Positions 1 through 46,030 of a DNA stretch of 46,030 nucleotides are shown here, in pieces. The stretch covers positions 1 through 46,030 of the forward strand of contig JBLNCV010000193.1 in assembly GCA_050260975.1 (NCBI GenBank), written 5' to 3'. The first letter of the stretch is position 1; every line of letters begins with the position of its first letter. The translations under genes and the position numbers were made by a program. The notes under the pieces are model-generated. The model was not told the DNA's origin and did not search any database. It saw only the letters and a list, made by a program, of their open reading frames with translations. This stretch comes from Syntrophothermus sp. (GTDB taxonomy: Bacteria; Bacillota; UBA5301; JAMCQP01).

Positions 1-248
1 GCGTAAAAGCCCATCAGCAAGGTGGCAAAGGCGGATGCGACGGCGGTAGCCACAAAGGCCGCATCCCGGTTCATCCCGGCGTCTTTTAAGATGTTGGGGT
101 TCACAAAAATGATGTAAGCCAGGGTGATGAAGGTCGTGACCCCGGCTAAGACCTCGGTCTTGACCGTAGTCTTGTTCTCCGAGAGTTTGAAGATCCGTTC
201 CAATAGGCCACTGCTTGGGTTGGTCCCCGTTTCCGGATCTGCTGACAT
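1..248 (-). CDS. Purine permease, NCS2 AzgA/PbuG-type, N-terminal fragment (continues past the window edge)
   Basis: Absent from the ORF track because it runs off the edge. Reverse translation from ATG at 248 gives MSADPETGTNPSSGLLERIFKLSENKTTVKTEVLAGVTTFITLAYIIFVNPNILKDAGMNRDAAFVATAVASAFATLLMGFY. The F.L.E..T.V.TE..AG.TTF.T.AYI..VNP.IL N-terminus is typical of guanine/hypoxanthine/adenine permeases. SD GAAGGGGTG lies 6-7 nt upstream. Confidence 0.8.
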   Translation of the reverse strand, partial: MSADPETGTNPSSGLLERIFKLSENKTTVKTEVLAGVTTFITLAYIIFVNPNILKDAGMNRDAAFVATAVASAFATLLMGFY

Positions 249-356
249 TTGATTCACCCCTTCTGAAATGTAGCTAAGGAGTCCATCTGTCTTGCTTGCT
301 CGACTACTTCAACTACTTTGCAACCTGTTGCCGGGAGCGCCACCCTTGAGCGCTGC

Positions 357-1280
357 TCACCCCTTTCCACGTTTGCTCGTCTGCGCGGCCTGGCCGCGGT
401 AACCAGCCTGGGCCAACGCCTCCAGCATTGCACGCTCAAAGAGCGCCGCCGCCACCATCTTCCGGTATTGGGCCGTCGCCCGGATATCCGTAATCGGATG
501 AATGTTTTCGGCAACCAGTTGGGCTGCCTCCCTGATGATCTTATGGGAAACCGGCTGGCCAATCAGAGCTTCTTCAGCCGCCTTGAGCCTCAACGGCGTG
601 GGCCCGACCGCTCCCAGCGCAATCCGGACCCGTTTGAAGGCCTCCCGGGCCTTTTCCACCTCCACGAAGACCGCCGCGCTGGCCACCGAGATCGCCTGGG
701 CATTTCGCTTGCCGAGCTTGTGGAAGGACGCCCCCTGCCCCGGTTGCGTCTGATCAAAGATAATCTCGCTTATGACCTCGTCCCCGGTGATGGCGGTCCG
801 CCCCGGGCCAAGAAAGAACTCCTCCAGAGGCAGAAATCTCTCCTGGCTGCGCCGGGCCAGCTTCACCCTGGCGCCCAAAACCATGAGCGCCGGCGCGGTA
901 TCCGCGGCGGGAGAGGCGTTGGCCAGATTCCCGCCGATCGTTCCCCGGTTGCGAATCTGCGGCGAGCCCACCACCCCCGCGGCCTGCGCCAGGATCCGCC
1001 CCTTTTCGGCCAGAACGGCGGATTTGGTGAGTTCGGTGTGGGTAACCAGGGCCCCGATCCGGACCCGACCGGCTTCTATAAGAAGGCCACGCATATTCTC
1101 CGCCCCCGACAGATCCACCACCGCCTTGGGCCGCAGCGCCCGCCGGTTGAGCCTGGGAACCAGATCTGTACCGCCGGCCAGAAGGTAGACCCCTTCCCGT
1201 TCACCCCTGTCCTGGTATACAGCCAGGATTGACAGCGCCTCTTCCAGGCTGGCGGGTTGGAGGTAGTCAAACTCAACCAT
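357..1280 (-). CDS. Molybdenum hydroxylase (xanthine dehydrogenase family), FAD-binding medium subunit
   Basis: 307 aa ORF. MVEFDYLQPASLEEALSIL, LLAGGTDLVPRLN and RNRGTIGGNLANASPAADTAP are hallmarks of CoxM/XdhB-type FAD-binding subunits. Confidence 0.9.
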   Translation of the reverse strand: MVEFDYLQPASLEEALSILAVYQDRGEREGVYLLAGGTDLVPRLNRRALRPKAVVDLSGAENMRGLLIEAGRVRIGALVTHTELTKSAVLAEKGRILAQAAGVVGSPQIRNRGTIGGNLANASPAADTAPALMVLGARVKLARRSQERFLPLEEFFLGPGRTAITGDEVISEIIFDQTQPGQGASFHKLGKRNAQAISVASAAVFVEVEKAREAFKRVRIALGAVGPTPLRLKAAEEALIGQPVSHKIIREAAQLVAENIHPITDIRATAQYRKMVAAALFERAMLEALAQAGYRGQAAQTSKRGKG

Positions 1281-1284
1281 CCCC

Positions 1285-2319
1285 TCACACCCCCTTTACG
1301 CCGAAAGCGTTGATTGCGCCGCATTTACCGGCCGTTTTTTCGGCCAGGGCCGCCAGGATCTTCTCCGGCGTGGCGGGCAGGTCGTAGATGCGCACCCCTA
1401 TCGCATCATAAATGGCATTGAGAATGGCAGGAGCAGCGGGAATCAGGGCCGGCTCGCCCACACCCTTGGCCCCATAAGGCCCGCTGGGCTCCTCACTTTC
1501 CACGATCACCGGCATAACCTCCGGCATATCCAGGGAGGTGGGAATCAGATAGGTAGCCATGGACGGGTTGGCAATCCGTCCCATGGCCAGTTGAACCTCC
1601 TCCATCAGGGCATAGCCCAAACCCATGGAAAATCCTCCGGCAATCTGCCCGTCCACGCTGGTGGGGTTCACCGCCCTGCCTACATCATGAGCGGCTACCA
1701 CCCGCAACACTTCCACCTTGCCGGTCTCGGTATCCACCTCCACCTCCACAATCTGGGTGGCAAAGGCATAGGGCCAGTAAGGAGCTCCCTGACCGGTTTC
1801 GGGATCCAGCGCGGTGGTATGAGTCATGGCCGTGCCTTCGCCTACCAGTCGCCTTCCCCGCAGCCGGGCCCAAAAAGCCGCTTCCGCTACAGGCAGGCTC
1901 TTTTGCGGGAAGCCCTTGACCATGATCCGGTGGTCTTTGAGCACCAGCCCATCAGCAGTGTTTACACCCAGTTCCCCGGCCGCCCACTCCAGAAGCGGCT
2001 GCTTCGCAGCCTGCGCCGCCTTTCGCACGGCGTTTCCGCCGATGTATGTCACCCTGGTTGCGGCGGTGGTTCCCGCATCCGGGGTTACATCGGTATCTCC
2101 GGTGATCACGGTGATCTCTTCCGGGGTCAAACCCAGCTCTTCCGCGGCGATCTGGGCGAAGATCGTGTTGGACCCCTGCCCGACATCCACCGCTCCTACC
2201 AGCACCGAGGCCGTGCCATCGTCGTGGATTTCCACAAAGGCACTGGCCGCATCCGGAAAGCCATTTCCGTAACCCGTGCCGTAAAGCATGCAGCCGATCC
2301 CGACTCCACGCTTTTTCAC
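1285..2319 (-). CDS. Molybdenum hydroxylase large subunit, C-terminal half encoded as a separate polypeptide
   Basis: 344 aa ORF. GQGSNTIFAQIAAEELG, AHDVGRAVNP, GGFSMGLGYALMEE and YGAKGVGEPALIPAAPAILNAIYDA match the second molybdopterin-binding domain of xanthine-dehydrogenase-family large subunits. The GTG start overlaps the stop of the upstream ORF (GTGA). Confidence 0.85.
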   Translation of the reverse strand: MKKRGVGIGCMLYGTGYGNGFPDAASAFVEIHDDGTASVLVGAVDVGQGSNTIFAQIAAEELGLTPEEITVITGDTDVTPDAGTTAATRVTYIGGNAVRKAAQAAKQPLLEWAAGELGVNTADGLVLKDHRIMVKGFPQKSLPVAEAAFWARLRGRRLVGEGTAMTHTTALDPETGQGAPYWPYAFATQIVEVEVDTETGKVEVLRVVAAHDVGRAVNPTSVDGQIAGGFSMGLGYALMEEVQLAMGRIANPSMATYLIPTSLDMPEVMPVIVESEEPSGPYGAKGVGEPALIPAAPAILNAIYDAIGVRIYDLPATPEKILAALAEKTAGKCGAINAFGVKGV

Positions 2320-3707
2320 CCCGAATCACGCCCCTTTTCCCCCGCCCTGGAACCTTCGCCCGGCGGGTCTGATGTGCCACGCCCGGCCACATTCAGCCTG
2401 AAAGCCTCCGCCGCCCGGCGCAGGGTCTCCTTAAGCCCGACGCTGGACTCCAGAAGCTGTCCTGTACCGGTCATCGAACCCACCTGCAAAGCATTGCGCA
2501 CCCGGATGGTAAAGGGATGAATACCCAGCGCCGCGGCAATCTCATCCATCTGGCCTTCGTAAGCGATCGCCGGCTGCGGCGCGCCGAACCCCCGCATAGC
2601 CCCTGCAAAAGGAATGTTGGTAAAGACCGCATAGGCATCAACGGCCACATTGGGAATTTCGTAAGGGCCGGTGGCATGCACAGCCGCCTTGCGCAAGATA
2701 TTGATCCCCCAGGAGGCATAGGCCCCGGTGTTCCCAATGATTGTGGCTTCCAGGGCGGTAAGCTTCCCGTCCTTTGTGGCCCCCGTCTTGTATTTCATGA
2801 TCATTGGATGCCGTTTGCAATGGGCTAAGACCGACTCTTCGCGGGAATAGACCATCTTCACCGGCCGCCGGGTCTTCCAGGCCAGAAGAGCCGCATGCCC
2901 CTGGAGGGTAAGATCTTCTCGGGCGCCGAAGGCCCCTCCGATGGCCGTGGCCACAATGCGAACCTGGTTCACCCCCACGCCGAGGATCCTGGCTACCGCC
3001 GTTCGATCATAGTGGGGGTATTGGGTCGCCACCTGGATCACCACATGCCCCCGTTCATCCACTCGAGCCACTGCTGCTTCGGGCTGCAAAAAAAGATGTT
3101 CCGTCATCTGGGTGGTGTACGTATTTTCGATGATTACATCGGCCCGAGCAAACCCCTTCTCCACGTCCCCCTTCCGGATCCGCTGGTGGTGCAGGATGTT
3201 TCCCGGCCAATCTTCGTGCAGCTGCGGCGCGCCTGGCTGCATGGCCGCTACCGGGTCGAAGATCGGCGTCAGTTCCTCATATTCCACCTGGATAAGCTCG
3301 ATTGCCTCCGCGGCCGCCTCCCGGCTCTCCGCTGCCACAACAGCGATGGGATCGGCGGCGGACTTTACAATTTTGTCCGCCAGAACCGGCTGGTCCTGGA
3401 AGAGGACCCCGTGGCTGTTCTCGCCGGGTACATCTTTTCCGGTCAAAACCGCGCAAACCCCGGGCACGTGGGCCGCCCGGCTGGTATCAATGCGCAGGAT
3501 CCTGGCATAAGGGTATTTGGACCGCAGGGTCATGCCGTAAAGCATATCCGGCAGGTAGATGTCCGCCGGATACCTGGCCTGACCGGTAACCTTGGCGATT
3601 CCATCAATGCGCCGGGCCGGCCGCCCCACCACACCAACGCCAGCGCCGGCACTTGCCGCTCTTCCGGAAACGCCGGCTGCGTCCCCTTTTGCTGCTTCAA
3701 CCGTCAT
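2316..3707 (-). CDS. Molybdenum hydroxylase large subunit, N-terminal half encoded as a separate polypeptide
   Basis: 463 aa ORF. RIDGIAKVTGQARYPADI, AIGGAFGAREDL, GNTGAYASWG and GAMRGFGAPQ are the a/b-hammerhead and first MoCo-binding domain motifs. The ATG overlaps the stop of the 2Fe-2S subunit gene (ATGA). Confidence 0.85.
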   Translation of the reverse strand: MTVEAAKGDAAGVSGRAASAGAGVGVVGRPARRIDGIAKVTGQARYPADIYLPDMLYGMTLRSKYPYARILRIDTSRAAHVPGVCAVLTGKDVPGENSHGVLFQDQPVLADKIVKSAADPIAVVAAESREAAAEAIELIQVEYEELTPIFDPVAAMQPGAPQLHEDWPGNILHHQRIRKGDVEKGFARADVIIENTYTTQMTEHLFLQPEAAVARVDERGHVVIQVATQYPHYDRTAVARILGVGVNQVRIVATAIGGAFGAREDLTLQGHAALLAWKTRRPVKMVYSREESVLAHCKRHPMIMKYKTGATKDGKLTALEATIIGNTGAYASWGINILRKAAVHATGPYEIPNVAVDAYAVFTNIPFAGAMRGFGAPQPAIAYEGQMDEIAAALGIHPFTIRVRNALQVGSMTGTGQLLESSVGLKETLRRAAEAFRLNVAGRGTSDPPGEGSRAGEKGRDSG

Positions 3708-4255
3708 TGCCCGACACCCCCTTTGCCGTCCGGGTTGAGGTCGCTTTGGGCATCCGCCCTGGATGCCAATGCGGCTGCCGCCGTCTTGCCAGCCACGCTC
3801 TCGATAGCGTCCACAATCTTGCTATAACCGGTACACCGGCAGAGGTTGCCTGAGATAGCCACCCGAATCTCCTCCCTGGTAGGCGCCGGGTTGGCATCCA
3901 TTAAGGCTTTGGCCGCCAGAACCATTCCAGGCGTACAATAACCACACTGAACGGCGCCGTGGTCCAAAAATGCCTGCTGGATCGGGTGTAATTCTTGTGT
4001 TGTCCCCACCCCCTCGATGGTGATGACTTCGTGTCCGGCGACCTCCATGGCCATCACCAGGCAGGAGTTTACCGGAGTGCCGTCCAAAAGGACGGTGCAA
4101 GCCCCGCAGTCGCCCTCCCCGCATCCCTCCTTGGTACCGGTCAACTGCAAAACATCGCGCAGGAGATCGATCAAGCGCAGGTTAGGGGGAATGGTAACCT
4201 GCACGTCCCGACCGTTGATCTTCACCTGTAAAAGGCGCTCGCCCTTTGTTTCCAT
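3704..4255 (-). CDS. Molybdenum hydroxylase small subunit, 2x[2Fe-2S]
   Basis: 183 aa ORF with CGEGDCGACTV, CGYCTPGM and CRCTGY cysteine clusters. Carries a roughly 30 aa Ala/Gly-rich C-terminal tail. Confidence 0.92.
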   Translation of the reverse strand: METKGERLLQVKINGRDVQVTIPPNLRLIDLLRDVLQLTGTKEGCGEGDCGACTVLLDGTPVNSCLVMAMEVAGHEVITIEGVGTTQELHPIQQAFLDHGAVQCGYCTPGMVLAAKALMDANPAPTREEIRVAISGNLCRCTGYSKIVDAIESVAGKTAAAALASRADAQSDLNPDGKGGVGQ

Positions 4256-5084
4256 TGGCGTTGACCCCCTTTAAGCCGTGTTGAGCGGCCACGATTGCCT
4301 CCAACACTCCTCCCCCGATAGCTCTGGCCTTATCGGAGATGGAAAAGCAATATGAACGTTCCCCTCTGGGATCGATGTCCCCCACCTTCATCCCTGCGGT
4401 AACCCTCAGGCCCTCGCGGAGGATCCCCCGGAGCACTCCGGAGATCTTCGCCTGTACCTCGACCTTTCCGGCACTCTCCACATAAGCAACCGGGTCTCCG
4501 GCCGCAACCCGATCCCCAATGGCCGCAACCGGCCTGAAGATCCCTTCCTGTGGCGCCCGCACCACCCGTTCCGCGGCAAAACCGCCGACTGGTTCAGGTA
4601 TCCCGGTATCCGGCTCGGCCTGCCCGTCCCAGATTACTTTGCCTAGATTGTGCCCTCGTCTGGTCTCCACCACCGCATGGACATCCAGACCGGCGGTAAA
4701 TCCCGGGCCGAGCCCAATCACCAGCGGAGCCTGATCCAATCGGGTGCCGAGGTTGCGTTTGGCCAAAATAGCATCTACCAATACCATTGGGGTAAGTTTT
4801 GCGATGCTTCGCCCCTCCGGATCCACCAGCACCGGTAGCATTTCCTGGGCCAGCGTCCGGAGCGCTTCGTCTACAGATCCGGCCAGCAGGGCGGTAACAC
4901 CCTCAACGGCCGCCCGTCCTTCATAGACCGCTTCCGCAAAGGCTACAGCACGCCGGATGACCGTCGGCTGAGGGAGCTCCAGAATAACCGCCCGAAAACC
5001 GGCGGACCACAAGCGATGCGCCACGCCACTGGCCAGATCCCCACCACCCCGGATGACCACCAATGGTGCTTGTTTTGCAGGCAA
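4182..5084 (-). CDS. yqeB: YqeB-family selenium-dependent molybdenum hydroxylase maturation protein (putative)
   Basis: 300 aa ORF with a TTG start preceded by GGGGTGG. The VVIRGGGDLASGVAHRL Rossmann-like N-terminus, the length and the overall pattern resemble YqeB/EF2563-type proteins as I recall them. It lies between xdhC and the hydroxylase genes. The 3' end overlaps the 2Fe-2S gene by 74 nt. Confidence 0.6.
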   Translation of the reverse strand: MPAKQAPLVVIRGGGDLASGVAHRLWSAGFRAVILELPQPTVIRRAVAFAEAVYEGRAAVEGVTALLAGSVDEALRTLAQEMLPVLVDPEGRSIAKLTPMVLVDAILAKRNLGTRLDQAPLVIGLGPGFTAGLDVHAVVETRRGHNLGKVIWDGQAEPDTGIPEPVGGFAAERVVRAPQEGIFRPVAAIGDRVAAGDPVAYVESAGKVEVQAKISGVLRGILREGLRVTAGMKVGDIDPRGERSYCFSISDKARAIGGGVLEAIVAAQHGLKGVNANGNKGRAPFTGEDQRSGRAGYHSP

Positions 5085-5165
5085 CCTTTCGCCACCCCGC
5101 TCTCCAGCCTCTCCGGGAATCTTGTATTCCGACTTCTCTAAGCCGCGGACGCTCTGACTCCCCGA

Positions 5166-5969
5166 TCACGCCTCCCGGCTTGCCGAAAGCATTCGCCCGG
5201 TCCCGCCGTTTCTGGCCATGATTATTTCCGCGATAATGCTTACCGCGATCTCCGCCGGAGTTTCGGCCTGAATATCCAGGCCTATCGGGGCGTGCACCCG
5301 CTTCAACATTGCGGGATCGATCCCCTTCTCCTCCAGATTGCGAAAGATCACCGCCACCTTTCGCCGGCTGCCCACCATTCCGATGTAACGGGCTTCCGAG
5401 CGTACCGCCCGCTCCAGTGCCGGCTCGTCGCTGTCCGGCGTGAGAATGACCACATATGAAGAGGAGTTCAACGCCATCTGGCCGTCGAAGGCATCCACAT
5501 ACCCGGCCCGCACAACCCGCACCCCGGCGGGGAAACGATCCTCCCGAGCAAACTCCGGCCTGGGGTCCACCACCGTCACCTCAAAATCCAGCATCGACCC
5601 CATCGCGGCCAATGGCGCCCCGATGTGCCCCGCACCAAGGATAATCAACCGGGGTGGGGGCGGGATCACCTCCACAAATAGTTCCGTCGTCCCACCGCAG
5701 TTCATGTGCAACCCACCCGGCTTGTTCTTGTCCAATTCGTACCGGAAGACCCGGGAAGAGCCCTCCTGGATGGCTTGCCGCGCATCCTGAACGGCGGCGG
5801 CCTCCACCGGCCCACCACCCACCGTCCCCCAGGTGCGGCCATCGGAAAGCACAATCATTTTAGCTCCGGTGTGGCGCGGGGTCGAGCCCCTGGCGCTGAT
5901 CACCGTCACCAGGGCCACGGTCTGGTTATCCTTTAGCAATTCCGTGACTTTTTGGAAGATGTCCAGCAC
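5166..5969 (-). CDS. xdhC: XdhC/CoxI-family molybdenum cofactor insertion chaperone
   Basis: LDIFQKVTELLKDNQTVALVTVISARGSTPRHTGAKM and GGGPVEAAA, followed by the Rossmann motif RLIILGAGHIGAPLA. Start placed at GTG 5969 (SD GAAGGTGG upstream) rather than at the ORF-track start 6119, which would overlap mocA. Confidence 0.8.
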   Translation of the reverse strand: MLDIFQKVTELLKDNQTVALVTVISARGSTPRHTGAKMIVLSDGRTWGTVGGGPVEAAAVQDARQAIQEGSSRVFRYELDKNKPGGLHMNCGGTTELFVEVIPPPPRLIILGAGHIGAPLAAMGSMLDFEVTVVDPRPEFAREDRFPAGVRVVRAGYVDAFDGQMALNSSSYVVILTPDSDEPALERAVRSEARYIGMVGSRRKVAVIFRNLEEKGIDPAMLKRVHAPIGLDIQAETPAEIAVSIIAEIIMARNGGTGRMLSASREA

Positions 5970-5979
5970 ACAACCACCT

Positions 5980-6594
5980 TCAACTTTCCCATCTCGCTCG
6001 CGCGGCCCGATAGTCTTCAAGGGTGTCAATGTCCACGCAGATTCCGGCAGAATGCGTTTCAAGCACAACCACATCTTCCGGATGTTTATCCAGCAGCACC
6101 TTCCCGCCTTGATCGCCATCCAGACGCATCAGTTCCGGGGCCCAACGCATGTCAAACAATACCGGGTTCCCCCGTACCCCGTGGTAACTCGGTACAATAA
6201 TAGAGCCCGCCCCCGAGCGGTATTCATCGATCAGGGCATCCAAAACCGCAGCCTCTACAAAAGGTTGGTCTCCAAGCACAAAGACCGCGGCGCTGGTTCG
6301 CGGCGGGACCGCGCGCAAGCCGGCGCGTACCGAAGTACTCAACCCTTTTGCGTAATCCGGGTTGTGCACCACAAAAACGCCGTTGGCCCGCCCAATTTCG
6401 GCCACCTCCCGGTGGCCGCAACCGGTTACCAGCAATGCCTCGCCCACTTGCGAAGCCAGAACCTGGCGGATCACCCATTCCACCATCGGCCTGCCGCCCA
6501 GAGGCATGAGAAGTTTCATCCGCGCCGGATACATACGCCGGGATCGGCCCGCCGCCAGGATTATGGCTGTAACCCCCGGAGTACGGCCCACCAA
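5980..6594 (-). CDS. mocA: MobA-like nucleotidyltransferase, probable molybdenum cofactor cytidylyltransferase
   Basis: 204 aa ORF. AIILAAGRSRRM, KLLMPLGGRPMV and VLGDQPFV are NTP_transf_3/MocA-type motifs. SD GAGGGGGTGG lies upstream of the TTG/GTG start. Confidence 0.75.
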   Translation of the reverse strand: MVGRTPGVTAIILAAGRSRRMYPARMKLLMPLGGRPMVEWVIRQVLASQVGEALLVTGCGHREVAEIGRANGVFVVHNPDYAKGLSTSVRAGLRAVPPRTSAAVFVLGDQPFVEAAVLDALIDEYRSGAGSIIVPSYHGVRGNPVLFDMRWAPELMRLDGDQGGKVLLDKHPEDVVVLETHSAGICVDIDTLEDYRAARARWES

Positions 6595-6609
6595 CCGATC
6601 GCCACCCCC

Positions 6610-7491
6610 TCATCGGATCGTTACCCATTCGATGACAGGATCCGGAAGGCCCACGTGACCCAAAAGAAATCCCTGGATATTGGTTTCCTGTATATTCTCC
6701 CGGCCGAAAAGCACGGCCCGGGCAAGTTCCCGTGCCGCCGCCAGGCCGGCCTCATCTTCCACTTTATTGATCAAAGGCACCACCGCCGCTCCAGGCGGCA
6801 CCCCCTTGCACAAGCCGTTCGGGTGCAGGAACAAGTCCACCAGGGCCTGTGCAGTAACCCTCTCCCCCCGTGACAATCCCGTCAATTGAGCCACCAGTTC
6901 CGGCCGGTGCACATAAGCCTCTGTAAGAGGCTTATCCCAGGCATCCCTTCCCAAAACCGGAATCACGAGCCCAGTCGAAGCGGGAATGACCGGTTCGTGC
7001 GGCCCCGGAGCCTTGAGCGGCCGCCCGCGGGCTCCATCGGCCTCCACCAGAATATACTTGACGTGGTGAAAGAGCGCTTGTGACAGACGGTCAATCCAAT
7101 CCGGCGGGATCCCGCGCAACTTGGGCCGGTCTTTGCCGCCATCGTGCAATCCCGCCGCCACCATGATCCGGAGAGCCCGCCTGGCAGCCTGCGCCTGAAC
7201 AACACCTCCGGCTAAGATCTCTTGCAGGGCTTGCAGAATCCGCCCTTCCAGCACCGGATACTCATCCGCCAACACCAGACGGTCCACTTCGCTGGCCCTG
7301 GGCGCAAACATGGCCGTGGTCGTGGTAAGCACCACCGGCCCGGCGACAGCCGCCAGTTCCGCCGCCAGCACATACAAAGCTGTGGTCTTCCCGCCCGCCC
7401 CGGTAAAGGATATAACCCGGCAAACATCCTGGCCCGAAGCCGCTCCAAATTGTTCGGGACCCAGCGCCTCGAGAGCATTAAAAAATTTCAT
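6610..7491 (-). CDS. yqeC: YqeC-family selenium-dependent hydroxylase accessory protein (putative)
   Basis: 293 aa ORF. ISFTGAGGKTTALYVLA (P-loop-like), VLTTTTAMF and ILVEADGARGRPLKAPGPHEPVIP match my recollection of the YqeC family. Confidence 0.7.
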   Translation of the reverse strand: MKFFNALEALGPEQFGAASGQDVCRVISFTGAGGKTTALYVLAAELAAVAGPVVLTTTTAMFAPRASEVDRLVLADEYPVLEGRILQALQEILAGGVVQAQAARRALRIMVAAGLHDGGKDRPKLRGIPPDWIDRLSQALFHHVKYILVEADGARGRPLKAPGPHEPVIPASTGLVIPVLGRDAWDKPLTEAYVHRPELVAQLTGLSRGERVTAQALVDLFLHPNGLCKGVPPGAAVVPLINKVEDEAGLAAARELARAVLFGRENIQETNIQGFLLGHVGLPDPVIEWVTIR

Positions 7492-7534
7492 GTCGAATTA
7501 CGAAAGATTCACAGATGAGCTTCGTGACACATTT

Positions 7535-8224
7535 TCACGGCACCAGCGCGAGCGGACGGATCGGGGAGGCTGTTCCTCCCTCGATCTTCATTATGGTGCA
7601 GATCTGCTGAAACCGCGGCGGCAACCGGTCCAGGTTGGTATAATTTTCCATAACCAGGATGTTACGCGGTTTGGCCCGCATCAAGGTGATGTGGGCCGGA
7701 AATCCCATGTCTTCCGGGTGGTCGAGGTTGATGGTGTCCGTCCCCACCGCCCGCACCCCGCGGTCCCGCAGGAGTTCGGCCCCCGCCTTGTCCAACCCGG
7801 GGTAGTTGTTCCGGTAGTAGTCCCAGTCGTTCCAGTACCTGGGCATGCCGGTGTAAAACAGGACAATGTCGTCCTCTTTGATCCGCTCGCCGGTCTTCTT
7901 CTCCCAGTAAAGAATCTCCTCAACCCCGAAGTGCTCCCCGCCCTTCTTATAGGAGACGTCAACCACCACGGTCTCCCCGATGAGGGCATCCGGCCGCACC
8001 TTCTCCAGGCTGACCCCTTCCGGGTTGAAATGCACCGGCGCATCCATGTGGGTGCCGGTATGCTCGCCGAGGATCAGGGCGTTGGAAACATAGCCGGTCG
8101 GGTTGCCGGCCGCGTCCCGGAAGTCTTCATAGGTCGTCCAGCGTTTCCGGATCGTCACCCGCGGGTACGCCAGAAAAACCGGCATATTTTCCGAGATGGT
8201 CTGGCCCAGGTCGATAAATTTCAT
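7535..8224 (-). CDS. Cyclase-family metal-dependent hydrolase (kynurenine formamidase / isatin hydrolase fold)
   Basis: Carries the HTGTHMDAPVHF (HxGTHxDxPxH) signature. Start placed at MKFIDLGQ (ATG 8224) behind SD GGAGGTGG. The ORF track begins at 8266. Confidence 0.8.
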   Translation of the reverse strand: MKFIDLGQTISENMPVFLAYPRVTIRKRWTTYEDFRDAAGNPTGYVSNALILGEHTGTHMDAPVHFNPEGVSLEKVRPDALIGETVVVDVSYKKGGEHFGVEEILYWEKKTGERIKEDDIVLFYTGMPRYWNDWDYYRNNYPGLDKAGAELLRDRGVRAVGTDTINLDHPEDMGFPAHITLMRAKPRNILVMENYTNLDRLPPRFQQICTIMKIEGGTASPIRPLALVP

Positions 8225-8294
8225 AATGCCACCTCCGAACTTCACCGCTTTTGATTGCAGATCCAACCGGCGATCCAGCGGCCGGAGCAGATTT

Positions 8295-10214
8295 TCACTC
8301 CACCAGCGGCGGCAGGATCCGGTAATTGTTCACATCTATGAGGCCTCGGTCGGTAATCTTCCAGGCAGGGCTGGTCGTCAGAGCCAGAAACGAAAGGTGC
8401 ATGAAGGGAGCATGTAAGGTACAACCCAACTCCTCCTGCATCACCCGGTGCAAAAGTGCGACGCGCCGGCTCAGTTCAGGCCCGCTCAACTCGTCGGTAA
8501 TCAGCCCTGCCACCGGCAGGCGAAGTTCAGCCAGCACCCGGCCGCCTTTCACCACTGCAATCCCGCCGCCTATGGCAATTACTCTGTTCACCGCGCAGGC
8601 CATCTCTTCCGGGTCGGTCCCGGCTACAATGATGTTGTGAGTGTCGTGCGCCACACTTTCGGCAAAGGCGCCGGCCTTCAGCCCGAATCCTTTTACAAAG
8701 GCCCGGCCGATTCCGCCCGATCTGCCGTAGCGTTCCACCACCGCAATTCCGAGGATGTCCGAAGCGGGGTCCGGACAAACTGCCCCGTCCCGGATGGGAA
8801 GCGTCACTTCCAGAGATTCAGTCAGGTTCTGGTCGGGAATGACCACGATAACCCGCGCCCTGGCCAGGCCGTGACCGCCGCCGTAATGGCCGTAGCCAGC
8901 CGAGCCGGCATACCCATGTCCACCAGTGTTGCCGCTCCTATCAATCATCTCGCCGGCCTTCACCGCCAGATCCGCTGCGCTCACCGGCCCGCGCCGGACC
9001 GACATCTTTACGTCAATGGGGTATTCATAGGGCGGCAGCTCCAGAAGCAGCCGCCCGCCTTCGGCGGCCTTGCGCCCCTTGAGATAAACCTGTTCCACAT
9101 TCATCCGGCTCAGGTCCCCGATAATGGCCAGATCGGCCTGTTTGCCGGGAGCCAGCACCCCCACGTGCTCAAAGCCGAAATACGTGGCCGGATTGATGGT
9201 CACCATCTGAATCGCCTCCACCGGATCCACGCCGGCGGCGATCGTCCTGCGCACCACCTCGTTCATATGCCCCGAACGTTCCAGATCCTCGGCCACCATG
9301 TCGTCGGTGGCCAGGATGCACCGCCGGGAGTCCATCCCTTCTTCCGTGACGGCCCGGATGCATTCGGCCATGTTGCGCTGGGTGGAACCCTCCCGCATAA
9401 AGAGGTAGACACCCTGGCGGAGCTTCTCCACCGCCTCTTTCTTGGTGGTGGTCTCGTGGCAGGAGACCCGCCCGCCGCCGCAGATGATATGGGCCGCCAG
9501 AGCATTGCCAAACAGTTCCGGCGCGTTGCCGTCCACCATCTTGCCGATGCTTCTGGCATAGGCGGTGGAAGCCGCCAGATCGTCCACCACTCCCGGATTA
9601 TTGGCATAAACATACCTGGCGTTGCTGAACCCCTGCAGTTCACCAATGCCGATCACATGATAATACCCCAGGAGTTCCTCCATATCTTTGGAGGCGATAT
9701 CGTAGCCGGCGGTCTCCAGCCCCGGCGAGTCGGGGGTTAAAGAGGGAACTACAAAATAAACATTGCTGGGCGCCTGCCTGGCCTCTTCGGTTATGGCCTT
9801 TATCCCGGCGGGGCCAAGGGCGTTGCCGATCTCGTGCGGATCGGCAACCAGCGTGGTAGTCCCCGTGGGGATGGAGAGCCGGGCGAATTCCGAGACGGTC
9901 AGCATGCTGCTTTCAAAATGCATATGAGAATCAATGAATCCAGGGGCCACAAACCGGCCCTGAAGATCAACCACCTCGGTCTTTTCGCCGATCAGATCCG
10001 CCGCATTCCCCACCCGCAGGATCAACTCGCCGGCAATGGCCACATCGCCCGGGTACACCTCGCGGGTGATCACGTTTACGATCCGGCCGTTATTCAGGAC
10101 CAGATCCGCTTTGAGCCGGTCATCCATCAGGATGTCGATGAGCCTTCGCCGGACAATCGCATCTTTGGCCGCCGCCAGCTCCACGGACGCCACCCCCTCG
10201 TCAAAGATCGCCAT
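8295..10214 (-). CDS. Adenine deaminase-family amidohydrolase. Substrate could be adenine or another amino-heterocycle.
   Basis: 639 aa ORF. GFIDSHMHFESSM, ADPHEIGN and the overall layout match the Ade/AdeC family. Contains an unusual Gly/His/Tyr-rich insert, GNTGGHGYAGSAGYGHYGGGHG, encoded at about 8869-8940. Confidence 0.75.
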   Translation of the reverse strand: MAIFDEGVASVELAAAKDAIVRRRLIDILMDDRLKADLVLNNGRIVNVITREVYPGDVAIAGELILRVGNAADLIGEKTEVVDLQGRFVAPGFIDSHMHFESSMLTVSEFARLSIPTGTTTLVADPHEIGNALGPAGIKAITEEARQAPSNVYFVVPSLTPDSPGLETAGYDIASKDMEELLGYYHVIGIGELQGFSNARYVYANNPGVVDDLAASTAYARSIGKMVDGNAPELFGNALAAHIICGGGRVSCHETTTKKEAVEKLRQGVYLFMREGSTQRNMAECIRAVTEEGMDSRRCILATDDMVAEDLERSGHMNEVVRRTIAAGVDPVEAIQMVTINPATYFGFEHVGVLAPGKQADLAIIGDLSRMNVEQVYLKGRKAAEGGRLLLELPPYEYPIDVKMSVRRGPVSAADLAVKAGEMIDRSGNTGGHGYAGSAGYGHYGGGHGLARARVIVVIPDQNLTESLEVTLPIRDGAVCPDPASDILGIAVVERYGRSGGIGRAFVKGFGLKAGAFAESVAHDTHNIIVAGTDPEEMACAVNRVIAIGGGIAVVKGGRVLAELRLPVAGLITDELSGPELSRRVALLHRVMQEELGCTLHAPFMHLSFLALTTSPAWKITDRGLIDVNNYRILPPLVE

Positions 10215-10231
10215 CTTTAACGCAAAGTTAG

Positions 10232-10501
10232 CTAGCCACCGATATCGATGGAATCAATAATCCCTACCACGGCGGCATCCACCGGCGTGTCATTCCGCCG
10301 CACCGCCAGTGGTGAGACGCTGCCGGTCACGTACAAAACCCTTTCGCCCACCCCGGCACCCACGGTGTCCACCGCCACCAGCGGGCGGTCGTTGGGCGTC
10401 CCGTCCAAAGCCAGCGGTTGGACGATCAAAAATTTTGAGCCGACCAGTTTCTCATCCTTACGTGTGGCGATCACCGTGCCGATGACCTTACCTACCAGCA
10501 T
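10232..10501 (-). CDS. BMC-P vertex pentamer (EutN/CcmL/PduN family)
   Basis: MLVGKVIGTVIATRKDEKLVGSKFLIVQPL...VAVDTVGAGVGERVLYVTGS is a textbook EutN/CcmL sequence. ATG 10501 is preceded by AAGGGTGG. Confidence 0.9.
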   Translation of the reverse strand: MLVGKVIGTVIATRKDEKLVGSKFLIVQPLALDGTPNDRPLVAVDTVGAGVGERVLYVTGSVSPLAVRRNDTPVDAAVVGIIDSIDIGG

Positions 10502-11444
10502 CGCGCCCACCCTTTCCAGGCCTGATCCGGATCGTTATCCCGCGTTCCCTGGCCACATCCCTGGCCAGGGGCGTGACAATCGTCCCCGGCTCCACCACCA
10601 GTTCAATCTCTTTGCCAGCGCTGCCACCGCCGCCGGCGCCGGCCACCGCCCCTTTGCAAGCCAGCGCCTCTACCTCCGCGCGGGTGATAACCTTCCGGGA
10701 CGCTGCGGAACTCTCCGCTGGGATCCCCTTTAAGACACCCGGCGAGCGAGGTGTCCCGTCCTCCTCCTCGGGCGACGCCGGTTCCCCTGTAAACAGGCCG
10801 GGTAATTCGGCGACATCCACCAGGCGAACCCCATAAGAGGCCAGGATCTTGAGATTCTCTTCCATTCGCTTCACGACGGCGGCGTTTGGCTTGCCGGGAT
10901 CCGGGCCGCCGTTGAGCGCCCGCCCCGTACCATGAAAGATCTGTCCCAAGAAAGAGGGGTCGTGCGGATCCGCCGCGTTACGGGCAGCGGTCACCCTCTT
11001 GCCCGCCAAAAGGCCGTGCCAGATCAGGATGGCCGGCAATGTGTCATGGATCCCGGCCGCCAGTTTGGCCGCCGTATTGGCGGTCAACACCGGGACCACG
11101 ATCTCCTGATGCTCGCGTAAGAGAGTAGCGATCGCGGAAGACGAAGACTCATCACCATCCACGATAATCCGGGACAGCCGGAGTTCTTCCCGGAGGCGGT
11201 CCTGATCCACAAGCCGAGCGGCGGCTTTGGAAAGGACCAGGGCCACCTTCCAGCCTGCTTCCCTTAACCGGCCCAGAAAAGCCAACGCTTCCGCCTGGCC
11301 GGCCTCGCCGCCAGTCATTACCGCCAGCAGGCGCCCGGCGGGGTAACCCCCGGTTGCCCCAGAAGCCTCCAATTGCCGCAGGGTCTGATCCAGCACGTGT
11401 CGGGTCAAACCCTCAAGCCCAAGCCTCTCCTGCATCCCGCTCAC
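10488..11444 (-). CDS. BMC-associated protein: N-terminal amphipathic helix, degenerate flavoprotein-like (Rossmann) domain and a C-terminal V-T-P-L-A-R-D module
   Basis: 318 aa ORF. GLEGLTRHVLDQTLRQLEASGATGG looks like an encapsulation peptide plus linker. VVPVLTANTAAKLAAGIHDT resembles the PF02441 flavoprotein motif. The C-terminal KVITRAEVEAL...LVVEPGTIVTPLARDVARERGITI resembles modules I recall from PduM-type BMC proteins (unverified). Confidence 0.45.
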   Translation of the reverse strand: MSGMQERLGLEGLTRHVLDQTLRQLEASGATGGYPAGRLLAVMTGGEAGQAEALAFLGRLREAGWKVALVLSKAAARLVDQDRLREELRLSRIIVDGDESSSSAIATLLREHQEIVVPVLTANTAAKLAAGIHDTLPAILIWHGLLAGKRVTAARNAADPHDPSFLGQIFHGTGRALNGGPDPGKPNAAVVKRMEENLKILASYGVRLVDVAELPGLFTGEPASPEEEDGTPRSPGVLKGIPAESSAASRKVITRAEVEALACKGAVAGAGGGGSAGKEIELVVEPGTIVTPLARDVARERGITIRIRPGKGGRDAGR

Positions 11445-11475
11445 CCTCTGCCGCCTTCAATCTCCTTCTTCATCC

Positions 11476-11769
11476 TCACTTCTTCATCGTGGCTGCGGCG
11501 GGACCAAGAATGACCCTCTCCACCTCGCTATGCGGCCTGGGGATCACATGAACCGAGACCACTTCGCCGACTTTGGCAGCCGCGGCCGCTCCGGCGTCGG
11601 TCGCCGCCTTGACCGCGCCCACATCGCCGCGGACCATGATGGTCACCAGTCCAAACCCGATCTTTTCATAACCAACAATCGTCACATTGGCCGCCTTGAC
11701 CATGGCATCCGCGGCCTCCACCGCCCCCACCAGACCTTTTGTCTCCACCAGACCCAACGCTTCACCCAT
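11476..11769 (-). CDS. BMC-H shell hexamer (PduA/EutM-like)
   Basis: [60 protein letters not shown] is a canonical single BMC domain. Confidence 0.95.
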
Positions 11770-11770
11770 T

Positions 11771-12178
11771 TTAGGACCTCCTTCTGTTCGGCTTTTCCTT
11801 ATTGGTCTCTTCTACAACCCTGGCTTCCTTTTCATTTCCCACTCTGGCTTCTTTCTCGTTTCCCCGGGATCTTTGGATCACCGACTCCCGCGTCTCCAGA
11901 TTCTGCACCAGATCTTCCATCTGCTCGTGCGGCCGGGGAATTACGTGAACCGACAGCACCTTTCCCACTCTCTCGGCCGCTGCCCTCCCGGCGTCCACCG
12001 CGGCCTGAACCGCGGCAACTTCGCCCTCCAGCTTGGCGGTGATGCTCACCGCTTTCCCCGCCCCAATCACCCTTTCGTAGCCCAGGAATTCCACCCGGGC
12101 GGCTTTCGTGGCCGCATCCACCGCGGCCACCGCCGTGGCAAAACCGATGGTCTCAATCAGGCCAAGGGCACCGGGCAT
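11771..12178 (-). CDS. BMC-H shell hexamer with a charged, repeat-containing C-terminal extension
   Basis: [37 protein letters not shown]...[10 protein letters not shown] is a BMC domain. It is followed by a roughly 45 aa tail containing GNEKEARV twice. Confidence 0.9.
11816..11863 (-). repeat. 2 x 24 nt tandem repeat encoding [16 protein letters not shown] in the BMC-H tail
   Basis: Minus-strand codons gga aac gag aaa gaa gcc aga gtg / gga aat gaa aag gaa gcc agg gtt, read directly from the sequence. Confidence 0.85.
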
Positions 12179-12192
12179 CGCTGATCACCTCT

Positions 12193-12654
12193 TTAAAACG
12201 CCGGTTCCCGGCGCAAACAATGATTACGTGCAAAACACGCCAAGATCTCCCGGACATAATCCGCATGATACGGCGCTTGCCACCGTTCCTCCAGTTCCGA
12301 CGCCAACTCCTCAAGCTCCCCCCTGGTGTAACGGTAAGGCTCCAGGATGTCCCGGAGCTTCTCCTGGACGGCCGGAGTCAAGCTCTCCGCTTCCACCGCC
12401 AGGTGAAGATACCTGGCGACTTCAAGCTGGCCCCGGTTTTCCGCCAGTGTAGCCAGTTGCACCAGCGGCGCAAAGGTTCCAGCCGGCCGGTTGGGTTCCA
12501 CAACTGCCTTGCCTCCACCGGGACGGGCAAGCGTTGCCTCCGGAACAACGACCTCCCCTGCACCGGCATGGACCGGCCTGGAATCAGCCAGCAACCCGGG
12601 ATTTTCCGCCAAAACCTCTTTGATCAATTGAATCAGGGTACTTTTGGCGATCAT
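12193..12654 (-). CDS. Hypothetical BMC-locus protein with an N-terminal encapsulation-peptide-like helix
   Basis: MIAKSTLIQLIKEVLAENPG is an amphipathic helix followed by a Pro/Gly linker, in the style of PduP/PduD encapsulation peptides. I do not recognise the C-terminal domain. ATG 12654 lies behind AGGTGAGG. An alternative GTG at 12663 overlaps the upstream stop. Confidence 0.6.
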   Translation of the reverse strand: MIAKSTLIQLIKEVLAENPGLLADSRPVHAGAGEVVVPEATLARPGGGKAVVEPNRPAGTFAPLVQLATLAENRGQLEVARYLHLAVEAESLTPAVQEKLRDILEPYRYTRGELEELASELEERWQAPYHADYVREILACFARNHCLRREPAF

Positions 12655-12659
12655 CAGCC

Positions 12660-13640
12660 TCACCTGCGCAATTCATCGAGCAGTCCGATACCGACCGATT
12701 TGGCCGCGTCAAGCGCGTTACGGACCGCGGCTGGCGCTCCGGAAACCGTAAGCCACACTTCATTGGAGAAAGCTGAAAGATTGGACGGCCCGAGGTAATG
12801 CGTCGCCTCGACTTTGGCCGTCTTAACCGCCACGTCGGCCATCAAGAGACCAACCCCGGCGGGCGCGCCAATCATGATCCCAAAGGCCTGATCCGGCGTC
12901 GCATTGAAAGCCATGGCCAGCGCTCCGGCGGCCCTGGCGGTGTAATGCACCTCCACAGCCCCCACGTCCGAGGAGGTAACCTCGGTAAAATAATGATCCA
13001 CCGCCGCCAGGCCGATCTGCACCGCGCGGGTCACGTCCGCAACGTCGGGACCGCCGAACAGGATGTAGACGCCGTGCCCCGGCCCACCTAACCCGTCTCT
13101 GGCCATCTGAAGGGCCAGAATCTGTGAATTGGTGGCTTTAACCGCCTCATCCGCCGCCATGATCTGTGGCGCCGCGCCCAGCCGGGAACTGAGTATTCCG
13201 ATGGCGTGGTACCGTTCATCAAGCCCCATCTTGGCCCGCAGGCTCCGCTCCAGATTGGGGATGACCAGACCGATGGTTCCACCGGCAGCCGTGCCGATCA
13301 CCTCTTCCCGGCGGCGGCCGCCACCCGCCACCTGAATGGGATGCTGTACCGGTAGGCCGGTTGGCGCCCTTTTAACCGCCTGAGATATCTGGCCCCGCAC
13401 CAGGCTTTGAGTTGGGTTTGGCGCCGTGCCTTGCGCCGGAGATGGCAACGCCTTTTTCCCGGCTCCTGGTTCGACAGGCTGTAACGGGTTGCGCGCAACC
13501 GGGTACTCATCGGGCAACAAGCTTTTTCCTTCCCCAAAAGCGGAACTTTGCCCAAAATCAGCTTTCAGCCTGCTTGCGGAAGAAGAGCCGGTCCGCCTGA
13601 GGATCTCCGCCATGACCTTCTGCACCAGAGGATCCGCCAA
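12660..13640 (-). CDS. BMC-T shell trimer, PduB-like (tandem permuted BMC domains), with a long N-terminal extension
   Basis: The C-terminal roughly 210 aa (GTIGLVIPNLERSL...HAIGILSSRLGAAPQIMAADEAVKATN...GPGHGVYILFGG...HYTARAAGALAMAFNA...GAPAGVGLLMADVAVKTAKVE...FSNEVWLTVSGAPAAVRNALDAAKSVG) follow the PduB pattern. The N-terminal roughly 115 aa have the helix DPLVQKVMAEILRR followed by a Pro-rich linker. Confidence 0.85.
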   Translation of the reverse strand: MADPLVQKVMAEILRRTGSSSASRLKADFGQSSAFGEGKSLLPDEYPVARNPLQPVEPGAGKKALPSPAQGTAPNPTQSLVRGQISQAVKRAPTGLPVQHPIQVAGGGRRREEVIGTAAGGTIGLVIPNLERSLRAKMGLDERYHAIGILSSRLGAAPQIMAADEAVKATNSQILALQMARDGLGGPGHGVYILFGGPDVADVTRAVQIGLAAVDHYFTEVTSSDVGAVEVHYTARAAGALAMAFNATPDQAFGIMIGAPAGVGLLMADVAVKTAKVEATHYLGPSNLSAFSNEVWLTVSGAPAAVRNALDAAKSVGIGLLDELRR

Positions 13641-13713
13641 GGTTCAATCACCACCTTTACCGTTCTTGCAATGCCACAAACTCACGAGGATTACGCGACG
13701 AGAACCATGAGAA

Positions 13714-14013
13714 TCATTCCTGACCCGATTCGTCGACAACAGGCAACATCTTGGCCACCTCGCTGTTGGGGCTGGGGATCACGTTCACGGAGATCACTTC
13801 TCCCACCTGCATGGCGGCTTGTTCACCGGCCTGGGTGGCGGCCTGCACCGCCGCGACTTCACCCTGGACGGTGATGCAGATCAGCCCGGAACCTACCTGC
13901 TTGTAATCGATAATCTGCACATTGGCCGCCTTGACCATGGCATCCGCCGCCGCAATGGCCGCGGGCAGGCCCCTGGTCTCCACAAATCCCAGCGCTTTGC
14001 GCAACTGACTCAC
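13714..14013 (-). CDS. BMC-H shell hexamer
   Basis: [57 protein letters not shown] is a canonical BMC domain. Confidence 0.95.
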   Translation of the reverse strand: MSQLRKALGFVETRGLPAAIAAADAMVKAANVQIIDYKQVGSGLICITVQGEVAAVQAATQAGEQAAMQVGEVISVNVIPSPNSEVAKMLPVVDESGQE

Positions 14014-14050
14014 CTTCCCCGGGTGCCAACTACCTCACACTAATCCTGGT

Positions 14051-15403
14051 TCACCAGCCGTCCTCCAGATAGTCCTCCAACCGTATCCGGTCGCTCCCCG
14101 GAATCACCGGTCGCTGGAAGACCTCCGCCGCGTTCAGCGGGTAAGTGGCATCGATCCCCATCTTGGCCGAGTACCCCCGCAGGTTGTTGGACGGATCCAG
14201 CCCATTCCCACGGGCGCCGGGAATGATCACCACATCCTGGTCGGCCTGGACCCGGCTGGCGATCGCCCATTCCACCTCAAAGGGGTCGAAGATGTCCACG
14301 TCGTCGTCCACAACTACCACATGCTTCACGTCTTTATTGCTGGCAAGAGCCGCCATGATGGCGCTCTTGCCCTCACCCTCGTACTTCTTCTGGATGGAGA
14401 CGATGGCATGGAAACGTCCGCTGCCGGCCATGGTAAGGTGTACGGCCTTCACGTCCGGCACGATATGCCGGACGTGCAAAAAGAGCAAAACCTCTCGCAT
14501 CAGGGCATTGGGCAACTTGTGTTCAAAACTGGAAGGAAAGATCGTCTGGAAGATCGGGTTATTCCGGTGTGTAATCGCGCTGATCTCCACCACCGGCTGC
14601 TCGGAGGCTGGTCCGTAATACCCGGCCAGCTCCCCGAAGGGCCCTTCCTTATACCGCACGTAGGGCAGCATCCGGCCTTCCAGCACGATCTCCGCCTCAG
14701 CCGGCACCTCCAGATCCACCGTCCGGCAACGCACCAGTTCCACCGGCTGGCCGGCGAGAGCACCCGCCACGTCGATCTTGTCCAGGCCGAAGTGCTGGGT
14801 GCTGAGTTGCGAGGCCAGGGTAATGATCGGGTGCACCCCGAGCATCACCGCCACCTCGAGAGGCCGGTTTTGCGCCTCATAGTCGCGGTACATCTGCATC
14901 AGGCCCGGCGACTCGATGAGAATCGACAGCCGGTTGCCACCGTTGACCTGCATCCGGCGGATGGACGTGTAGCGTCGGCCCCCCGCCGGATCCTTCACGA
15001 TCAACACCCCGGCGGTGATAAAGGGCGCCGAGTCCTTTTCGTGAAAAGTGGGCACGGGGAAGAGCTTCGGGATGTCTATTCCCCTGGTGATGACCGTCTC
15101 CTGGACCGGCCCGCCGGAGACCACCCGGCTCGGCAAAGGCGAGGAGATGGCTTCAATATACTTGGGGATGAGCTCATCAACCTTCACCCCCAGGGTCTCG
15201 GCAACCCGCCGGCGATCCCCGCAAAGCCCCGCCGCCACCGGCTGGCTATAGCCCTGCACATGTTCAAAGAAGATCGGGCGAGTTCCTTTAAACTTGTTCA
15301 CCAGGGCGCCCAGTTCGAATCTGGCATCCACCGGACGCCTGACGATTAACAGGTCGTTCTTGCGCTTCAGGTTTTCCAGGTGCTTGCGCAACGAGAGGGT
15401 CAT
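14051..15403 (-). CDS. UbiD-family prFMN-dependent (de)carboxylase
   Basis: 450 aa ORF. The N-terminal LRKHLENLKRKNDLLIVRRPVD and the length and pattern throughout fit the UbiD family. It sits directly downstream of ubiX. Confidence 0.85.
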   Translation of the reverse strand: MTLSLRKHLENLKRKNDLLIVRRPVDARFELGALVNKFKGTRPIFFEHVQGYSQPVAAGLCGDRRRVAETLGVKVDELIPKYIEAISSPLPSRVVSGGPVQETVITRGIDIPKLFPVPTFHEKDSAPFITAGVLIVKDPAGGRRYTSIRRMQVNGGNRLSILIESPGLMQMYRDYEAQNRPLEVAVMLGVHPIITLASQLSTQHFGLDKIDVAGALAGQPVELVRCRTVDLEVPAEAEIVLEGRMLPYVRYKEGPFGELAGYYGPASEQPVVEISAITHRNNPIFQTIFPSSFEHKLPNALMREVLLFLHVRHIVPDVKAVHLTMAGSGRFHAIVSIQKKYEGEGKSAIMAALASNKDVKHVVVVDDDVDIFDPFEVEWAIASRVQADQDVVIIPGARGNGLDPSNNLRGYSAKMGIDATYPLNAAEVFQRPVIPGSDRIRLEDYLEDGW

Positions 15404-15432
15404 GATCCTTGCCCCCTATATTCAGGTCCTTG

Positions 15433-15984
15433 TTAGTTCCCCCAGCGGGGAAAGATATCGTGGTCGATCTCCAGCACATCCAGGATCTTGCCCACCACAA
15501 AAGTGATCGCCTGGGCCAGATCCCGGGGCCGGTGATAGAAGGCCGGCGAGGCCGGGAGGATGTGGGCGCCGGCTCTTGCCAGCCGCAACATATTCTCCAG
15601 GTGGATTACATCCAGGGGGGTCTCCCTGGGCACCACCACCAGTTTCCGGCCTTCTTTGAGCATCACATGGGCGGAGCGGGTCAACAGGCTGTCCGACAAA
15701 CCCCCGGCCAAGGCCCCCAGCGTATGCATGGAGCAGGGAACCACAACCATGGCCTCCGCGCGAAACGAACCGCTGGCCAGTGGGGAAAACAGGTCGTCCA
15801 CCTGATGCAATCGGGCAAAACGGCCAAGATCCCGCACCATTAGCCCACATTCGTGGCGCAGAGTTCGCTCGCCCATGGACGTCACCACCAGATGCGTCTC
15901 AATCTGTAGATTTTCCAGCGCCTGTAACAGGCCCACGGCATAGATAGCGCCACTGGCTCCGGTGACACCCACCACGACCCGCAT
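15433..15984 (-). CDS. ubiX: UbiX flavin prenyltransferase (prFMN synthase)
   Basis: MRVVVGVTGASGAIYAVGLLQAL...VVPCSMHTLGALAGGLSDSLLTRSAHVMLKEGRKLVVVPRETP is the classic UbiX/Pad1 sequence. ATG 15984 follows SD AAGGTGGG. Confidence 0.9.
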   Translation of the reverse strand: MRVVVGVTGASGAIYAVGLLQALENLQIETHLVVTSMGERTLRHECGLMVRDLGRFARLHQVDDLFSPLASGSFRAEAMVVVPCSMHTLGALAGGLSDSLLTRSAHVMLKEGRKLVVVPRETPLDVIHLENMLRLARAGAHILPASPAFYHRPRDLAQAITFVVGKILDVLEIDHDIFPRWGN

Positions 15985-16040
15985 TTGCAACCCACCTTAC
16001 AATCCGCCACAATCAGCCCGTAGAAATATTCCAGAAAATT

Positions 16041-16063
16041 CCCGGCGGTTTACCGCCGGCCGG
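16041..16063 (-). terminator. GC-rich hairpin downstream of the isochorismatase-family gene (weak terminator/attenuator candidate)
   Basis: Minus strand reads CCGGCCGGCGG-TAAA-CCGCCGGG followed by AAUUUUCUGG. The U-tract has only four Us. Confidence 0.3.
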
Positions 16064-16082
16064 TAAGACCGCCCCAACCAAT

Positions 16083-16646
16083 TCAAGCGGTTTTGGCCTT
16101 CTCTTTTGCGAACTCCTTCTTATACTCGTCCACCGTCATGATCCGGGCGAAGAGGGCCATATCCCGCAACCCGGCCTGGTGCATCTCCTCATCCTTGGAA
16201 GCGCAACCGTCGCTGATGGCGATCACCCGGTAAGCATGGTAGAGCGCCTCGGAAGCAGTGCTCCTCACGCAGACGTTGGTCCACACGCCAGTGACCACCA
16301 CCGTGTCTATCCCTTCCTCGCGGAGGTACAGGTCCATATCAGTGTACGTGAATGAACTATGCCGTCTCTTCTGGACCACATAATCCTTGTCGCTCGGGCG
16401 CAACTCGGGCACAAAGTCCGAACCCCAGGTGCCTTTGATGGCATGCACCGGCCGCACCTTGAAATCGGCGTCGCCCACCCGGTGCGCCTCCTGGACAAAG
16501 ACCACGTGGATGTCGTTCTCATGGGCAAAATCCACCAGTTCCCGGATCTTCGGAATGATCTTCTGCCCGTCCGGGCAGAAGAGGGCCCCTTTGGGGTCCA
16601 CAAAGTCATTCAACATGTCGATGACCAAAATAGCGTGCTTGCTCAT
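16083..16646 (-). CDS. Isochorismatase-family cysteine hydrolase (RutB / N-carbamoylsarcosine amidase / nicotinamidase-like)
   Basis: 187 aa ORF. AILVIDMLNDF (Asp), VVQKRRHSSF (Lys) and VVTGVWTNVCV (nucleophilic Cys) form the D-K-C triad. Confidence 0.85.
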   Translation of the reverse strand: MSKHAILVIDMLNDFVDPKGALFCPDGQKIIPKIRELVDFAHENDIHVVFVQEAHRVGDADFKVRPVHAIKGTWGSDFVPELRPSDKDYVVQKRRHSSFTYTDMDLYLREEGIDTVVVTGVWTNVCVRSTASEALYHAYRVIAISDGCASKDEEMHQAGLRDMALFARIMTVDEYKKEFAKEKAKTA

Positions 16647-16708
16647 AGCTATGCCTCCTCTGGCTCACTAACCTTCACACCCGACCTTCAGGACGCAATC
16701 ATCGCGGC

Positions 16709-18121
16709 CTAGAATTTCAGGACCCGGTCCAGACGGCTGATGGTCTGCCTCTTTACGAACTCGCCGTAGCCAGGCCGGCCCACAATACCCTTGCCGTCTT
16801 CATAAACCACCTTGCCCCGGACAATGGTCTTCACCGGTTTGCCCCGCAATTTCATGCCGTGCAGCGGGGTGTACTTGGCCATGGTGTACATCTTGTCCTT
16901 GTCGATGGTCCACTCGTAATTGAGGTCGATAACGGTGAGATCCGCGTCGGAACCGATCTCCATGCCTCCCTTCTTCGGATAAAGCCCGTAATGGATAGCC
17001 GGGTTTTTGGAGAGCACCTCCACCAGCCGCGACAGGGAGATGCGGCCCTTGTTGTACCCCTCGCTGACAATTACCGGTACCATGGTCTCCGTGCCCGGAA
17101 TCCCGGGGAAACTGTTCCAGATGTGCATGCCAGGTGCGGTCTTTTCGGTGGGAATCTCATACGGCGCGTGATCCGTGGCCACGAAATCGATTCGCCCATC
17201 GGCCAGCGCCTTCCAGTGCTCGACGTTGTCCTCTTTGCCCCGAAGCGGCGGCGCGATCTTGGCGAAGGACCCGAAACGGGTCATGGCGTCCTGGGCGTTA
17301 ATAGTCAGATAATGCGGGCAGGTCTCGGCGGTCACCGGCAAGCCGCGCTTCTTGGCCTCGCCGATCAGGATCGCCCCCTCCTTGGTGCTCATATGCACCA
17401 CATGCATCCGTACCCCGGTGTACTCGGCGAAGCTGATCACCATTTCGATGGCGACCTTTTCGGCAAGGCTCAACCGGGCCTCGGCCCAGGCCGGGCCGTC
17501 CATCCGCCCATCGGCCTGCAACTTCTGGACATAAAAATCGCAGAGGTTGTAGTTCTCCGCGTGAACACCCACCGGCAGGCCGGTCTTGGCTACCTCCTTG
17601 AAGATCTCCAGCATCTCGGCGTCGGAGACCCTGGGGTAGGTGGGTACAGACGGCGTCATGTAGACCTTGAAGGCCACCACTCCCGCGTCAGCCTGCTTCT
17701 GCACATGCTCCAGAGCGTGATTGCGGACATCCTCGCCGGTCACGCCGCCCCACATGGCGTAATCTACGACGGCCTTGTTCTTTACGGCCTCCAGCTTGTT
17801 TTCCAACTGGGCAACCGTCCGCACCGAAGGATTGCTGGTGCAGGGCATGTCGATCACCGTGGTCACGCCGCCGCTGGCCGCCGCGCTGGTGCCGGTCTCA
17901 AAATTTTCCCGGTGGGTGAAACCCGGATCGTTGATATGGGTGTGTGAGTCGATGCAACCCGGGATGACCAGGTTGCCGCCGGCATCGATGACTTCTCTTG
18001 AATCCACATCCGCCGTGGGTGAAAAGCCGGCGATCTTTCCGTCCCGGATCAGGATATTGGTCTCCACCATCCTGTCGCCCTGCGGGATCTGAGCGTTCTT
18101 TACCAGCACATCAACCTTCAT
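16709..18121 (-). CDS. Cyclic amidohydrolase (dihydropyrimidinase / allantoinase / hydantoinase type)
   Basis: 470 aa ORF. GCIDSHTHIN (HxH), AFKVYM (lysine to be carbamylated), GVHAEN, HVVHMST and ATDHAP are the binuclear-metal amidohydrolase motifs of this subfamily. Confidence 0.85.
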   Translation of the reverse strand: MKVDVLVKNAQIPQGDRMVETNILIRDGKIAGFSPTADVDSREVIDAGGNLVIPGCIDSHTHINDPGFTHRENFETGTSAAASGGVTTVIDMPCTSNPSVRTVAQLENKLEAVKNKAVVDYAMWGGVTGEDVRNHALEHVQKQADAGVVAFKVYMTPSVPTYPRVSDAEMLEIFKEVAKTGLPVGVHAENYNLCDFYVQKLQADGRMDGPAWAEARLSLAEKVAIEMVISFAEYTGVRMHVVHMSTKEGAILIGEAKKRGLPVTAETCPHYLTINAQDAMTRFGSFAKIAPPLRGKEDNVEHWKALADGRIDFVATDHAPYEIPTEKTAPGMHIWNSFPGIPGTETMVPVIVSEGYNKGRISLSRLVEVLSKNPAIHYGLYPKKGGMEIGSDADLTVIDLNYEWTIDKDKMYTMAKYTPLHGMKLRGKPVKTIVRGKVVYEDGKGIVGRPGYGEFVKRQTISRLDRVLKF

Positions 18122-18193
18122 TGTTCCTTCCTCCCTTGTCCAGGTATTTTTATTTACGGCTTACGCTGCCAACCGTAAAAGTATGCCGTTTTA

Positions 18194-19096
18194 TCACAGC
18201 CCGTACAGGTGATTCTCGAGAATCTGGTTCCGGTCAAACCCCTCAAGTTGCAGGAAGTATTCCAGCGAATTAACCAGCGATTCCATGGGCACCACGCCCA
18301 CCAGTTGGGTGCCCACCACTGGCACGCCGTAGCGGGCCGCCTCCATCTTGATGACCTCAAAAGTACGGTAGAGCGGCGTAGCCACGTAATCAAACATGTT
18401 CATGGAGACCACCACCTGCTTGCGTTCCTCAAAACGCAGGCCCACCGAGCGCACGGTGGTAAAGCCGCCGCTGGGCCCGCGCACAATCCTGGCGATGGAT
18501 TTGGCAATCTCCAGGTTATCCGTACCCAAAATGACGTTGAAAGCCACCAGCGGGTTGGTGCCGGCGCTGACGATCACCGCCCCGGCGGTAGGATGCAAAG
18601 CGGCCGGCCCGATGTCCGGCGCCCGCTCCGGCGTGTGCGCCACCTTTTTGAGCCCCTCGTACTGACCCTGGCGTATGTAATCCAGAACCTTGCGCTCCGG
18701 GGTGCGGGCATTCTCGCCGGTAAAGTAGACGGGCACCTTAAACCTTTTATAGACTTCCTGGCCGATCTCTTCCGCCAGGTTCACACACTCCCCTAGCGTG
18801 ATGTTTTTGAGAGGAAAGATGGGAATGGTATCCTGGGCGCCGATACGCGGATGGGAGCCGGTTTGTTCCTCCATATTGATAAGTTCGATGGATTTGCCCG
18901 CCATGTTCAGAAGAGCTTCTTTCAGCGGCTGCGGCTGGCCGATGAGCGTCACCACCGTCCGGTTGAAGTCGGGGTCGGGGGCGTAGTCCAGGAGTTTCAC
19001 TCCGGGAATGTTGCGCGCCTGATCCACCACGGCTTCGATTACCTCTTTGCGGCGGCCGTCGCTGAAGTTCGGCACCGCCTGAATGTACTTCTGCAT
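18194..19096 (-). CDS. Formiminotransferase (FtcD N-terminal domain type, stand-alone)
   Basis: 300 aa ORF. MQKYIQAVPNFSDGRRKEVIEAVV...DPDFNRTVVTLIG matches the glutamate formimidoyltransferase domain. There is no cyclodeaminase domain. SD AGGGAGGGA lies upstream. Confidence 0.85.
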   Translation of the reverse strand: MQKYIQAVPNFSDGRRKEVIEAVVDQARNIPGVKLLDYAPDPDFNRTVVTLIGQPQPLKEALLNMAGKSIELINMEEQTGSHPRIGAQDTIPIFPLKNITLGECVNLAEEIGQEVYKRFKVPVYFTGENARTPERKVLDYIRQGQYEGLKKVAHTPERAPDIGPAALHPTAGAVIVSAGTNPLVAFNVILGTDNLEIAKSIARIVRGPSGGFTTVRSVGLRFEERKQVVVSMNMFDYVATPLYRTFEVIKMEAARYGVPVVGTQLVGVVPMESLVNSLEYFLQLEGFDRNQILENHLYGL

Positions 19097-19113
19097 ACCA
19101 GTCCCTCCCTGTA

Positions 19114-19141
19114 AATGTATGAGGCGTGGAATGTATGAGGC
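19114..19141 (-). repeat. Direct repeat GCCUCAUACAUU x2 in the 5' leader, containing anti-SD-like CCUC
   Basis: The plus strand has aatgtatgaggc at 19114-19125 and again at 19130-19141, just upstream (in RNA sense) of the GGGAGGG SD of the formiminotransferase gene. Confidence 0.7.
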
Positions 19142-19162
19142 ATGCCAGGTCCCCAGAAATCA

Positions 19163-19205
19163 AGCCAAAATAAATGAGAGAGACGCAATCAGCATCCCTC
19201 TCATA
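19163..19205 (-). terminator. Intrinsic terminator forming the riboswitch expression platform
   Basis: The RNA AUGAGAGGGA-UGCUGAUUGCG-UCUCUCUCAU forms a 10 bp stem and is followed by UUAUUUUGG. Its 5' arm is the 3' strand of aptamer helix P1, so the two structures are mutually exclusive. Confidence 0.75.
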
Positions 19206-19267
19206 GCCAGGCGGTTTACGGCTGCCCGGTAGAAACTCTCGGCCCATATCGCCGAGGATATATGAGA
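19199..19267 (-). promoter_or_regulatory. Purine riboswitch aptamer, guanine/hypoxanthine/xanthine class (C at the specificity position)
   Basis: Minus-strand RNA: UCUCAUA UAUC CUCGGC-GAUAUGG-GCCGAG AGUUUCUAC CGGGCAG-CCGUAAA-CCGCCUG GC UAUGAGA. Compared with the B. subtilis xpt G-box, L2 AUAUGG, J2/3 GUUUCUAC, L3 CCGUAAA and the J3/1 C before UAUG are all conserved. P1 has 7 bp and P2 has 6 bp. Confidence 0.85.
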
Positions 19268-19727
19268 CCGGCAAAAACCGTTATGGATTTGAGAGTATCA
19301 TGCTCTCGCACCGTGACGACTTCCCGGACTTTAGTCCGAGGCTTCTCGGTTCATTTGCAGGCACCAGCGTACCCACATCCCCGAAGGCTCCGTCCGAGCC
19401 CTTGTTCTTTGCTGGCTTAGCTCATAAACTTCTCGGCTATATATTTTCGCGGGACCTGGCAAAACTCCTTCTTAAATAAACCAAATTTGCCAGAAAATCT
19501 GTTTATGTAGGATGACTTCTAGCCCCTTTGCCTTTGTATGAACAAGCGTTTTGTCAATTTACTTTTCCGATGACTTGTCCACCCTGCCTTTGTTCGCGGC
19601 GGCTCTCATTACCGGATAAATAAACTCTAAATGGGAAAATCTATCTCGATGGCGAAGAGAGGTCCAACCAACCACTCTACACTATATGCAGATCAAATAT
19701 ACAGGCCAAGGTAAAGGAGAATCGCCC

Positions 19728-21992
19728 TTGAAGTTCTGGCCCACCATCAAAAAACTTCTCACCTACCGGGAACCGCCGGCGCAGGAGAGCTTCAGCCTGG
19801 ACGGCCGGGTGGTTCCCGACGATCCCAACATGATGGTCACCGAAGGTGGCAACAAACCAGGCCAAAAGCAGGGTCAGGGCGCGCAGCAGCCGCCCGGCCA
19901 AAAGCAGGGGCAGCAGTCCGCCAATCAACAGCAAGGCCAACAGCGCAGAGAAAGCTGGTTCAGCAACATAGTGCAACCGAAGAAGCTTGAGGAACTGGCC
20001 AGCCAGATCGATCATCTCAAGCAGCCCGGCACACCCGCGCAAGCCCAAAAAGACCGCCCGGACGATAAAGCCGGCAAAGATGGGGCCAGCAAAAGGATCG
20101 TCACCTGGAGCAAACCTGGAAATAAAGCCCAGCAAGCCAGCCAAAAAAATGCCGGCCAAACTCAAAAAGGCCAACAACAAGATGGGCGGCAAGATAATCA
20201 ACAAGATCAACAGGGCGGGCAAGGTCAGTCTGCCCAGAACCAGGCCGGGCAACAGCCTGCCCCGCCAAATGAGAACAGACAGTCCCGGAACAAGGATAAT
20301 CAGGCTCGGGCAAACCAGGCTCAAGCTAGTCAGGCGGGCCAGACAAACCAGTCAGCCTACACCGCCCCGACCGAGGGCAGTAGACCACGGGCCAATGAAT
20401 TCTCCACCGATATTGAGCAAAATCTGGCCATCATCCAGCAGGCCTTCCTCTATGGGACAAACAAGGATATCATCGTCCGCAAGTTCGTCATCCCCCTGGA
20501 TCCGCCGGTGCGGGCTTTCATTGTCTTTCTTGAGGGAATGGCTGACAAAAAGGTAATCAACCGCGATGTCCTGGAACCCCTGATGCGCCCTTTGCAGATC
20601 AAGGATAAAGTCAGCGACGTTTTTACGATTGTCAAAGAGAGACTCCTGCCTGGAAATCAGGTTGAAGAAAAAAACAAGCTAAAAGACCTTTTAGACGGTA
20701 TCCTGGCCGGAGCCACCGCACTTTTTGTCGACGATTATCCAGCCGCTCTTCTCGCCGATACCAAGGGAATCCCCGCCAAGTCCATCGAACGCCCCCAGTC
20801 GGAGATAGTGGTCCGCGGCCCCCAGGAGGCCTTCACCGAATTGCTTCGCACCAACACCGCCCTGGTGCGCAAGCGGCTGCGGACCGAGCATCTGATCACC
20901 GAGATACTGAAAGTTGGCACCCTGAGTCATAGCGACGTAGCGATCATGTACATCAAGGGAGTGGTAAACCCCAAACTGGTAGCCGAGGTCAAACGGCGAA
21001 TCCAGGCCATTAAAGCCGACTACCTCTCTGCCAGCGGGATTATTGAACAGTTTATCGAGGATCGACCGTTTTTTCTCCTTCCCCAGGTTTTGTCCACCGA
21101 GCGGCCCGACCGGGTAGCCGCATTTCTGACTGAAGGGCACGTGGCCATCCTGGTGGAGAGCACCCCCTTTGCTCTAGTGGTACCCGTCAGCTTCTGGACC
21201 CTGCTTCACTCCTCGGAAGATATATATCTGCGCTGGCCTTTCGCAATCTTTCTCCGGACGATCCGGATCATGGCGATCATCCTCGCCGTATTCCTGCCAG
21301 CCCTCTACCTGGCCATGGTGAACTATCACTGGGAAATGATCCCCACCGACCTGCTCCTGGCTATCGCCGCCAGCCGGGAAAGGGTACCCTTCCCGGCGGT
21401 CGTGGAAGTATTCATAATGGAACTTTCCTTTGAGATCATCCGCGAGGCCGGCGTCCGGATTCCCAACGTGATCGGTCCCACCATCGGCATTGTGGGGGCG
21501 CTGATCCTGGGCCAGGCCGCCGTGGCCGCCTCCATCATCAGCCCGATCCTGATCATCATCGTAGCCATGACCGCCCTGGGTTCCTTTGTGGTGCCCAACC
21601 TGTCCCTCTCCTTTGCCGTGCGCTTGATTCGCTTCTATTACATCCTACTTGCCGCCTTTCTTGGGTTTTTTGGGATCGCCGTCGGACTCTTTATTCACCT
21701 CATCTCTATCACCAATCTGAAGTCCTTTGGAGTTCCTATCTTTGCACCGGTGGTTCCTCGCCAGCCCTCCGGCGGCGACATCATCCTGCGGTTCCCCATC
21801 TGGATGCAGCAACGCCGGCCTGAACACGTGGAACCGCTGGACGATTGGCGGCAGATAACCATCACCCGCCCCTGGGAGAACATCACGCCCGACGGAGTTC
21901 TGAAACCTGGCGAGGTCAACCAGCAGGAACATGCCGAGGAAAAAGCCCAGCACCACAAGCGGCCGGAAGGAGATGGCCAGAGTGCTCAATGA
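19728..21992 (+). CDS. Spore germination receptor A subunit (GerAA/GerKA family) with a long Gln/Gly/Asn-rich N-terminal region
   Basis: The C-terminal roughly 500 aa (FSTDIEQNLAIIQQAF...VRKFVIP...AFIVFLEGMADKKVI...PQSEIVVRGPQEAFTE..., then 5 TM segments) are typical of the GerA family. Start moved to TTG 19728 behind SD AAAGGAGA. The ORF track begins at 19686. Confidence 0.85.
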   Translation: MKFWPTIKKLLTYREPPAQESFSLDGRVVPDDPNMMVTEGGNKPGQKQGQGAQQPPGQKQGQQSANQQQGQQRRESWFSNIVQPKKLEELASQIDHLKQPGTPAQAQKDRPDDKAGKDGASKRIVTWSKPGNKAQQASQKNAGQTQKGQQQDGRQDNQQDQQGGQGQSAQNQAGQQPAPPNENRQSRNKDNQARANQAQASQAGQTNQSAYTAPTEGSRPRANEFSTDIEQNLAIIQQAFLYGTNKDIIVRKFVIPLDPPVRAFIVFLEGMADKKVINRDVLEPLMRPLQIKDKVSDVFTIVKERLLPGNQVEEKNKLKDLLDGILAGATALFVDDYPAALLADTKGIPAKSIERPQSEIVVRGPQEAFTELLRTNTALVRKRLRTEHLITEILKVGTLSHSDVAIMYIKGVVNPKLVAEVKRRIQAIKADYLSASGIIEQFIEDRPFFLLPQVLSTERPDRVAAFLTEGHVAILVESTPFALVVPVSFWTLLHSSEDIYLRWPFAIFLRTIRIMAIILAVFLPALYLAMVNYHWEMIPTDLLLAIAASRERVPFPAVVEVFIMELSFEIIREAGVRIPNVIGPTIGIVGALILGQAAVAASIISPILIIIVAMTALGSFVVPNLSLSFAVRLIRFYYILLAAFLGFFGIAVGLFIHLISITNLKSFGVPIFAPVVPRQPSGGDIILRFPIWMQQRRPEHVEPLDDWRQITITRPWENITPDGVLKPGEVNQQEHAEEKAQHHKRPEGDGQSAQ

Positions 21993-23079
21993 GGGACGTG
22001 TCGGAACCTCTGAAGTCTACGCCATGACCATTATCCTTATTTCCGGCAAGATTTTCCTGACCCTCCCCCAGAAGATGGCCCAGCTTGGCACCACCGCCGG
22101 CTGGATGATTGTCGCCACCGCAACGGTGATCGGGCTGGTGGGATTTGGGATTATCGCGGCTTTAATGCACCGGTTTCCGGATCACAGTATCGTGGAGATT
22201 AGTGAACAGGTGGCCGGGACCTTCTTTGGCTTGGCGGCTTCCCTGATGTTTTTTGCCTTTTTTCTGGCCCTCACGGTCATCGTCCTGCGGCAGTTCACGG
22301 AGACCGTGATCGCCACCGTCCTTCCCCGGACCCCGATTAGTATCATCACCACGATGTTCGTAATCGCGCTGGTCTTTGGTTGCTACCAGGGATTGGAAGC
22401 GATCTCCCGGCTTTCCTGGCTTTCTTTTCCCTTCCTTTTTCTGGGCGCTGTCACCATCCTCCTGATGAGCATGTCCTTTGCCAACTTCGATCACCTCTTT
22501 CCTTTCTGGGGGGTGGGGCTGTCAAGGATTCTTGCTCTGGGCGTAAAGCACTCGGCCATCATGTCGGAGATTCTGATTCTCCCCCTGATCTACCCGGCTC
22601 TTCGGGACCAGGACCGTTTCTCCCGCATCGGTTTGGCGAGTATCCTCGTTTCCGGGGTGTTGATGGCACTTTACAGCGCGCAGTTTCTGGCGGTCTTTTC
22701 GGTGGCCGAGGCCAGCCGCTCCGCCTTTCCCGCCTACCAACTCGCCCGATTGATCTGGATTGGCCGTTTCGTCCAGAGGGTCGAGTCCGTCTTCATCTTC
22801 ATGTGGGTGTTGACTGGTCTGCTGAATATGACCATCGCCCTGTACGGGGCCACGGTAACCCTCAGCAGGCTGCTTCATTTGCCGGCGTACCGCCCCCTGT
22901 TGCCGGCCATGGGGGTAATCGTTTATACTCTCAGCTTTGTACCGCCCAACTTCCCGACGATTGTCCGCCTGGATACCGAAGTCATCGGCGTCTACGGCTC
23001 CATCGTGTCTTTTGTGATCCCCTTGATTTTACTGATCATCGCCTGGTTCCGCGGGCAAAGGGGGCGGAAGAATGCCTAA
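21982..23079 (+). CDS. Spore germination receptor B subunit (GerAB, APC-type permease)
   Basis: Polytopic membrane ORF of about 365 aa at the position and size expected for GerAB. GTG 21982 lies 9 nt after GGAAGGAG. ATG 21973 is an alternative. It overlaps the gerAA stop. Confidence 0.8.
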   Translation: MLNEGRVGTSEVYAMTIILISGKIFLTLPQKMAQLGTTAGWMIVATATVIGLVGFGIIAALMHRFPDHSIVEISEQVAGTFFGLAASLMFFAFFLALTVIVLRQFTETVIATVLPRTPISIITTMFVIALVFGCYQGLEAISRLSWLSFPFLFLGAVTILLMSMSFANFDHLFPFWGVGLSRILALGVKHSAIMSEILILPLIYPALRDQDRFSRIGLASILVSGVLMALYSAQFLAVFSVAEASRSAFPAYQLARLIWIGRFVQRVESVFIFMWVLTGLLNMTIALYGATVTLSRLLHLPAYRPLLPAMGVIVYTLSFVPPNFPTIVRLDTEVIGVYGSIVSFVIPLILLIIAWFRGQRGRKNA

Positions 23080-24451
23080 CCAGTTCATCCGGGCAGCCGT
23101 CAGCGCCCTTTTGATTACCGCCATGCTCGTGAGCCTTACCGGTTGCTGGGACAGGCAGGAACTAGAAGATCTGGCCTTCGTTATGGCCATTGGTCTGGAC
23201 GAAGGTAAGAACGGCACAGTGCTGATGACTATCCAGATCGCCATCCCTAAGAATATTGTCAGTGGAGCGGGCGGAAGAGGCGGAGGGGGCGGAGGAGGCG
23301 GAGGGGGCGGAGGAGGCGGACAGAAGGTCCTGGTAACCTCTCTGGAAACCCGCAACCCTCTAAGCGGACTTAATTTGTTCAATACCTATGTAGGCCGGCG
23401 AATTACCCTGGTTCATGCTAAAGCACTCATCATCGGGGAAGGCCTGGCAAAAAAGGGCGTTCGCCGTTACCTGGGCGCCTTAAGCCGTTTCCGGGAGACC
23501 CGCCGGACCATGTTTGTGATCGTTACCAAGGGCAAAGCCGCGGAATTTATCCGGGAAAATCAACCTCTCCTGGAAGACAACCCGGGCAAATATATCGAAC
23601 TTCTTACCAACAACTCCACAACTACCGGCCTGTTCCCCAGAATCCAGTACCATAAATTTCTGGTGGCGACAGAATTGCAGACCGAAATGCCGATTGCCAT
23701 CCTGGCGGCGCTTAATAAAGGCAGCGGAAGTGGAGGAACGACCGGTGATATAGGTAAAACAAAGCCCGCGGAAAAAGAACTGGCCGGGCGCAAGACCACG
23801 ACCATCCAGATCCAGCGAGGACAGCCCGTGCGCCGACCGTTAAGTGAAGGCGCCTACACGGCAGGAGAGAGCCCCCGCGTCAACGGTAATAAAATCGATT
23901 TAATGGGAACAGCGGTCTTCGACGGGAATAAGATGGTGGGCGAGTTAAACGGCGATGAAACCCGGTTACTGCTGATGTTGCGGGGCGCGTTCAAGCGAGG
24001 GTTCATCTCCATTCAAGATCCGGCGAACGATGAGTTCTTCGACCCTATCGATGTACGGCCGGCCCGCAAGCCAGACATCCGCATCCGCCGGCAGGGAGAT
24101 AATTTCCGGATCAATGCCGACATTGCCCTGGAAGGAGACATCCTGGCGATCCAGAGTAAGGTGGATTACACCAGCCCCAAAATGATGCGGGTTTTAGAGG
24201 CCAAGATCAGCCGTTACCTCACCCAACAGGCGCAGGCACTGGTAGAGAAGACGCAAAAGGAGTTCAAAAGCGATATATTCGGCTTTGGAAACAAGGTACG
24301 GCACCTGGTCCCCACCTGGCAAGATCTGGTCAAGCTGTCGTGGCTCAACAAATACCCGGAAACGGATGTCAAGGTACGGGTAACTTTCAAAGTCAGGCGC
24401 GTGGGCACCGAGTTCCGGCCTGCCAAGCCACTGCCATCGGGAAGGAGGTAG
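23072..24451 (+). CDS. Spore germination receptor C subunit lipoprotein (GerAC family)
   Basis: Has the lipobox LVSLTGC followed by WDRQELEDLAFVMAIGLD, the conserved Ger(x)C N-terminus. Contains a run of 14 Gly. Confidence 0.85.
   Translation: MPNQFIRAAVSALLITAMLVSLTGCWDRQELEDLAFVMAIGLDEGKNGTVLMTIQIAIPKNIVSGAGGRGGGGGGGGGGGGGGQKVLVTSLETRNPLSGLNLFNTYVGRRITLVHAKALIIGEGLAKKGVRRYLGALSRFRETRRTMFVIVTKGKAAEFIRENQPLLEDNPGKYIELLTNNSTTTGLFPRIQYHKFLVATELQTEMPIAILAALNKGSGSGGTTGDIGKTKPAEKELAGRKTTTIQIQRGQPVRRPLSEGAYTAGESPRVNGNKIDLMGTAVFDGNKMVGELNGDETRLLLMLRGAFKRGFISIQDPANDEFFDPIDVRPARKPDIRIRRQGDNFRINADIALEGDILAIQSKVDYTSPKMMRVLEAKISRYLTQQAQALVEKTQKEFKSDIFGFGNKVRHLVPTWQDLVKLSWLNKYPETDVKVRVTFKVRRVGTEFRPAKPLPSGRR
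23263..23320 (+). repeat. GGC/GGA/GGG simple-sequence tract (18 nt unit ggcggagggggcggagga repeated) encoding poly-Gly
   Basis: Read directly from the sequence. Encodes GAGGRGGGGGGGGGGGGGG inside GerAC. Confidence 0.9.
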
Positions 24452-24463
24452 TCATGCAGCCTT

Positions 24464-24640
24464 ATGGTAATGAATGTGGTGTTATTGCTGCTCCCTGCCG
24501 CCGCGGCGTGGTACACCGCCAGTTTCGGTCTCTGGACCTGGCGGCAGGGCAATGTACGGGGAGCGATCGGCATCTTTGTGATCGCCGCCGTCACCTTCGC
24601 CCTGCCGCTTTACCTGTTACTGATCGGGAACAAGGGATAG
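24464..24640 (+). CDS. Small two-TM membrane protein downstream of gerAC (possible germinant-receptor D-type subunit)
   Basis: 58 aa, below the ORF-track cutoff: MVMNVVLLLLPAAAAWYTASFGLWTWRQGNVRGAIGIFVIAAVTFALPLYLLLIGNKG. It has two hydrophobic helices. The start is uncertain: ATG 24464, ATG 24470 or GTG 24476. Confidence 0.45.
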   Translation: MVMNVVLLLLPAAAAWYTASFGLWTWRQGNVRGAIGIFVIAAVTFALPLYLLLIGNKG

Positions 24641-24722
24641 GAACATCGGGGACAAAGATACCCAGCTGGCAAAGAAAGGATAGGAATAGCAGGTCGCCAA
24701 TCCCTTTCGCCCCCCAGGTACC

Positions 24723-25112
24723 TTACTTCGCGGCGTCGACAATGCCGCGGACAATGGCATCCACTTCTTTGGCGACCTCCTCAAGATGCGCCTCCGGGAA
24801 GAATTGCGCCAGCGTCGTCGGGCGCATGGCGCTCATGACAGTCTTTCCACCCTTGCGGTAGACCACGATCTTGCACGGCATCAACAGGCTGATCAGATCG
24901 TCTTTTTCCAGCACCTGATGGGCATATTTGGCGTTGCATACCTCGATGATCTTCAGGGGTTCCCGCTGCAACCCCTTTTCCGCCAGCGTGGCCTGCACAT
25001 CGTGGACATGGAGCACCCTGAACCCGCGCTCCCTGGTCTTGGCTTCCACCGCTTCCACCGCCTCGTCAAAACTTTTAGCGGTTTCCACGGTGTATTTCAT
25101 TTTATCGTGCAT
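24723..25112 (-). CDS. DUF302-domain protein
   Basis: 129 aa ORF. The pattern YTVETAKSFDEAVEAVEAKTRERGFRVLHVHDVQATLAEKG...LKIIEVCNAKYA is typical of DUF302. Confidence 0.7.
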   Translation of the reverse strand: MHDKMKYTVETAKSFDEAVEAVEAKTRERGFRVLHVHDVQATLAEKGLQREPLKIIEVCNAKYAHQVLEKDDLISLLMPCKIVVYRKGGKTVMSAMRPTTLAQFFPEAHLEEVAKEVDAIVRGIVDAAK

Positions 25113-25302
25113 TGAACCAGCCCCCTTTTACATCAGTGTGTAGTATCGGCATTGAGCGGCAGGATATGTCCCCGGTCGGGTTGTACACCATATCTAAGAT
25201 CTTCCAATACCGATTATTACCATACTGGGTATAGTATATATGAAGAGGGCAAAAAAAGCAAGAAGCTTTCTTATCCAGCTTGCCATGACTTCAGCTCTAA
25301 GC

Positions 25303-25998
25303 CGCTAAAGCGGGGAAATAACCGCCTTCGGCCAGACCCTCAACCGCCACATCAATATCGGAGGCAGCCCGGAACTCGAGCACTTTGCGTCTGGGTAATC
25401 AAAATCCCATAGCGAGTTGGGCGGGAATCTTCTTGCAGGGGGTCGCTGAACAACCTAAGGGCAAGTGACCAAGAAAGAGCGTTACCGTTCTACCGGCGAA
25501 AGAAGCATTTATATTGAGCTTTACCATATTGATGAATCTTGATGATCCCCATGCCCCGCGAACCAGAAACGGGCTTTAAATAAACGGACTTGTGCCGTTG
25601 AAGCGCCTGGTTTAAGGATTGGTAGTCCCTCAAAAGATCGGTCTCTGGCAAATGCGTCCCGATATCAGATTCTCCTTTGAGCATCTGGTGAATCTTCCAT
25701 TTGTTGAATCTGGTGGTCCGGTTGAAGACCTGAACCCCACATTCCCTGAGCCTGTCCTGAAACCTGGCGCGGGCAGGGTAACTGAGATCGTACACCGCAT
25801 CCGGCATTGGAAAGATCCCGGTTCTCCATGCACCTTCTCCATTCAAGGTGAAATTGTAGCACGGCCCTGGATGGTCCTTTGCGCAAAGTCAACCGATTGA
25901 GGGGTGAACAATACGGCAATCCCCGCAGTCTTCCGGAGCGCCATCATGAACCGGGCCATATTAGGGGTACCTTCAAAGGAGGTCAAAACCAAGATCAT
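25303..25998 (-). pseudogene. Decayed third YheC/YheD-family ATP-grasp paralog (frameshifts, in-frame stop, truncated 3' end)
   Basis: ATG 25998 behind GGAGGTGG gives MILVLTSFEGTPNMARFMMALRKTAGIAVLFTPQSVDFAQRTIQG. Homology then continues in another frame (NGEGAWRTGIFPMPDAVYDL...YLKPVSGSRGMGIIKI, ORF 25490..25846). It passes a TAG at 25488-25490 (..RYGILITQ), then shifts frame again (LEFRAASDIDVAVEGLAEGGYFPALAA, compare IEVCTCDDRPFDIRVLLQKDGTGEWVVTALVAR in the intact copy). It ends without the C-terminal roughly 120 aa. Confidence 0.7.
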
Positions 25999-26015
25999 GG
26001 TTATCCACCTCCTGT

Positions 26016-27191
26016 TTAAAGAAGCTCCGGCCGGCCGAATCCGCTGAGATACCGAGCGTACTCCATGGGAAGCCTGTACGCCTTATCGATTATGTCCCGG
26101 TCGCCCAATGCTCGCACCGTCGACTTGGCAGGCTTGCTGTTGACCTCGAAGAGCCAGATCCCGCCGCTTTTATCTACACCGACATCGAGCCCCAACTCTC
26201 CTGATGGCCCGTATCTGGCATCCAAACAGGATCCAACCTGAATCGCCAGATGTTTTATATCCCGTACTATCTCCCCTGAACGCCCACCAAACCAATGCAC
26301 CAGCAAGTCCTCCGGGTATTTGACGGCTCCACCCGCGCCTACATTGGTCACCGCACCGCCGGCCTGAGCGACCCGGGCAACAAGGGCGGTCACGACCCAT
26401 TCTCCGGTTCCATCCTTCTGCAATAACACCCTGATATCAAACGGGCGATCGTCACAAGTACATACCTCAATCCCCTGCTGGACCACAAACCTGGCTTTGG
26501 GGTTGACTTCCCTCACCACTTTGTTAATGCCGTCCAGCCCGGCGGCCAGTTTCTGGACAAATCGTTCGCCTTTCATGAAAACGCACCAATACGACCCGCC
26601 CTCCGCGCTCTTTTGGATCCGGATGACCTCTTGGCCGAGACTGCCATAGTTCGATTTGACGTAGACACTGGCATACTTCTCCAGCATGGACACTACGCTG
26701 CCAGGGCCGTCATAAAGGATGGTCTCGGGCAGACAGGACACCGTGGCTTTATCGGAGGATAAAACCCGATAGGTCTGCCATTTCGCGAAATAGGGCTTGG
26801 AGTTGATGAACTTCACTCCATTGATGCTCTTCAGCCGTGAACGTGCCTCTTTGGCGACTGGCCGTTCTTCCTCCGGATAAGTGGCCCGATCGTATATCAC
26901 ATCAGGCAGCGGGAAAAGGGAACTGGTCCAACTTCCTGATTCCGGGTCGCGGTGGCAGCCACGGACGAGGGACTCCGGCCAGACAATCTCCTCTAGGGAA
27001 AAGATATAACAGGCCACTCGACTTTTGCAGGCCATTTCCACCAGATGATGCAAGCCTGCCGGAGCCCCCTGCTTCATTAAGATCGTGGACAAAGTTCTCC
27101 TGTTTACCAGTACCCCAACGATCGGGCTGTTGGCAATGCTCGGGCTATTCATGATGACCTGCACCTCTAGCATTGGAATCGCCTCCGCCAA
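26016..27191 (-). CDS. YheC/YheD-family ATP-grasp protein (YheC-like)
   Basis: 391 aa ORF. FPLPDVIYDR, YVKSNYGSLGQEVIRI, FDIRVLLQKD and GELGLDVGVDKSGGIWLFEVNSKP are YheC/D ATP-grasp motifs. The start may be internal (27173 or 27152). Confidence 0.8.
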   Translation of the reverse strand: MAEAIPMLEVQVIMNSPSIANSPIVGVLVNRRTLSTILMKQGAPAGLHHLVEMACKSRVACYIFSLEEIVWPESLVRGCHRDPESGSWTSSLFPLPDVIYDRATYPEEERPVAKEARSRLKSINGVKFINSKPYFAKWQTYRVLSSDKATVSCLPETILYDGPGSVVSMLEKYASVYVKSNYGSLGQEVIRIQKSAEGGSYWCVFMKGERFVQKLAAGLDGINKVVREVNPKARFVVQQGIEVCTCDDRPFDIRVLLQKDGTGEWVVTALVARVAQAGGAVTNVGAGGAVKYPEDLLVHWFGGRSGEIVRDIKHLAIQVGSCLDARYGPSGELGLDVGVDKSGGIWLFEVNSKPAKSTVRALGDRDIIDKAYRLPMEYARYLSGFGRPELL

Positions 27192-28602
27192 AGCCTGCCA
27201 GGTAAAAGCAAAACTCCACCGGCAAACGGTACATTCTCTCCTCCGCCGCCGGGTCTCCCAGCCGCTCCAGGCTGACTTTCAGCGGCTTTCCATTGGCCTC
27301 GATCAGCCAGATCCTGCCGTTCTTGTCAATTCCCATATCAAGTCCAATCTCTCCGCACGGGCGGTATCGCCGTTCAATGCATTCGGCGATTTCAATGGCC
27401 CTGGCTTCGACTTGCTCCTGCAGCCCGGATGCACTCCCGGGGAACGCGCTGTTCAGCGCCAACGAGATCGGCGCCACGCTGCCCCCGCTGCGCGGGCTGG
27501 TGATGACGCTCCCTTCCGCCGCCAGCCGCGCCACAATTCCACCGATTGCCCAACGCCCGGTGATATCCTTTTGCACCAGGGCACGTATGTCAAACGGGAC
27601 GCCGCCATGCTCGGCCAGGTCAATCCGCTGCTGGACGATGTAATTTCGATCCTGCCTTCGGTACGGAGCCAGGAACCGGTTCAGTTCCGTCCCACTATTC
27701 ACATCCTCAACTCTATTTACCGGATGGTCACGGTACTCCACCCGCAACCGGCCGCCGGGGAGGCGTGAAACCCGGAAGACCCCCTGGCCCCTAGAAAGAT
27801 CATCCGGTTTAAGGTAGACCGCGTCATATCGCGAAAGCATCTCCAGTACCGAGCTTGCATCGCGATACAATATCGTTTCGGGCAGAATGTCCTTGACCGG
27901 ATCACACTGCCGGAGAATCTCCATGGTCTCCCATTTACACAGTTTGGGCATGGCGTTAAACAAGGGCGTCTCGTTGCCTTCTTTTTCCATCAACTCACGC
28001 AAAGTAATCGCTTCCGCCCTCCGCAAAGAGCGGTCATAGATGACGTCAGGGAAGGGTCTGATGCTGCTGCACCACTTGACACCTTCAGGAGACAGCGTCC
28101 GTGTCCAACCCCTTATCAGGCCCCGGCCCCAATCAATATCCAGCAAACTGAAAAGGTAAGCAATCGCGCCCAGGCCCCGAGCGATCGATAACACTTTTTC
28201 ATGGGCCCGCTCCGTTCTGCCGAAAAAAAGCCGGCCAGACTGCTGGGCGCTAACGAACACTCCGATGACCGGCCCCAAGCTTAAGCAATTGCCGACCGAA
28301 TCCCATCTGGCATTGCACGTCGCCTCGACGGGAATGTGCAAGAGGTTGAGCAGGAAAGAACTCATACGAATGGAGGTATCCTCGCCGCCTGCCAAACTCA
28401 GTAAGGCACTGGTGCAAATGCCGCCAACCCTGACCTCAATTGCCGGTCTTTTTACCGGCAGGTTCAGACCGGCAGCCAAACCCCTGGAGAGTTGAACCAC
28501 CAGTGGCCCACCTTTTCCACCGGAAAGCTCAGCCAGCCGCACTCTTGCGCTGGATTCGCCGTCTGCCACCTTATTGGTTCTCCACAACTTTAAAAAGGTC
28601 AT
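27145..28602 (-). CDS. YheC/YheD-family ATP-grasp protein with a roughly 100 aa N-terminal extension (YheD-like)
   Basis: 485 aa ORF with the same motif set (FPDVIYDR, YLKPDDLSRGQGVFRV, FDIRALVQKD, GEIGLDMGIDKNGRIWLIEANGKP). Confidence 0.8.
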   Translation of the reverse strand: MTFLKLWRTNKVADGESSARVRLAELSGGKGGPLVVQLSRGLAAGLNLPVKRPAIEVRVGGICTSALLSLAGGEDTSIRMSSFLLNLLHIPVEATCNARWDSVGNCLSLGPVIGVFVSAQQSGRLFFGRTERAHEKVLSIARGLGAIAYLFSLLDIDWGRGLIRGWTRTLSPEGVKWCSSIRPFPDVIYDRSLRRAEAITLRELMEKEGNETPLFNAMPKLCKWETMEILRQCDPVKDILPETILYRDASSVLEMLSRYDAVYLKPDDLSRGQGVFRVSRLPGGRLRVEYRDHPVNRVEDVNSGTELNRFLAPYRRQDRNYIVQQRIDLAEHGGVPFDIRALVQKDITGRWAIGGIVARLAAEGSVITSPRSGGSVAPISLALNSAFPGSASGLQEQVEARAIEIAECIERRYRPCGEIGLDMGIDKNGRIWLIEANGKPLKVSLERLGDPAAEERMYRLPVEFCFYLAGFGGGDSNARGAGHHE

Positions 28603-28629
28603 CCAACTCTACCCCTTCATCAACCTGGT

Positions 28630-29874
28630 TCATCCCTCTGGACCGTCGTCAATGCAAATCACCCGGTTCTCCCATGTCCTGAGGACCACCCGCCCGGTCT
28701 CCATGGACAAAAGATACTGGGGGAAAATTGGTACCTTACCGTATCCACCAGGCACGTTGATCACAAAGGTTGGAATGGCAAGTCCCGACGTGCGCCCCCG
28801 TAGATGTTCCATAATCTTGAGACCTGTTTCCAACCGGGTAATAAAATGGCTCGTCCCTTTAACAGGTTTTGCCTGATAAAGGTAGTAGGGCCGGACCCGG
28901 ATCTTCAGCAGCTCCTGCCCCAGTTTTTGTATAATGTAGGGGTTGTCATTGACCCCCTTGAGCAGGACAGCCTGGTTTCCGAGGACGACGCCCGCCGACA
29001 GCAAACCGTCACAGGCGGCTCTGGCTTCAGGGGTAATCTCCCGCGGATGATTGAACTGGGTATTCAGATAGATCGGTGGATGCTTCCTCAGAATCTGCAC
29101 CAGATCCGGGGTAATTCGTTGAGGCAGTGTTACGGGAGTTCTCGTGCCCACCCGCTTGATTTCCAGATGGTCGATCTTGTCCAGTTCCCAAAGCAGCCAG
29201 TCGACTGTTTCATCCGCCAGTGTCAGAGCATCGCCGCCGGTGAGAATTACGTCCCTGATCTCCACGTTGTACCGAATATAGGCCAATGCGCGTTTTAAAA
29301 CCTCCTTTGGAGTATGGCAATCCCGTTCTCCAATATTCCGGCGTCTCTGGCAGTGGCGGCAGAAACTTGCACACTGGTTCGTGACATTAACAATCAACCT
29401 GTCCGGATAACGCCTGGTTATAGCGGAAACAGGCGAGGTCTTGCCTTCGGCCATTGGATCATCGGTACCAAAGGTATCGTTCAATTCGGCAACAGTTGGC
29501 AGCGCTTGCTTGCGAATTGGGCAAGCCGGATCATTCGGGTCCATCAAAGCGGCATAGTAGGGGGATACCGCCCAGCGGAATTTCGTGCCGACCGCGTCAA
29601 TTTCGGCAACCGTCTCTTCGGGCAGTCCAAGAAGGTGGCCAATCTTCGCAGGTTCACTGATCCTGTGGCTTAATTGCCAGCGCCAGTCCTCCCAGTCATG
29701 GTCGCTGGCCCCAAGGCTGGCCATGAGCTTTTTCTTTTGCCGGTCGAAGGAGTCTTGAATGTCGAATCCGGTCAAAATATTCAGAGTCTCTTTTCTGCTC
29801 TCCCCGGCAATCTCCTTCAACCGAAACATCCGCCTGGCGGTTCCTTCTTCCGCATCTTTTTCACCACGATACAT
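28630..29874 (-). CDS. KamA-family radical SAM aminomutase with a glutamate 2,3-aminomutase-type active-site signature
   Basis: Has the CASFCRHC (CxxxCxxC) cluster and GGDAL. By eye alignment to C. subterminale lysine 2,3-aminomutase, YQCD(293)L becomes YQAKP and VVD(330)APGGGGK becomes VINVPGGYGK. That Asp-to-Lys and Asp-to-Asn pair was reported for glutamate 2,3-aminomutase. Confidence 0.7.
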   Translation of the reverse strand: MYRGEKDAEEGTARRMFRLKEIAGESRKETLNILTGFDIQDSFDRQKKKLMASLGASDHDWEDWRWQLSHRISEPAKIGHLLGLPEETVAEIDAVGTKFRWAVSPYYAALMDPNDPACPIRKQALPTVAELNDTFGTDDPMAEGKTSPVSAITRRYPDRLIVNVTNQCASFCRHCQRRRNIGERDCHTPKEVLKRALAYIRYNVEIRDVILTGGDALTLADETVDWLLWELDKIDHLEIKRVGTRTPVTLPQRITPDLVQILRKHPPIYLNTQFNHPREITPEARAACDGLLSAGVVLGNQAVLLKGVNDNPYIIQKLGQELLKIRVRPYYLYQAKPVKGTSHFITRLETGLKIMEHLRGRTSGLAIPTFVINVPGGYGKVPIFPQYLLSMETGRVVLRTWENRVICIDDGPEG

Positions 29875-30002
29875 CTTTTACCTCCATCCGAACGTCGTCA
29901 TTGCCCCTGCTATTCTCCTTCATGACGCTCTATGACAGGATATGCTCAATGTCAGACAAGGGTGCCTTACTGCTGAATTTCACTTCCGCAATCTCAGCGC
30001 TG

Positions 30003-30040
30003 TAAAAACAGCCCATCCCTCCCGTCAAGGAGGGATGGGC
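30003..30040 (-). terminator. Rho-independent terminator after the HExxH protein gene
   Basis: Minus strand GCCCATCCCTCC-TTGACG-GGAGGGATGGGC is a perfect 12 bp stem, followed by TGTTTTTAC. Confidence 0.75.
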
Positions 30041-30193
30041 TATTCAGCGATGGAAATCCAAATCCGCCTGTCCCAGGCCGTTCCCTTAACAAGAACAGAG
30101 CCCCCCTGCTCGGAGCTCTGCTGCCATGATCGCCATCTTTCTCTCTGCTTGCTCAACTGAAAGTTCGAGTGAAGCATTTTAACTTTAAAGCGT

Positions 30194-30685
30194 CTAAACA
30201 GGCCGGCTTTCATCAACTTCCTGGTAGGCGGCAATCTGGCGGCAGGCCTCCCGGGCGGTCAACGCGGCCCGTACCTGCCCCGCCATTTGCGGGTCGATAA
30301 AGAAAGTGTAATCCTCCACGGAAAGAGGTATTTCCAGCTCCTGCAAGAGGCAATAACCGGTAATAAAGGCCGAAAATTCGATCTCGGCAGGCACCTGCGA
30401 CCAGTGCAGGTGGCGGGTCATCTCCAGGTGCGAAGGATGCCGCGAAAAATCAATCACATGCCCGAGTTCATGGGCCAGGATTACCACCAGGTACGGAAGC
30501 GGTTCGTTGGCCAGATCCGGCTCCCAGACGTAAATAGTCCGGTCAGCTGGCTGGTAGAACCAAAGTTCGTGGACATTACTCGGCGCAAATCTTATTCCCA
30601 GCCCGTGAGCCTTCCGGACTAATTTGGCCAGATGCAAATTTTCAGGAAATCGCAATGAGCCCAGGGGCAAAGGGGTTTCGGACAT
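30194..30685 (-). CDS. Putative zinc metallopeptidase (HExxH; ImmA/IrrE-like or similar)
   Basis: 163 aa ORF with VVILAHELGHVIDF. I recognised no other family signature. Confidence 0.4.
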   Translation of the reverse strand: MSETPLPLGSLRFPENLHLAKLVRKAHGLGIRFAPSNVHELWFYQPADRTIYVWEPDLANEPLPYLVVILAHELGHVIDFSRHPSHLEMTRHLHWSQVPAEIEFSAFITGYCLLQELEIPLSVEDYTFFIDPQMAGQVRAALTAREACRQIAAYQEVDESRPV

Positions 30686-30782
30686 TTAGGACAACTCCTG
30701 CTGCCACATTTGCGGCGTTTACTAGACGACTACGCATTTTTTACTACTTCGTCACCCCCACCCTATCTCCTGCTGACACCTT

Positions 30783-31130
30783 TTAGGAGAACCCGCCAAC
30801 TTTTGGACGCCTCTTGGATTCCACCTCCTGTACAAGCCTTCCCAGCGCCTGGGAGTCTCCAGCCGAGTAAAAGTACCCGTTGACCCAGATTACGGGCAAG
30901 GGCAGGTCCTTCTTCCAGATCTCCGTAACATACGGCCCATAATTCCCAATCTCCGGATCGTCAAGATCGACATACTTGCATTGTACCTGGTTACCGAAAC
31001 TGCTGGCCAATCTTTTCTGGTAAGATTCCGTGACCTCTGCCAGAGGCCGGCGGCTTCCGTGTCAGCCGGAACAGCTTTCCGACCGGCGCTGGCCCAAAAT
31101 CAAGATATAAGTACTTGTCGTGCCATCCAT
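30783..31130 (-). CDS. Candidate selenoprotein: small thioredoxin-fold (YuzD/DUF1462-like) protein with a C-S-G-U redox motif (in-frame TGA at 31062-31064)
   Basis: The ORF track reports only the part after the TGA (30783..31010, TTG start, no SD). Reading from ATG 31130 (SD AGAGGA/AAAGG upstream) gives MDGTTSTYILILGQRRSESCSG-U-HGSRRPLAEVTESYQKRLASSFGNQVQCKYVDLDD...PVIWVNGYFYSAGDSQALGRLVQEVE in a single frame. A hairpin GGCCUCU-GGC-AGAGGUC starts 14 nt after the UGA. Confidence 0.55.
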
Positions 31131-31194
31131 CCTTTATTCCTCTCTTTCCTCCGTTTACACCTGGCCACGGCCAAGCTCACTTCTGCGTTTCCAT

Positions 31195-32532
31195 TCATCC
31201 AAACGGTTTCCAGGATTTGACCACCTGCTGCATATGTGTACCCTGGGCCGGCACTCCCTGCGCAAATAAACCTCGTCCAGCCTGCCCCGGAAAATTCGTG
31301 GGTTGTCCGGGCGAGGGATTGACAGGTACGTTCACCACATATGAATCGCCGGTCCATGGCCGGAAAGCATGCACATTGATCGCCCCCGGCGGTATATACG
31401 GATTGTACACGTCGTTTCCTCCGTATCCACCAGAGACCTCGTATCCCTCGTTCCCCTCATCTTCCTCATACTTTCCCGACTTCTGCCGGGTTGGCAGCGA
31501 TCCCTGCGTGGGTAAGCCGTATTGCGGCGATTTGGACGGCAGTGTTCCCTGAGGCGCCTCGGATGGAATAGGTGCCTGTTGCCCCGAGGCAGGCATTTCC
31601 TGCCTTGCGAAAGATTCGGATTCCAAAGGGACTGGTAGTTTCTCAGGAACAGACAATTCGTCTGGGATGGGCAATTCGTCGGAGATCGTCATCCAATCGC
31701 CGGTTACGATCCCTGCTTGTTTTTGAGACTTCGTTCGTGTCAAGGAGCGGAAATAGCTTACTATCCCCTGGTAAAGCCCTTCGGCGCAGCGTTGGTGGAA
31801 ATCGGACATCAGAGGGGATTGTTTATTTGAGGTGTGGCCGTAGCACCCGCATTCCACCACGGCCGACGGCGCCCATGTCCCCGCCAGGAGGCGAAAATAT
31901 TCTTCGTTCTCCGGATCGCTCAGGCACAGCCTCATCCCCGCATCCGGCAGACCCGTGGCCTGAACAACTCCTTTGCTCAAGTTTTGTGCAAGCCGCCGGC
32001 TTCGAAAGAACGGGATATACGAGTAATATGCCGTTACCCCGGGTTTGCAGCCCGGCCCCATGCCTGAGGTATGGATACTCAGAATCAACGAAGGGCGTAC
32101 CCTGTTGGCGATCTTTGCCCTCTCCCTTGCCGGTACCGCCTGATCTGCCTCGCGTGTCATGATGACCGTCGCGCCCGCCGATAATAGAAGCGCACGAAGC
32201 CGCAGGGCAATATCCAGGGTTTCATGCGCCTCCGCATCACCTTGAGAGCCTGATTCACCTTGAGCCGATCCCCCGTGCCCCGGATCAAGAACAATCACCT
32301 GGCCCCCCGCAAATGAATTAATGTGGAGTTTCCGATTTTGGCGATCCACATGCGCCCGAGCTCCAGTGGCTTTACAAACCGTCAGGACCGCTGGTAAAGC
32401 CGGTTCCTGGATCGGTGACAATTCTTGATCTTCCACAAAAAGCTTTATATCCATTTCAACCGTCATCCTCCCGGCGGTGCCCGTCGGCCTTCCCAAGGCG
32501 GCCAATCCATCACATTTATCCAGAGCTACCAC
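31195..32532 (-). CDS. N-acetylmuramoyl-L-alanine amidase (Amidase_3, CwlD/sporulation type) with a Pro/Gly/Gln-rich C-terminal region
   Basis: IVLDPGHGGS...EAHETLDIALRLRALLLSAGATVIMTRE...RERAKIANRVRPSLILSIHTSG is the MurNAc-LAA catalytic domain. The start is uncertain (32532, 32466 or 32454). Confidence 0.8.
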   Translation of the reverse strand: MVALDKCDGLAALGRPTGTAGRMTVEMDIKLFVEDQELSPIQEPALPAVLTVCKATGARAHVDRQNRKLHINSFAGGQVIVLDPGHGGSAQGESGSQGDAEAHETLDIALRLRALLLSAGATVIMTREADQAVPARERAKIANRVRPSLILSIHTSGMGPGCKPGVTAYYSYIPFFRSRRLAQNLSKGVVQATGLPDAGMRLCLSDPENEEYFRLLAGTWAPSAVVECGCYGHTSNKQSPLMSDFHQRCAEGLYQGIVSYFRSLTRTKSQKQAGIVTGDWMTISDELPIPDELSVPEKLPVPLESESFARQEMPASGQQAPIPSEAPQGTLPSKSPQYGLPTQGSLPTRQKSGKYEEDEGNEGYEVSGGYGGNDVYNPYIPPGAINVHAFRPWTGDSYVVNVPVNPSPGQPTNFPGQAGRGLFAQGVPAQGTHMQQVVKSWKPFG

Positions 32533-32573
32533 CTTATCTTATGCGGAAGTAAGAAGCACTGCCACCAGGCAAA

Positions 32574-32612
32574 GACAAAAAAGAAGAGAAGCTATTACAC
32601 TGCTCCTCTTCT
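32574..32612 (-). terminator. Rho-independent terminator after the CAP-domain gene
   Basis: Minus strand AGAAGAGGAGC-AGTGTAATA-GCTTCTCTTCT followed by TTTTTTG. Confidence 0.75.
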
Positions 32613-32663
32613 CGGCGAGTCATATTTTGTTCCAGTTAAGGCTTGTCCACCCATGTACCTTAT

Positions 32664-33248
32664 TTAAGGCAGGATGAACTCCTCGGTGACCACTATCCCT
32701 GAAAACGGTTTATTGGGGACGATCCCTATACCGATCCGGGTAAAGGTCGGGCTGAGAATCTTCCAAACATGTCCTTCGCTGCTCATGAAGGCTACGTGGG
32801 CACTGTATACATCCCGGTGCCGGGCGATGTTTTCACCCGAATAGCGGAACTGTACACCTTCGGCTCTCAGCATCTGGCTGGGAGTGCCGTAGGTGGGCGA
32901 GACATGGCCGTCATACCTGTACTTCACCACATCAAGGCTCTTTTTGCGGGCGATTTCCGTGAGCTTCATATCCAACTGAAGAGCAGGCAAGCCAATCTTA
33001 GCCCGCTCGCCATTTACCAGGTCCAACATCAACTTTTCGTCCGCGGAAAGCCCGGGGATTGGCGCTGGATTTGGCGTCGGGTTGGGATTTGGCTGAGGAT
33101 TCGGTGTTGGGTTCGGAGTCGGAGTCGGGGCGGGCTGCGTAAAGTACTTTGAGTACCAGGAAGCGCCAGCAGGGCTGGCCGGCAGGATGCCTACCATCAG
33201 GAACGCAGCAACGGTAAATACTACTAGGAGTCGCAGGTCTTTTCTCAT
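32664..33248 (-). CDS. Secreted CAP/SCP-domain protein (YkwD-like) with a PTPNP-repeat linker
   Basis: Has the signal peptide MRKDLRLLVVFTVAAFLMVGILPASPAGA, then PTPTPNPTPNPQPNPNPTPNPAP, then a CAP domain (LVNGERAKIGLPAL...GENIA...HVWKIL). ATG 33248 follows AAGGAGGAAG. Confidence 0.8.
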   Translation of the reverse strand: MRKDLRLLVVFTVAAFLMVGILPASPAGASWYSKYFTQPAPTPTPNPTPNPQPNPNPTPNPAPIPGLSADEKLMLDLVNGERAKIGLPALQLDMKLTEIARKKSLDVVKYRYDGHVSPTYGTPSQMLRAEGVQFRYSGENIARHRDVYSAHVAFMSSEGHVWKILSPTFTRIGIGIVPNKPFSGIVVTEEFILP

Positions 33249-33499
33249 CAGTTCTTCCTCCTTCTTGCATAATTTACTGTTTGAGGTAGACCTGTAAATA
33301 TTATACATCGATACCATATTAATTCAAAATCGCAAAATCAGCTACAGGTGGTTATTGTGAAGACAGGTACTCACTTTGGGTCTATAGTCTTCTTTTATCG
33401 CGAAAAAAATGGGTGGTGGAAAAAACCGACATTCTCCCCTTTTTGTTGCGACGGCGTAATACTTTTTCCCTGAACAAGCAAATCTTTTTCAGAGTTGGT

Positions 33500-33527
33500 A
33501 CCACTTTCGGGGGGTTGTCATAGGATA
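33500..33527 (+). promoter_or_regulatory. Possible sigma-K-type promoter (AC-N17-CATAGGATA) upstream of the first Cys-rich paralog
   Basis: AC at 33500-33501, a 17 nt spacer, then CATAGGATA at 33519-33527. This fits the mother-cell sigma-K consensus AC-16/17-CATAnnnTA. Based on the pattern match only. Confidence 0.3.
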
Positions 33528-33578
33528 AGGCAGAGGTCAGGCAACCTCATAAACTATCTAGAGAAAGGAGGATGACTA

Positions 33579-34262
33579 ATGTCTAATGGGATCCAGGCCC
33601 CATTCGCCGCCATGCAGCAGCAGGTGCCGCCGATCGTACCGGGTCCGTGCCCTCCTACGGGATGTCCGCCTCCCACGGAGATCGTCTGCATAGAGACAAA
33701 GAAAGTATATGATTTCTGTGTCCAGACCAGGACCACCACGGAGTGCTTCGAGATTCCCAGGCCCACTCCTTCCGGGTGCCCGCCGACGGGAAAAACGATT
33801 GACCGGACAGTGCCGCCAACGTGCGCGATTGCCACTACAAGCTGCACACTGGTATCAAGCACACCGGTTCCTGGCACCTTCGGCTTTGTCAGAGCGGTCT
33901 TTGATGTCTGCTTCAGACTGGACATTACTCTCACATTCACAGACGGCACTACCTGTACGTTCACCACTGATGAGCGTTGCATCACCAAGCGGGCCACTAT
34001 CTTCGCGCCACCCGGCACAAGAATTATCTGCAACATCATCAACCAGGATTGCGGCCCATGCCGGTTCTCCAGAATTGTTGGCAATACCCCCACAGAGGTC
34101 TGCTGCGACATTGCACTTTGCATCGAAGTCCAGTCCAGGGCAAAAGTGAAACTCCTGGTACCGTCCTTCGGCTTCTGCGTGCCGAGCGAGTGCGTCGAGT
34201 TTGGAGGGATTGAATGCCCACCGGTACCGCTCTTCCCGCCGCAACTCCCTGTCGGGGGCTAG
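33579..34262 (+). CDS. Cysteine-rich Pro/Thr-rich protein, paralog 1 (unknown family; putative spore coat/exosporium structural protein)
   Basis: 227 aa, about 21 Cys, no signal peptide. SD AAAGGAGGATGA precedes the start. Highly similar to the next ORF. Confidence 0.6.
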   Translation: MSNGIQAPFAAMQQQVPPIVPGPCPPTGCPPPTEIVCIETKKVYDFCVQTRTTTECFEIPRPTPSGCPPTGKTIDRTVPPTCAIATTSCTLVSSTPVPGTFGFVRAVFDVCFRLDITLTFTDGTTCTFTTDERCITKRATIFAPPGTRIICNIINQDCGPCRFSRIVGNTPTEVCCDIALCIEVQSRAKVKLLVPSFGFCVPSECVEFGGIECPPVPLFPPQLPVGG

Positions 34263-34284
34263 GCGACCACCAAGGCTGAATAAG

Positions 34285-34312
34285 GCGGGGGGTAACCCCC
34301 GCCCTTCTTTTG
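34285..34312 (+). terminator. Rho-independent terminator between the two paralogs
   Basis: GGCGGGGG-GTAA-CCCCCGCC followed by CTTCTTTT. Confidence 0.8.
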
Positions 34313-34365
34313 GTAACCCGCGGAAGTCGGAAACTTCTTAAACTGCTTAGAAAGGAGGATGACCA

Positions 34366-35073
34366 ATGTCAAAAAATGGACTCCAGGCCCCCTTTGCCGC
34401 CGTACGACAACAGGTGCCGCCGATCGCACCGGGTCCGTGCCCTCCTACGGGATGTCCGCCCGCCACGGAGATCGTCTGCGTAGAGACAAAGAAAGTATAT
34501 GATTTCTGTGTCCAGACCAGGACCACCACGGAGTGCTTCGAGATTCTCAACGGGCCAGTTTCTCCCGAGAGCCCGCCGACAGAAGCAACCATTACGAAGT
34601 TGGTAACTATTGACCGGAACGTACCGCCAACGTGCACGATTGCCACTACAAGCTGCACACTGGTATCAAGCACGCCGGTTCCCGGCAGATTCGGCTTTGT
34701 CAGAGCGGTCTTTGATGTCTGCTTCAGGCTGGACATCACTCTCACGTTGACAAACGGCACCACCTTCACATTCACCACTGACGAACGTTGCATTACCAAG
34801 CGGGCCACCATCTTCGCGCCACCCGGCACGAGAATTGTCTGCAACGTCATCAACCAGGATTGCGGCCCATGCCGGTTCTCCAGAATCGTCGACACTATCC
34901 CCACGGAGGTCTGCTGTGATATCGCTCTCTGCATCGAGATCCAGTCCAGGGCGGAAGTGAAGCTGTTGGTCCCGTCCTATGGCTTCTGTATTCCGAGCGA
35001 GTGCGTCGAGTTTGGAGGGATTGAATGTCCACCGGTACCTCTCTTCCCGCCGCAGCTTCCTGTTGGGGGTTAA
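34366..35073 (+). CDS. Cysteine-rich Pro/Thr-rich protein, paralog 2
   Basis: 235 aa with the same leader and SD as paralog 1. Differs mainly by an indel near residues 60-80 (LNGPVSPESPPTEATITKLVT versus PRPTPSGCPPTGKT). Confidence 0.6.
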   Translation: MSKNGLQAPFAAVRQQVPPIAPGPCPPTGCPPATEIVCVETKKVYDFCVQTRTTTECFEILNGPVSPESPPTEATITKLVTIDRNVPPTCTIATTSCTLVSSTPVPGRFGFVRAVFDVCFRLDITLTLTNGTTFTFTTDERCITKRATIFAPPGTRIVCNVINQDCGPCRFSRIVDTIPTEVCCDIALCIEIQSRAEVKLLVPSYGFCIPSECVEFGGIECPPVPLFPPQLPVGG

Positions 35074-35169
35074 GGCAACGCAAAAAGGACGCCTTGAACC
35101 TGACGCGAATTATTCATTTCACCTCGGACTCGGTTAAAAGGAGGAGGGCAAGGTAATATCCATTAAGGC

Positions 35170-35195
35170 GCGGGGCTAATCCCCGCTTTCTTTTT
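35170..35195 (+). terminator. Rho-independent terminator after paralog 2
   Basis: GCGGGG-CTAAT-CCCCGC followed by TTTCTTTTT. Confidence 0.75.
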
Positions 35196-35241
35196 CGCCG
35201 TGCAGCAACTGGCCTCACCCTTGAGAGTGGTCCGCTGGAAA

Positions 35242-35545
35242 CTATACCCGGATCAGAGCGGCCTTCTGGGCGTCCAGAAATTTAACGGCATTTAGGGCTG
35301 CTACCTGGCCTTCGCCCACGGCCTTGGCAAGCTGGTAGGGCCTGCCGGTGCAGTCCCCTGCCGCAAACAAGCCGGGAATATTGGTTTCCATCTTGTCCAT
35401 TGTAGTCTTCCGCCAACCCCTCAATAACAGGCGCCACAATCCGGCACGGGCCGCACCAGGGCGCCCAAAAGTCCATCAGCGCAACCCCCGGCCGGTCTAC
35501 AACCTCGGATCTAAAGTTGTCATCCGTCACATGCATTATACCCAT
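35242..35545 (-). pseudogene. trxA'-'trxB deletion remnant: thioredoxin N-terminus joined out of frame to the thioredoxin reductase C-terminus
   Basis: From ATG 35545 (SD AAGGAGG) the sequence reads MGIMHVTDDNFRSEVVDRPGVALMDFWAPWCGPCRIVAPVIEGLAEDYNG, a thioredoxin with WCGPC. It then turns to nonsense, while a different frame reads DKMETNIPGLFAAGDCTGRPYQLAKAVGEGQVAALNAVKFL, the TrxB C-terminus. Confidence 0.65.
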
Positions 35546-35624
35546 GGTTCCGCCTCCTTAGCTCCTTTTTGCTATACGGCTAGTATTAACAAAAAAGGCT
35601 GCTTGAAACGTACTCTGTTACGGC

Positions 35625-36896
35625 CTACTTGCGCAAAAAGGCATCCAACTTTTGCGCCAACTGCAGTACCAGAGCCAATCCGACCATAATCCCCAGACTC
35701 CAGAACAAAAGGGCGCCTCCAAACGAAAGGCTATCCAAAAAAGACCGGCTGTAGGCCAGACCGCCTTTTACGCTCGCGCCGGCCACCGGGGCAAGCACGG
35801 GCAGATGCATCGACCGGACCAGAATCTCCGCCGGACCCATGAGCAGGTAGGTGTACAGGCCGGCCACAAACGCGTGGATCACTCGGGCGAGAACATAGGT
35901 GGACATCCGGATATCGGTGCCCCGTACCACCGTTGCCACCTGCCCATGCACCGACAACCCGCTCCAGGCGATCACCGCGCTGGCCACCGCCGCCCTGTCG
36001 AGCAGCGGAGCCGCCGCTTTGGCCGCTGCCATGGTCCCCACATCGATCTCCATTGCCCCGCCAATAATGGCCTGGGCCAAAGACGGATCTATTCCAAGGA
36101 TTTGCAGTGCCCCGGCGACCCCCGGCATTAACAACCGGGTTGCCCCGGAGACACCAAGCACCTTTACGATCATGGAAAAGAGCATAATAAACCCGCAAAT
36201 CATCGCCAGGGTCTCCACCGAGCCCCGCACCGAATCTCCCAGTAAGGTGCCAACCGGCCTTCCGTCTTCTTTACGCGCTTTGTATAACTCCTGGAAAGCC
36301 CGAAGGACCATATTCCCTTTTTGACTGGAATCCAGAGCCGGCGAAGGCTCTGCCCGGCGGCCATAAAAACGAAAGATAATCCCTACCGTGAGGCTGGCCA
36401 CATAGTGGGCAATAGCCAGAGTAGCGCCCAATTGCGGCATCCCAAACATCCCTACCGCAACCGCCCCGAACATAAACAAAGGATCGGCCGTGTTGGTAAA
36501 GGCAAGCAACCGCTCACCTTCGATGCGAGTGCACATCCTGCTCTGGCGAAACTTGGCCGTGATCACCGCATCCATCGGGTAACCGGCCACCAGCCCCATC
36601 GACATGGCAAAAGCCCCTACTCCAGGTACATTGAAGAGCGGGCGCATCAGCGGTTCCAGAAATACACCCAGGAAGTGGACAATGCCCATCCCAAGCAAGA
36701 TTTCGGACAACACGAAAAACGGCAGGAGGGCGGGGAAGACTACATCCAGAAAGATGCGCAGCCCCTGGTAAGCGGCTTCAAACCCTTCTTTGGGGTAAAA
36801 GACCAGCGCCAGCGTCACCAGGGTAAAGGCAGAGGCCAACAAATAGACTCTCACCCGTTCCCAGGTAAGCTTGCGGATGTAAACCAGCAGCATCAT
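35625..36896 (-). CDS. ylbJ: Sporulation integral membrane protein YlbJ (nucleoside-recognition/Gate domains)
   Basis: 423 aa polytopic membrane ORF. FPALLPFFVLSEILLGMGIVHFLGVFLEPLMRPLFNVPGVGAFAMSMGLVAGYP and ERLLAFTNTADPLFMFGAVAVGM match YlbJ. Confidence 0.8.
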   Translation of the reverse strand: MMLLVYIRKLTWERVRVYLLASAFTLVTLALVFYPKEGFEAAYQGLRIFLDVVFPALLPFFVLSEILLGMGIVHFLGVFLEPLMRPLFNVPGVGAFAMSMGLVAGYPMDAVITAKFRQSRMCTRIEGERLLAFTNTADPLFMFGAVAVGMFGMPQLGATLAIAHYVASLTVGIIFRFYGRRAEPSPALDSSQKGNMVLRAFQELYKARKEDGRPVGTLLGDSVRGSVETLAMICGFIMLFSMIVKVLGVSGATRLLMPGVAGALQILGIDPSLAQAIIGGAMEIDVGTMAAAKAAAPLLDRAAVASAVIAWSGLSVHGQVATVVRGTDIRMSTYVLARVIHAFVAGLYTYLLMGPAEILVRSMHLPVLAPVAGASVKGGLAYSRSFLDSLSFGGALLFWSLGIMVGLALVLQLAQKLDAFLRK

Positions 36897-37160
36897 CGGT
36901 GGCCACCCTTCTTGGTTTACCGGGTAGTGGGAACCCTAAACCTATGTATATGGCAACCAAAATGGTTTATGAGTACAGGTGCGGGTGGGAAAACCGGGTC
37001 GGGTAACAGGTATTCAGCTTGCCCTCTCCCGCCAAAATTTGGCAAAGAATTTTTGCGCAAGATATGTATAATGGCGATTTCACCGGGCACAATACTATCG
37101 CAAAGAAGATCGCAAGTCGGCCAACGCCGATTGAATCTTTCCTCCCCCACAAGCCCATAG

Positions 37161-37189
37161 TCAAAGAGGATGCCAGTGGCATCCTCTTT
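37161..37189. other. Perfect 13 bp hairpin (CAAAGAGGATGCC-AGT-GGCATCCTCTTTG), a possible terminator
   Basis: Read directly from the sequence. It lies 35 nt downstream of folE2 on the minus strand, where it has no U-tract. On the plus strand it is followed by ACCTTTTC. Confidence 0.4.
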
Positions 37190-37223
37190 GACCTTTTCAG
37201 GGGAGATTTTTCATTAAAATTGA

Positions 37224-38039
37224 TTAAAAATCGGAAGCTTCTTCCGCCGAATAGATCCGGCTCAACTCCTCGTTATGATAAGCATAGGCGCTATGGTTGT
37301 GGATTGATTCGAAATTCTCCACCTCTACCTCAAACCATGCCACTTTCGGTTCATTTCTGAGCACCAGGATGGTATCGCGCAGGATGTCTTCCACAAACTT
37401 CGGGTTGTCATAGGCCCTTTCGGTTACGTATTTTTCGTCTTCCCGCTTAAGGAGAGGGTAGATCTGGCAACTGCCTTGCTGTTCGACCAGGGCAATCAAC
37501 TCTTCAATCCATAAATACTCCCTCGGCTTGAACCTGACCCGGACCTTGATGGTCCCCCGCTGGTTGTGGGCGCCATAAGCGGAGATCTCCTTGCTGCAAG
37601 GGCAAAGCGAAGTTACCGGCATCTCCACCCCCAAAATCAGGTCGTAGCTGTGGCCGTTCAACGAAGCGGTAAATTCGCAGTCATAATCCAGGAGGCTGAG
37701 GTTTTTGCTAACCGGGGCCTCCTTGGGGACAAAATATTTAAAATGGACGGTCATCTCGGAACGCTTGGCGTGCAACTTCTTTTTGGCTTCCTCCAGCACC
37801 CCGTGGAGCTGGCGCACCGACAATCCCCGCTGGCTCCATTCCATGAGGATCTCCAGAAAACGGCTCATGTGGGTGCCTTTATAATGCTGAGGAAGGCTGG
37901 CCGTCAGGGAGATATTGCCCAAAACGGTCTGGAAACCGCCTTCCTTCTGTTCGATGTGCAAAGGGAGGTGAACATTCTTGACTCCTACCTTTTGAATCTC
38001 AATACCGCGGTAGTCCCAGCTCATCTGAACATCTTTCAA
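37224..38039 (-). CDS. folE2: GTP cyclohydrolase FolE2/MptA (type IB)
   Basis: 271 aa ORF. GTHMSRF, VTSLCPCSKEISAYGAHNQRG and the overall length match FolE2. TTG start. Confidence 0.85.
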   Translation of the reverse strand: MKDVQMSWDYRGIEIQKVGVKNVHLPLHIEQKEGGFQTVLGNISLTASLPQHYKGTHMSRFLEILMEWSQRGLSVRQLHGVLEEAKKKLHAKRSEMTVHFKYFVPKEAPVSKNLSLLDYDCEFTASLNGHSYDLILGVEMPVTSLCPCSKEISAYGAHNQRGTIKVRVRFKPREYLWIEELIALVEQQGSCQIYPLLKREDEKYVTERAYDNPKFVEDILRDTILVLRNEPKVAWFEVEVENFESIHNHSAYAYHNEELSRIYSAEEASDF

Positions 38040-38152
38040 GGCCTCACCCCATTTAGGGGGGTATTCGACCCCGCCGGGGATTTTTCCTGCCGGGCAAGAG
38101 CAATACTACATCTCTGCGCCACTATTTCAAATATTTTCTTCAAATAATTCCT

Positions 38153-38181
38153 TTGACACCTTAAGCATCTTGTCTTATAAT
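38153..38181 (+). promoter_or_regulatory. Sigma-A-type promoter for vapBC (TTGACA-17-TATAAT)
   Basis: TTGACA at 38153-38158, a 17 nt spacer, then TATAAT at 38176-38181. It sits 42 nt upstream of the vapB ATG. Confidence 0.7.
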
Positions 38182-38222
38182 TGGGTTAGAAAGTATGACC
38201 TGGTACGAAAGGAGAGCCTGTT

Positions 38223-38483
38223 ATGAAACCAGAGATCCTAAAGGTCCGGATCAAGGGGCAGATTACAATCCCCACCAAACTTCGCCGTCAACTTGGGATT
38301 GAAGAAGGCGACTACCTTACTCTGGAAAAAAATGAGGATAGCTTGATTCTCAGGAAACTTCAGGCCTACAAGCATGCCTCTTTTGATGACGGCATCTGGA
38401 AGCTAATTGGGTCCGCAGAAGATAAAGAAGGCAAGACCGATATCTCCACAAACAAACACCGCTACCTGCGTGAAAAATTATGA
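38223..38483 (+). CDS. vapB: AbrB/SpoVT-domain antitoxin (VapB-type)
   Basis: 86 aa ORF. VRIKGQITIPTKLRRQLGIEEGDYLTLEKNEDSLILRK is a SpoVT/AbrB swapped-hairpin domain. It overlaps the next ORF by 4 nt. Confidence 0.8.
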   Translation: MKPEILKVRIKGQITIPTKLRRQLGIEEGDYLTLEKNEDSLILRKLQAYKHASFDDGIWKLIGSAEDKEGKTDISTNKHRYLREKL

Positions 38484-38878
38484 GGGTTTTTGTGGATTCT
38501 AGCGCGGTGGTCGCCTTATTAGTCAAAAACGACGGTAAGCATCCGGAAGCCGTAGCAGCTCTCCAGCATTTTACGAAACAACACGCCGAGCTTATCCTCT
38601 CCAACTTCGTAGTAGCCGAAATCTATAATCTGATCATCGCCCGTACCTACCCCAGCAAAGCCCGGGAGTGGCTTCTAAGCAACACCTGGCCTGTCGAGGC
38701 CATAACGTACTCGGATGAAAAGCGCGCTCGCTGGCTGATTGAAAAATATGCAGACAAAGACTTCTCTTATACGGACGCAACGAGTTTCGCCCTGATGGAA
38801 AGGTTGGAGTTCGACCTCGCCTTCACCTATGACCAACACTTCCGCCAGTACGGCCTGGCCACCCAGGAGTCGCTTTAG
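38480..38878 (+). CDS. vapC: PIN-domain toxin (VapC-type)
   Basis: 132 aa ORF. MRVFVDSSAVVALL (first acidic residue), FVVAEIYN and FSYTDATSFALMERL follow the PIN pattern. Confidence 0.8.
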   Translation: MRVFVDSSAVVALLVKNDGKHPEAVAALQHFTKQHAELILSNFVVAEIYNLIIARTYPSKAREWLLSNTWPVEAITYSDEKRARWLIEKYADKDFSYTDATSFALMERLEFDLAFTYDQHFRQYGLATQESL

Positions 38879-38894
38879 GGCCTTCAGAAACACT

Positions 38895-39905
38895 TCAGAG
38901 ACTTAACGGCTTCTCCAGGCAATGGAGCAGGAGTCTAACCGCCCCTTCCACATCCCCGAGATCGGCCATCTCCGAGGGCGAGTGCACGTACCTGGCCGGG
39001 ATGGAAACCGTCCCTGAAGGAACTCCAGCCCTGGTAAGGTGAATGGCCCCGGCGTCGTTGCCGCCAAAATCCAGTACCTCTAGCTGATAGGGAACCTTGG
39101 CCTCCTGCGCGGCCGTAATCAAAAGCTGCCTTACCCCGGGGTGGCTGATGAGACTGCTGTCCATGACCTTAATCGCCGGCCCCTTACCCAATGCCAGTGC
39201 GACTGGCGGCGCCTCCGGCGTGTCCCCGGTGATTGTCACATCCACCGCGATTCCGTAATCAGGATTGATCCCGAAGGCCGAAGTTTCGGCGCCGCGTTTT
39301 CCAAGTTCCTCCTGAACCGAAAAGACGAAATAGGTATCGTTCGCGGGTTTCTTTAACCGCCGGAGCACCTCCAGCAAGACGGCACAACCAATCCGGTCAT
39401 CCAGGGCTTTGCCCGCCAACCGGTCGCCCAGATCTTCCATGGGACGCCACATCGCCGCGGTGTCCCCAATCTTCACCTTGGCTTCGGCGCCTGCCCTGTC
39501 CGTTGCGCCAATATCGATGAAAAGCCGGGCAAATTTCAGGTCTTTGAGTTCTTTCAGTTTTTCCAAGCCGATAACGCCTATCGCGCCGTTTGCGAAGGCC
39601 ACCCGCGCGCCGGGCAACCGGTGCGGGTCGAGGCTGCCCACCGGCGCAAACCGGAGAAAACCCTTTTCGTCAATATGGGTTACAACCACCCCGATTTCAT
39701 CCATATGCGCAGAGAGCATCACCCTTGGGCCCTTTGCGTGTTTGACGGCAATCACGTTTCCCAGGGCGTCCACTTTGACCTCATCCACAAGCCCCTCAAG
39801 CTCCTGCATGATTACCGCCCGTACCGGCTCTTCACTGCCCGATGGGCCCTGTGTCTCGGCAAGCCTCTTAATTAAATCTTTCAAGCCCTTTTTTAAGTCT
39901 TTCAC
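38895..39905 (-). CDS. M42-family aminopeptidase (FrvX/YsdC/TET-like), copy 3
   Basis: 336 aa ORF. VDALGNVIAV, MLSAHMDEIGVVVTHIDEKGFLRF, GKALDDRIGCA and FSVQEELGKRGA are M42 motifs. Confidence 0.9.
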   Translation of the reverse strand: MKDLKKGLKDLIKRLAETQGPSGSEEPVRAVIMQELEGLVDEVKVDALGNVIAVKHAKGPRVMLSAHMDEIGVVVTHIDEKGFLRFAPVGSLDPHRLPGARVAFANGAIGVIGLEKLKELKDLKFARLFIDIGATDRAGAEAKVKIGDTAAMWRPMEDLGDRLAGKALDDRIGCAVLLEVLRRLKKPANDTYFVFSVQEELGKRGAETSAFGINPDYGIAVDVTITGDTPEAPPVALALGKGPAIKVMDSSLISHPGVRQLLITAAQEAKVPYQLEVLDFGGNDAGAIHLTRAGVPSGTVSIPARYVHSPSEMADLGDVEGAVRLLLHCLEKPLSL

Positions 39906-40939
39906 GACGGAACACCGCCCTTTTCAATGTCTTCCAAAAAATGGCCGGCCAGAGCCAGCGCCGCCTCCCAATCCCGGAGGCTCATGAGCGATACCGGCGA
40001 GTGAATGTAACGACAAGGCAGCGCCATGACCGCCGCCGGCACCCCGCCTCTGGTAACCCGGATCCTCCCTGCATCCGTCCCCCCGAAAGCCGACCGGCGC
40101 AACTGCACCGGCAGCCGGTTTCTTTCCGCCAAATCCAGCAACCGCTCTACCAACCGGCGGTCCATGATCCCCGTCCCGTCCATGATCGTCAAAGCCGGGC
40201 CCTTCCCCATAGTGGTGGACTGCATGTGTTCCTCGGTCTCCGGCACATCGGAGGCGGTGGTCCCCTCCAGTACCAGAGCCACATCCGGGTCAATCGCGTA
40301 AGCAGCCACTCCCGCCCCCCGCAAGCCGGTCTCCTCCTGTACGGTAAAGACCCCGTAGAAGGTGAAACTGTACTGCTTCTTAAGCAGTTCGATCAAAAGC
40401 GCGCAACCGGCCCGGTCATCAAAGGCTTTGCCCTTGACTATTCCGTTGCCAATCTCCTCAAACCTGGTGGCAAAGCTGGCCACATCCCCTACTTTGACCA
40501 TTCGCTCGGCCTCTTCTTTGCTTTTGGCCCCGATGTCAATGTACATCTCATGGATGGGAAGAGCCCGTTTCCGTTCCTCCGGCTTTTGCAAATGGGCCGG
40601 TTTGGATCCCAATACCCCCGGCAGCTTTTCGGGCCCGACCGACACCACTTTGGAGTTCAGAACTCTTTGGTCAAGCCCGCCTACCGGTTCGAAACGAACC
40701 AACCCTCCTTTGTCAACCAGGGTCACCATCAGGCCCACCTCATCCATGTGGGCCGCCACCATCACCTTTAAGCCGCCATGTTTGCCTCTTCCCGTTCCAC
40801 GCCGGACAGCGATCAGGTTGCCGAGGGAATCGGTCCACAGGTCTTCCACATAAGGTTTTACCAGCTCCCGGATCAAGTTGCGAACCTCGTGTTCGGTCCC
40901 CGAGACACCGGCAGCCTCGGACAGTTCCTTTAAAAACAT
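39902..40939 (-). CDS. M42-family aminopeptidase, copy 2
   Basis: 345 aa ORF. TDSLGNLIAV, MVAAHMDEVGLMVT, GKAFDDRAGCA and FTVQEETGLRGA. Overlaps copy 3 by 4 nt. Confidence 0.9.
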   Translation of the reverse strand: MFLKELSEAAGVSGTEHEVRNLIRELVKPYVEDLWTDSLGNLIAVRRGTGRGKHGGLKVMVAAHMDEVGLMVTLVDKGGLVRFEPVGGLDQRVLNSKVVSVGPEKLPGVLGSKPAHLQKPEERKRALPIHEMYIDIGAKSKEEAERMVKVGDVASFATRFEEIGNGIVKGKAFDDRAGCALLIELLKKQYSFTFYGVFTVQEETGLRGAGVAAYAIDPDVALVLEGTTASDVPETEEHMQSTTMGKGPALTIMDGTGIMDRRLVERLLDLAERNRLPVQLRRSAFGGTDAGRIRVTRGGVPAAVMALPCRYIHSPVSLMSLRDWEAALALAGHFLEDIEKGGVPS

Positions 40940-42063
40940 CGCAAACCCTCCACAAACTCTGCATCCAGCCCGGTGATAAAGTGCGCCAGAAGCCGGGCCG
41001 ACGCTTTAATATCCGCAACGGTGAGGGTCTCCACCGGAGTATGCATGTTCCGCAACGGGATTGAAACTATTCCCGTGGGAACCCCCGCCTGGCTAACCTG
41101 CACGGCAAAGGCGTCGGTTCCACGCGGGGAAGGGTAGGGCTCGATCTGGTGGGCGATGCCGTACTCCTTTGCCGTGGTCACCAGACGCTTATATACCGCA
41201 GGGTGGATCGCAACCCCCACCCCGATCGCCGGTCCTTTGCCAAGAGGCATCGCCTTCTGTTCGGGAACACCCGGTGAATCGCCGTAGGTCACGTCGATAA
41301 CCACCGCTAGATCGGGGGCCACACCAAAGGTGCTGGTGATCGCCCCGCGGTACCCGACCTCCTCCTGCACCGTAGCAACCCCGTATACGTCGACGGCATG
41401 CTTCATCTGTTGCAGTTCTTCAAAACAGGCCAGCACCACGGCCACACCTGCCCGGTTGTCGAACGCGCGGCCCGCCAGGAGATCGTTTTGCAAGGCCACC
41501 ACGTCCCGGTTTACCACGGCCATGTCCCCGATATCCACCCATTTGCCGGCCTCTTCGGCGTCCATGCCGATGTCGATAAATAGTTGATCCATAGGAATCG
41601 CTTTTTCGTAATCCGCGGGGTCCTGAATGTGCGGCGGCTTGGCGCCGATGATGCCCCGCAAGGGACGCTTGCCGTAAACCGTAACCTCCTGCGCCACCAG
41701 ATTTCGCGGGTCAATGCTGCCTTTGGTGATAAAGCGTAAAAACCCCTTCTCGTCAACCTTGCTGACAATCAAGCCCACTTCATCCATGTGCGCTACCAAC
41801 ATTATTTTTGAGCTGGCCACGTCATTGCCAGTTTTACCTTTGCCAATCGCACCTTTACCAGCGGCGCCATAACCTGATTCACCCTTCTTAAGAGCGATAA
41901 CGCTTCCCAGCTTGTCTATTCGAACCTCCGGGGTGTAATGGGCAAATCTCCGGAAAACGGCTTCCCCGACCCGGCCTTCAAAGCCGGAAACACCAGGCAG
42001 CACACACAGCTCTTCCAATACTTCCCTGATCTCCACGCCGGCAACCTCCGTTAAAATCTCCAT
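40930..42063 (-). CDS. M42-family aminopeptidase, copy 1 (with a Gly/Lys-rich insert)
   Basis: 377 aa ORF. IDKLGSVIAL, MLVAHMDEVGLIVS, GRAFDNRAGVA and ATVQEEVGYRGA. Carries the insert GYGAAGKGAIGKGKTGNDVASS. Overlaps copy 2 by 10 nt. Confidence 0.9.
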   Translation of the reverse strand: MEILTEVAGVEIREVLEELCVLPGVSGFEGRVGEAVFRRFAHYTPEVRIDKLGSVIALKKGESGYGAAGKGAIGKGKTGNDVASSKIMLVAHMDEVGLIVSKVDEKGFLRFITKGSIDPRNLVAQEVTVYGKRPLRGIIGAKPPHIQDPADYEKAIPMDQLFIDIGMDAEEAGKWVDIGDMAVVNRDVVALQNDLLAGRAFDNRAGVAVVLACFEELQQMKHAVDVYGVATVQEEVGYRGAITSTFGVAPDLAVVIDVTYGDSPGVPEQKAMPLGKGPAIGVGVAIHPAVYKRLVTTAKEYGIAHQIEPYPSPRGTDAFAVQVSQAGVPTGIVSIPLRNMHTPVETLTVADIKASARLLAHFITGLDAEFVEGLRCF

Positions 42064-42241
42064 TTACCCTCCCTGGGCATATATTGGACATGAATTGACA
42101 TGCAACAGTTAGTATTCTCCCCATCCCCGGGTTTTCCTCCACACTAAAACATGGTTTGCGCCAGAGCACAGAATAAAGACACCAGATAAAAAAGGGCATC
42201 CGGGGCATAATGGAGAATTAGAGGTGGAAAGGTGAGTTACA

Positions 42242-43126
42242 ATGTTGGATACGGGGTTTTTGGCCTGGCTTTTTGCCGGCGCAATCGTCTCAGGCGTGCT
42301 TGGCTCGATGCTCGGCCTGGGGGGCGGGGTTTTTCTGGTTCCTTTGCTTACCCTGGGGCTGCATCTGCCGATACACTTTGCAATCGGAACGAGTATCGTG
42401 GCGGTGGTGGCCACCTCCAGCGCCGCCGCCGGAGTCTATACCCTGTCCGGTTTAACGAACCTCCGGCTTGGCATGATTCTGGAGATCGCCACCACCATCG
42501 GAGCCATTACCGGCGGGCTCACCGCCGCTTTAGTAAGCCGTCAGACCCTGAATATTCTTTTTGCCCTGGTCCTCCTTTACACTGCTGGGTCCATGCTCGT
42601 AAACCGCAAACGTCCGGAATCCTTCTCCGAAGCAGCAGTCGCCTGGACTCCCGGGGAGGAACAGGAATGTTTAAAGCTGTCCGCCGCTTTCTATGATGAA
42701 GCTGCCCGGCGGGAAGTGAGGTATCAGGTACGGCATCTGCCATTGGGAGCGTTCGTCAGCTTCCTGGCCGGAAACCTCTCGGGGCTTCTGGGGATTGGCG
42801 GCGGCATTATCAAGGTCCCGACCATGAACCTGGTGATGGGCATTCCTATAAAGGCAGCGGCGGCCACCAGCAACTTTATGGTCGGGGTCACCGCGGCGAC
42901 CAGCGCCTTTGTTTATTATTCCCGCGGGTATATCAACCCTTTTTACGCCGCTCCCGCCGCGATTGGAATCTTTCTTGGCGCTCAGGCCGGATCCCGGCTG
43001 GCAAAAAAGACCAGGAGCAAGATCCTGGTCAAGCTCTTTGCCTTTCTGTCGATCTACCTGGCGGTCAGGATGCTCTGGGAAGGAATCTCCGCCGGTATAG
43101 GAGGAATCAGCTTTGGCTTCAACTAA
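42242..43126 (+). CDS. TSUP (TauE/SafE, DUF81) family anion exporter
   Basis: 294 aa polytopic ORF with SGVLGSMLGLGGGVFLVPLL and LSGLLGIGGGIIKVP repeats. Confidence 0.8.
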   Translation: MLDTGFLAWLFAGAIVSGVLGSMLGLGGGVFLVPLLTLGLHLPIHFAIGTSIVAVVATSSAAAGVYTLSGLTNLRLGMILEIATTIGAITGGLTAALVSRQTLNILFALVLLYTAGSMLVNRKRPESFSEAAVAWTPGEEQECLKLSAAFYDEAARREVRYQVRHLPLGAFVSFLAGNLSGLLGIGGGIIKVPTMNLVMGIPIKAAAATSNFMVGVTAATSAFVYYSRGYINPFYAAPAAIGIFLGAQAGSRLAKKTRSKILVKLFAFLSIYLAVRMLWEGISAGIGGISFGFN

Positions 43127-43493
43127 AAAACAGGTTCCCGACAACGCCAATAGCCAGGTCTACCGGTTGGCCAGGCCTGTCTTGCTGATCGGCATCACCG
43201 CCAGTTTTACTTTGATCCTGGCCGGGTTTGCCCGTTACGCTCTTGAACCGGGTCAACAGACATTAGCCTCCCTAGGCCGGGCCGTTCCATTTCGCCAGCT
43301 CTTTTTCCTCCTGGCGCAAGGACGGCCCGAGGCGCTGCTAAGCCTGGGCATTCTGGTTTTGTTATTCGTGCCAGCCGGCTTTGTGGCCGCTTCTGTGGCC
43401 GCTTTTTGTGGACGGGGAGAGCGGCTCTCAGCGGTCACTTCCGGCATTGTCCTGGCGATCCTTCTGATAAGCGCAATTATGGGCCTTTTATAA
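43113..43493 (+). CDS. Small membrane protein, DUF1634-like partner of the TSUP transporter
   Basis: 126 aa with about 3-4 TM segments. It overlaps the TSUP gene by 14 nt. This pairing is common for DUF81/DUF1634. Confidence 0.55.
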   Translation: MASTKKQVPDNANSQVYRLARPVLLIGITASFTLILAGFARYALEPGQQTLASLGRAVPFRQLFFLLAQGRPEALLSLGILVLLFVPAGFVAASVAAFCGRGERLSAVTSGIVLAILLISAIMGLL

Positions 43494-45722
43494 AGAATCG
43501 TGCGCAAGCCGGTAAGAGAGGCCGGAACGCCTTTGCCCCGCCTGTTGGTTGCGAACGTACGCCGCCAGCGCCCTCTTGCTCCCTACCAGAACAACCATCT
43601 TGCGGGCCCTGGTAATCGCGGTATAGAGAAGGTTTCGGTTCATTAGCGCCGGCATCACCCCGGTGACCGGCATGACCACCACCGGATACTCACTGCCCTG
43701 GCTTTTGTGGACCGAAACGGCATAGGATATGGCTAGTTCGTCCAGTTCATGGCGTTCGTAAGTAACCTGCCTCCCCACATCCAGGAAAGGGTAATCTACA
43801 AAAACCTGCTGTTCCTCGAGATCAACATTTACCACCCGGCCGATATCCCCGTTGAAAACCAGCTTTTGATAGTCGTTTCTGATCTGCATCACTTTGTCGC
43901 CCACGCGAAAGATCGTATCGCCATACGGCATCTCCGCCTTGGACGGCGCAGGGGGGTTGAGAGCGGCCTGGAGGGCCAAATTGAGAGCCTCTACCCCGAC
44001 AGCCGCCCGCCGCACTGGAGTCAGGACCTGGATATCTTCGACCGGATCACAGTTTAGATGGCGCGGCAGGCGGCTGGCCACCAGATCGACGATCAAACGG
44101 CCCAATCGGCCTGGATCGTTCTCTTCGATGAAAAAGAAATCCTTGCCGGCACTGTTAAGAATCGGAAACTCCCCCTGATTGATCCGGTGAGCATTCACCA
44201 CAATCATGCTCTCCCGTGCCTGCCGGAAGACCTCGGTGAGCCGCACGGTTGGAACCGTTCCCGATTCGATGATGTCCCGCAAAACATTCCCCGGCCCCAC
44301 AGGGGGAAGCTGATCCGCATCTCCCACCAGAATGAGGCGTGTTTTTGGGCTCACCGCACCAAGCAGGTTATTCATCAGCAATAGATCCACCATTGACGCC
44401 TCATCGATCACAAGCACATCAGCTTCAATCGGGTTATCCTCGTTACGTCCGAAACGCATGCGTAAGCGATGGGTATCAAGATCAGGATTAGTACCGGGAA
44501 CGCTGGCAAAAGAAGGCTCAAGCAGGCGATGGATCGTCCTGGCTTCCCGGCCGGTGGCCTCCGCCATACGCTTGGCCGCCCGTCCCGTGGGCGCCGCCAG
44601 AACCACTCGCGCCCCGGAACGCTCCAGACCGTCGATTATCCTGCGCAGAACAGTGGTCTTGCCGGTACCCGGCCCTCCGGTCAAAACCAGGACCCCTGCA
44701 TAACGACTGGCCTCCAGAGCCTGTTTCTGCCCCGCGGACAACTCAAGATCGCTGCTCTGATCATCCCGTTCCGTGAAGCCGCCGGCCGGGAGCGCGTCCT
44801 TTGCTGGAGGAAGCGGCCCGGCCATCAGCTTCTTCAGCCGCCGGGCCACTTCTTTTTCTGCATGATAAAGCCATGGGAGGTAAACAACCTGTTGATCCAG
44901 CCCGGTTTCTCCGGGCCATTTGCCGGCAACCAGCCGCCCTTTGACGATAAGATCACCCAGCACCGCCCCGGCGGCCTCCCGGGTGACACCCAGAGCCTGA
45001 GCCGCCTGGCCGGCCAGAATCTCCCCCGGTAAAAACACGTCCCCCGACGCTTCGGCGGCTTGTTGCAGAAAGAACTTCAAACCCGCGGCGATCCGGTATG
45101 GATCATCCGCCGCCACCCCCAACGATTGGGCGATCTTGTCGGCGGTCTTAAACCCTATGCCGTATATATCTTCCGCCAACGCATATGGATTGGCCTGCAC
45201 CTTTTCAATGGCCTGGGAGCCGTAGGTTCTGACGATCTTGGCGGCAAATGCAGGGCTGATCCCGTGCCCCTGCAAAAAGGCCATCATTTCCTGGACGCCC
45301 TTTTGCTCCGCAAAAGCCGAGGAAATTTGCCGCGCCTTGACCTGCCCAATCCCTTCCACTTCTGTAAGGCGTTGCGGCTCCCTGGCGATTACTTCAAAAG
45401 TGGAAAGGCCGAAATGAGCCACCAACCGCTTGGCCGTAGCCGGGCCAATCCCTTTAATCAGGCCGGAACCCAGATATTTCTCGATCCCGCCCAGAGTCGC
45501 CGGGTTGACGGATGTGTAAGCAGCTATCTTGAACTGGCTGCCATATTCCGGATGGGTTGTCCATTCCCCCTCTATCCGTAATGTCTCCCCCGGACTGGCG
45601 GCCAAATTGCCCACCACCGTGATCTCCCGGCCCTCCCCGGCCAGCTTCAGCCTGGCCACGGTATATTGATTCTCCTTATTGTGAAAAGTGATCCTCTCCA
45701 GGGTGCCTTCAATGGTCGTCAT
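43488..45722 (-). CDS. recD2: RecD2-type ATP-dependent DNA helicase (RecD/TraA family)
   Basis: IEGTLERITFHNKENQYTVARLKL is the N-terminal OB/SH3-like domain. It also has HhH repeats, LTGGPGTGKTT (Walker A) and VLVIDEASMVD (Walker B). Start placed at ATG 45722 (GGGGGAGGAGT upstream). Confidence 0.9.
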   Translation of the reverse strand: MTTIEGTLERITFHNKENQYTVARLKLAGEGREITVVGNLAASPGETLRIEGEWTTHPEYGSQFKIAAYTSVNPATLGGIEKYLGSGLIKGIGPATAKRLVAHFGLSTFEVIAREPQRLTEVEGIGQVKARQISSAFAEQKGVQEMMAFLQGHGISPAFAAKIVRTYGSQAIEKVQANPYALAEDIYGIGFKTADKIAQSLGVAADDPYRIAAGLKFFLQQAAEASGDVFLPGEILAGQAAQALGVTREAAGAVLGDLIVKGRLVAGKWPGETGLDQQVVYLPWLYHAEKEVARRLKKLMAGPLPPAKDALPAGGFTERDDQSSDLELSAGQKQALEASRYAGVLVLTGGPGTGKTTVLRRIIDGLERSGARVVLAAPTGRAAKRMAEATGREARTIHRLLEPSFASVPGTNPDLDTHRLRMRFGRNEDNPIEADVLVIDEASMVDLLLMNNLLGAVSPKTRLILVGDADQLPPVGPGNVLRDIIESGTVPTVRLTEVFRQARESMIVVNAHRINQGEFPILNSAGKDFFFIEENDPGRLGRLIVDLVASRLPRHLNCDPVEDIQVLTPVRRAAVGVEALNLALQAALNPPAPSKAEMPYGDTIFRVGDKVMQIRNDYQKLVFNGDIGRVVNVDLEEQQVFVDYPFLDVGRQVTYERHELDELAISYAVSVHKSQGSEYPVVVMPVTGVMPALMNRNLLYTAITRARKMVVLVGSKRALAAYVRNQQAGQRRSGLSYRLAHDSL

Positions 45723-45781
45723 ACTCCTCCCCCACGCTTTTGCCCGATTCGCGTTCTGCCGGGCCTTCCTTCCCACAAGCG

Positions 45782-46030
45782 TCACCCGAAACGATAAGTT
45801 ACCCCATAGCCGCCGGGAGGATAGTCAAAATCGATATTCCCGGGCGGGCAAGCCATGGAACAGGCTCCGCACTCCAAACACCTGCCAAAAAAGACCAACA
45901 TCCCCACCTCCTCATCCCACTCAAAGACGTGTGTGGGGCAGATTTTGAGGCAGGACCTGGCCGGGCATTCCCCGCAAGCGTTTGGATCCACCAGGTAAAT
46001 AAAGGTGGAAGCCGGCGGCTCAATCTTATC
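45782..46030 (-). CDS. fixX: FixX-type ferredoxin-like protein (ETF-quinone oxidoreductase partner), 5' end outside the window
   Basis: The C-terminal ...CPTHVFEWDEEVGMLVFFGRCLECGACSMACPPGNIDFDYPPGGYGVTYRFG is the FixX signature. The frame stays open to the window edge. Confidence 0.75.
   Translation of the reverse strand, partial: DKIEPPASTFIYLVDPNACGECPARSCLKICPTHVFEWDEEVGMLVFFGRCLECGACSMACPPGNIDFDYPPGGYGVTYRFG

Follow-up and report, generated by a model that had tools for sequence, protein, structure and literature searches.

Positions 1-19285 of the window (the whole 46,030-nt, or 46-kb, stretch of DNA that was analyzed) hold a real operon on the minus strand in which microcompartment shell genes are paired with putative enzymes for an oxygen-independent route from xanthine to glycine. 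The best overall explanation, held with considerable confidence, is a microcompartment operon of the XAU (BUF1) type which would run the Rabinowitz xanthine pathway in an uncultured, spore-forming member of the Bacillota. As judged by its sequence, the locus is a further example of a published type, called BUF by Axen (2014; PMC4207490) and BUF1 by Sutter (2021; PMC8217296); the name XAU and the same Rabinowitz pathway are found in Ravcheev (2019; PMC6620236). A preliminary description, made from the DNA alone, had pointed to a xanthine-utilization BMC class in the literature, and this class does exist. The interpretation was right but not new as implied, both locus type and pathway assignment having been published before. 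Added here are the co-occurrence of hydrolases and shell in 80 loci, the identification of two "unknown" proteins, a PduB-type BMC-T, signs of a selenium hydroxylase, and a conserved Phe at the predicted hexamer pore.

The operon and its host

All 23 genes were located (Table 1), on one strand and with a largest intergenic gap of 108 nt, in agreement with the preliminary figure of at most about 110 nt; one correction to the earlier gene list is a 74-nt overlap between the YqeB ORF and the 2Fe-2S gene. Every family assigned was matched in Pfam, NCBIfam, or Rfam profile searches, including those for which a Pfam check had been proposed (PF00936, PF03319, PF01977, PF00857, PF04199, FTCD_N). The reported absence of aldehyde-metabolosome enzymes near the locus also stands: aldehyde dehydrogenase, phosphotransacylase, alcohol dehydrogenase, and glycyl-radical enzyme were all missing from the scanned ORFs of the entire window, over which the locus is, like the XAU/BUF1 type, without metabolosome core enzymes.

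Signs of a Bacillota host in the window include a GerA-type germination operon, YheC/D, and RecD2, and its closest relatives are Bacillota MAGs. The sequence thus places the host in an uncultured, spore-forming, high-GC lineage of the Bacillota, within the Firmicutes range of XAU/BUF1; among named relatives, Carboxydothermus comes closest (66% identity in UbiD).

Table 1. Features of the operon in order of transcription, with the matches on which each assignment rests.
Feature	Position	Strand	Evidence
Purine riboswitch aptamer, guanine-I type	19184..19285	-	RF00167, 74.9 bits (gathering score 37)
Intrinsic terminator with a 13-bp stem and a 5-nt loop, followed by TTATTTT	19166..19204	-	Fold calculation
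Formiminotransferase (FTCD_N + FTCD)	18194..19096	-	Pfam 5e-66; TIGR02024, 356 bits
Cyclic amidohydrolase, hydantoinase/allantoinase type, 470 aa	16709..18121	-	Amidohydro_1 5e-34
Isochorismatase-family hydrolase	16083..16646	-	PF00857, 9e-52
UbiX flavin prenyltransferase, prFMN maker for UbiD	15433..15984	-	Flavoprotein/UbiX 2e-43; TIGR00421, 217 bits
UbiD-family decarboxylase, N + core + C domains	14051..15403	-	Pfam 9e-63
BMC-H 1, hexamer shell protein	13714..14013	-	PF00936, 1e-27
PduB-type BMC-T, two BMC domains	12660..13640	-	NF011944 PduB, 299 bits (cut-off 173)
Orphan PduE-like protein	12193..12654	-	PF02287, 34.8 bits (cut-off 25)
BMC-H 2	11771..12178	-	PF00936, 7e-24
BMC-H 3	11476..11769	-	PF00936, 5e-29
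Shell-module accessory protein, partial flavoprotein domain	10488..11444	-	PF02441, 8e-9
BMC-P, pentamer vertex protein	10232..10501	-	PF03319 EutN_CcmL, 2e-30
Adenine-deaminase-family amidohydrolase	8295..10214	-	Adenine_deam_C + Amidohydro_1, 8e-63
Cyclase-family metal hydrolase	7535..8224	-	PF04199, 1e-36
Cofactor maturation genes YqeC, MocA, XdhC, YqeB	4182..7491	-	Pfam + NCBIfam
Four-subunit molybdenum hydroxylase	357..4255	-	Fer2_2, MoCoBD_1, MoCoBD_2, FAD_binding_5
NCS2-family purine permease gene, 5' part	1..248	-	Cut by window's left edge

Candidate enzymes for the pathway

The proposal of one candidate for each Rabinowitz-pathway step holds at the level of families, by profile matches and by structural and family analogies. 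In the first step, the 470-aa cyclic amidohydrolase, nearest to hydantoinase and allantoinase, would open the pyrimidine ring of xanthine as a putative xanthine amidohydrolase ("xanthinase"). The isochorismatase-family protein, whose top NCBIfam matches, both below cut-off, are RutB (ureidoacrylate amidohydrolase) and BiuH (biuret amidohydrolase), would then take off the ureido group as a 4-ureido-5-imidazolecarboxylate amidohydrolase. With prFMN from UbiX, the UbiD-family protein may decarboxylate 4-amino-5-imidazolecarboxylate; its nearest structure is PDB 6H6V of Pelotomaculum thermopropionicum (1e-138), which we take to be HmfF, a decarboxylase acting on five-membered heteroaromatic acids. 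The adenine-deaminase-family protein is the candidate for deamination of 4-aminoimidazole, and the cyclase-family protein, with isatin hydrolases (openers of five-membered lactams; 5NMP, 8e-19) as its nearest solved structures, for hydrolysis of 4-imidazolone to formiminoglycine. The FTCD-type transferase would complete the route as a glycine formiminotransferase, producing glycine and 5-formimino-THF.

Molybdenum hydroxylase and putative purine uptake

The hydroxylase consists of a 2Fe-2S subunit, an FAD subunit, and a molybdopterin subunit split in two (463 and 344 aa), and is preceded by genes for YqeC (Pfam 1e-39; TIGR03172, 171 bits against a cut-off of 73), MocA (MobA-like NTP transferase, 4e-40; TIGR03310, 177 bits, slightly under the cut-off of 186), XdhC (Pfam 5e-43), and YqeB (TIGR03309, 365 bits against a cut-off of 220). 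The four genes make up the set that marks selenium-dependent hydroxylases; YqeB and YqeC beside a molybdenum hydroxylase, together with the split four-subunit enzyme, point to selenium dependence. The best structural match (3HRD_A, 1e-119) is the nicotinate dehydrogenase of Eubacterium barkeri, which likewise has four subunits and a molybdopterin subunit in two parts; unlike that enzyme, the one here sits amid putative genes for purine rather than nicotinate degradation. The split layout and YqeB/YqeC liken it to the selenium-dependent xanthine dehydrogenase and purine hydroxylase of purinolytic clostridia, and it is probably one of these two, in which case it would interconvert hypoxanthine, xanthine, and urate.

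The truncated permease gene starts at position 248; the 85 aa that it encodes here share 59% identity with a 440-aa orthologue matching PF00860 (Xan_ur_permease), and the product would import purines. Permease, hydroxylase, and a guanine-class riboswitch predicted to be an ON switch together suggest the link of the operon to purines.

A riboswitch in the leader

The leader aptamer has the three-way junction, U51, and C74 of guanine-I (xpt type) riboswitches, with junctions of canonical length (J2-3 = GUUUCUACC, J3-1 = GGCUA) and no insertions in either in the RF00167 alignment; the consensus is broken by A24U and, at the base of P2, by a C-A mismatch. Its class was judged against published descriptions of xanthine-II and guanine-II (PMC9295807), and a xanthine-II variant was rejected: both U51G and the junction insertions are absent. 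The ligand is probably guanine, hypoxanthine, or xanthine.

The 5' arm of the terminator, ATGAGAG, doubles as the 3' strand of helix P1 in the aptamer. Calculated fold energies are -44.8 kcal/mol for the terminator and -36.3 kcal/mol with P1 enforced; P1 forms when the aptamer is folded by itself. Because the two helices share this strand, the modeled expression platform is predicted to be ligand-ON: with ligand bound, P1 would sequester the strand otherwise used by the 13-bp terminator, allowing read-through. Terminator and P1 are mutually exclusive in pbuE-like ON platforms as well, and purines are predicted to switch the operon on. Guanine riboswitches mostly act as OFF switches for genes of biosynthesis or transport, whereas this one would activate a catabolic organelle operon. 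A search of seven further loci yielded no riboswitch upstream of the operon. The purine link recurs in five loci of Bacilli, where a C74 purine riboswitch lies upstream of the divergently transcribed hydroxylase operon; four of them bear the name Cytobacillus, and the fifth (L048) is deposited as Pseudomonas sp. ISL-84.

Shell and accessory proteins

The shell ORFs pass the BMC profiles, with three single-domain and one two-domain PF00936 proteins, one PF03319 protein, and a PduB model match above cut-off, as for XAU/BUF1 shells; the assembled shell would consist of the three BMC-H, the PduB-type trimer, and the pentamer. The BMC-T is extended at its N terminus by about 110 aa, made up of a conserved helix (M-A-D-P-L-V-Q-K-V) followed by a linker, and this helix is common to the gene in the same position of other XAU loci. 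The C-terminal tail of BMC-H 2 is charged and includes GNEKEARV repeated in tandem. BMC-H 3 carries a KIGFGL motif at the predicted pore position, with Phe there in 62 of 63 loci.

Two proteins had been described as bearing encapsulation-peptide-like helices and as otherwise unknown; the helices are there, but both proteins now have recognizable domains. In the first, a variable linker joins a 23-aa helix that is invariant (MIAKSTLIQLIKEVLAENPGLLA) to the C-terminal half of a diol/glycerol dehydratase gamma (small) subunit (PDB 9VIG_D, 1.6e-8); the protein forms just four clusters at 50% identity among the 1.84 billion representatives searched. Its sequence identifies it as an orphan remnant of PduE, the gamma subunit of diol dehydratase, that carries an encapsulation-peptide-like helix. 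In the second, an N-terminal helix is followed by a flavoprotein domain of the HFCD type, which is degenerate (EpiD 3QJG, 2e-3), and by a conserved C-terminal motif, VIT..D...I.V..G.IITPLARD.A.E.GI.I, in an alignment of 14 sequences in which Thr and Ala are invariant and Leu and Asp present in at least 90%; the protein also weakly matches the C-terminus of PF15953 (PDU_like). Comparison of lengths with homologues revealed no obvious terminal encapsulation peptide in the six pathway enzymes. Cargo may be tied to the shell by the non-enzymatic helix bearers: the PduB N-terminus, the PduE-like remnant, and the flavoprotein-like protein.

Conservation in related loci

The comparison set was 80 loci recovered with a UbiD profile as best matches to the UbiD of this locus; classical purinolytic clostridia fall outside it. 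Shell genes are present in 63 of the 80 and absent from 17. The 63 shell loci have the amidohydrolase in 53 (61-77% identity), the isochorismatase-family hydrolase in 59, the deaminase-like protein in 60, and the cyclase-family hydrolase in 57, with hydroxylase subunits in 35-37 and a permease within 10 kb in 18; none of the 17 shell-less loci has the pathway hydrolases. Gene content thus shows the putative pathway hydrolases to occur strictly with shell genes, for this UbiD clade, to which the result is limited because the 80 loci are best matches to this UbiD.

UbiD adjoins shell genes in all 63 Bacillota loci, the shell module is flanked in every case by UbiD and the deaminase-like gene, and the deaminase-like gene follows BMC-P wherever both appear among the blastp matches listed. 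The locus has the enzyme set of XAU/BUF1, and its order is kept across the 63. BMC-H 3 is the most conserved gene: across Bacilli and Clostridia it is 82-93% identical in every locus except one truncated contig, versus 46-81% for the enzymes, which indicates strong purifying selection. The majority of loci with shell genes come from Bacilli that are aerobic or facultative, such as Cytobacillus, Paenibacillus, Neobacillus, and Virgibacillus.

What the shell may do

Gene order and strict co-occurrence suggest that the shell would enclose, at minimum, the UbiD, deaminase, and lactam-hydrolase steps, keeping chemically labile 4-aminoimidazole and 4-imidazolone beside the enzymes that use them; two other enzymes, the hydroxylase and the THF-dependent transferase, would probably act outside it. 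A possible but rather unlikely alternative leaves the pathway unchanged and gives the shell another purpose: bringing the slow, hard-to-drive opening of the xanthine ring into close quarters with the next hydrolase, which would pull the reaction on, or, in aerobic or facultative hosts, shielding oxygen-sensitive parts (prFMN-UbiD, 4-aminoimidazole). It would suit the xanthinase kcat of 0.1 per second quoted in PMC12507026, the preponderance of aerobic or facultative hosts, and the position of the amidohydrolase and isochorismatase genes, which come immediately before UbiX and UbiD within one operon. The shell genes, however, adjoin UbiD and the deaminase-like gene, not the ring-opening enzyme. 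As for shielding, BMC shells are not known to be established barriers to oxygen.

That some other N-heterocycle is degraded (allantoin or hydantoins, pyrimidines, nicotinate, or adenine only), with the purine reading a coincidence of broad families, is improbable, despite the names on offer. Curated models would call the 470-aa amidohydrolase allantoinase (TIGR03178, 374 bits against a cut-off of 358), the deaminase-like protein adenine deaminase (TIGR01178, 480 against 472), and the formiminotransferase glutamate formimidoyltransferase; allantoinase AllB or dihydroorotase is the amidohydrolase's name in curated models and public records, orthologues are still publicly named "allantoinase AllB" or "UbiD family decarboxylase," and the molybdopterin subunit is structurally nearest nicotinate dehydrogenase. 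Against these stand the guanine-class riboswitch and the NCS2 permease, the pairing of an aromatic-acid decarboxylase with a formiminotransferase, compatible with the imidazole route only, and the same purine assignment in PMC6620236; uricase, allantoate-degrading genes, and nicotinate-fermentation enzymes (6-hydroxynicotinate reductase, enamidase) are absent from the scanned ORFs of the window.

Still less probable is a shell that is a relic of a propanediol-type compartment, with no working organelle and enzymes free in the cytoplasm: it would account for a PduB-type BMC-T and a PduE remnant lacking large and medium dehydratase subunits, and papers citing the "xanthinase pathway" make no mention of a shell, but the H, T, and P set is complete with intact ORFs, BMC-H 3 is better conserved than the enzymes (one truncated contig excepted), and all 63 pathway loci carry shell genes.

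Relation to known systems

BUF, BUF1, and XAU loci have the same enzymes (amidohydrolases, deaminase, UbiD carboxy-lyase, isochorismatase, formiminotransferase, molybdenum dehydrogenase), Firmicutes hosts, and the same proposed Rabinowitz pathway as found here. This copy differs in its uncultured high-GC lineage, in YqeB and YqeC selenium-cofactor genes, in a purine riboswitch immediately upstream, and in a canonical PduB-type BMC-T and orphan PduE-like protein confined to a small clade. It lacks the extra 445-aa COG0402-type deaminase (named from NCBIfam match PRK07228) common in other loci, and the cyclase-family hydrolase apparently used here was not noticed in the accessible portion of Ravcheev's scheme.

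PMC12507026 credits Tong et al. (2023; Cell Chem Biol 30:1104; PMID 37164019) with identifying, in Clostridia and Bacilli, the gene cluster of a "xanthinase pathway," with the same O2-independent route from xanthine to glycine by hydrolysis and decarboxylation. Its reported distribution matches that of the loci here, which suggests that its enzymes may be of the same families. The earlier statement that biochemical characterization was lacking no longer holds for the enzymes; for the shell it stands, PMC10470539 still calling it "functionally uncharacterized."

A PDU metabolosome was rejected as the identity of the locus: of the PduCDE signature there is only the C-terminal PduE-homologous fragment, with no PduC or PduD in the window. 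Unlike PDU, the locus is also without B12 chemistry, aldehyde dehydrogenase, PduL, and PduQ, and its predicted cargo is a hydrolase set and a decarboxylase. Shared with PDU are a PduB-family trimer with an N-terminal tether-like helix and a PduE-homologous domain after an encapsulation-peptide-like helix, and the gene order (BMC-H, PduB, ..., PduE) resembles what we take to be that of pduA-pduB-(pduCD)-pduE.

A Probable Purine-Degradation Operon of a Known Microcompartment Class

On the minus strand of the window, a purine riboswitch leads an operon of 23 co-directional genes in which no intergenic gap exceeds 108 nt, and Pfam and NCBIfam profile matches bear out all of the gene families named in the preliminary description. 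The pathway-type enzymes are an FTCD-type formiminotransferase, a 470-aa hydantoinase/allantoinase-type amidohydrolase, an isochorismatase-family hydrolase, UbiX and UbiD, accompanied by an adenine-deaminase-family protein, a cyclase-family hydrolase, YqeC, MocA, XdhC and YqeB; the shell set comprises three BMC-H, one two-domain BMC-T passing the PduB model, and one BMC-P. A four-subunit molybdenum hydroxylase, its molybdopterin subunit split, and the start only of an NCS2 permease gene are also within the window. The rest of the window holds no aldehyde-metabolosome core enzymes and carries ordinary genes of spore-forming Bacillota, including a GerA-type germination operon, YheC/D ATP-grasp proteins, M42 peptidases and RecD2.

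The operon had been read as a shell-associated Rabinowitz pathway (xanthine to formiminoglycine to glycine). That interpretation is right, yet a rediscovery, because both the locus type and the pathway are already in print. Axen et al. (2014; PMC4207490) described the BUF locus type with the same list of enzyme families and as a possible third paradigm of BMCs; Ravcheev et al. (2019; PMC6620236) gave it the name XAU and put forward the same pathway, and Sutter et al. (2021; PMC8217296) retained it as BUF1. The compartment involves neither an aldehyde intermediate nor a private pool of NAD or CoA. XAU appears in reviews as a xanthine compartment, and was still termed functionally uncharacterised in 2023 (PMC10470539); a 2025 paper (PMC12507026) credits a “xanthinase pathway” gene cluster, found in Clostridia and Bacilli, to Tong et al. 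(2023), and puts the kcat of xanthinase at 0.1 per second. Within this known XAU/BUF1 class the window locus is a new and compact member, contained in one operon under a riboswitch predicted to be turned on by purines.

The published pathway has yet to reach annotation. Among orthologues in public records we found only generic or misleading functional names: those of the amidohydrolase (P0135-P0253) are called “allantoinase AllB,” “dihydroorotase” or “L-hydantoinase,” and those of UbiD 2,5-furandicarboxylate, gallate or phenolic acid decarboxylase. With its key enzyme annotated as “allantoinase AllB,” the pathway is invisible to routine genome annotation. The pathway also has applied interest, for the engineering of gut bacteria that clear purines and urate.

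Features of the window and of comparison loci (L handles, from the UbiD profile search) discussed in the text
Feature	Sequence	Positions	Strand
XAU operon with riboswitch	window	1-19285	minus
Overlap of YqeB ORF and 2Fe-2S subunit gene start	window	4182-4255	minus
Deaminase-like protein	window	8295-10214	minus
Insert in deaminase-like protein	window	8868-8933	minus
Flavoprotein-like accessory protein	window	10488-11444	minus
BMC-H3	window	11476-11769	minus
BMC-H2	window	11771-12178	minus
Tandem repeat in BMC-H2	window	11816-11863	minus
PduE-like protein	window	12193-12654	minus
BMC-H1	window	13714-14013	minus
470-aa amidohydrolase	window	16709-18121	minus
GerA-family germination protein	window	19686-21992	
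YheC/D-type ATP-grasp genes and radical SAM gene	window	26016-29874	
M42 peptidase paralogues	window	38895-42063	
PRK07228-family amidohydrolase	L029	18824-20161	
PRK07228-family amidohydrolase	L050	17284-18654	
EutJ-like gene	L004	13354-14163	

Proposed Assignment of Enzymes to Steps

Judged by their nearest characterized relatives, candidates can be proposed for the individual steps. The xanthine ring would be opened by the 470-aa amidohydrolase, closest to L-hydantoinase and allantoinase, and the ureido group probably removed by the isochorismatase-family protein, whose top curated (NCBIfam) matches are RutB and BiuH, both ureido/amide hydrolases; on chemical grounds, 4-ureido-5-imidazolecarboxylate may be regarded as a ring-embedded analogue of ureidoacrylate, the RutB substrate. 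The UbiD protein (closest structure PDB 6H6V) is the likely decarboxylase, and the cyclase protein is the putative lactam hydrolase, its nearest relatives being the isatin hydrolases, enzymes that cleave a five-membered lactam. Deamination would fall to the deaminase-like protein, closest to adenine deaminase and the sole deaminase candidate in the window operon. XAU loci commonly carry a further amidohydrolase of 445-456 aa, which belongs to the PRK07228 family (5'-deoxyadenosine deaminase by name) and is of COG0402 type; two examples are tabulated, and the window has none. Alignments against solved homologues gave no clear terminal extensions on the enzymes that could serve as encapsulation peptides.

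Between the two domains of the deaminase-like protein lies an insert rich in Gly, His and Tyr, GNTGGHGYAGSAGYGHYGGGHG. It appears specific to the window lineage, since most other loci encode orthologues shorter by about 35 aa.

YqeB and YqeC, cofactor maturation proteins, exceed their curated cut-offs, and the molybdopterin subunit has a match at 1e-119 to PDB 3HRD, a selenium-containing nicotinate dehydrogenase. On these markers we predict that the hydroxylase of the operon is selenium-dependent. The 2Fe-2S subunit gene starts within the YqeB ORF, with an overlap of 74 nt (28 nt in the nearest relative).

Linkage of Pathway and Shell

A UbiD profile search of species-representative genomes yielded 80 loci, the best matches to the window UbiD. 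Shell genes adjoin UbiD in 63 of them, all from Bacillota except one in a record titled Pseudomonas sp. ISL-84 (L048), which matches Cytobacillus loci. Among these 63 are found the amidohydrolase (53 loci), isochorismatase (59), deaminase-like gene (60) and cyclase (57), none of which occurs in any of the 17 loci without shell genes. Where the contig spans the genes, the order is constant (amidohydrolase, isochorismatase, UbiX, UbiD, shell module, deaminase-like gene), with the cyclase gene after the deaminase-like gene in most loci, and hydroxylase subunits and purine permeases are frequent neighbors. The window organism is an uncultured member of the Bacillota. Its nearest relative, a MAG, has an identical gene order and a UbiD 94% identical; the next are at 66-68%. 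Within the clade sampled the pathway never occurs without the shell, which is an argument for a functional need for confinement.

Shell Module and Its Possible Origin

BMC-H3 is the most conserved gene, with 82-93% identity in all loci but one truncated contig, far exceeding that of the enzymes. In its motif K[IV]G-F-GLV the predicted pore position is occupied by Phe in 62 of 63 XAU loci, the exception being a Tyr; the equivalent residue of PduA is Ser. In all loci the product of the gene that follows BMC-H1 opens with a conserved helix (M-A-D/N-P-L-x-x-x-V) and then a linker, which in the window run on into a canonical PduB-type trimer. In Bacilli loci its C-terminal domain is a cryptic PduB homologue (hhalign probability 96.9%, E 1.6e-10), and these 300-425-aa proteins (L008, L013, L023, L027, L029, L005) have no Pfam BMC match, so that catalogues based on PF00936 would miss them; in Clostridia loci the gene is reduced to its N-terminal part. 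The charged C-terminal tail of BMC-H2 holds a perfect tandem repeat, and such tails differ across loci, at about 100 to 180 aa.

The first of two accessory proteins is made up of a 23-residue helix that does not vary among relatives sharing 67-75% identity, a linker that is hypervariable, and a part equivalent to the C-terminal half of a diol/glycerol dehydratase gamma subunit, the last recognized by a profile search of PDB sequences. This PduE-like family is very rare (four clusters among 1.84 billion representatives), and its AlphaFold model (mean pLDDT 46.5) was too poor for a fold search. The second is found at the same position in 14 of 14 XAU loci examined in detail, and consists of an N-terminal helix, a flavoprotein domain, degenerate here and lost in some lineages, and a conserved C-terminal motif with invariant Thr and Ala and a weak resemblance to the PDU_like family. 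Its profile matches, to EpiD, CoaBC and UbiX, are weak only; a recent origin as a UbiX paralogue was rejected for want of significant pairwise similarity. In the Carboxydothermus islandicus locus (L004), an actin/Hsp70-fold (EutJ-like) gene lies within the shell module and the PduE-like gene is absent.

The window has a BMC-T of canonical PduB type together with an orphan PduE-like remnant. One speculative and rather doubtful possibility is that the XAU organelle arose from a metabolosome of propanediol type in which purine-ring hydrolases took the place of the B12 diol-dehydratase core. Under such a descent, the window lineage would keep ancestral traces in its canonical PduB and orphan PduE gamma-subunit remnant, the invariant N-terminal helix of the latter would have been re-used as a cargo-to-shell adaptor, and Bacilli would retain only the cryptic PduB and Clostridia only the PduB N-terminal tether. 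If true, such a descent, taken with the conserved Phe of the predicted pore and the strict pairing of pathway with shell, would let XAU serve as a tractable model of compartment cargo change, and of the confinement of non-aldehyde intermediates. What the window locus and its comparison add is the strict shell-pathway linkage within the clade sampled, vestiges of PDU type, markers of selenium dependence, a riboswitch predicted to act as an ON switch, and an aromatic residue conserved at the predicted BMC-H3 pore.

Leader Riboswitch

The aptamer scores 74.9 bits against an Rfam threshold of 37, and probably belongs to the common guanine/hypoxanthine/xanthine-binding class, because U51, C74 and canonical junction lengths are all kept; U51 and the junction lengths rule out the xanthine-II (PMC9295807) and guanine-II variants. 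Directly downstream are a 13-bp hairpin and TTATTTT, the 5' arm of the hairpin (ATGAGAG) being the 3' strand of helix P1. In folding predictions the aptamer alone forms P1, and the full leader favors the terminator by about 8.5 kcal/mol. This architecture is predicted to be that of a ligand-activated (ON) switch, which fits a catabolic operon.

No purine riboswitch was found upstream of the operon in seven other loci searched; a regex search placed it only ahead of the divergent hydroxylase operon of five loci from Bacilli, and in one locus from the Peptostreptococcaceae. The Bacilli examples (L015, L017, L019, L020 and L048, at ~4.9-6.2 kb, minus strand), four named Cytobacillus plus the ISL-84 record, have a C74 purine riboswitch preceding genes for 2Fe-2S, MocA, FAD, molybdopterin and XdhC (and permease), divergent from the adjoining XAU operon.

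Other Features of the Window

The G+C content is 60.8% in the operon (1-19096) versus 55.4% elsewhere in the window (19300-46030); horizontal transfer could account for the difference, as could a compositional bias of the operon itself. The GerA-family germination protein, 768 aa in length, is matched by Pfam only from residue 256 onward, which leaves a long and unexplained extension at its N-terminus. Two neighboring YheC/D-type ATP-grasp genes lie beside a lysine-2,3-aminomutase-like radical SAM gene, and three M42 peptidase paralogues are found in tandem elsewhere.

Follow-up and report, generated by a model that had tools for sequence, protein, structure and literature searches.

Organization of the locus

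The window, i.e., the whole stretch of 46,030 nucleotides that was analyzed, carries a 19-kb operon with a purine riboswitch in its leader. The first three genes after the riboswitch are all on the minus strand, encode proteins of 300, 470 and 187 amino acids and are separated by intergenic gaps of 72 nt and 62 nt. The operon also encodes UbiX and UbiD, a full set of microcompartment shell proteins, an adenine-deaminase-like enzyme, a cyclase-family hydrolase and a selenium-type xanthine dehydrogenase. Its features, in the direction of transcription, are as follows:

19184-19285, minus strand: purine riboswitch aptamer in the operon leader (RF00167, 74.9 bits for a gathering score of 37, full model 1-102)
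18194-19096, minus strand: formiminotransferase domain protein, 300 aa (FTCD_N, PF07837, 222 bits; FTCD, PF02971, 71 bits)
16709-18121, minus strand: cyclic amidohydrolase of the dihydropyrimidinase/hydantoinase/allantoinase type, 470 aa (Amidohydro_1, PF01979, 119 bits)
16083-16646, minus strand: isochorismatase-like cysteine hydrolase, 187 aa (PF00857, 176 bits)
15433-15990, minus strand: UbiX flavin prenyltransferase (PF02441, TIGR00421)
14051-15403, minus strand: UbiD-family decarboxylase, proposed 4-amino-5-imidazolecarboxylate decarboxylase (PF01977, PF20695, PF20696)
10232-14013, minus strand: shell block (PF00936 matches and PF03319), made up of the next seven genes
13714-14013, minus strand: BMC-H shell protein
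12660-13640, minus strand: BMC-T shell protein
12193-12663, minus strand: 156-aa protein
11771-12178, minus strand: BMC-H shell protein
11476-11769, minus strand: BMC-H shell protein
10488-11444, minus strand: flavoprotein-like protein, 318 aa
10232-10510, minus strand: BMC-P shell protein (PF03319 at 10253-10501)
8295-10214, minus strand: adenine-deaminase-like amidohydrolase, 639 aa, candidate 4-aminoimidazole deaminase (PF13382, PF01979)
7535-8266, minus strand: cyclase-family hydrolase, 243 aa, candidate 4-imidazolone hydrolase (PF04199)
357-7491, minus strand: YqeC, XdhC, YqeB and four xanthine dehydrogenase subunit genes, a selenium-dependent molybdenum hydroxylase set (Pfam and NCBIfam)

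The aptamer is of the guanine class. Since it governs the entire operon, it is silent on which of the enzymes takes the purine itself. PF00936 was detected in four open reading frames, one of which encodes a 326-aa protein with two BMC stretches, and no aldehyde dehydrogenase was found among the scanned open reading frames of the window. BMC-H, BMC-T and BMC-P genes are thus clustered with the signature enzymes and without an aldehyde dehydrogenase core, and the operon is a Xau/BUF1 microcompartment locus. Searches of the genome, which is 92% complete, revealed no allantoin-pathway genes, with neither allantoate amidohydrolase (AllC) nor OHCU decarboxylase found. The glycine reductase protein GrdA gave no match in this genome, and the control likewise gave none in any of its genomes. 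The class to which the host belongs is sparsely sampled, with only 11 genomes.

The amidohydrolase-isochorismatase pair

The first-pass annotation, made from the letters of the DNA, had assigned the three leading proteins to the dihydropyrimidinase-type, isochorismatase-like and FtcD formiminotransferase families, and the Pfam matches bear out all three names. In the 470-aa protein, the motifs it had pointed out read H60-T-H62, AFKVY with K152 and D317-H-A-P, and H187 and H243 complete the set of a binuclear metal center. The ligands H60, H62, K152, H187, H243 and D317, that is, the HxH motif, carbamylated lysine, two further histidines and aspartate of cyclic amidohydrolases such as dihydropyrimidinases, hydantoinases, allantoinases and type I dihydroorotases, are invariant in 80 orthologs. 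The closest structures are hydantoinases and allantoinases, the nearest being the L-hydantoinase of Arthrobacter aurescens (PDB 1gkr, E 2.2e-100), which aligns over the full length and shares all ligands of the binuclear center. The protein also scores above the NCBI allantoinase model TIGR03178 (374 bits, cut-off 357.85), and its close homologs are named allantoinase AllB in public records; NCBIfam holds no model named xanthinase. What sets it apart from 1gkr, the allantoinases and the dihydropyrimidinases is its membership of a close-knit set of orthologs whose genes accompany those for isochorismatase, UbiD and shell proteins rather than genes for hydantoin or allantoin. Conversion of a six-membered cyclic ureide to an N-carbamoyl compound by ring opening is the type of reaction that dihydropyrimidinases catalyze. 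We propose the 470-aa protein as a candidate xanthine amidohydrolase (“xanthinase”), a group whose linkage to pathway genes under purine control is conserved in Clostridia and Bacilli.

The D-K-C triad noted earlier in the 187-aa protein corresponds to D10, K93 and C126. Together with E53, H55 and H68, these residues are invariant in 77 orthologs, as befits an isochorismatase-like cysteine hydrolase with the Asp-Lys-Cys triad on the isochorismatase fold, a family that includes RutB, N-carbamoylsarcosine amidase and nicotinamidase. Matches were obtained with PDB entries 3hb7 (E 3.8e-79), 3eef and 1nba and with RutB. The first of these, a structural-genomics “isochorismatase hydrolase” whose entry carries no function, is about 64% identical over 179 residues and shares both the triad and the E/H/H positions; its source is presumably Alkaliphilus metalliredigens. 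The 187-aa protein is our candidate for 4-ureido-5-imidazolecarboxylate amidohydrolase (XauC).

We then evaluated the gene environment of amidohydrolase orthologs at least 65% identical to the 470-aa protein, for which 80 loci were retained from 262. The amidohydrolase gene adjoins an isochorismatase gene in 77 of these loci, a fixed pairing that fits consecutive steps 1 and 2 of a pathway. UbiX or UbiD genes are present in 62 to 66 loci (UbiD in 66), shell genes in 61 to 65, the adenine-deaminase-like gene in 60 and a homolog of the cyclase-family hydrolase (about 30% identity) in 59. A formiminotransferase gene lies directly upstream in 30 of the 80 loci, mostly from Clostridia and including an Alkaliphilus locus, and these share with the window the order FtcD-amidohydrolase-isochorismatase-UbiX-UbiD; the Bacillus-like and Paenibacillus loci of the set lack it at this position. 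The recurrence of the same gene neighborhood in dozens of genomes is far beyond chance. Three non-Bacillota loci carry the amidohydrolase ortholog and a distant UbiD without an isochorismatase gene.

In Paenibacillus, the amidohydrolase-isochorismatase pair is a separate purine-riboswitch unit, directly preceded by its own riboswitch in six loci. Ten loci contained the pair only, and we considered whether they prove that the two enzymes act alone on xanthine; this strong form was rejected after genome searches. Among five such genomes searched, all four from Paenibacillus have shell genes and a UbiD ortholog at other places, which in Paenibacillus sp. HW567 lie some 20 kb away from the pair. 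The Thermosyntropha genome has a UbiD ortholog and no shell genes.

Known loci, proposed pathway and alternatives

Ravcheev et al. (2019) predicted an anaerobic xanthine-degradation microcompartment locus, Xau (xanthine utilisation), in A. metalliredigens QYMF (PMC6620236). Sutter et al. (2021) list this locus as BUF1 and name such loci BUF rather than XAU (PMC8217296). It has the gene set of the window, with FtcD (Amet_4586), a hydantoinase-type amidohydrolase (Amet_4584), an isochorismatase (Amet_4583), UbiD (Amet_4581), shell proteins and xanthine dehydrogenase. The position of the cyclase-family gene differs: in the window, it follows further down the operon, whereas loci that carry FtcD upstream usually have it upstream, in divergent orientation. 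PMC12507026 credits Tong et al. (2023, Cell Chem Biol 30:1104, PMID 37164019) with identifying and characterizing a “xanthinase pathway” cluster in Clostridia and Bacilli, where the loci related to that of the window are also found. The pathway, as cited there, is an oxygen-independent, hydrolytic conversion of xanthine to glycine that proceeds by way of ureido- and amino-imidazole carboxylates, as proposed here for the window. The system is thus already known, its cluster having been predicted in 2019 and, by report, characterized in 2023, and the window represents another instance of it that adds little beyond one extra locus from a sparsely sampled lineage. Literature searches on ureidoimidazole intermediates and on UbiD with purine returned nothing relevant.

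We consider it probable (about 0.83) that the operon headed by the three leading genes is induced by purines, is built around a bacterial microcompartment and serves to degrade xanthine by the classical clostridial hydrolytic route, also called the “xanthinase” or imidazole route. In this classical anaerobic conversion of xanthine to glycine, the enzymes for the first two steps and for the last step are very probably the products of the three genes. This mapping had been made in the first-pass annotation and gains support from conserved synteny, purine control and the FtcD paralog split described below; all of its substrates are ones that we infer. The 470-aa binuclear-metal amidohydrolase would open the pyrimidine ring of xanthine at N1-C6 to give 4-ureido-5-imidazolecarboxylate, from which the 187-aa cysteine hydrolase would split off the carbamoyl group, yielding CO2 and NH3. 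UbiD, using the cofactor that UbiX supplies, would decarboxylate the resulting 4-amino-5-imidazolecarboxylate. Aminoimidazole would then be turned into imidazolone, and this into formiminoglycine, by the adenine-deaminase-like enzyme and the cyclase-family hydrolase, and the 300-aa formiminotransferase would transfer the formimino group to tetrahydrofolate and release glycine. The operon thus offers five enzymes for five steps in addition to the transferase, xanthine dehydrogenase and the full shell set of BMC-H, BMC-T and BMC-P. Glycine, one-carbon units, CO2 and ammonia are what spore-forming anaerobes and some bacilli obtain from purines by this oxygen-free route, whose first two enzymes have reportedly been placed in a probiotic E. 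coli strain for clearance of dietary purines.

The two ring-opening roles could instead be swapped, the cyclase-family protein opening xanthine and the 470-aa enzyme opening the five-membered 4-imidazolone to formiminoglycine. This is the published assignment of Ravcheev et al., in which the cyclase-family Amet_4587 is XauA, for xanthine opening, and the hydantoinase-family Amet_4584 is XauF, for imidazolone opening (PMC6620236). Five-membered rings are indeed opened by hydantoinases and allantoinases, the closest solved relatives of the 470-aa protein, but the scheme needs a SAH/guanine-deaminase-type XauE, which is absent from the operon of the window, and leaves the conserved adenine-deaminase-like enzyme without a role. 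The near-invariant position of the 470-aa gene beside the ureido-hydrolase gene, its riboswitch unit with that gene in Paenibacillus and the dihydropyrimidinase-like nature of the reaction also argue for xanthine as its substrate, and we regard the swap as improbable.

The same enzymes might also act on a related N-heterocycle, such as another oxopurine or a pteridine-derived intermediate feeding the same imidazole chemistry. The substrates being inferred and variant contexts existing, as in the three non-Bacillota loci, leave some room for this reading. Xanthine is nevertheless favored by the guanine-class riboswitch, by xanthine dehydrogenase, by the way in which five enzymes match the Rabinowitz pathway one to one and by the published characterization as cited in PMC12507026, which makes a different substrate very improbable.

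Purine-linked and histidine-linked formiminotransferases

The 300-aa protein consists, as first read, of the FtcD formiminotransferase domain alone, without the cyclodeaminase domain. It has both formiminotransferase subdomains and shares its two-subdomain fold family with the histidine-pathway glutamate formiminotransferase, including the formiminotransferase domain of mammalian FTCD (PDB 1qd1, E 1.9e-57), with H82 aligned to the catalytic His82. On the glutamate formimidoyltransferase model TIGR02024, it scores 355.7 bits (cut-off 221.25). The same genome encodes a second formiminotransferase within a hutH-hutU-ftcD-hutI operon; this copy is 51% identical to the 300-aa protein and outscores it on that model, with 441.4 bits.

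We surveyed formiminotransferase neighborhoods in 251 sampled genomes of the phylum. Copies at least 61% identical to the 300-aa protein have xau or xanthine dehydrogenase neighbors in 10 of 12 loci and hut neighbors in none, whereas copies at most 54% identical have hut neighbors in 22 of 28 loci and xau neighbors in none. Association with hutH, hutU or hutI is thus absent from the 300-aa copy as well as from all 12 close relatives. The tree keeps the purine-linked copies cleanly apart from the histidine-linked ones, as two clades (SH-aLRT 100).

These data also bear on the names given by databases, by which the 470-aa protein would be an allantoinase or hydantoinase and the 300-aa protein the glutamate formiminotransferase of the histidine pathway. 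Although the curated cut-offs of TIGR03178 and TIGR02024 are exceeded and close homologs are recorded as AllB, this reading is extremely unlikely in a genome where AllC and OHCU decarboxylase were not found and a higher-scoring FtcD already sits in the hut operon, given a 300-aa clade never seen beside hut genes in the sampled loci and an operon that combines a purine riboswitch with xanthine dehydrogenase. Automatic annotation and public databases still label such proteins allantoinase AllB and glutamate formimidoyltransferase, so that the capacity for purine fermentation is under-called in genomes and metagenomes.

We propose the 300-aa protein as a candidate glycine formiminotransferase (XauG), a prediction based on its sequence and gene context. 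Glycine formiminotransferase activity has been on record since 1956; in the searchable literature, its gene is predicted and no demonstration was found. Five enzymes of the xanthinase route, four hydrolases and a prFMN decarboxylase, were reportedly characterized by Tong et al. in 2023, the formiminotransferase not being included.

Comparison of 66 sequences showed that His82 and 45 other positions are common to at least 97% of them. Nine positions are fixed differently in the two clades (purine-linked/hut): A7/C, F44/H, L62/A, T90/V, F125/L, G127/E, N129/A, S177/G and D236/N. Tentatively, the purine-linked clade could represent the gene for glycine formiminotransferase (EC 2.1.2.4), having diverged from the histidine-pathway enzyme by a few fixed substitutions that would change the size of the acceptor pocket to suit glycine in place of glutamate. 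Possible pocket substitutions, from hut-type to purine-type, might be for example H44F, A62L, V90T, L125F, E127G, A129N and G177S. The clean separation of the two formiminotransferase clades provides a simple marker, together with a short list of residues bearing on substrate choice.

Three genes at the head of a purine-regulated operon

A purine riboswitch (RF00167, 74.9 bits) precedes a single-strand operon that extends to position 357. The three genes under study are the first ones after this riboswitch:

18194-19096, minus strand: ORF of a 300-aa formiminotransferase domain protein (PF07837, 222 bits; PF02971, 71 bits)
16709-18121, minus strand: ORF of a 470-aa cyclic amidohydrolase (Amidohydro_1 match)
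16083-16646, minus strand: ORF of a 187-aa isochorismatase-fold hydrolase (176 bits)

The ORFs are separated by 72 nt and then 62 nt. Their families and motifs are as described in the first-pass annotation, as confirmed by ORFs, domain matches and translations. Both formiminotransferase subdomains are present in the 300-aa protein, and a domain profile search found no cyclodeaminase domain in it. Among solved structures, the 470-aa protein matches the L-hydantoinase 1gkr best (E 2.2e-100), with allantoinases, D-hydantoinases and dihydroorotases next. Its translation contains the motifs H60-T-H62, AFKVY with K152 and D317-H-A-P, completed by H187 and H243, and these residues are invariant across 80 orthologues. 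The D-K-C triad attributed to the 187-aa hydrolase was located at D10, K93 and C126, invariant across 77 orthologues. This protein also retains E53, H55 and H68, which align to the Asp/His/His of 3eef, an N-carbamoylsarcosine-amidase-related protein, and may by this alignment be the counterpart of the nicotinamidase metal site.

The remainder of the operon, also on the minus strand, encodes in order UbiX and UbiD; the shell proteins and their neighbours BMC-H, BMC-T, a 156-aa protein, two further BMC-H, a 318-aa flavoprotein-like protein and BMC-P; an adenine-deaminase-like amidohydrolase and a cyclase-family hydrolase; and YqeC, XdhC, YqeB and four xanthine dehydrogenase subunits, down to 357. 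This organization corresponds to the microcompartment locus types Xau of Ravcheev et al. 2019 (PMC6620236) and BUF1 of Sutter et al. 2021. The system is already known, having been predicted in 2019 and, going by a citation of the later work, characterized in 2023; the window locus is a further member, from a taxonomic class with only 11 reference-set genomes.

Conservation and separation of the amidohydrolase-isochorismatase pair

A scan in which each species was represented by one genome gave 262 loci with a relative of the amidohydrolase, of which 80, all at least 65% identical, were kept. Nearly all came from Clostridia, Bacillus-like genera and Paenibacillus. The isochorismatase gene lies immediately downstream on the same strand in 77 of the 80 loci; UbiX is found in 62, UbiD in 66, shell genes in 61-65, the adenine-deaminase-like gene in 60 and the cyclase-family gene in 59. 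The formiminotransferase gene is directly upstream in 30 loci and is absent from this position in the Bacillus-like and Paenibacillus loci, in agreement with the two Bacillus genomes without it in Ravcheev 2019.

In six Paenibacillus loci the pair forms a separate unit among unrelated genes, preceded at 120-160 nt by a purine riboswitch of its own (locus:positions L027:2975-3078, L038:9772-9875, L044:4968-5071, L046:9773-9876, L061:4124-4227 and L063:4243-4345). Five pair-only genomes, four of them Paenibacillus, were searched for shell and UbiD genes. A stand-alone pair was rejected, since shell genes and a UbiD orthologue occur elsewhere in each of the four Paenibacillus genomes; in Paenibacillus sp. 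HW567 the distance to the pair is about 20 kb. Only the weaker statement holds, that the two genes move together and share their regulation. The four UbiD matches (genome:contig:positions G254:C1:271524-272858, G255:C6:109434-110774, G256:C15:26591-27925 and G258:C1:1419766-1421097) each contain one in-frame stop (TAA, TAG, TAG and TGA), which may be no more than the regular end of the gene falling within the match. The fifth genome, a Thermosyntropha MAG, has a 54% identical UbiD orthologue in addition to the pair, with no BMC-domain gene anywhere in the genome; it may represent a shell-less version of the pathway.

Three loci (L022:3495-6613, L025:9453-12832 and L043), from assemblies labelled as Desulfobacteraceae, Melainabacteria and Desulfovibrio MAGs outside Bacillota, encode a 69-70% identical amidohydrolase and lack the isochorismatase gene; the gene immediately after the amidohydrolase is a distant UbiD-family member (28-31% identical). 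Near-identical Bacillota-type xanthine utilization (xau) loci or proteins are also recorded as Lutibacter (Bacteroidota), Pseudomonas and Bradyrhizobium (L016, L039 and protein P0086), probably from mislabelled or contaminated assemblies.

Ring specificity of the 470-aa enzyme

Close homologues of the 470-aa protein carry the database label allantoinase AllB, and the protein itself narrowly passes the allantoinase model (374 bits vs a cut-off of 357.85). This label is doubtful because neither allantoate amidohydrolase nor OHCU decarboxylase was found in the window's genome (92% complete). The sole paralogue in this genome is 35% identical and is presumably the biosynthetic dihydroorotase.

The first-pass annotation had mapped the three genes to a xanthine amidohydrolase, a 4-ureido-5-imidazolecarboxylate amidohydrolase and a glycine formiminotransferase, and these predicted substrates are supported. 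Ravcheev 2019 gave instead the imidazolone step to the orthologue Amet_4584 and xanthine opening to the cyclase-family Amet_4587. That mapping leaves the widely conserved adenine-deaminase-like enzyme without a role, and the deaminase type it requires is absent from the window operon. Opening of xanthine by the 470-aa enzyme is the better supported assignment, since its fixed pairing with a ureido hydrolase fits consecutive steps, and since five operon enzymes (cyclic amidohydrolase, isochorismatase-like hydrolase, UbiD, adenine-deaminase-like enzyme and cyclase-family hydrolase) then account for all five steps between xanthine and formiminoglycine, and no enzyme remains unassigned.

Dihydropyrimidinases convert six-membered cyclic ureides to N-carbamoyl products, and lactam and formamide hydrolases occur among cyclase-family enzymes; this chemistry also fits the xanthine assignment. 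Tong et al. in 2023 reportedly described a prFMN decarboxylase and four hydrolases, each from a different family, a set that fits the window enzymes. Li et al. (PMC12507026) credit Tong et al. 2023 with identifying a "xanthinase pathway" cluster in Clostridia and Bacilli and put the kcat of the xanthinase at 0.1 per second. Xanthine use is described in a review for E. coli Nissle engineered with an anaerobic purine pathway from Clostridium.

Two clades of formiminotransferase

The window's genome carries two formiminotransferase copies. The second (300 aa, 51% identical) is located in a histidine pathway operon, hutH-hutU-ftcD-hutI, on contig C209 (L084:4810-12550), with a 2',3'-cyclic-nucleotide phosphodiesterase/nucleotidase-like gene downstream. 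The glutamate formimidoyltransferase model scores 441 bits with the hut copy vs 356 bits with the window's copy.

Matches in 251 genomes across the phylum, picked by similarity alone, fall into two identity bands (at least 61% and at most 54%), and six genomes contain both kinds. Neighbours were inspected at 40 places from this sample: xau or xanthine dehydrogenase genes adjoin 10 of 12 high-identity copies and hut genes none, whereas hut genes adjoin 22 of 28 low-identity copies and xau genes none. In a tree of 66 sequences, a long branch (SH-aLRT 100) parts the two sets. The hut side comprises 29 sequences, 23 with hut neighbours and six without; the 37 on the purine side include 35 with purine neighbours and two with no informative ones, 30 purine-linked sequences having been gathered through amidohydrolase linkage and thus not being independent evidence. 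At nine positions the two clades have different fixed residues, and His82 and 45 other positions are common to at least 97% of all sequences.

Taken together, these data assign a separate transferase to histidine breakdown, which leaves the window's copy free for formiminoglycine. This predicted role is the least established of the three assignments. Hartwich et al. 2012 did not find the gene for glycine formiminotransferase in C. acidurici, Ravcheev 2019 predicted it as XauG, and our literature search found no published assay of XauG. The purine-linked clade is the candidate for glycine formiminotransferase.

Cyclodeaminase/FchA-family genes lie directly after or near the purine-type copy in four other loci (L092:2252, L094:7513, L101:6041 and L102:10318). 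The only cyclodeaminase-family gene of the window's genome adjoins folP (contig C10), and formate-THF ligase is present in this genome.

What the first reader, a model, noticed from the sequence alone, without database searches (positions are those of the whole stretch)
19163..19267. Guanine-class purine riboswitch wired as a transcriptional ON switch in front of the microcompartment operon
Seen: the minus-strand RNA UCUCAUAUAUCCUCGGCGAUAUGGGCCGAGAGUUUCUACCGGGCAGCCGUAAACCGCCUGGCUAUGAGA reproduces the xpt G-box core. That includes L2 AUAUGG, J2/3 GUUUCUAC, L3 CCGUAAA and the specificity C before the 3' P1 strand. The position equivalent to A73 is G here, and J1/2 is UAUC rather than UAAU. The 3' strand of P1 (UAUGAGA) is also the 5' arm of a 10 bp terminator, AUGAGAGGGA...UCUCUCUCAU, followed by UUAUUUU. 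Inference: ligand-stabilised P1 should prevent terminator formation and so turn expression ON. This fits a catabolic operon induced by guanine, hypoxanthine or xanthine. Most characterised guanine-class members are OFF switches. The J1/2 and J3/1 deviations raise the possibility of altered ligand preference, for example xanthine or an oxidised purine.
Basis: partly seen in the sequence, partly recalled or inferred. Interest (0 to 1): 0.68.

Follow-up and report, generated by a model that had tools for sequence, protein, structure and literature searches.

The report
Purine ON-riboswitch before xanthine microcompartment operon
This is an ordinary guanine-type purine riboswitch wired so that purine binding should turn on a 19-kb operon for a protein-shelled purine-degrading compartment; its two sequence oddities are common natural variation, not signs of a new ligand.

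Summary
Window 19184-19285 (minus strand) matches Rfam RF00167 (Purine) at 74.9 bits against a threshold of 37. The four ligand-contacting bases (U22, U47, U51, C74) are intact, and J2/3 and J3/1 have canonical lengths. It is therefore a guanine-I aptamer, not xanthine-II, guanine-II, 8-oxoguanine or adenine class.

A 13-bp terminator (19174-19204) followed by UUAUUUU uses 6 of the 7 bases of the P1 3' strand. P1 and the terminator are therefore mutually exclusive, which gives ON logic. That logic is inferred, not assayed.

Downstream lies a 22-gene, co-directional Xau (xanthine-utilisation) microcompartment cluster. It encodes FtcD, an AllB-like amidohydrolase, UbiX/UbiD, shell proteins, adenine deaminase and a selenium-dependent xanthine dehydrogenase.

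The altered-ligand idea is not supported:
- Four close relatives carry the same riboswitch with canonical A73.
- G73 occurs in about 9% and U24 in about 27% of sampled guanine-type aptamers, including ones upstream of biosynthetic genes.
- Both variations were already described in 2007.

More distant Xau loci carry a xanthine-II riboswitch, others a PucR-family regulator gene or no detectable riboswitch. Verdict: a new member of a known kind, of moderate interest.

The parts
19184..19285 (-). Full Rfam RF00167 (Purine riboswitch aptamer) match
   Evidence: cmscan 74.9 bits, gathering score 37, E = 1.3e-11, model positions 1-102
19261..19267 (-). P1 5' strand, UCUCAUA
   Evidence: cmscan alignment; coordinates
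19258..19260 (-). J1/2: U22 A23 U24. U24 replaces the commoner A24.
   Evidence: U24 occurs in 34 of 124 sampled aptamers.
19237..19257 (-). P2-L2 hairpin: CCUCGGC GAUAUGG GCCGAGA. The first pair, C25/A45, is a mismatch.
   Evidence: The same UAUC + A45 configuration occurs in about 9% of the sample.
19229..19236 (-). J2/3, GUUUCUAC. U47 and U51 are intact and there is no insertion.
   Evidence: Class definitions from PMC9295807 and PMC10556655.
19208..19228 (-). P3-L3 hairpin: CGGGCAG CCGUAAA CCGCCUG
19206..19207 (-). J3/1: G73 (19207) and the specificity base C74 (19206)
   Evidence: Close relatives have A73.
19199..19205 (-). P1 3' strand, UAUGAGA. Six of its bases (19199-19204) also belong to the terminator 5' arm.
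19174..19204 (-). Intrinsic terminator hairpin: 13 bp, loop UGAUU. Its 3' arm repeats the UCUCAU of the P1 5' strand.
   Evidence: Terminator scan. The terminator forms in the minimum-free-energy fold of the leader. The hairpin alone is -20.4 kcal/mol.
19167..19173 (-). U-tract, UUAUUUU
19102..19109 (-). Ribosome-binding site GGGAGGGA of the first gene
   Evidence: Sequence
18194..19096 (-). First regulated gene: glutamate/glycine formimidoyltransferase (FtcD)
   Evidence: Pfam FTCD_N and FTCD. TIGR02024 scores 355.7 bits against a cut-off of 221.
16709..18121 (-). AllB-like cyclic amidohydrolase
   Evidence: Pfam Amidohydro_1. TIGR03178 allantoinase AllB scores 374 bits against a cut-off of 357.85.
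14051..16646 (-). Isochorismatase-family hydrolase (16083-16646), UbiX flavin prenyltransferase (15433-15990), UbiD-family decarboxylase (14051-15403)
10232..14013 (-). Microcompartment shell and associated genes: BMC-domain proteins (13714-14013, 12660-13640, 11771-12178, 11476-11769), a small-subunit-like protein (12193-12663), a flavoprotein-like protein (10488-11444), and the EutN/CcmL vertex protein (10232-10510)
   Evidence: Pfam BMC, EutN_CcmL, Dehydratase_SU and Flavoprotein
357..10214 (-). Adenine deaminase (8295-10214), cyclase-family hydrolase, YqeC, a 134-aa ORF with no family match (6224-6628), XdhC, YqeB, and xanthine-dehydrogenase-type molybdenum hydroxylase subunits (357-4255)

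Best explanation
The element is a guanine-I-type purine riboswitch in the 5' leader of a roughly 19-kb Xau (xanthine-utilisation) microcompartment operon of an uncultured spore-forming Bacillota bacterium. It is most likely a transcriptional ON switch.

Shown by the sequence and tools:
- The aptamer has an intact guanine pocket.
- A 13-bp terminator plus U-tract has a 5' arm that contains 6 of the 7 bases of the P1 3' strand.
- The terminator's 3' arm repeats the UCUCAU of the P1 5' strand.

Inferred mechanism:
- Without ligand, the terminator displaces P1 and transcription stops before ftcD.
- When a 6-oxopurine occupies the pocket during transcription, P1 is locked. Only a 7-bp residual hairpin can then form, 6 nt away from the U-tract, and the polymerase reads through into the catabolic and shell genes.
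- The likely ligands are guanine first, then hypoxanthine and xanthine at higher concentrations.
- The decision window between completion of P1 and completion of the terminator is only about 25 nt. The terminator state is also about 7.5 kcal/mol more stable in secondary-structure energy. The switch should therefore be kinetically controlled and need ligand well above its Kd, which suits induction of a catabolic pathway by abundant purine.

G73 and U24/C25 are ordinary natural variation. At most they tune affinity.
For: - Aptamer identity: RF00167 at 74.9 bits. U22, U47, U51 and C74 are present, J2/3 is 8 nt and J3/1 is 2 nt.
- Terminator: detected.
- Folding: the aptamer alone folds as the canonical three-way junction at -25.6 kcal/mol. 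The 111-nt leader's minimum-free-energy fold (-43.5 kcal/mol) keeps P2 and P3 but replaces P1 with the terminator. With P1 enforced the energy is -36.0 kcal/mol, leaving a truncated hairpin displaced from the U-tract.
- Close relatives: aptamer and terminator are conserved base for base in four relatives, with changes only in the terminator loop, U48 and position 73.
- Independent lineages: terminators that overlap the 3' half of a purine-type aptamer recur beside other Xau loci. These are the xanthine-II type in L003 and L060, and the guanine-I type in six Cytobacillus-type Bacillales loci (L011, L013-L015, L019, L028) and in L012 and L026.
- Experimental precedent: the same architecture was shown to act as an ON switch for 8-oxoG riboswitches (PMC10556655). 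It is predicted to be ON for xanthine-II and guanine-II (PMC9295807).
- Ligand range: guanine-I aptamers bind guanine at about 8 nM and xanthine at about 3 uM by ITC (PMC12445698).
- Operon content. It matches the Xau microcompartment locus of Ravcheev et al. 2019 (PMC6620236).
Against: - No binding or termination assay exists for this RNA.
- The promoter was not located. No good sigma-70 match lies between 19286 and 19680.
- A73G abolished 2-aminopurine binding in the B. subtilis xpt context (PMC2018637). This particular allele might therefore bind weakly.
- Conservation among the close relatives is near-identity, so there are no compensatory changes to prove the terminator stem.
- A terminator-like hairpin at 16042-16059 could limit how far read-through extends.
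Confidence: 0.72

Rival explanations
1. Altered-specificity variant. G73 together with the UAUC J1/2 would shift the pocket towards xanthine, uric acid or another oxidised purine, making this a new ligand class.
For: - The operon degrades xanthine.
- Guanine-II and xanthine-II carry G at the position equivalent to A73 (PMC12445698).
- Peripheral junction bases can change specificity in this scaffold (same paper).
- Related Xau loci L003 and L060 use a xanthine-selective class.
Against: - All four ligand-contacting bases are those of guanine-I, and there are no junction insertions.
- The closest relatives have A73 with an otherwise identical aptamer.
- G73 occurs in 9 of 105 sampled aptamers and U24 in 34 of 124.
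- G73 aptamers also sit before purL-like genes, permeases and transporters.
- The natural G73 aptamer (LM-pbuG) binds 2-aminopurine about as well as xpt, and the natural U24 aptamer (BS-yxjA) binds guanine tightly (PMC2018637).
- Guanine-II has G at this position yet rejects xanthine.
Confidence: 0.08
2. Weakened or decaying switch. The lineage-specific A73G substitution impairs ligand binding in this sequence context. The leader then terminates mostly constitutively, or it responds only to very high purine levels.
For: - A73G in xpt abolished measurable 2-aminopurine binding, and the effect depends on context (PMC2018637).
- G73 is derived relative to four relatives.
- The default fold is the terminator.
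Against: - The same allele occurs on three independent contigs: the window, L001 and L002.
- The whole 22-gene cluster has intact reading frames.
- Natural G73 aptamers are functional elsewhere.
Confidence: 0.12
3. The hairpin is not the regulatory output. Control would instead act through translation or Rho, or the aptamer would act as an OFF switch through an unrecognised alternative pairing.
For: - The U-tract is interrupted (UUAUUUU).
- About 70 nt separate the terminator from the start codon.
- The promoter and the 5' end of the transcript are unknown.
Against: - The ribosome-binding site GGGAGGGA does not pair with aptamer strands in the predicted folds.
- The direct P1/terminator overlap leaves no room for the anti-antiterminator arrangement of OFF switches.
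- The hairpin is the strongest terminator-like site in 19 kb.
Confidence: 0.05

Closest known systems
Guanine-I riboswitch (B. subtilis xpt-pbuX G box; Rfam RF00167)
   Same: It has the same three-stem junction, the L2-L3 loop motifs, U22/U47/U51/C74, an 8-nt J2/3 and a 2-nt J3/1. The Rfam score is 74.9 bits.
   Different: In xpt and the other characterised members, P1 acts as an anti-antiterminator, giving OFF control of biosynthesis, salvage and transport genes. Here P1 competes directly with the terminator, giving ON logic, and the target is a catabolic microcompartment operon. This element also has G73, U24 and a C25/A45 mismatch.
pbuE (ydhL) adenine riboswitch, the classic transcriptional ON purine switch (Mandal & Breaker 2004, cited in PMC12445698)
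   Same: The expression-platform logic is the same: the terminator's 5' arm is built from the 3' part of the aptamer, so ligand binding disrupts the terminator.
   Different: pbuE has U74 (adenine) and controls an efflux pump. Its terminator also invades P3 (from my own knowledge). Here only P1 is invaded and the specificity base is C74.
Xanthine-II riboswitch (Paenibacillus allB; PMC9295807)
   Same: It has the same scaffold, is predicted to be ON, and shares the gene neighbourhood (AllB-annotated amidohydrolase, xanthine dehydrogenase). Related Xau loci L003 and L060 carry this class directly upstream of the AllB-like gene.
   Different: Xanthine-II has U51G, a 2-nt insertion in J2/3 and a roughly 4-nt insertion in J3/1, and it rejects guanine. 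The window element has none of these features.
8-oxoguanine riboswitch (PMC10556655)
   Same: It is a guanine-I derivative in which P1 (and P3) compete with the terminator. It was shown to be an ON switch for a purine-catabolic gene both in vitro and in vivo.
   Different: It is defined by loss of U47. The window element retains U47.
Listeria monocytogenes pbuG and B. subtilis yxjA guanine aptamers (PMC2018637)
   Same: These are natural guanine-I aptamers that carry G73 (LM-pbuG) or U24 (BS-yxjA) and still bind ligand.
   Different: They are OFF switches on transport genes, and neither is reported to combine both substitutions.
Xau (xanthine-utilisation) bacterial microcompartment locus (Ravcheev et al. 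2019, PMC6620236)
   Same: The gene set is the same: formimidoyltransferase, two or three amidohydrolases, UbiD decarboxylase, BMC-domain and EutN shell proteins, and xanthine dehydrogenase.
   Different: That paper reports no regulatory RNA. Many loci of this type have a PucR-family regulator gene or no detectable riboswitch.

Membership tests
Purine riboswitch RF00167, guanine-I class | Covariance-model score at or above Rfam's gathering threshold, with a full three-stem junction | tested here: met
   74.9 bits against 37, model positions 1-102
Purine riboswitch RF00167, guanine-I class | Ligand-contacting nucleotides U22, U47, U51 and C74 | tested here: met
   UAU..., GUUUCUAC and GC-UAUGAGA read directly from the sequence
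Purine riboswitch RF00167, guanine-I class | J2/3 of 8 nt and J3/1 of 2 nt, with no insertions | tested here: met
Purine riboswitch RF00167, guanine-I class | Conserved L2/L3 loop-loop motifs | tested here: met
   L2 is GAUAUGG and L3 is CCGUAAA, matching the Rfam consensus
Purine riboswitch RF00167, guanine-I class | Nanomolar guanine binding, with weaker hypoxanthine and xanthine binding | not testable with these tools
   Needs in-line probing or ITC
Xanthine-II riboswitch | U51G, plus a 2-nt insertion in J2/3 and an insertion in J3/1 | tested here: not met
   The window has GUUUCUAC and a 2-nt J3/1. Definition from PMC9295807 and PMC12445698.
Guanine-II riboswitch | U51 retained, with a 1-nt J2/3 insertion and a 3-4-nt J3/1 insertion | tested here: not met
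   No insertions. Definition.
8-oxoguanine riboswitch | Absence of U47 | tested here: not met
   J2/3 is G46 U47 U48 U49 C50 U51 A52 C53. Definition.
Adenine riboswitch | U at position 74 | tested here: not met
   C at 19206
Transcriptional ON riboswitch (terminator-disruption platform, pbuE type) | Intrinsic terminator (stem plus U-tract) between aptamer and start codon | tested here: met
   13-bp stem plus UUAUUUU
Transcriptional ON riboswitch (terminator-disruption platform, pbuE type) | The terminator's 5' arm shares nucleotides with the P1 3' strand, so the two helices are mutually exclusive | tested here: met
   Six shared bases at 19199-19204. Free and P1-constrained folds compared.
Transcriptional ON riboswitch (terminator-disruption platform, pbuE type) | Ligand-dependent read-through | not testable with these tools
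   Needs single-round transcription or reporter assays
Xau bacterial microcompartment locus | BMC-domain and EutN shell genes clustered with FtcD, cyclic amidohydrolases, UbiD/UbiX and xanthine dehydrogenase | tested here: met
   The same gene order appears in about 50 genome loci.

The most novel reading that the evidence does not exclude
The G73 / U24 / C25-A45 combination might be an adaptive retuning of a guanine-I pocket rather than neutral drift. It would lower affinity or relax the guanine-over-xanthine preference, so that the ON switch fires only at the high xanthine or hypoxanthine levels relevant to catabolism. That would be a naturally tuned "catabolic" subtype of guanine-I, parallel to the xanthine-II solution used in sister Xau loci.
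Probability: 0.12. Interest if true: 0.5.

Novelty: new member of a known kind. Interest (0 to 1): 0.38.

Why it matters
The Xau microcompartment was assigned to anaerobic xanthine degradation from enzyme homology alone (PMC6620236).

A purine-sensing riboswitch at the head of the operon is independent, ligand-level evidence that its substrate is a purine. So are the xanthine-selective xanthine-II riboswitches at the same place in sister loci. These RNAs also name the likely inducers, which makes induction of this uncharacterised organelle directly testable.

The finding adds a clear natural example of a guanine-I aptamer wired as an ON switch. The characterised guanine-I members I read about are OFF switches (PMC2018637, PMC9295807, PMC11477304).

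It also shows that one catabolic locus can be governed by guanine-I, by xanthine-II, or apparently by a PucR-type protein regulator or no detectable riboswitch, depending on the lineage.

The aptamer itself is not new. Any Rfam-based annotation pipeline would call it.

Tried and rejected
- **Other RNA families in the leader.** An E-value-mode Rfam scan of 18900-19900 found only RF00167.
- **Membership of xanthine-II, guanine-II, 8-oxoG or adenine classes.** Rejected on their defining bases.
- **Pairing or covariation between U24 and G73.** There is no association in 105 aptamers (1, 30, 8, 66; Fisher p = 0.28). Mulhbacher & Lafontaine 2007 also found none.
- **G73 as a marker of catabolic or ON contexts.** Rejected, because G73 aptamers also precede purL-like, AzgA-permease and ABC-transporter genes.
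- **Promoter location.** No convincing sigma-70 site lies between the aptamer and gerA. The only minus-strand hit (19709-19681) lies about 400 nt upstream.
- **The GC-rich 120-nt segment upstream of the aptamer.** It is not repeated elsewhere in the window or in the loci first fetched.
- **The inverted repeat CTGGCAAA...TTTGCCAG.** Its core (TGGCAA...TTGCCA) was not found upstream of any other fetched Xau operon, and the close relatives carry only diverged versions of it; the only two exact matches lie inside genes.
- **Automatic ON/OFF classification.** My classifier is noisy. It flagged 12 metagenome aptamers as ON-like, but several are false, for example an xpt leader (L201). I use it only to say that ON-wired guanine-type aptamers are a minority, roughly 5-10%.
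- **Riboswitches in other clostridial Xau loci.** An Rfam scan of seven loci found none.
- **Literature search.** Searches combining microcompartment, xanthine and riboswitch returned nothing relevant.

Full report
**Observation**

On the minus strand, window 19199-19267 reads UCUCAUA-UAU-CCUCGGC-GAUAUGG-GCCGAGA-GUUUCUAC-CGGGCAG-CCGUAAA-CCGCCUG-GC-UAUGAGA. Rfam cmscan reports one family for the whole 46-kb window: RF00167 (Purine) at 19184-19285, 74.9 bits against a gathering score of 37, E = 1.3e-11, full model length. A permissive rescan of the leader added nothing.

The consensus scan finds a 13-pair hairpin at 19174-19204 (AUGAGAGGGAUGC, loop UGAUU, GCGUCUCUCUCAU) followed by UUAUUUU. It is the strongest terminator-like site between 1 and 19400.

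**Which purine class**

The published definitions are as follows.
- Xanthine-II: U51G plus insertions in J2/3 and J3/1.
- Guanine-II: U51 retained but with insertions.
- 8-oxoG: loss of U47.
- Adenine: U74.

These come from PMC9295807, PMC10556655 and PMC12445698. The window has G46-U47-U48-U49-C50-U51-A52-C53, a two-base J3/1 and C74. It therefore fails each variant test and meets the sequence criteria of guanine-I.

**The two deviations**

G73 and U24/C25 are not ligand contacts. I tested them in three ways.

1. Close relatives. Four contigs whose FtcD is 92-94% identical to the window's carry the same aptamer and terminator. In all four, position 73 is the canonical A. The only other differences are U48 to A, two positions in P3 and the terminator loop. 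G73 is therefore a recent single substitution.
2. An unselected sample. A metagenome pattern scan anchored on L2, J2/3 and L3 returned 120 loci, which I aligned with a covariance model. Among 105 distinct C74 aptamers, position 73 is A in 91, G in 9 (three of these have guanine-II-like insertions) and U in 5. Among 124 distinct aptamers, position 24 is A in 88 and U in 34. The exact UAUC + A45 arrangement occurs in about 9%. U24 and G73 are not associated (p = 0.28). G73 aptamers precede purL-like genes, AzgA-type permeases and an ABC transporter, as well as catabolic genes.
3. Literature. Mulhbacher & Lafontaine 2007 (PMC2018637) reported that positions 24, 48 and 73 are the least conserved core positions (24 = W, 73 about 90% A). 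Natural U24 (BS-yxjA) and G73 (LM-pbuG) aptamers bind well. A73G or A24U placed in the xpt aptamer abolishes 2-aminopurine binding, so the effect depends on context. Guanine-II and xanthine-II both carry G at the A73-equivalent position.

Together these results remove the basis for proposing a new ligand. They leave open a quantitative effect on affinity.

**Expression platform**

The aptamer alone folds into the canonical junction (-25.6 kcal/mol). Once the downstream 40 nt are added, the minimum-free-energy structure keeps P2 and P3 but swaps P1 for the terminator. The energies are -43.5 kcal/mol for the free fold and -36.0 kcal/mol with P1 enforced; the 116-nt version gives -46 kcal/mol with z = -3.4.

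Six of the seven P1 3'-strand bases (19199-19204) are the outer part of the terminator's 5' arm. The terminator's 3' arm repeats the UCUCAU of the P1 5' strand. With P1 held, only a 7-bp hairpin remains, separated from the U-tract by UCUCAU, which is not a canonical terminator geometry.

This is the terminator-disruption (ON) design. It has been demonstrated for 8-oxoG riboswitches and predicted for xanthine-II and guanine-II. It is the opposite of the anti-antiterminator design of characterised guanine-I switches (PMC2018637; PMC11477304). My inference is that the short decision window and the energetic advantage of the terminator imply kinetic control.

**What it controls**

Seventy nucleotides downstream, after a GGGAGGGA ribosome-binding site, begins a tightly packed, co-directional 22-gene cluster (357-19096, minus strand). 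In order it encodes:
- FtcD;
- an amidohydrolase that passes NCBI's AllB cut-off;
- an isochorismatase-family hydrolase;
- UbiX and UbiD;
- four BMC-domain proteins and an EutN vertex protein;
- adenine deaminase;
- a cyclase-family hydrolase;
- YqeC, XdhC and YqeB (selenium-dependent molybdenum-cofactor maturation);
- four xanthine-dehydrogenase-type subunits.

This is the Xau microcompartment locus of Ravcheev et al. 2019, whose paper mentions no riboswitch. No PucR-type regulator was found among the window's main ORFs.

**Comparative picture**

A genome-collection scan with a UbiD alignment returned 80 loci. About 50 of them are Xau microcompartment loci with the same gene order, in Clostridia, Tissierellia, Peptostreptococcaceae and also Bacillales.

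Covariance-model and Rfam searches found purine-type aptamers in only some of them:
- L003 and L060 are the nearest species-level relatives in that collection. They carry an aptamer with GUUUCGACC and a ...CCAGGC J3/1, matching xanthine-II numbering (G37, C39, C40-G62, G63, C64). It lies directly upstream of the AllB-like gene, with a long terminator that spans the P3 and P1 3' strands.
- Six Cytobacillus-type Bacillales loci (L011, L013-L015, L019, L028) carry canonical guanine-I aptamers (A73, one with U73) with overlapping terminators, upstream of the divergent xdh genes.
- L012, L026 and L047 carry further examples.

Seven clostridial Xau loci have no Rfam riboswitch, and one locus has a PucR-family regulator gene. 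ON-wired purine sensing of this pathway is therefore recurrent but lineage-specific. The "allB" association published for xanthine-II probably refers to this same amidohydrolase family.

**Ligand**

Guanine-I aptamers bind guanine at about 8 nM and xanthine at about 3 uM by ITC. In C. difficile, individual guanine-I switches respond preferentially to different purines in vivo. The operon includes adenine deaminase and xanthine dehydrogenase, which funnel purines to xanthine. A sensor that responds broadly to 6-oxopurines is therefore a sensible inducer. This is inference.

**Verdict**

The ON-switch reading and the operon assignment are supported by sequence, folding and comparative evidence, but not by experiment. 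The altered-ligand speculation is not supported.

The element is a new member of a known kind. Its main value is as regulatory evidence for the substrate and inducers of the Xau microcompartment.

Noticed in passing
L003:2970-3047 (+) and L060:4129-4205 (+): Xanthine-II-type aptamers (GUUUCGACC J2/3, CCAGGC J3/1) lie directly upstream of the AllB-like amidohydrolase inside Xau microcompartment loci of the nearest genome relatives. Their long terminators span the P3 and P1 3' strands, giving ON logic. The window's AllB-like gene passes TIGR03178, so the published "allB" association of xanthine-II probably refers to this family.
   Followed up: partly
L011, L013, L014, L015, L019, L028 (about 4870-6260, minus strand): Cytobacillus-type Bacillales carry Xau microcompartment loci. 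A canonical guanine-I aptamer with an overlapping (ON-type) terminator sits upstream of the divergent xanthine dehydrogenase genes. L019 has U at position 73.
   Followed up: partly
L012:2783-2856 (-): A purine aptamer in which the G46-C53 junction pair is swapped to C46-G53 (CUUUCUAG), a compensatory change. It has G73 and a 26-pair overlapping terminator, and lies upstream of an AzgA/NCS2-type permease.
   Followed up: partly
L154:484-556 (-): A guanine-type aptamer whose P1 3' strand is part of an 11-bp terminator, the same ON design as the window. It lies upstream of an IMP dehydrogenase (guaB) gene. That direction of control is unexpected for a biosynthetic gene.
   Followed up: no
L103:1247-1622 (+): Three purine-type aptamers in tandem within about 380 nt. 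Two of them have an unusual L3 (CCCUAAA / CCCUAAG) and a ...CGC / ...UGC J3/1.
   Followed up: no
window 19114-19141 (-): A 12-nt direct repeat, GCCTCATACATT, occurs twice (19130-19141 and 19114-19125) between the terminator and the ribosome-binding site. Close relatives have a single copy.
   Followed up: partly
window 19456-19493 (-): An inverted repeat, CTGGCAAA-N22-TTTGCCAG, lies about 190 nt upstream of the aptamer inside a block conserved in the close relatives. It could be an operator or part of the promoter region. Its core was not found upstream of other Xau operons.
   Followed up: partly
window 19300-19420 (-): A GC-rich, strongly folding 120-nt segment (-42 kcal/mol) lies between the conserved upstream block and the aptamer. 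It is shared with relative L087. L083 and L085 have a shorter, largely unrelated sequence at this position, and L088 lacks it altogether. It is not repeated elsewhere in the window.
   Followed up: partly
window 16042-16059 (-): A GC-rich 7-bp hairpin (CCGGCGG-TAAA-CCGCCGG) plus GAAUUUUCUG lies in the 92-nt gap between the isochorismatase-family gene and ubiX. It could be an internal attenuator or an RNA-stabilising element within the operon.
   Followed up: no
window 15422-15990 (-): Two overlapping minus-strand ORFs occupy this stretch. The 185-aa ORF (15433-15990, TTG start) is the real gene, a UbiX flavin prenyltransferase (217 bits). The 142-aa ATG ORF has no family match.
   Followed up: yes
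window 4182-7491 (-): YqeB (TIGR03309) and YqeC lie next to XdhC and the molybdenum hydroxylase subunits. This points to a selenium-dependent molybdenum hydroxylase, as in purinolytic clostridia.
   Followed up: partly
window 19686-24451 (+), 26016-29874 (-), 38895-42063 (-): Three neighbouring gene groups were seen. A GerA/GerB/GerC-type spore germination operon runs divergently from the riboswitch. Two YheC/D ATP-grasp genes sit with a lysine-2,3-aminomutase-like radical SAM gene. There are also three tandem M42 aminopeptidase paralogues.
   Followed up: no

What the first reader, a model, noticed from the sequence alone, without database searches (positions are those of the whole stretch)
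25303..29874. Glutamate-2,3-aminomutase-type radical SAM gene co-oriented with tandem YheD/YheC ATP-grasp ligases: a possible beta-glutamate ligation system of the spore
Seen: a KamA-family ORF (CxxxCxxC cluster) is followed 27 nt later by a YheD-like ATP-grasp ORF, then an overlapping YheC-like ORF, then a decayed third copy. By eye alignment to lysine 2,3-aminomutase, the two Asp residues that bind the lysine epsilon-amine are Lys (YQAKP) and Asn (VINVPGG) here. Established: that Asp-to-Lys and Asp-to-Asn pair was reported as the signature of glutamate 2,3-aminomutase, which makes beta-glutamate and whose physiological role in Clostridia is unclear. YheC/YheD are spore-coat-associated ATP-grasp proteins of unknown substrate. 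Inference: the aminomutase may supply beta-glutamate that the ATP-grasp enzymes ligate into an oligomer or onto a coat or cortex component. This would give a testable function to two orphan families at once.
Basis: partly seen in the sequence, partly recalled or inferred. Interest (0 to 1): 0.62.

Follow-up and report, generated by a model that had tools for sequence, protein, structure and literature searches.

The report
Beta-glutamate aminomutase with ATP-grasp ligases
A gene for the enzyme that turns glutamate into beta-glutamate sits in one operon with two spore-coat-type peptide-bond-forming enzymes. This pairing recurs in many distantly related spore-forming bacteria and carries sporulation-type rather than osmotic-stress control signals. 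It therefore probably builds an unknown beta-glutamate-containing peptide or protein modification.

Summary
On the minus strand lie an intact glutamate-2,3-aminomutase-type KamA gene (28630-29874), a 485-aa and a 385/391-aa YheC/D ATP-grasp gene, and a truncated relic of a third copy.

A HMMER alignment to lysine 2,3-aminomutase 2A5H puts Lys336 and Asn373 at Asp293 and Asp330.

The adjacency is not general. None of the 80 most similar eam loci in reference genomes has a YheC/D gene within 10 kb. However, the closest relatives of the 485-aa ligase sit beside an eam gene in about six deep lineages (29-57% GC). Gene orders differ, and the lineages include cultured Clostridium sp. NSJ-6 and C. 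swellfunianum. Only eam and two ATP-grasp types are shared.

Regulation differs sharply:
- 15 of 18 stand-alone eam genes carry a c-di-AMP riboswitch, against 0 of 11 linked ones.
- A sigma-K-like promoter motif precedes the cluster in 5 of 6 linked lineages, against 1 of 78 stand-alone eam genes.

Best reading: a sporulation-expressed module in which Eam supplies beta-glutamate and the ATP-grasp ligases attach or polymerise it on a peptide or protein acceptor. The chemistry is untested. I found no paper describing this link.

The parts
28630..29874 (-). eam: glutamate 2,3-aminomutase-type KamA-family radical SAM/PLP enzyme, 414 aa. First gene of the operon.
   Evidence: TIGR04368 scores 627.8 bits (cut-off 650) against 443 for the LAM model. 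The alignment to 2A5H gives CxxxCxxC, the PLP lysine, K336 at D293 and N373 at D330. dN/dS is 0.17.
27145..28602 (-). grasp1: long YheD-like ATP-grasp amide ligase, 485 aa. Residues about 17-113 form a double-psi beta-barrel-like N-domain. Then come a pre-ATP-grasp domain and the PF14398 catalytic domain (212-468).
   Evidence: PF14398 scores 229 bits. Invariant K265, G272/G274, Q324, D338/R340 and E435/N437 are present. The AF2 model has pLDDT 85, and Foldseek places it nearest LysX/ArgX, RimK, Ddl and GshB. The N-domain resembles the VCP/p97 N-domain barrel.
26016..27173 (-). grasp2: short YheC-like ATP-grasp ligase, 385 aa from ATG 27173 (391 aa if TTG 27191). It overlaps grasp1 by 29 nt.
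   Evidence: PF14398 scores 259 bits and covers profile positions 2-255 of 255. dN/dS is 0.24.
25493..25966 (-). Relic of a third ATP-grasp gene (pseudogene). Only residues 106-263 of the 456-aa orthologue remain, with one frameshift. Both ends are deleted.
   Evidence: tblastn and blastn against the intact L081 gene 13856-15226. The fragment 25490-25846 hits PF14398 profile positions 2-77.
25299..25376 (-). 78-nt relic of a nucleotidyltransferase (Polbeta/MNT) gene. In the relative L081 it is part of an intact MNT/HEPN pair downstream of the cluster.
   Evidence: blastn gives 85% identity to L081 15629-15706.
29936..29963 (-). Sigma-K-like promoter motif AC-N17-CATATCCTG, starting 89 nt upstream of the eam start codon.
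   Evidence: Sequence. It is nearly identical (2 spacer substitutions) in the 93% relative (regex match). The same motif lies at -75 to -98 in L100, L086, L096 and L093. Shuffle probability is 0.005-0.03 each. It occurs upstream of 1 of 78 stand-alone eam genes.
30004..30040 (-). Intrinsic terminator (GCCCATCCCTCC-TTGAC-GGGAGGGATGGGC followed by TGTTTTT). It ends the upstream gene, so eam begins its own transcription unit.
   Evidence: Read directly from the sequence. The stem is conserved in L081.

Best explanation
This is a three-gene operon, eam-grasp1-grasp2, with a dead third ligase copy, in an uncultured thermophilic spore-forming member of the Bacillota.

Proposed mechanism:
- Eam converts L-glutamate to beta-glutamate (3-aminoglutarate) by radical SAM/PLP chemistry.
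- The two paralogous YheC/D ATP-grasp ligases use ATP to form amide bonds with that beta-glutamate.
- The long ligase carries an N-terminal double-psi-barrel domain of a kind that binds proteins in VCP/p97. It most likely recognises the acceptor and adds the first residue.
- The short ligase extends the chain. This mirrors the initiating and elongating tubulin glutamylases, and RimK.
- The module is expressed from a mother-cell-type (sigma-K-like) promoter during sporulation, so the product is probably a spore-envelope component.

Shown here:
- gene identities and intact catalytic residues;
- operon structure;
- recurrent linkage of eam with these two ligase types across distant lineages;
- the regulatory switch away from the c-di-AMP riboswitch.

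Inferred, not shown:
- beta-glutamate as the ligase substrate;
- the division of labour between the two ligases;
- a peptide or protein acceptor;
- the spore location.
For: Identity and integrity.

Operon structure: a 27-nt gap, a 29-nt overlap, an upstream terminator and its own promoter region.

Linkage:
- Among the relatives most similar to grasp1, an eam gene lies beside or among the YheC/D genes, at most about 9 kb from the matched one, in L086, L093/L099, L096, L097, L100/L180, L102, L177 and L182.
- Eam may be first, last, internal or divergently oriented.
- GC content ranges from 29% to 49% in those loci, against 54% for L081 and 57.6% for the window. Eam identity between lineages is 45-62%.
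- Only eam, a grasp1-type and a grasp2-type gene are shared by all of them.
- More distant YheC/D arrays never have a KamA gene.

Regulation:
- A c-di-AMP riboswitch lies upstream of 15 of 18 stand-alone eam genes. It is absent from the window and from 10 linked loci (Fisher p = 5e-5 on the 0/9 computed).
- The sigma-K-like motif is present in 5 of 6 linked lineages against 1 of 78 stand-alone eam genes (p = 1e-6). It was found again in L177, L180 and L182 after the pattern had been fixed.

Fold:
- The structural neighbours are LysX/ArgX, RimK, Ddl and GshB. Profile hits to tubulin-tyrosine ligase point to ligation of an amino acid onto a peptide or protein carboxylate.
- The N-domain resembles the VCP N-domain barrel.

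Background from papers:
- B. subtilis yheC and yheD are sigma-E/SpoIIID-controlled coat genes (PMC517825; PMC7725329).
- The window cluster lies beside a gerA germinant-receptor operon.
Against: - No biochemical evidence exists for any YheC/D enzyme. No acceptor gene is conserved in the clusters, and no shared ORF of 40 aa or more was found.
- Amino-acid permeases recur in three linked loci. A PLP decarboxylase and a racemase-like gene sit inside the Clostridium sp. NSJ-6 cluster. This looks more like small-molecule metabolism.
- Three close grasp1 relatives (L089, L091, L092) have no eam within 8 kb.
- Two linked Eams lack the canonical Lys. L096 has Ile, and in L097 the Lys is shifted by one position.
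- The window Eam scores just below the curated equivalog cut-off.
- The promoter consensus is from B. subtilis and recalled from memory. Its last position was relaxed after seeing the window.
- The N-domain model is only moderately confident (pLDDT 74).
- The third ligase copy is decayed, and dN/dS is higher than in flanking genes. Some relaxation of selection is possible.
Confidence: 0.55

Rival explanations
1. The module makes a small soluble beta-glutamate-containing compound, such as a di- or tripeptide, a storage compound or a secreted metabolite. The ATP-grasp enzymes would act as L-amino-acid-ligase-type enzymes on free amino acids, not on a spore macromolecule.
For: - Amino-acid permeases lie inside or beside the cluster in L086 (two), L100/L180 and L177.
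- An Orn/DAP/Arg-type PLP decarboxylase and an alanine-racemase-fold gene are embedded in the Clostridium sp. NSJ-6 cluster.
- No conserved acceptor gene was found.
- The structural neighbours include Ddl and glutathione synthetase, which act on free substrates.
- Beta-glutamate is a known compatible solute and eam has been linked to osmoprotection (PMC9337991).
Against: - Linked eam genes have lost the c-di-AMP and Na+ riboswitches that mark the osmolyte-type eam. They carry sporulation-type promoter motifs instead.
- grasp1 has an extra protein-binding-type N-domain.
- The number of ligase paralogues varies from 2 to 7. This fits decoration or polymerisation better than a fixed small product.
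- The permeases are absent from the window, L093, L096, L097 and L182.
Confidence: 0.22
2. The genes are co-regulated sporulation genes but are not coupled through a substrate. Eam would make free beta-glutamate for the mother cell or spore, while the YheC/D ligases work with ordinary alpha-amino acids on coat proteins, as presumed for B. subtilis YheC and YheD.
For: - Most YheC/D arrays, including one with cotE embedded (L178), have no eam.
- Three close grasp1 relatives lack a nearby eam.
- Most eam genes lack ligases.
Against: - Co-regulation alone does not explain tight, repeatedly re-created adjacency, including overlapping reading frames (window; L086 by 13 nt), across 29-57% GC genomes with shuffled orders.
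- Linkage is restricted to one ligase subclade, which suggests substrate specialisation.
- Linked Eams are more divergent than stand-alone ones: TIGR04368 scores of 571-686 against 691-727.
Confidence: 0.15
3. The adjacency in this window is a chance neighbourhood or a decaying remnant without function.
For: The third copy is a pseudogene and a toxin-antitoxin relic lies next to it. None of the 80 nearest eam loci has a ligase.
Against: - All three genes are intact and under purifying selection.
- The same pairing occurs in many unrelated genomes, including cultured Clostridium species.
Confidence: 0.03

Closest known systems
Glutamate 2,3-aminomutase (Eam) of Clostridioides difficile (Ruzicka and Frey 2007, PMID 17222594; NCBIfam TIGR04368)
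   Same: - KamA-family radical SAM/PLP enzyme with the CxxxCxxC cluster and the PLP lysine.
- Lys and Asn replace the two Asp residues that bind the lysine epsilon-amine in LAM.
- The best model match is TIGR04368, about 185 bits above the LAM model.
   Different: - It scores 627.8, just under the curated 650 cut-off.
- It lacks the c-di-AMP riboswitch found before most stand-alone eam genes.
- It is the first gene of an operon with ATP-grasp ligases.
- Activity has not been tested. The Lys/Asn signature paper could not be opened in the library and is cited from my own knowledge.
Bacillus subtilis spore-coat proteins YheD and YheC (Pfam PF14398)
   Same: - Same Pfam family at high score.
- A long (about 450-485 aa) and a short (about 365-390 aa) paralogue are encoded side by side.
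- They occur in a spore former and show mother-cell-type promoter signals.
   Different: - Orthology to YheD and YheC themselves was not tested.
- The window proteins belong to a subclade defined by linkage to eam. No such link is described for B. subtilis in the papers read. Whether B. subtilis has an eam gene was not tested here.
- The substrate of YheC/D is unknown, so functional sameness cannot be stated.
EpmB-EpmA (YjeK-PoxA) beta-lysylation of elongation factor P
   Same: A KamA-family aminomutase makes a beta-amino acid, and a dedicated ATP-dependent ligase then attaches it to a protein. This is the same logic of supplier plus ligase. It rests on established knowledge. EpmB is a weaker model match here (TIGR03821, 226 bits).
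   Different: The amino acid is beta-lysine, not beta-glutamate. The ligase is a class II aminoacyl-tRNA-synthetase paralogue, not an ATP-grasp enzyme. The target is EF-P.
AblA-AblB (lysine 2,3-aminomutase plus beta-lysine acetyltransferase) of methanogens and some bacteria
   Same: A KamA-family aminomutase is encoded next to the enzyme that derivatises its beta-amino-acid product (reference list entry in PMC9337991).
   Different: The product there is a salt-induced compatible solute. Here the osmotic control elements are absent and the partner enzymes are ATP-grasp ligases.
RimK, LysX/ArgX-LysW and tubulin TTL/TTLL glutamylases
   Same: They are the nearest structural and profile neighbours of the catalytic domain. 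They are ATP-grasp enzymes that add glutamate-type amino acids to a protein C-terminus or a Glu side chain. The TTLL family has separate initiating and elongating enzymes.
   Different: Sequence identity is only 13-16%. They have different N-terminal domains. They use alpha-amino acids. No acceptor is known here.

Membership tests
Glutamate 2,3-aminomutase (TIGR04368 / KamA family) | Radical SAM CxxxCxxC cluster and KamA-family fold | tested here: met
   C168, C172 and C175 are present. Pfam Radical_SAM and LAM_C match. TIGR00238 scores 310 bits against a cut-off of 199. phmmer to 2A5H gives E = 3e-115.
Glutamate 2,3-aminomutase (TIGR04368 / KamA family) | PLP-binding lysine (LAM Lys337) | tested here: met
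   It is conserved as the K of GGYGK in the window and in all linked Eams.
Glutamate 2,3-aminomutase (TIGR04368 / KamA family) | Lys and Asn at the positions of LAM Asp293 and Asp330 | tested here: met
   K336 and N373 by the HMMER alignment. Both are invariant in 20 homologues. 82 of 84 aligned Eam-type sequences have K/N, while the LAM controls have D/D.
Glutamate 2,3-aminomutase (TIGR04368 / KamA family) | Score at or above the curated equivalog cut-off (650 bits) | tested here: not met
   The score is 627.8 bits, 22 below the cut-off. It is still by far the best model (LAM 443, arginine aminomutase 357). Other linked Eams score 571-686 and stand-alone ones 691-727. The protein is a divergent member or close sister, not a clear non-member.
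Glutamate 2,3-aminomutase (TIGR04368 / KamA family) | Conversion of L-glutamate to beta-glutamate | not testable with these tools
   This needs an anaerobic enzyme assay.
YheC/D ATP-grasp (PF14398) | Full-length match to the family profile above the gathering score | tested here: met
   grasp1 scores 229 bits and grasp2 259 bits (cut-off 26.8). Both cover profile positions 2-255 of 255.
YheC/D ATP-grasp (PF14398) | ATP-grasp catalytic residues: ATP-binding Lys with Gly-rich loop, Asp/Arg pair, Mg-binding Glu-x-Asn | tested here: met
   K265, G272, G274, D338, R340, E435 and N437 are invariant in the grasp1 alignment. The equivalent motifs VYVKSNYGSLGQ, FDIRVLLQKD and LFEVNSKP are in grasp2. 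The ATP-grasp fold is confirmed by the AF2 model and Foldseek.
YheC/D ATP-grasp (PF14398) | Spore-coat association and mother-cell expression, as for B. subtilis YheD | tested here: inconclusive
   A sigma-K-like motif is enriched upstream of linked clusters and a gerA operon lies next door. No expression or localisation data exist, and no RNA runs were found.
Aminomutase-plus-ligase beta-aminoacylation systems (EpmB/EpmA-like logic) | Conserved genomic coupling of a KamA-family enzyme with an ATP-dependent amide ligase | tested here: met
   Coupling is seen in about six deep lineages with differing gene order.
Aminomutase-plus-ligase beta-aminoacylation systems (EpmB/EpmA-like logic) | The ligase uses the beta-amino acid made by the aminomutase, and the acceptor is identified | not testable with these tools
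   No conserved acceptor gene was found. Biochemistry is required.

The most novel reading that the evidence does not exclude
The ATP-grasp pair builds chains of beta-glutamate. These would be either a free poly-beta-glutamate or a beta-polyglutamyl tag on a spore-envelope protein or on peptidoglycan. That would be a natural beta-peptide polyanion and a new kind of post-translational or wall modification. Glutamate 2,3-aminomutase would then have two separate physiological roles: an osmolyte role under c-di-AMP control and a sporulation role in this module.
Probability: 0.25. Interest if true: 0.85.

Novelty: new variant of a known kind. Interest (0 to 1): 0.7.

Why it matters
YheC/D ATP-grasp proteins are widely conserved spore-coat enzymes with no known substrate. 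The physiological role of glutamate 2,3-aminomutase in clostridia is also unsettled. This analysis supplies:
- a defined subclade of YheC/D ligases with a candidate substrate, beta-glutamate;
- a split of eam genes into two regulatory classes: riboswitch-controlled and stand-alone, or sporulation-type and ligase-linked;
- cultured organisms that carry the module (Clostridium sp. NSJ-6 and C. swellfunianum), so the hypothesis can be tested directly.

If the product is a beta-glutamyl peptide or tag, it would be new chemistry in the spore envelope. It could bear on spore resistance, because beta-peptide bonds resist ordinary proteases.

Tried and rejected
- Forward survey. The 80 reference-genome loci most similar to the window Eam (54-63% identity) held no YheC/D gene within 10 kb, by tblastn at 1e-5 and phmmer at E <= 1. 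No other neighbour was broadly conserved; contexts included an ABC ATPase, GuaB and a radical SAM gene. This rejects the idea that eam genes in general travel with YheC/D. The scan kept only the best 80 of at least 573 hits, so it was biased towards canonical Eams.
- Linked Eams as one clean clade. The NJ tree is only loosely suggestive and has long branches. I do not claim monophyly.
- Conserved accessory or precursor-peptide gene. None of 40 aa or more was found beyond permeases in three loci.
- Sequence search of grasp2 and of the grasp1 profile against the PDB. It gave only weak TTL and GshB hits.
- Riboswitch or other Rfam element in the eam leader. None was found.
- Simple sigma-70 and terminator scan of the region. 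It gave no more hits than shuffled sequence.
- RNA-seq. Only DNA metagenome runs hold the sequence: hot spring, soil and sludge.
- Literature. No paper in the library links eam with YheC/D. One search was wasted on the acronym YHEC. Ruzicka and Frey 2007 and Iyer et al. 2009 are not held, so an earlier mention there cannot be excluded.
- Organism name. Cluster look-up gave none.


Full report
**1. What is in the window**

All relevant genes are on the minus strand.

The ORF at 28630-29874 (414 aa):
- It matches Pfam Radical_SAM and LAM_C.
- Among NCBIfam models it matches TIGR04368, glutamate 2,3-aminomutase, best. The score is 627.8 bits against a curated cut-off of 650. Lysine 2,3-aminomutase scores 443 and arginine 2,3-aminomutase 357.
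- phmmer against the PDB finds one relative, lysine 2,3-aminomutase 2A5H (E = 3e-115). In that alignment LAM Asp293 faces Lys336 (YQAKP) and Asp330 faces Asn373 (VINVPGG).
- The iron-sulfur cysteines, Arg134 and the PLP lysine are all conserved.
- Lys336 and Asn373 are invariant in 20 homologues. They are present in 82 of 84 Eam-type sequences, while the LAM controls show Asp/Asp.

That this Lys/Asn pair is the published signature of glutamate 2,3-aminomutase is from my own knowledge of Ruzicka and Frey 2007. The paper is not held in the library.

The downstream genes:
- Twenty-seven nucleotides after the eam stop, behind a GAAGGGG site, begins a 485-aa PF14398 (YheC/D ATP-grasp) protein at 27145-28602.
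- A second PF14398 protein follows at 26016-27173. It most likely starts at ATG 27173 behind GGAGG and overlaps the first by 29 nt.
- Both cover the whole family profile and keep the ATP-grasp catalytic residues.

The third copy:
- A relative whose Eam is 93% identical (L081, assembly GCA_040960095.1) has the order eam, 484-aa ligase, 377-aa ligase and an intact 456-aa third ligase.
- In the window only residues 106-263 of that third gene survive (25966-25493). There is one frameshift and both ends are deleted.
- A 78-nt relic of the nucleotidyltransferase gene of a toxin-antitoxin pair lies next to it. That pair is intact in L081.

Operon boundaries and selection:
- A clear intrinsic terminator (30040-30004) ends the upstream gene, so eam opens its own transcription unit.
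- Against L081, dN/dS is 0.17 for eam, 0.21 for grasp1 and 0.24 for grasp2. The three genes are maintained by selection.

**2. Is the adjacency conserved?**

*Forward survey.* An Eam alignment was scanned against one genome per GTDB species, and the 80 best loci were kept (54-63% identity).
- None has a YheC/D homologue within up to 10 kb, by tblastn at 1e-5 or by phmmer at E <= 1.
- No other neighbour is broadly conserved either.
- Eam genes in general therefore do not travel with these ligases.
- The scan kept only the best 80 of at least 573 hits. These are canonical Eams that resemble the window protein more than the other linked Eams do.

*Reverse survey.* The 485-aa ligase has few close relatives. 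The contexts of the closest ones (34-43% identity) were read:

| Locus | Arrangement |
|---|---|
| L086 | ligase, then divergently ligase-eam with a 13-nt overlap, then two amino-acid permeases |
| L093 | Mur-type ligase; ligase-ligase; eam-ligase on the other strand |
| L096 | fused ligase; ligase-eam |
| L177 | ligase; eam; permease; more ligases |

Three related loci (L089, L091, L092) have a fused 718-aa ligase plus a 460-aa ligase and no eam within 8 kb.

A metagenome scan with the ligase alignment returned 80 loci.
- A KamA gene was present only among the six most similar. L097 and L102 have eam followed by three ligase domains, as in the window. L099 is the same contig as L093. L100 is the fourth.
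- No KamA gene was present in any of the roughly 70 more distant tandem YheC/D arrays.

A search with the L100 Eam found named isolates.
- Clostridium sp. NSJ-6 carries the L100 arrangement.
- Clostridium swellfunianum has eam directly beside an array of seven YheC/D genes.

What the linked loci share:
- GC content is 29-49% in the other linked loci, 54% in L081 and 57.6% in the window.
- Their Eams are 45-62% identical between lineages. The exception is one low-GC Clostridium clade at 72-73%.
- Eam can be first, last, internal or divergent.
- Across all of them only three things are shared: eam, a long grasp1-type ligase and a short grasp2-type ligase, sometimes fused.
- The third paralogue of L081 has no clear orthologue elsewhere. 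This fits its loss in the window.

Repeated linkage through rearrangement in distant genomes is good evidence of functional coupling.

**3. Two regulatory classes of eam**

*Riboswitches.*
- An Rfam scan of 18 stand-alone eam loci found a c-di-AMP riboswitch immediately upstream of eam, on the same strand, in 15 of them. One also has a Na+ riboswitch.
- The window has none. Neither do the ten linked loci tested.
- Fisher p = 5e-5, computed on 15/18 against 0/9. later added two more linked loci without a riboswitch.
- This fits the published association of eam and beta-glutamate with osmoprotection (PMC9337991). It also shows that the ligase-linked eam genes have left that regulon.

*Promoter motif.*
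- The motif AC-N16/17-CATAnnnT(A/G) is the B. subtilis sigma-K consensus as I recall it, with the last base relaxed.
- It lies 75-98 nt upstream of the first cluster gene in the window, L081, L100, L086, L096 and L093. A near match occurs in L097.
- Shuffles give 0.5-3% per region. The empirical background is 6% of 976 upstream regions.
- Only 1 of 78 stand-alone eam genes has it (p = 1e-6).
- After the pattern was fixed, it was found again upstream of several cluster genes in L177, L180 and L182.
- B. subtilis yheC and yheD are mother-cell genes of the sigma-E/SpoIIID regulon (PMC517825). Their products are coat proteins of unknown function (PMC7725329; bioRxiv 2022.02.25.481979).

*Other context.*
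- In the window the operon lies next to a gerA-type germinant-receptor operon. An amidase and a CAP-domain gene are nearby. These flanks are not conserved elsewhere.
- Linked Eams are also more divergent from the family model than stand-alone ones: 571-686 bits against 691-727.

**4. What the ligases look like**

- The AlphaFold model of grasp1 is confident (pLDDT 85, pTM 0.86).
- Its nearest solved structures are LysX/ArgX, RimK, D-Ala-D-Ala ligases, glutathione synthetase and the graspetide ligase PsnB.
- The family profile weakly hits tubulin-tyrosine ligases.
- These enzymes phosphorylate a carboxylate and join it to the amine of an incoming amino acid. In several of them the carboxylate belongs to a protein.
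- Residues 17-113 of grasp1 form a separate beta-rich domain (pLDDT 74). It resembles the double-psi beta-barrel of the VCP/p97 N-domain, with TM 0.54 on the query and about 0.7 on the target. In those ATPases that module binds proteins.
- The short grasp2-type ligases lack this domain.

**5. Most likely mechanism**

*Shown:*
- an intact Eam-type aminomutase and two intact ATP-grasp ligases form an operon;
- this trio is a recurrent module;
- its regulation differs from that of osmolyte-type eam.

*Inferred:*
- Eam supplies beta-glutamate.
- The long ligase binds an acceptor through its N-domain and adds the first beta-glutamate.
- The short ligase extends the chain.
- The product is made in the mother cell and ends up in the spore envelope.

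Beta-glutamate has two equivalent carboxylates, so chains and even branches are chemically plausible. I give this about 0.55.

*Rivals:*
- A soluble beta-glutamyl metabolite (0.22). It is favoured by the permeases and by the decarboxylase and racemase genes in the Clostridium clusters.
- Co-regulation without substrate coupling (0.15).
- Chance (0.03).

*Weak points:*
- There is no biochemistry for any YheC/D enzyme.
- There is no conserved acceptor gene.
- Two linked Eams have a changed Lys position: L096 has Ile, and in L097 the Lys is shifted.
- The promoter consensus is borrowed from B. subtilis.

**6. Comparison with what is known, and novelty**

- The aminomutase is a divergent member, or close sister, of the Eam family. 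All residue-level criteria are met, and the curated score cut-off is missed by 22 bits.
- The ligases are clear PF14398 members.
- The logic, a KamA-family enzyme feeding a dedicated ligase, is known from EpmB/EpmA (beta-lysylation of EF-P) and AblA/AblB.
- The pairing of Eam with ATP-grasp ligases, and the split of eam genes into riboswitch-controlled and sporulation-type classes, was not found in any paper I could search.
- Iyer et al. 2009, the paper that defined these ATP-grasp families, could not be read. An earlier mention there cannot be excluded.
- I rate it a new variant of a known kind, with interest 0.7.
- It makes the function of an orphan spore-coat enzyme family directly testable, in cultured Clostridium species that carry the module.

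Noticed in passing
L006 545-680, L071 6621-6756, L015 2108-2243 and 12 other stand-alone eam loci; L050 9535-9593: A c-di-AMP riboswitch (RF00379) sits directly upstream of eam in 15 of 18 stand-alone loci. One locus (L050) also has a Na+ riboswitch in tandem. This suggests that most eam genes belong to the osmotic and c-di-AMP regulon.
   Followed up: yes
window 19184-19285 (-), with genes 357-19096 (-): A purine riboswitch (74.9 bits) precedes a long co-oriented cluster. The cluster holds a formiminotransferase, amidohydrolases, an isochorismatase, UbiD/UbiX-type decarboxylase genes, adenine deaminase, XdhC, YqeC and a three-subunit xanthine-dehydrogenase-type molybdoenzyme. It is likely an anaerobic purine-degradation island. 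The same riboswitch is in L081 (19761-19862).
   Followed up: partly
window 12660-13640 (-): A 326-aa protein with two BMC (bacterial microcompartment shell) domain matches lies inside the purine-catabolic cluster.
   Followed up: no
window 38895-42063 (-): Three tandem paralogues of M42 glutamyl aminopeptidase (336, 345 and 377 aa).
   Followed up: no
window 19686-24451 (+): A gerA-type germinant-receptor operon. The A subunit (768 aa) has an N-terminal extension of about 255 aa before the GerA domain. The C subunit contains a run of 14 glycines, mirrored by a poly-proline antisense ORF.
   Followed up: no
window 25299-25376 (-); L081 15448-16321: The relative L081 has an intact nucleotidyltransferase/HEPN-type (Polbeta/HepT) toxin-antitoxin pair downstream of the ligase cluster. 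The window keeps only a 78-nt relic. The same deletion-prone stretch removed most of the third ligase gene.
   Followed up: partly
L178 5055-14053: A YheC/D array without eam also holds two COOH-NH2_lig (PF14395) amidoligases, an AstE/AspA-type peptidase and a cotE gene embedded among them. This is direct genomic evidence that such ligase arrays are spore-coat loci in some Bacillota.
   Followed up: no
L096 3736-5004; L097 3603-4826: Two ligase-linked Eam homologues deviate at the substrate-binding Lys. L096 has Ile (FQAIGV). L097 has the Lys one position earlier (FYKQQT) and the lowest family score (571 bits). Their substrate specificity may have shifted.
   Followed up: partly
L180 9168-11724 (the same genes are in L100 at 5407-7975): In Clostridium sp. 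NSJ-6 an Orn/DAP/Arg-type PLP decarboxylase and an alanine-racemase-fold gene are embedded between the ligases, next to an amino-acid permease. A Mur-ligase-family gene lies close by, as it also does in L093.
   Followed up: no
L089 5725-7881, L096 250-2184, L102 2341-5127: Some relatives encode fused double YheC/D ligases (644-928 aa).
   Followed up: no
window 30194-30685 (-) and 31195-32532 (-): Upstream of the operon lies a 163-aa protein with an HELGH metalloprotease-like motif and no family match. It is conserved in L081 with dN/dS 0.075. There is also a 445-aa Amidase_3 protein with a long low-complexity C-terminal tail rich in Pro, Gly and Gln.
   Followed up: no
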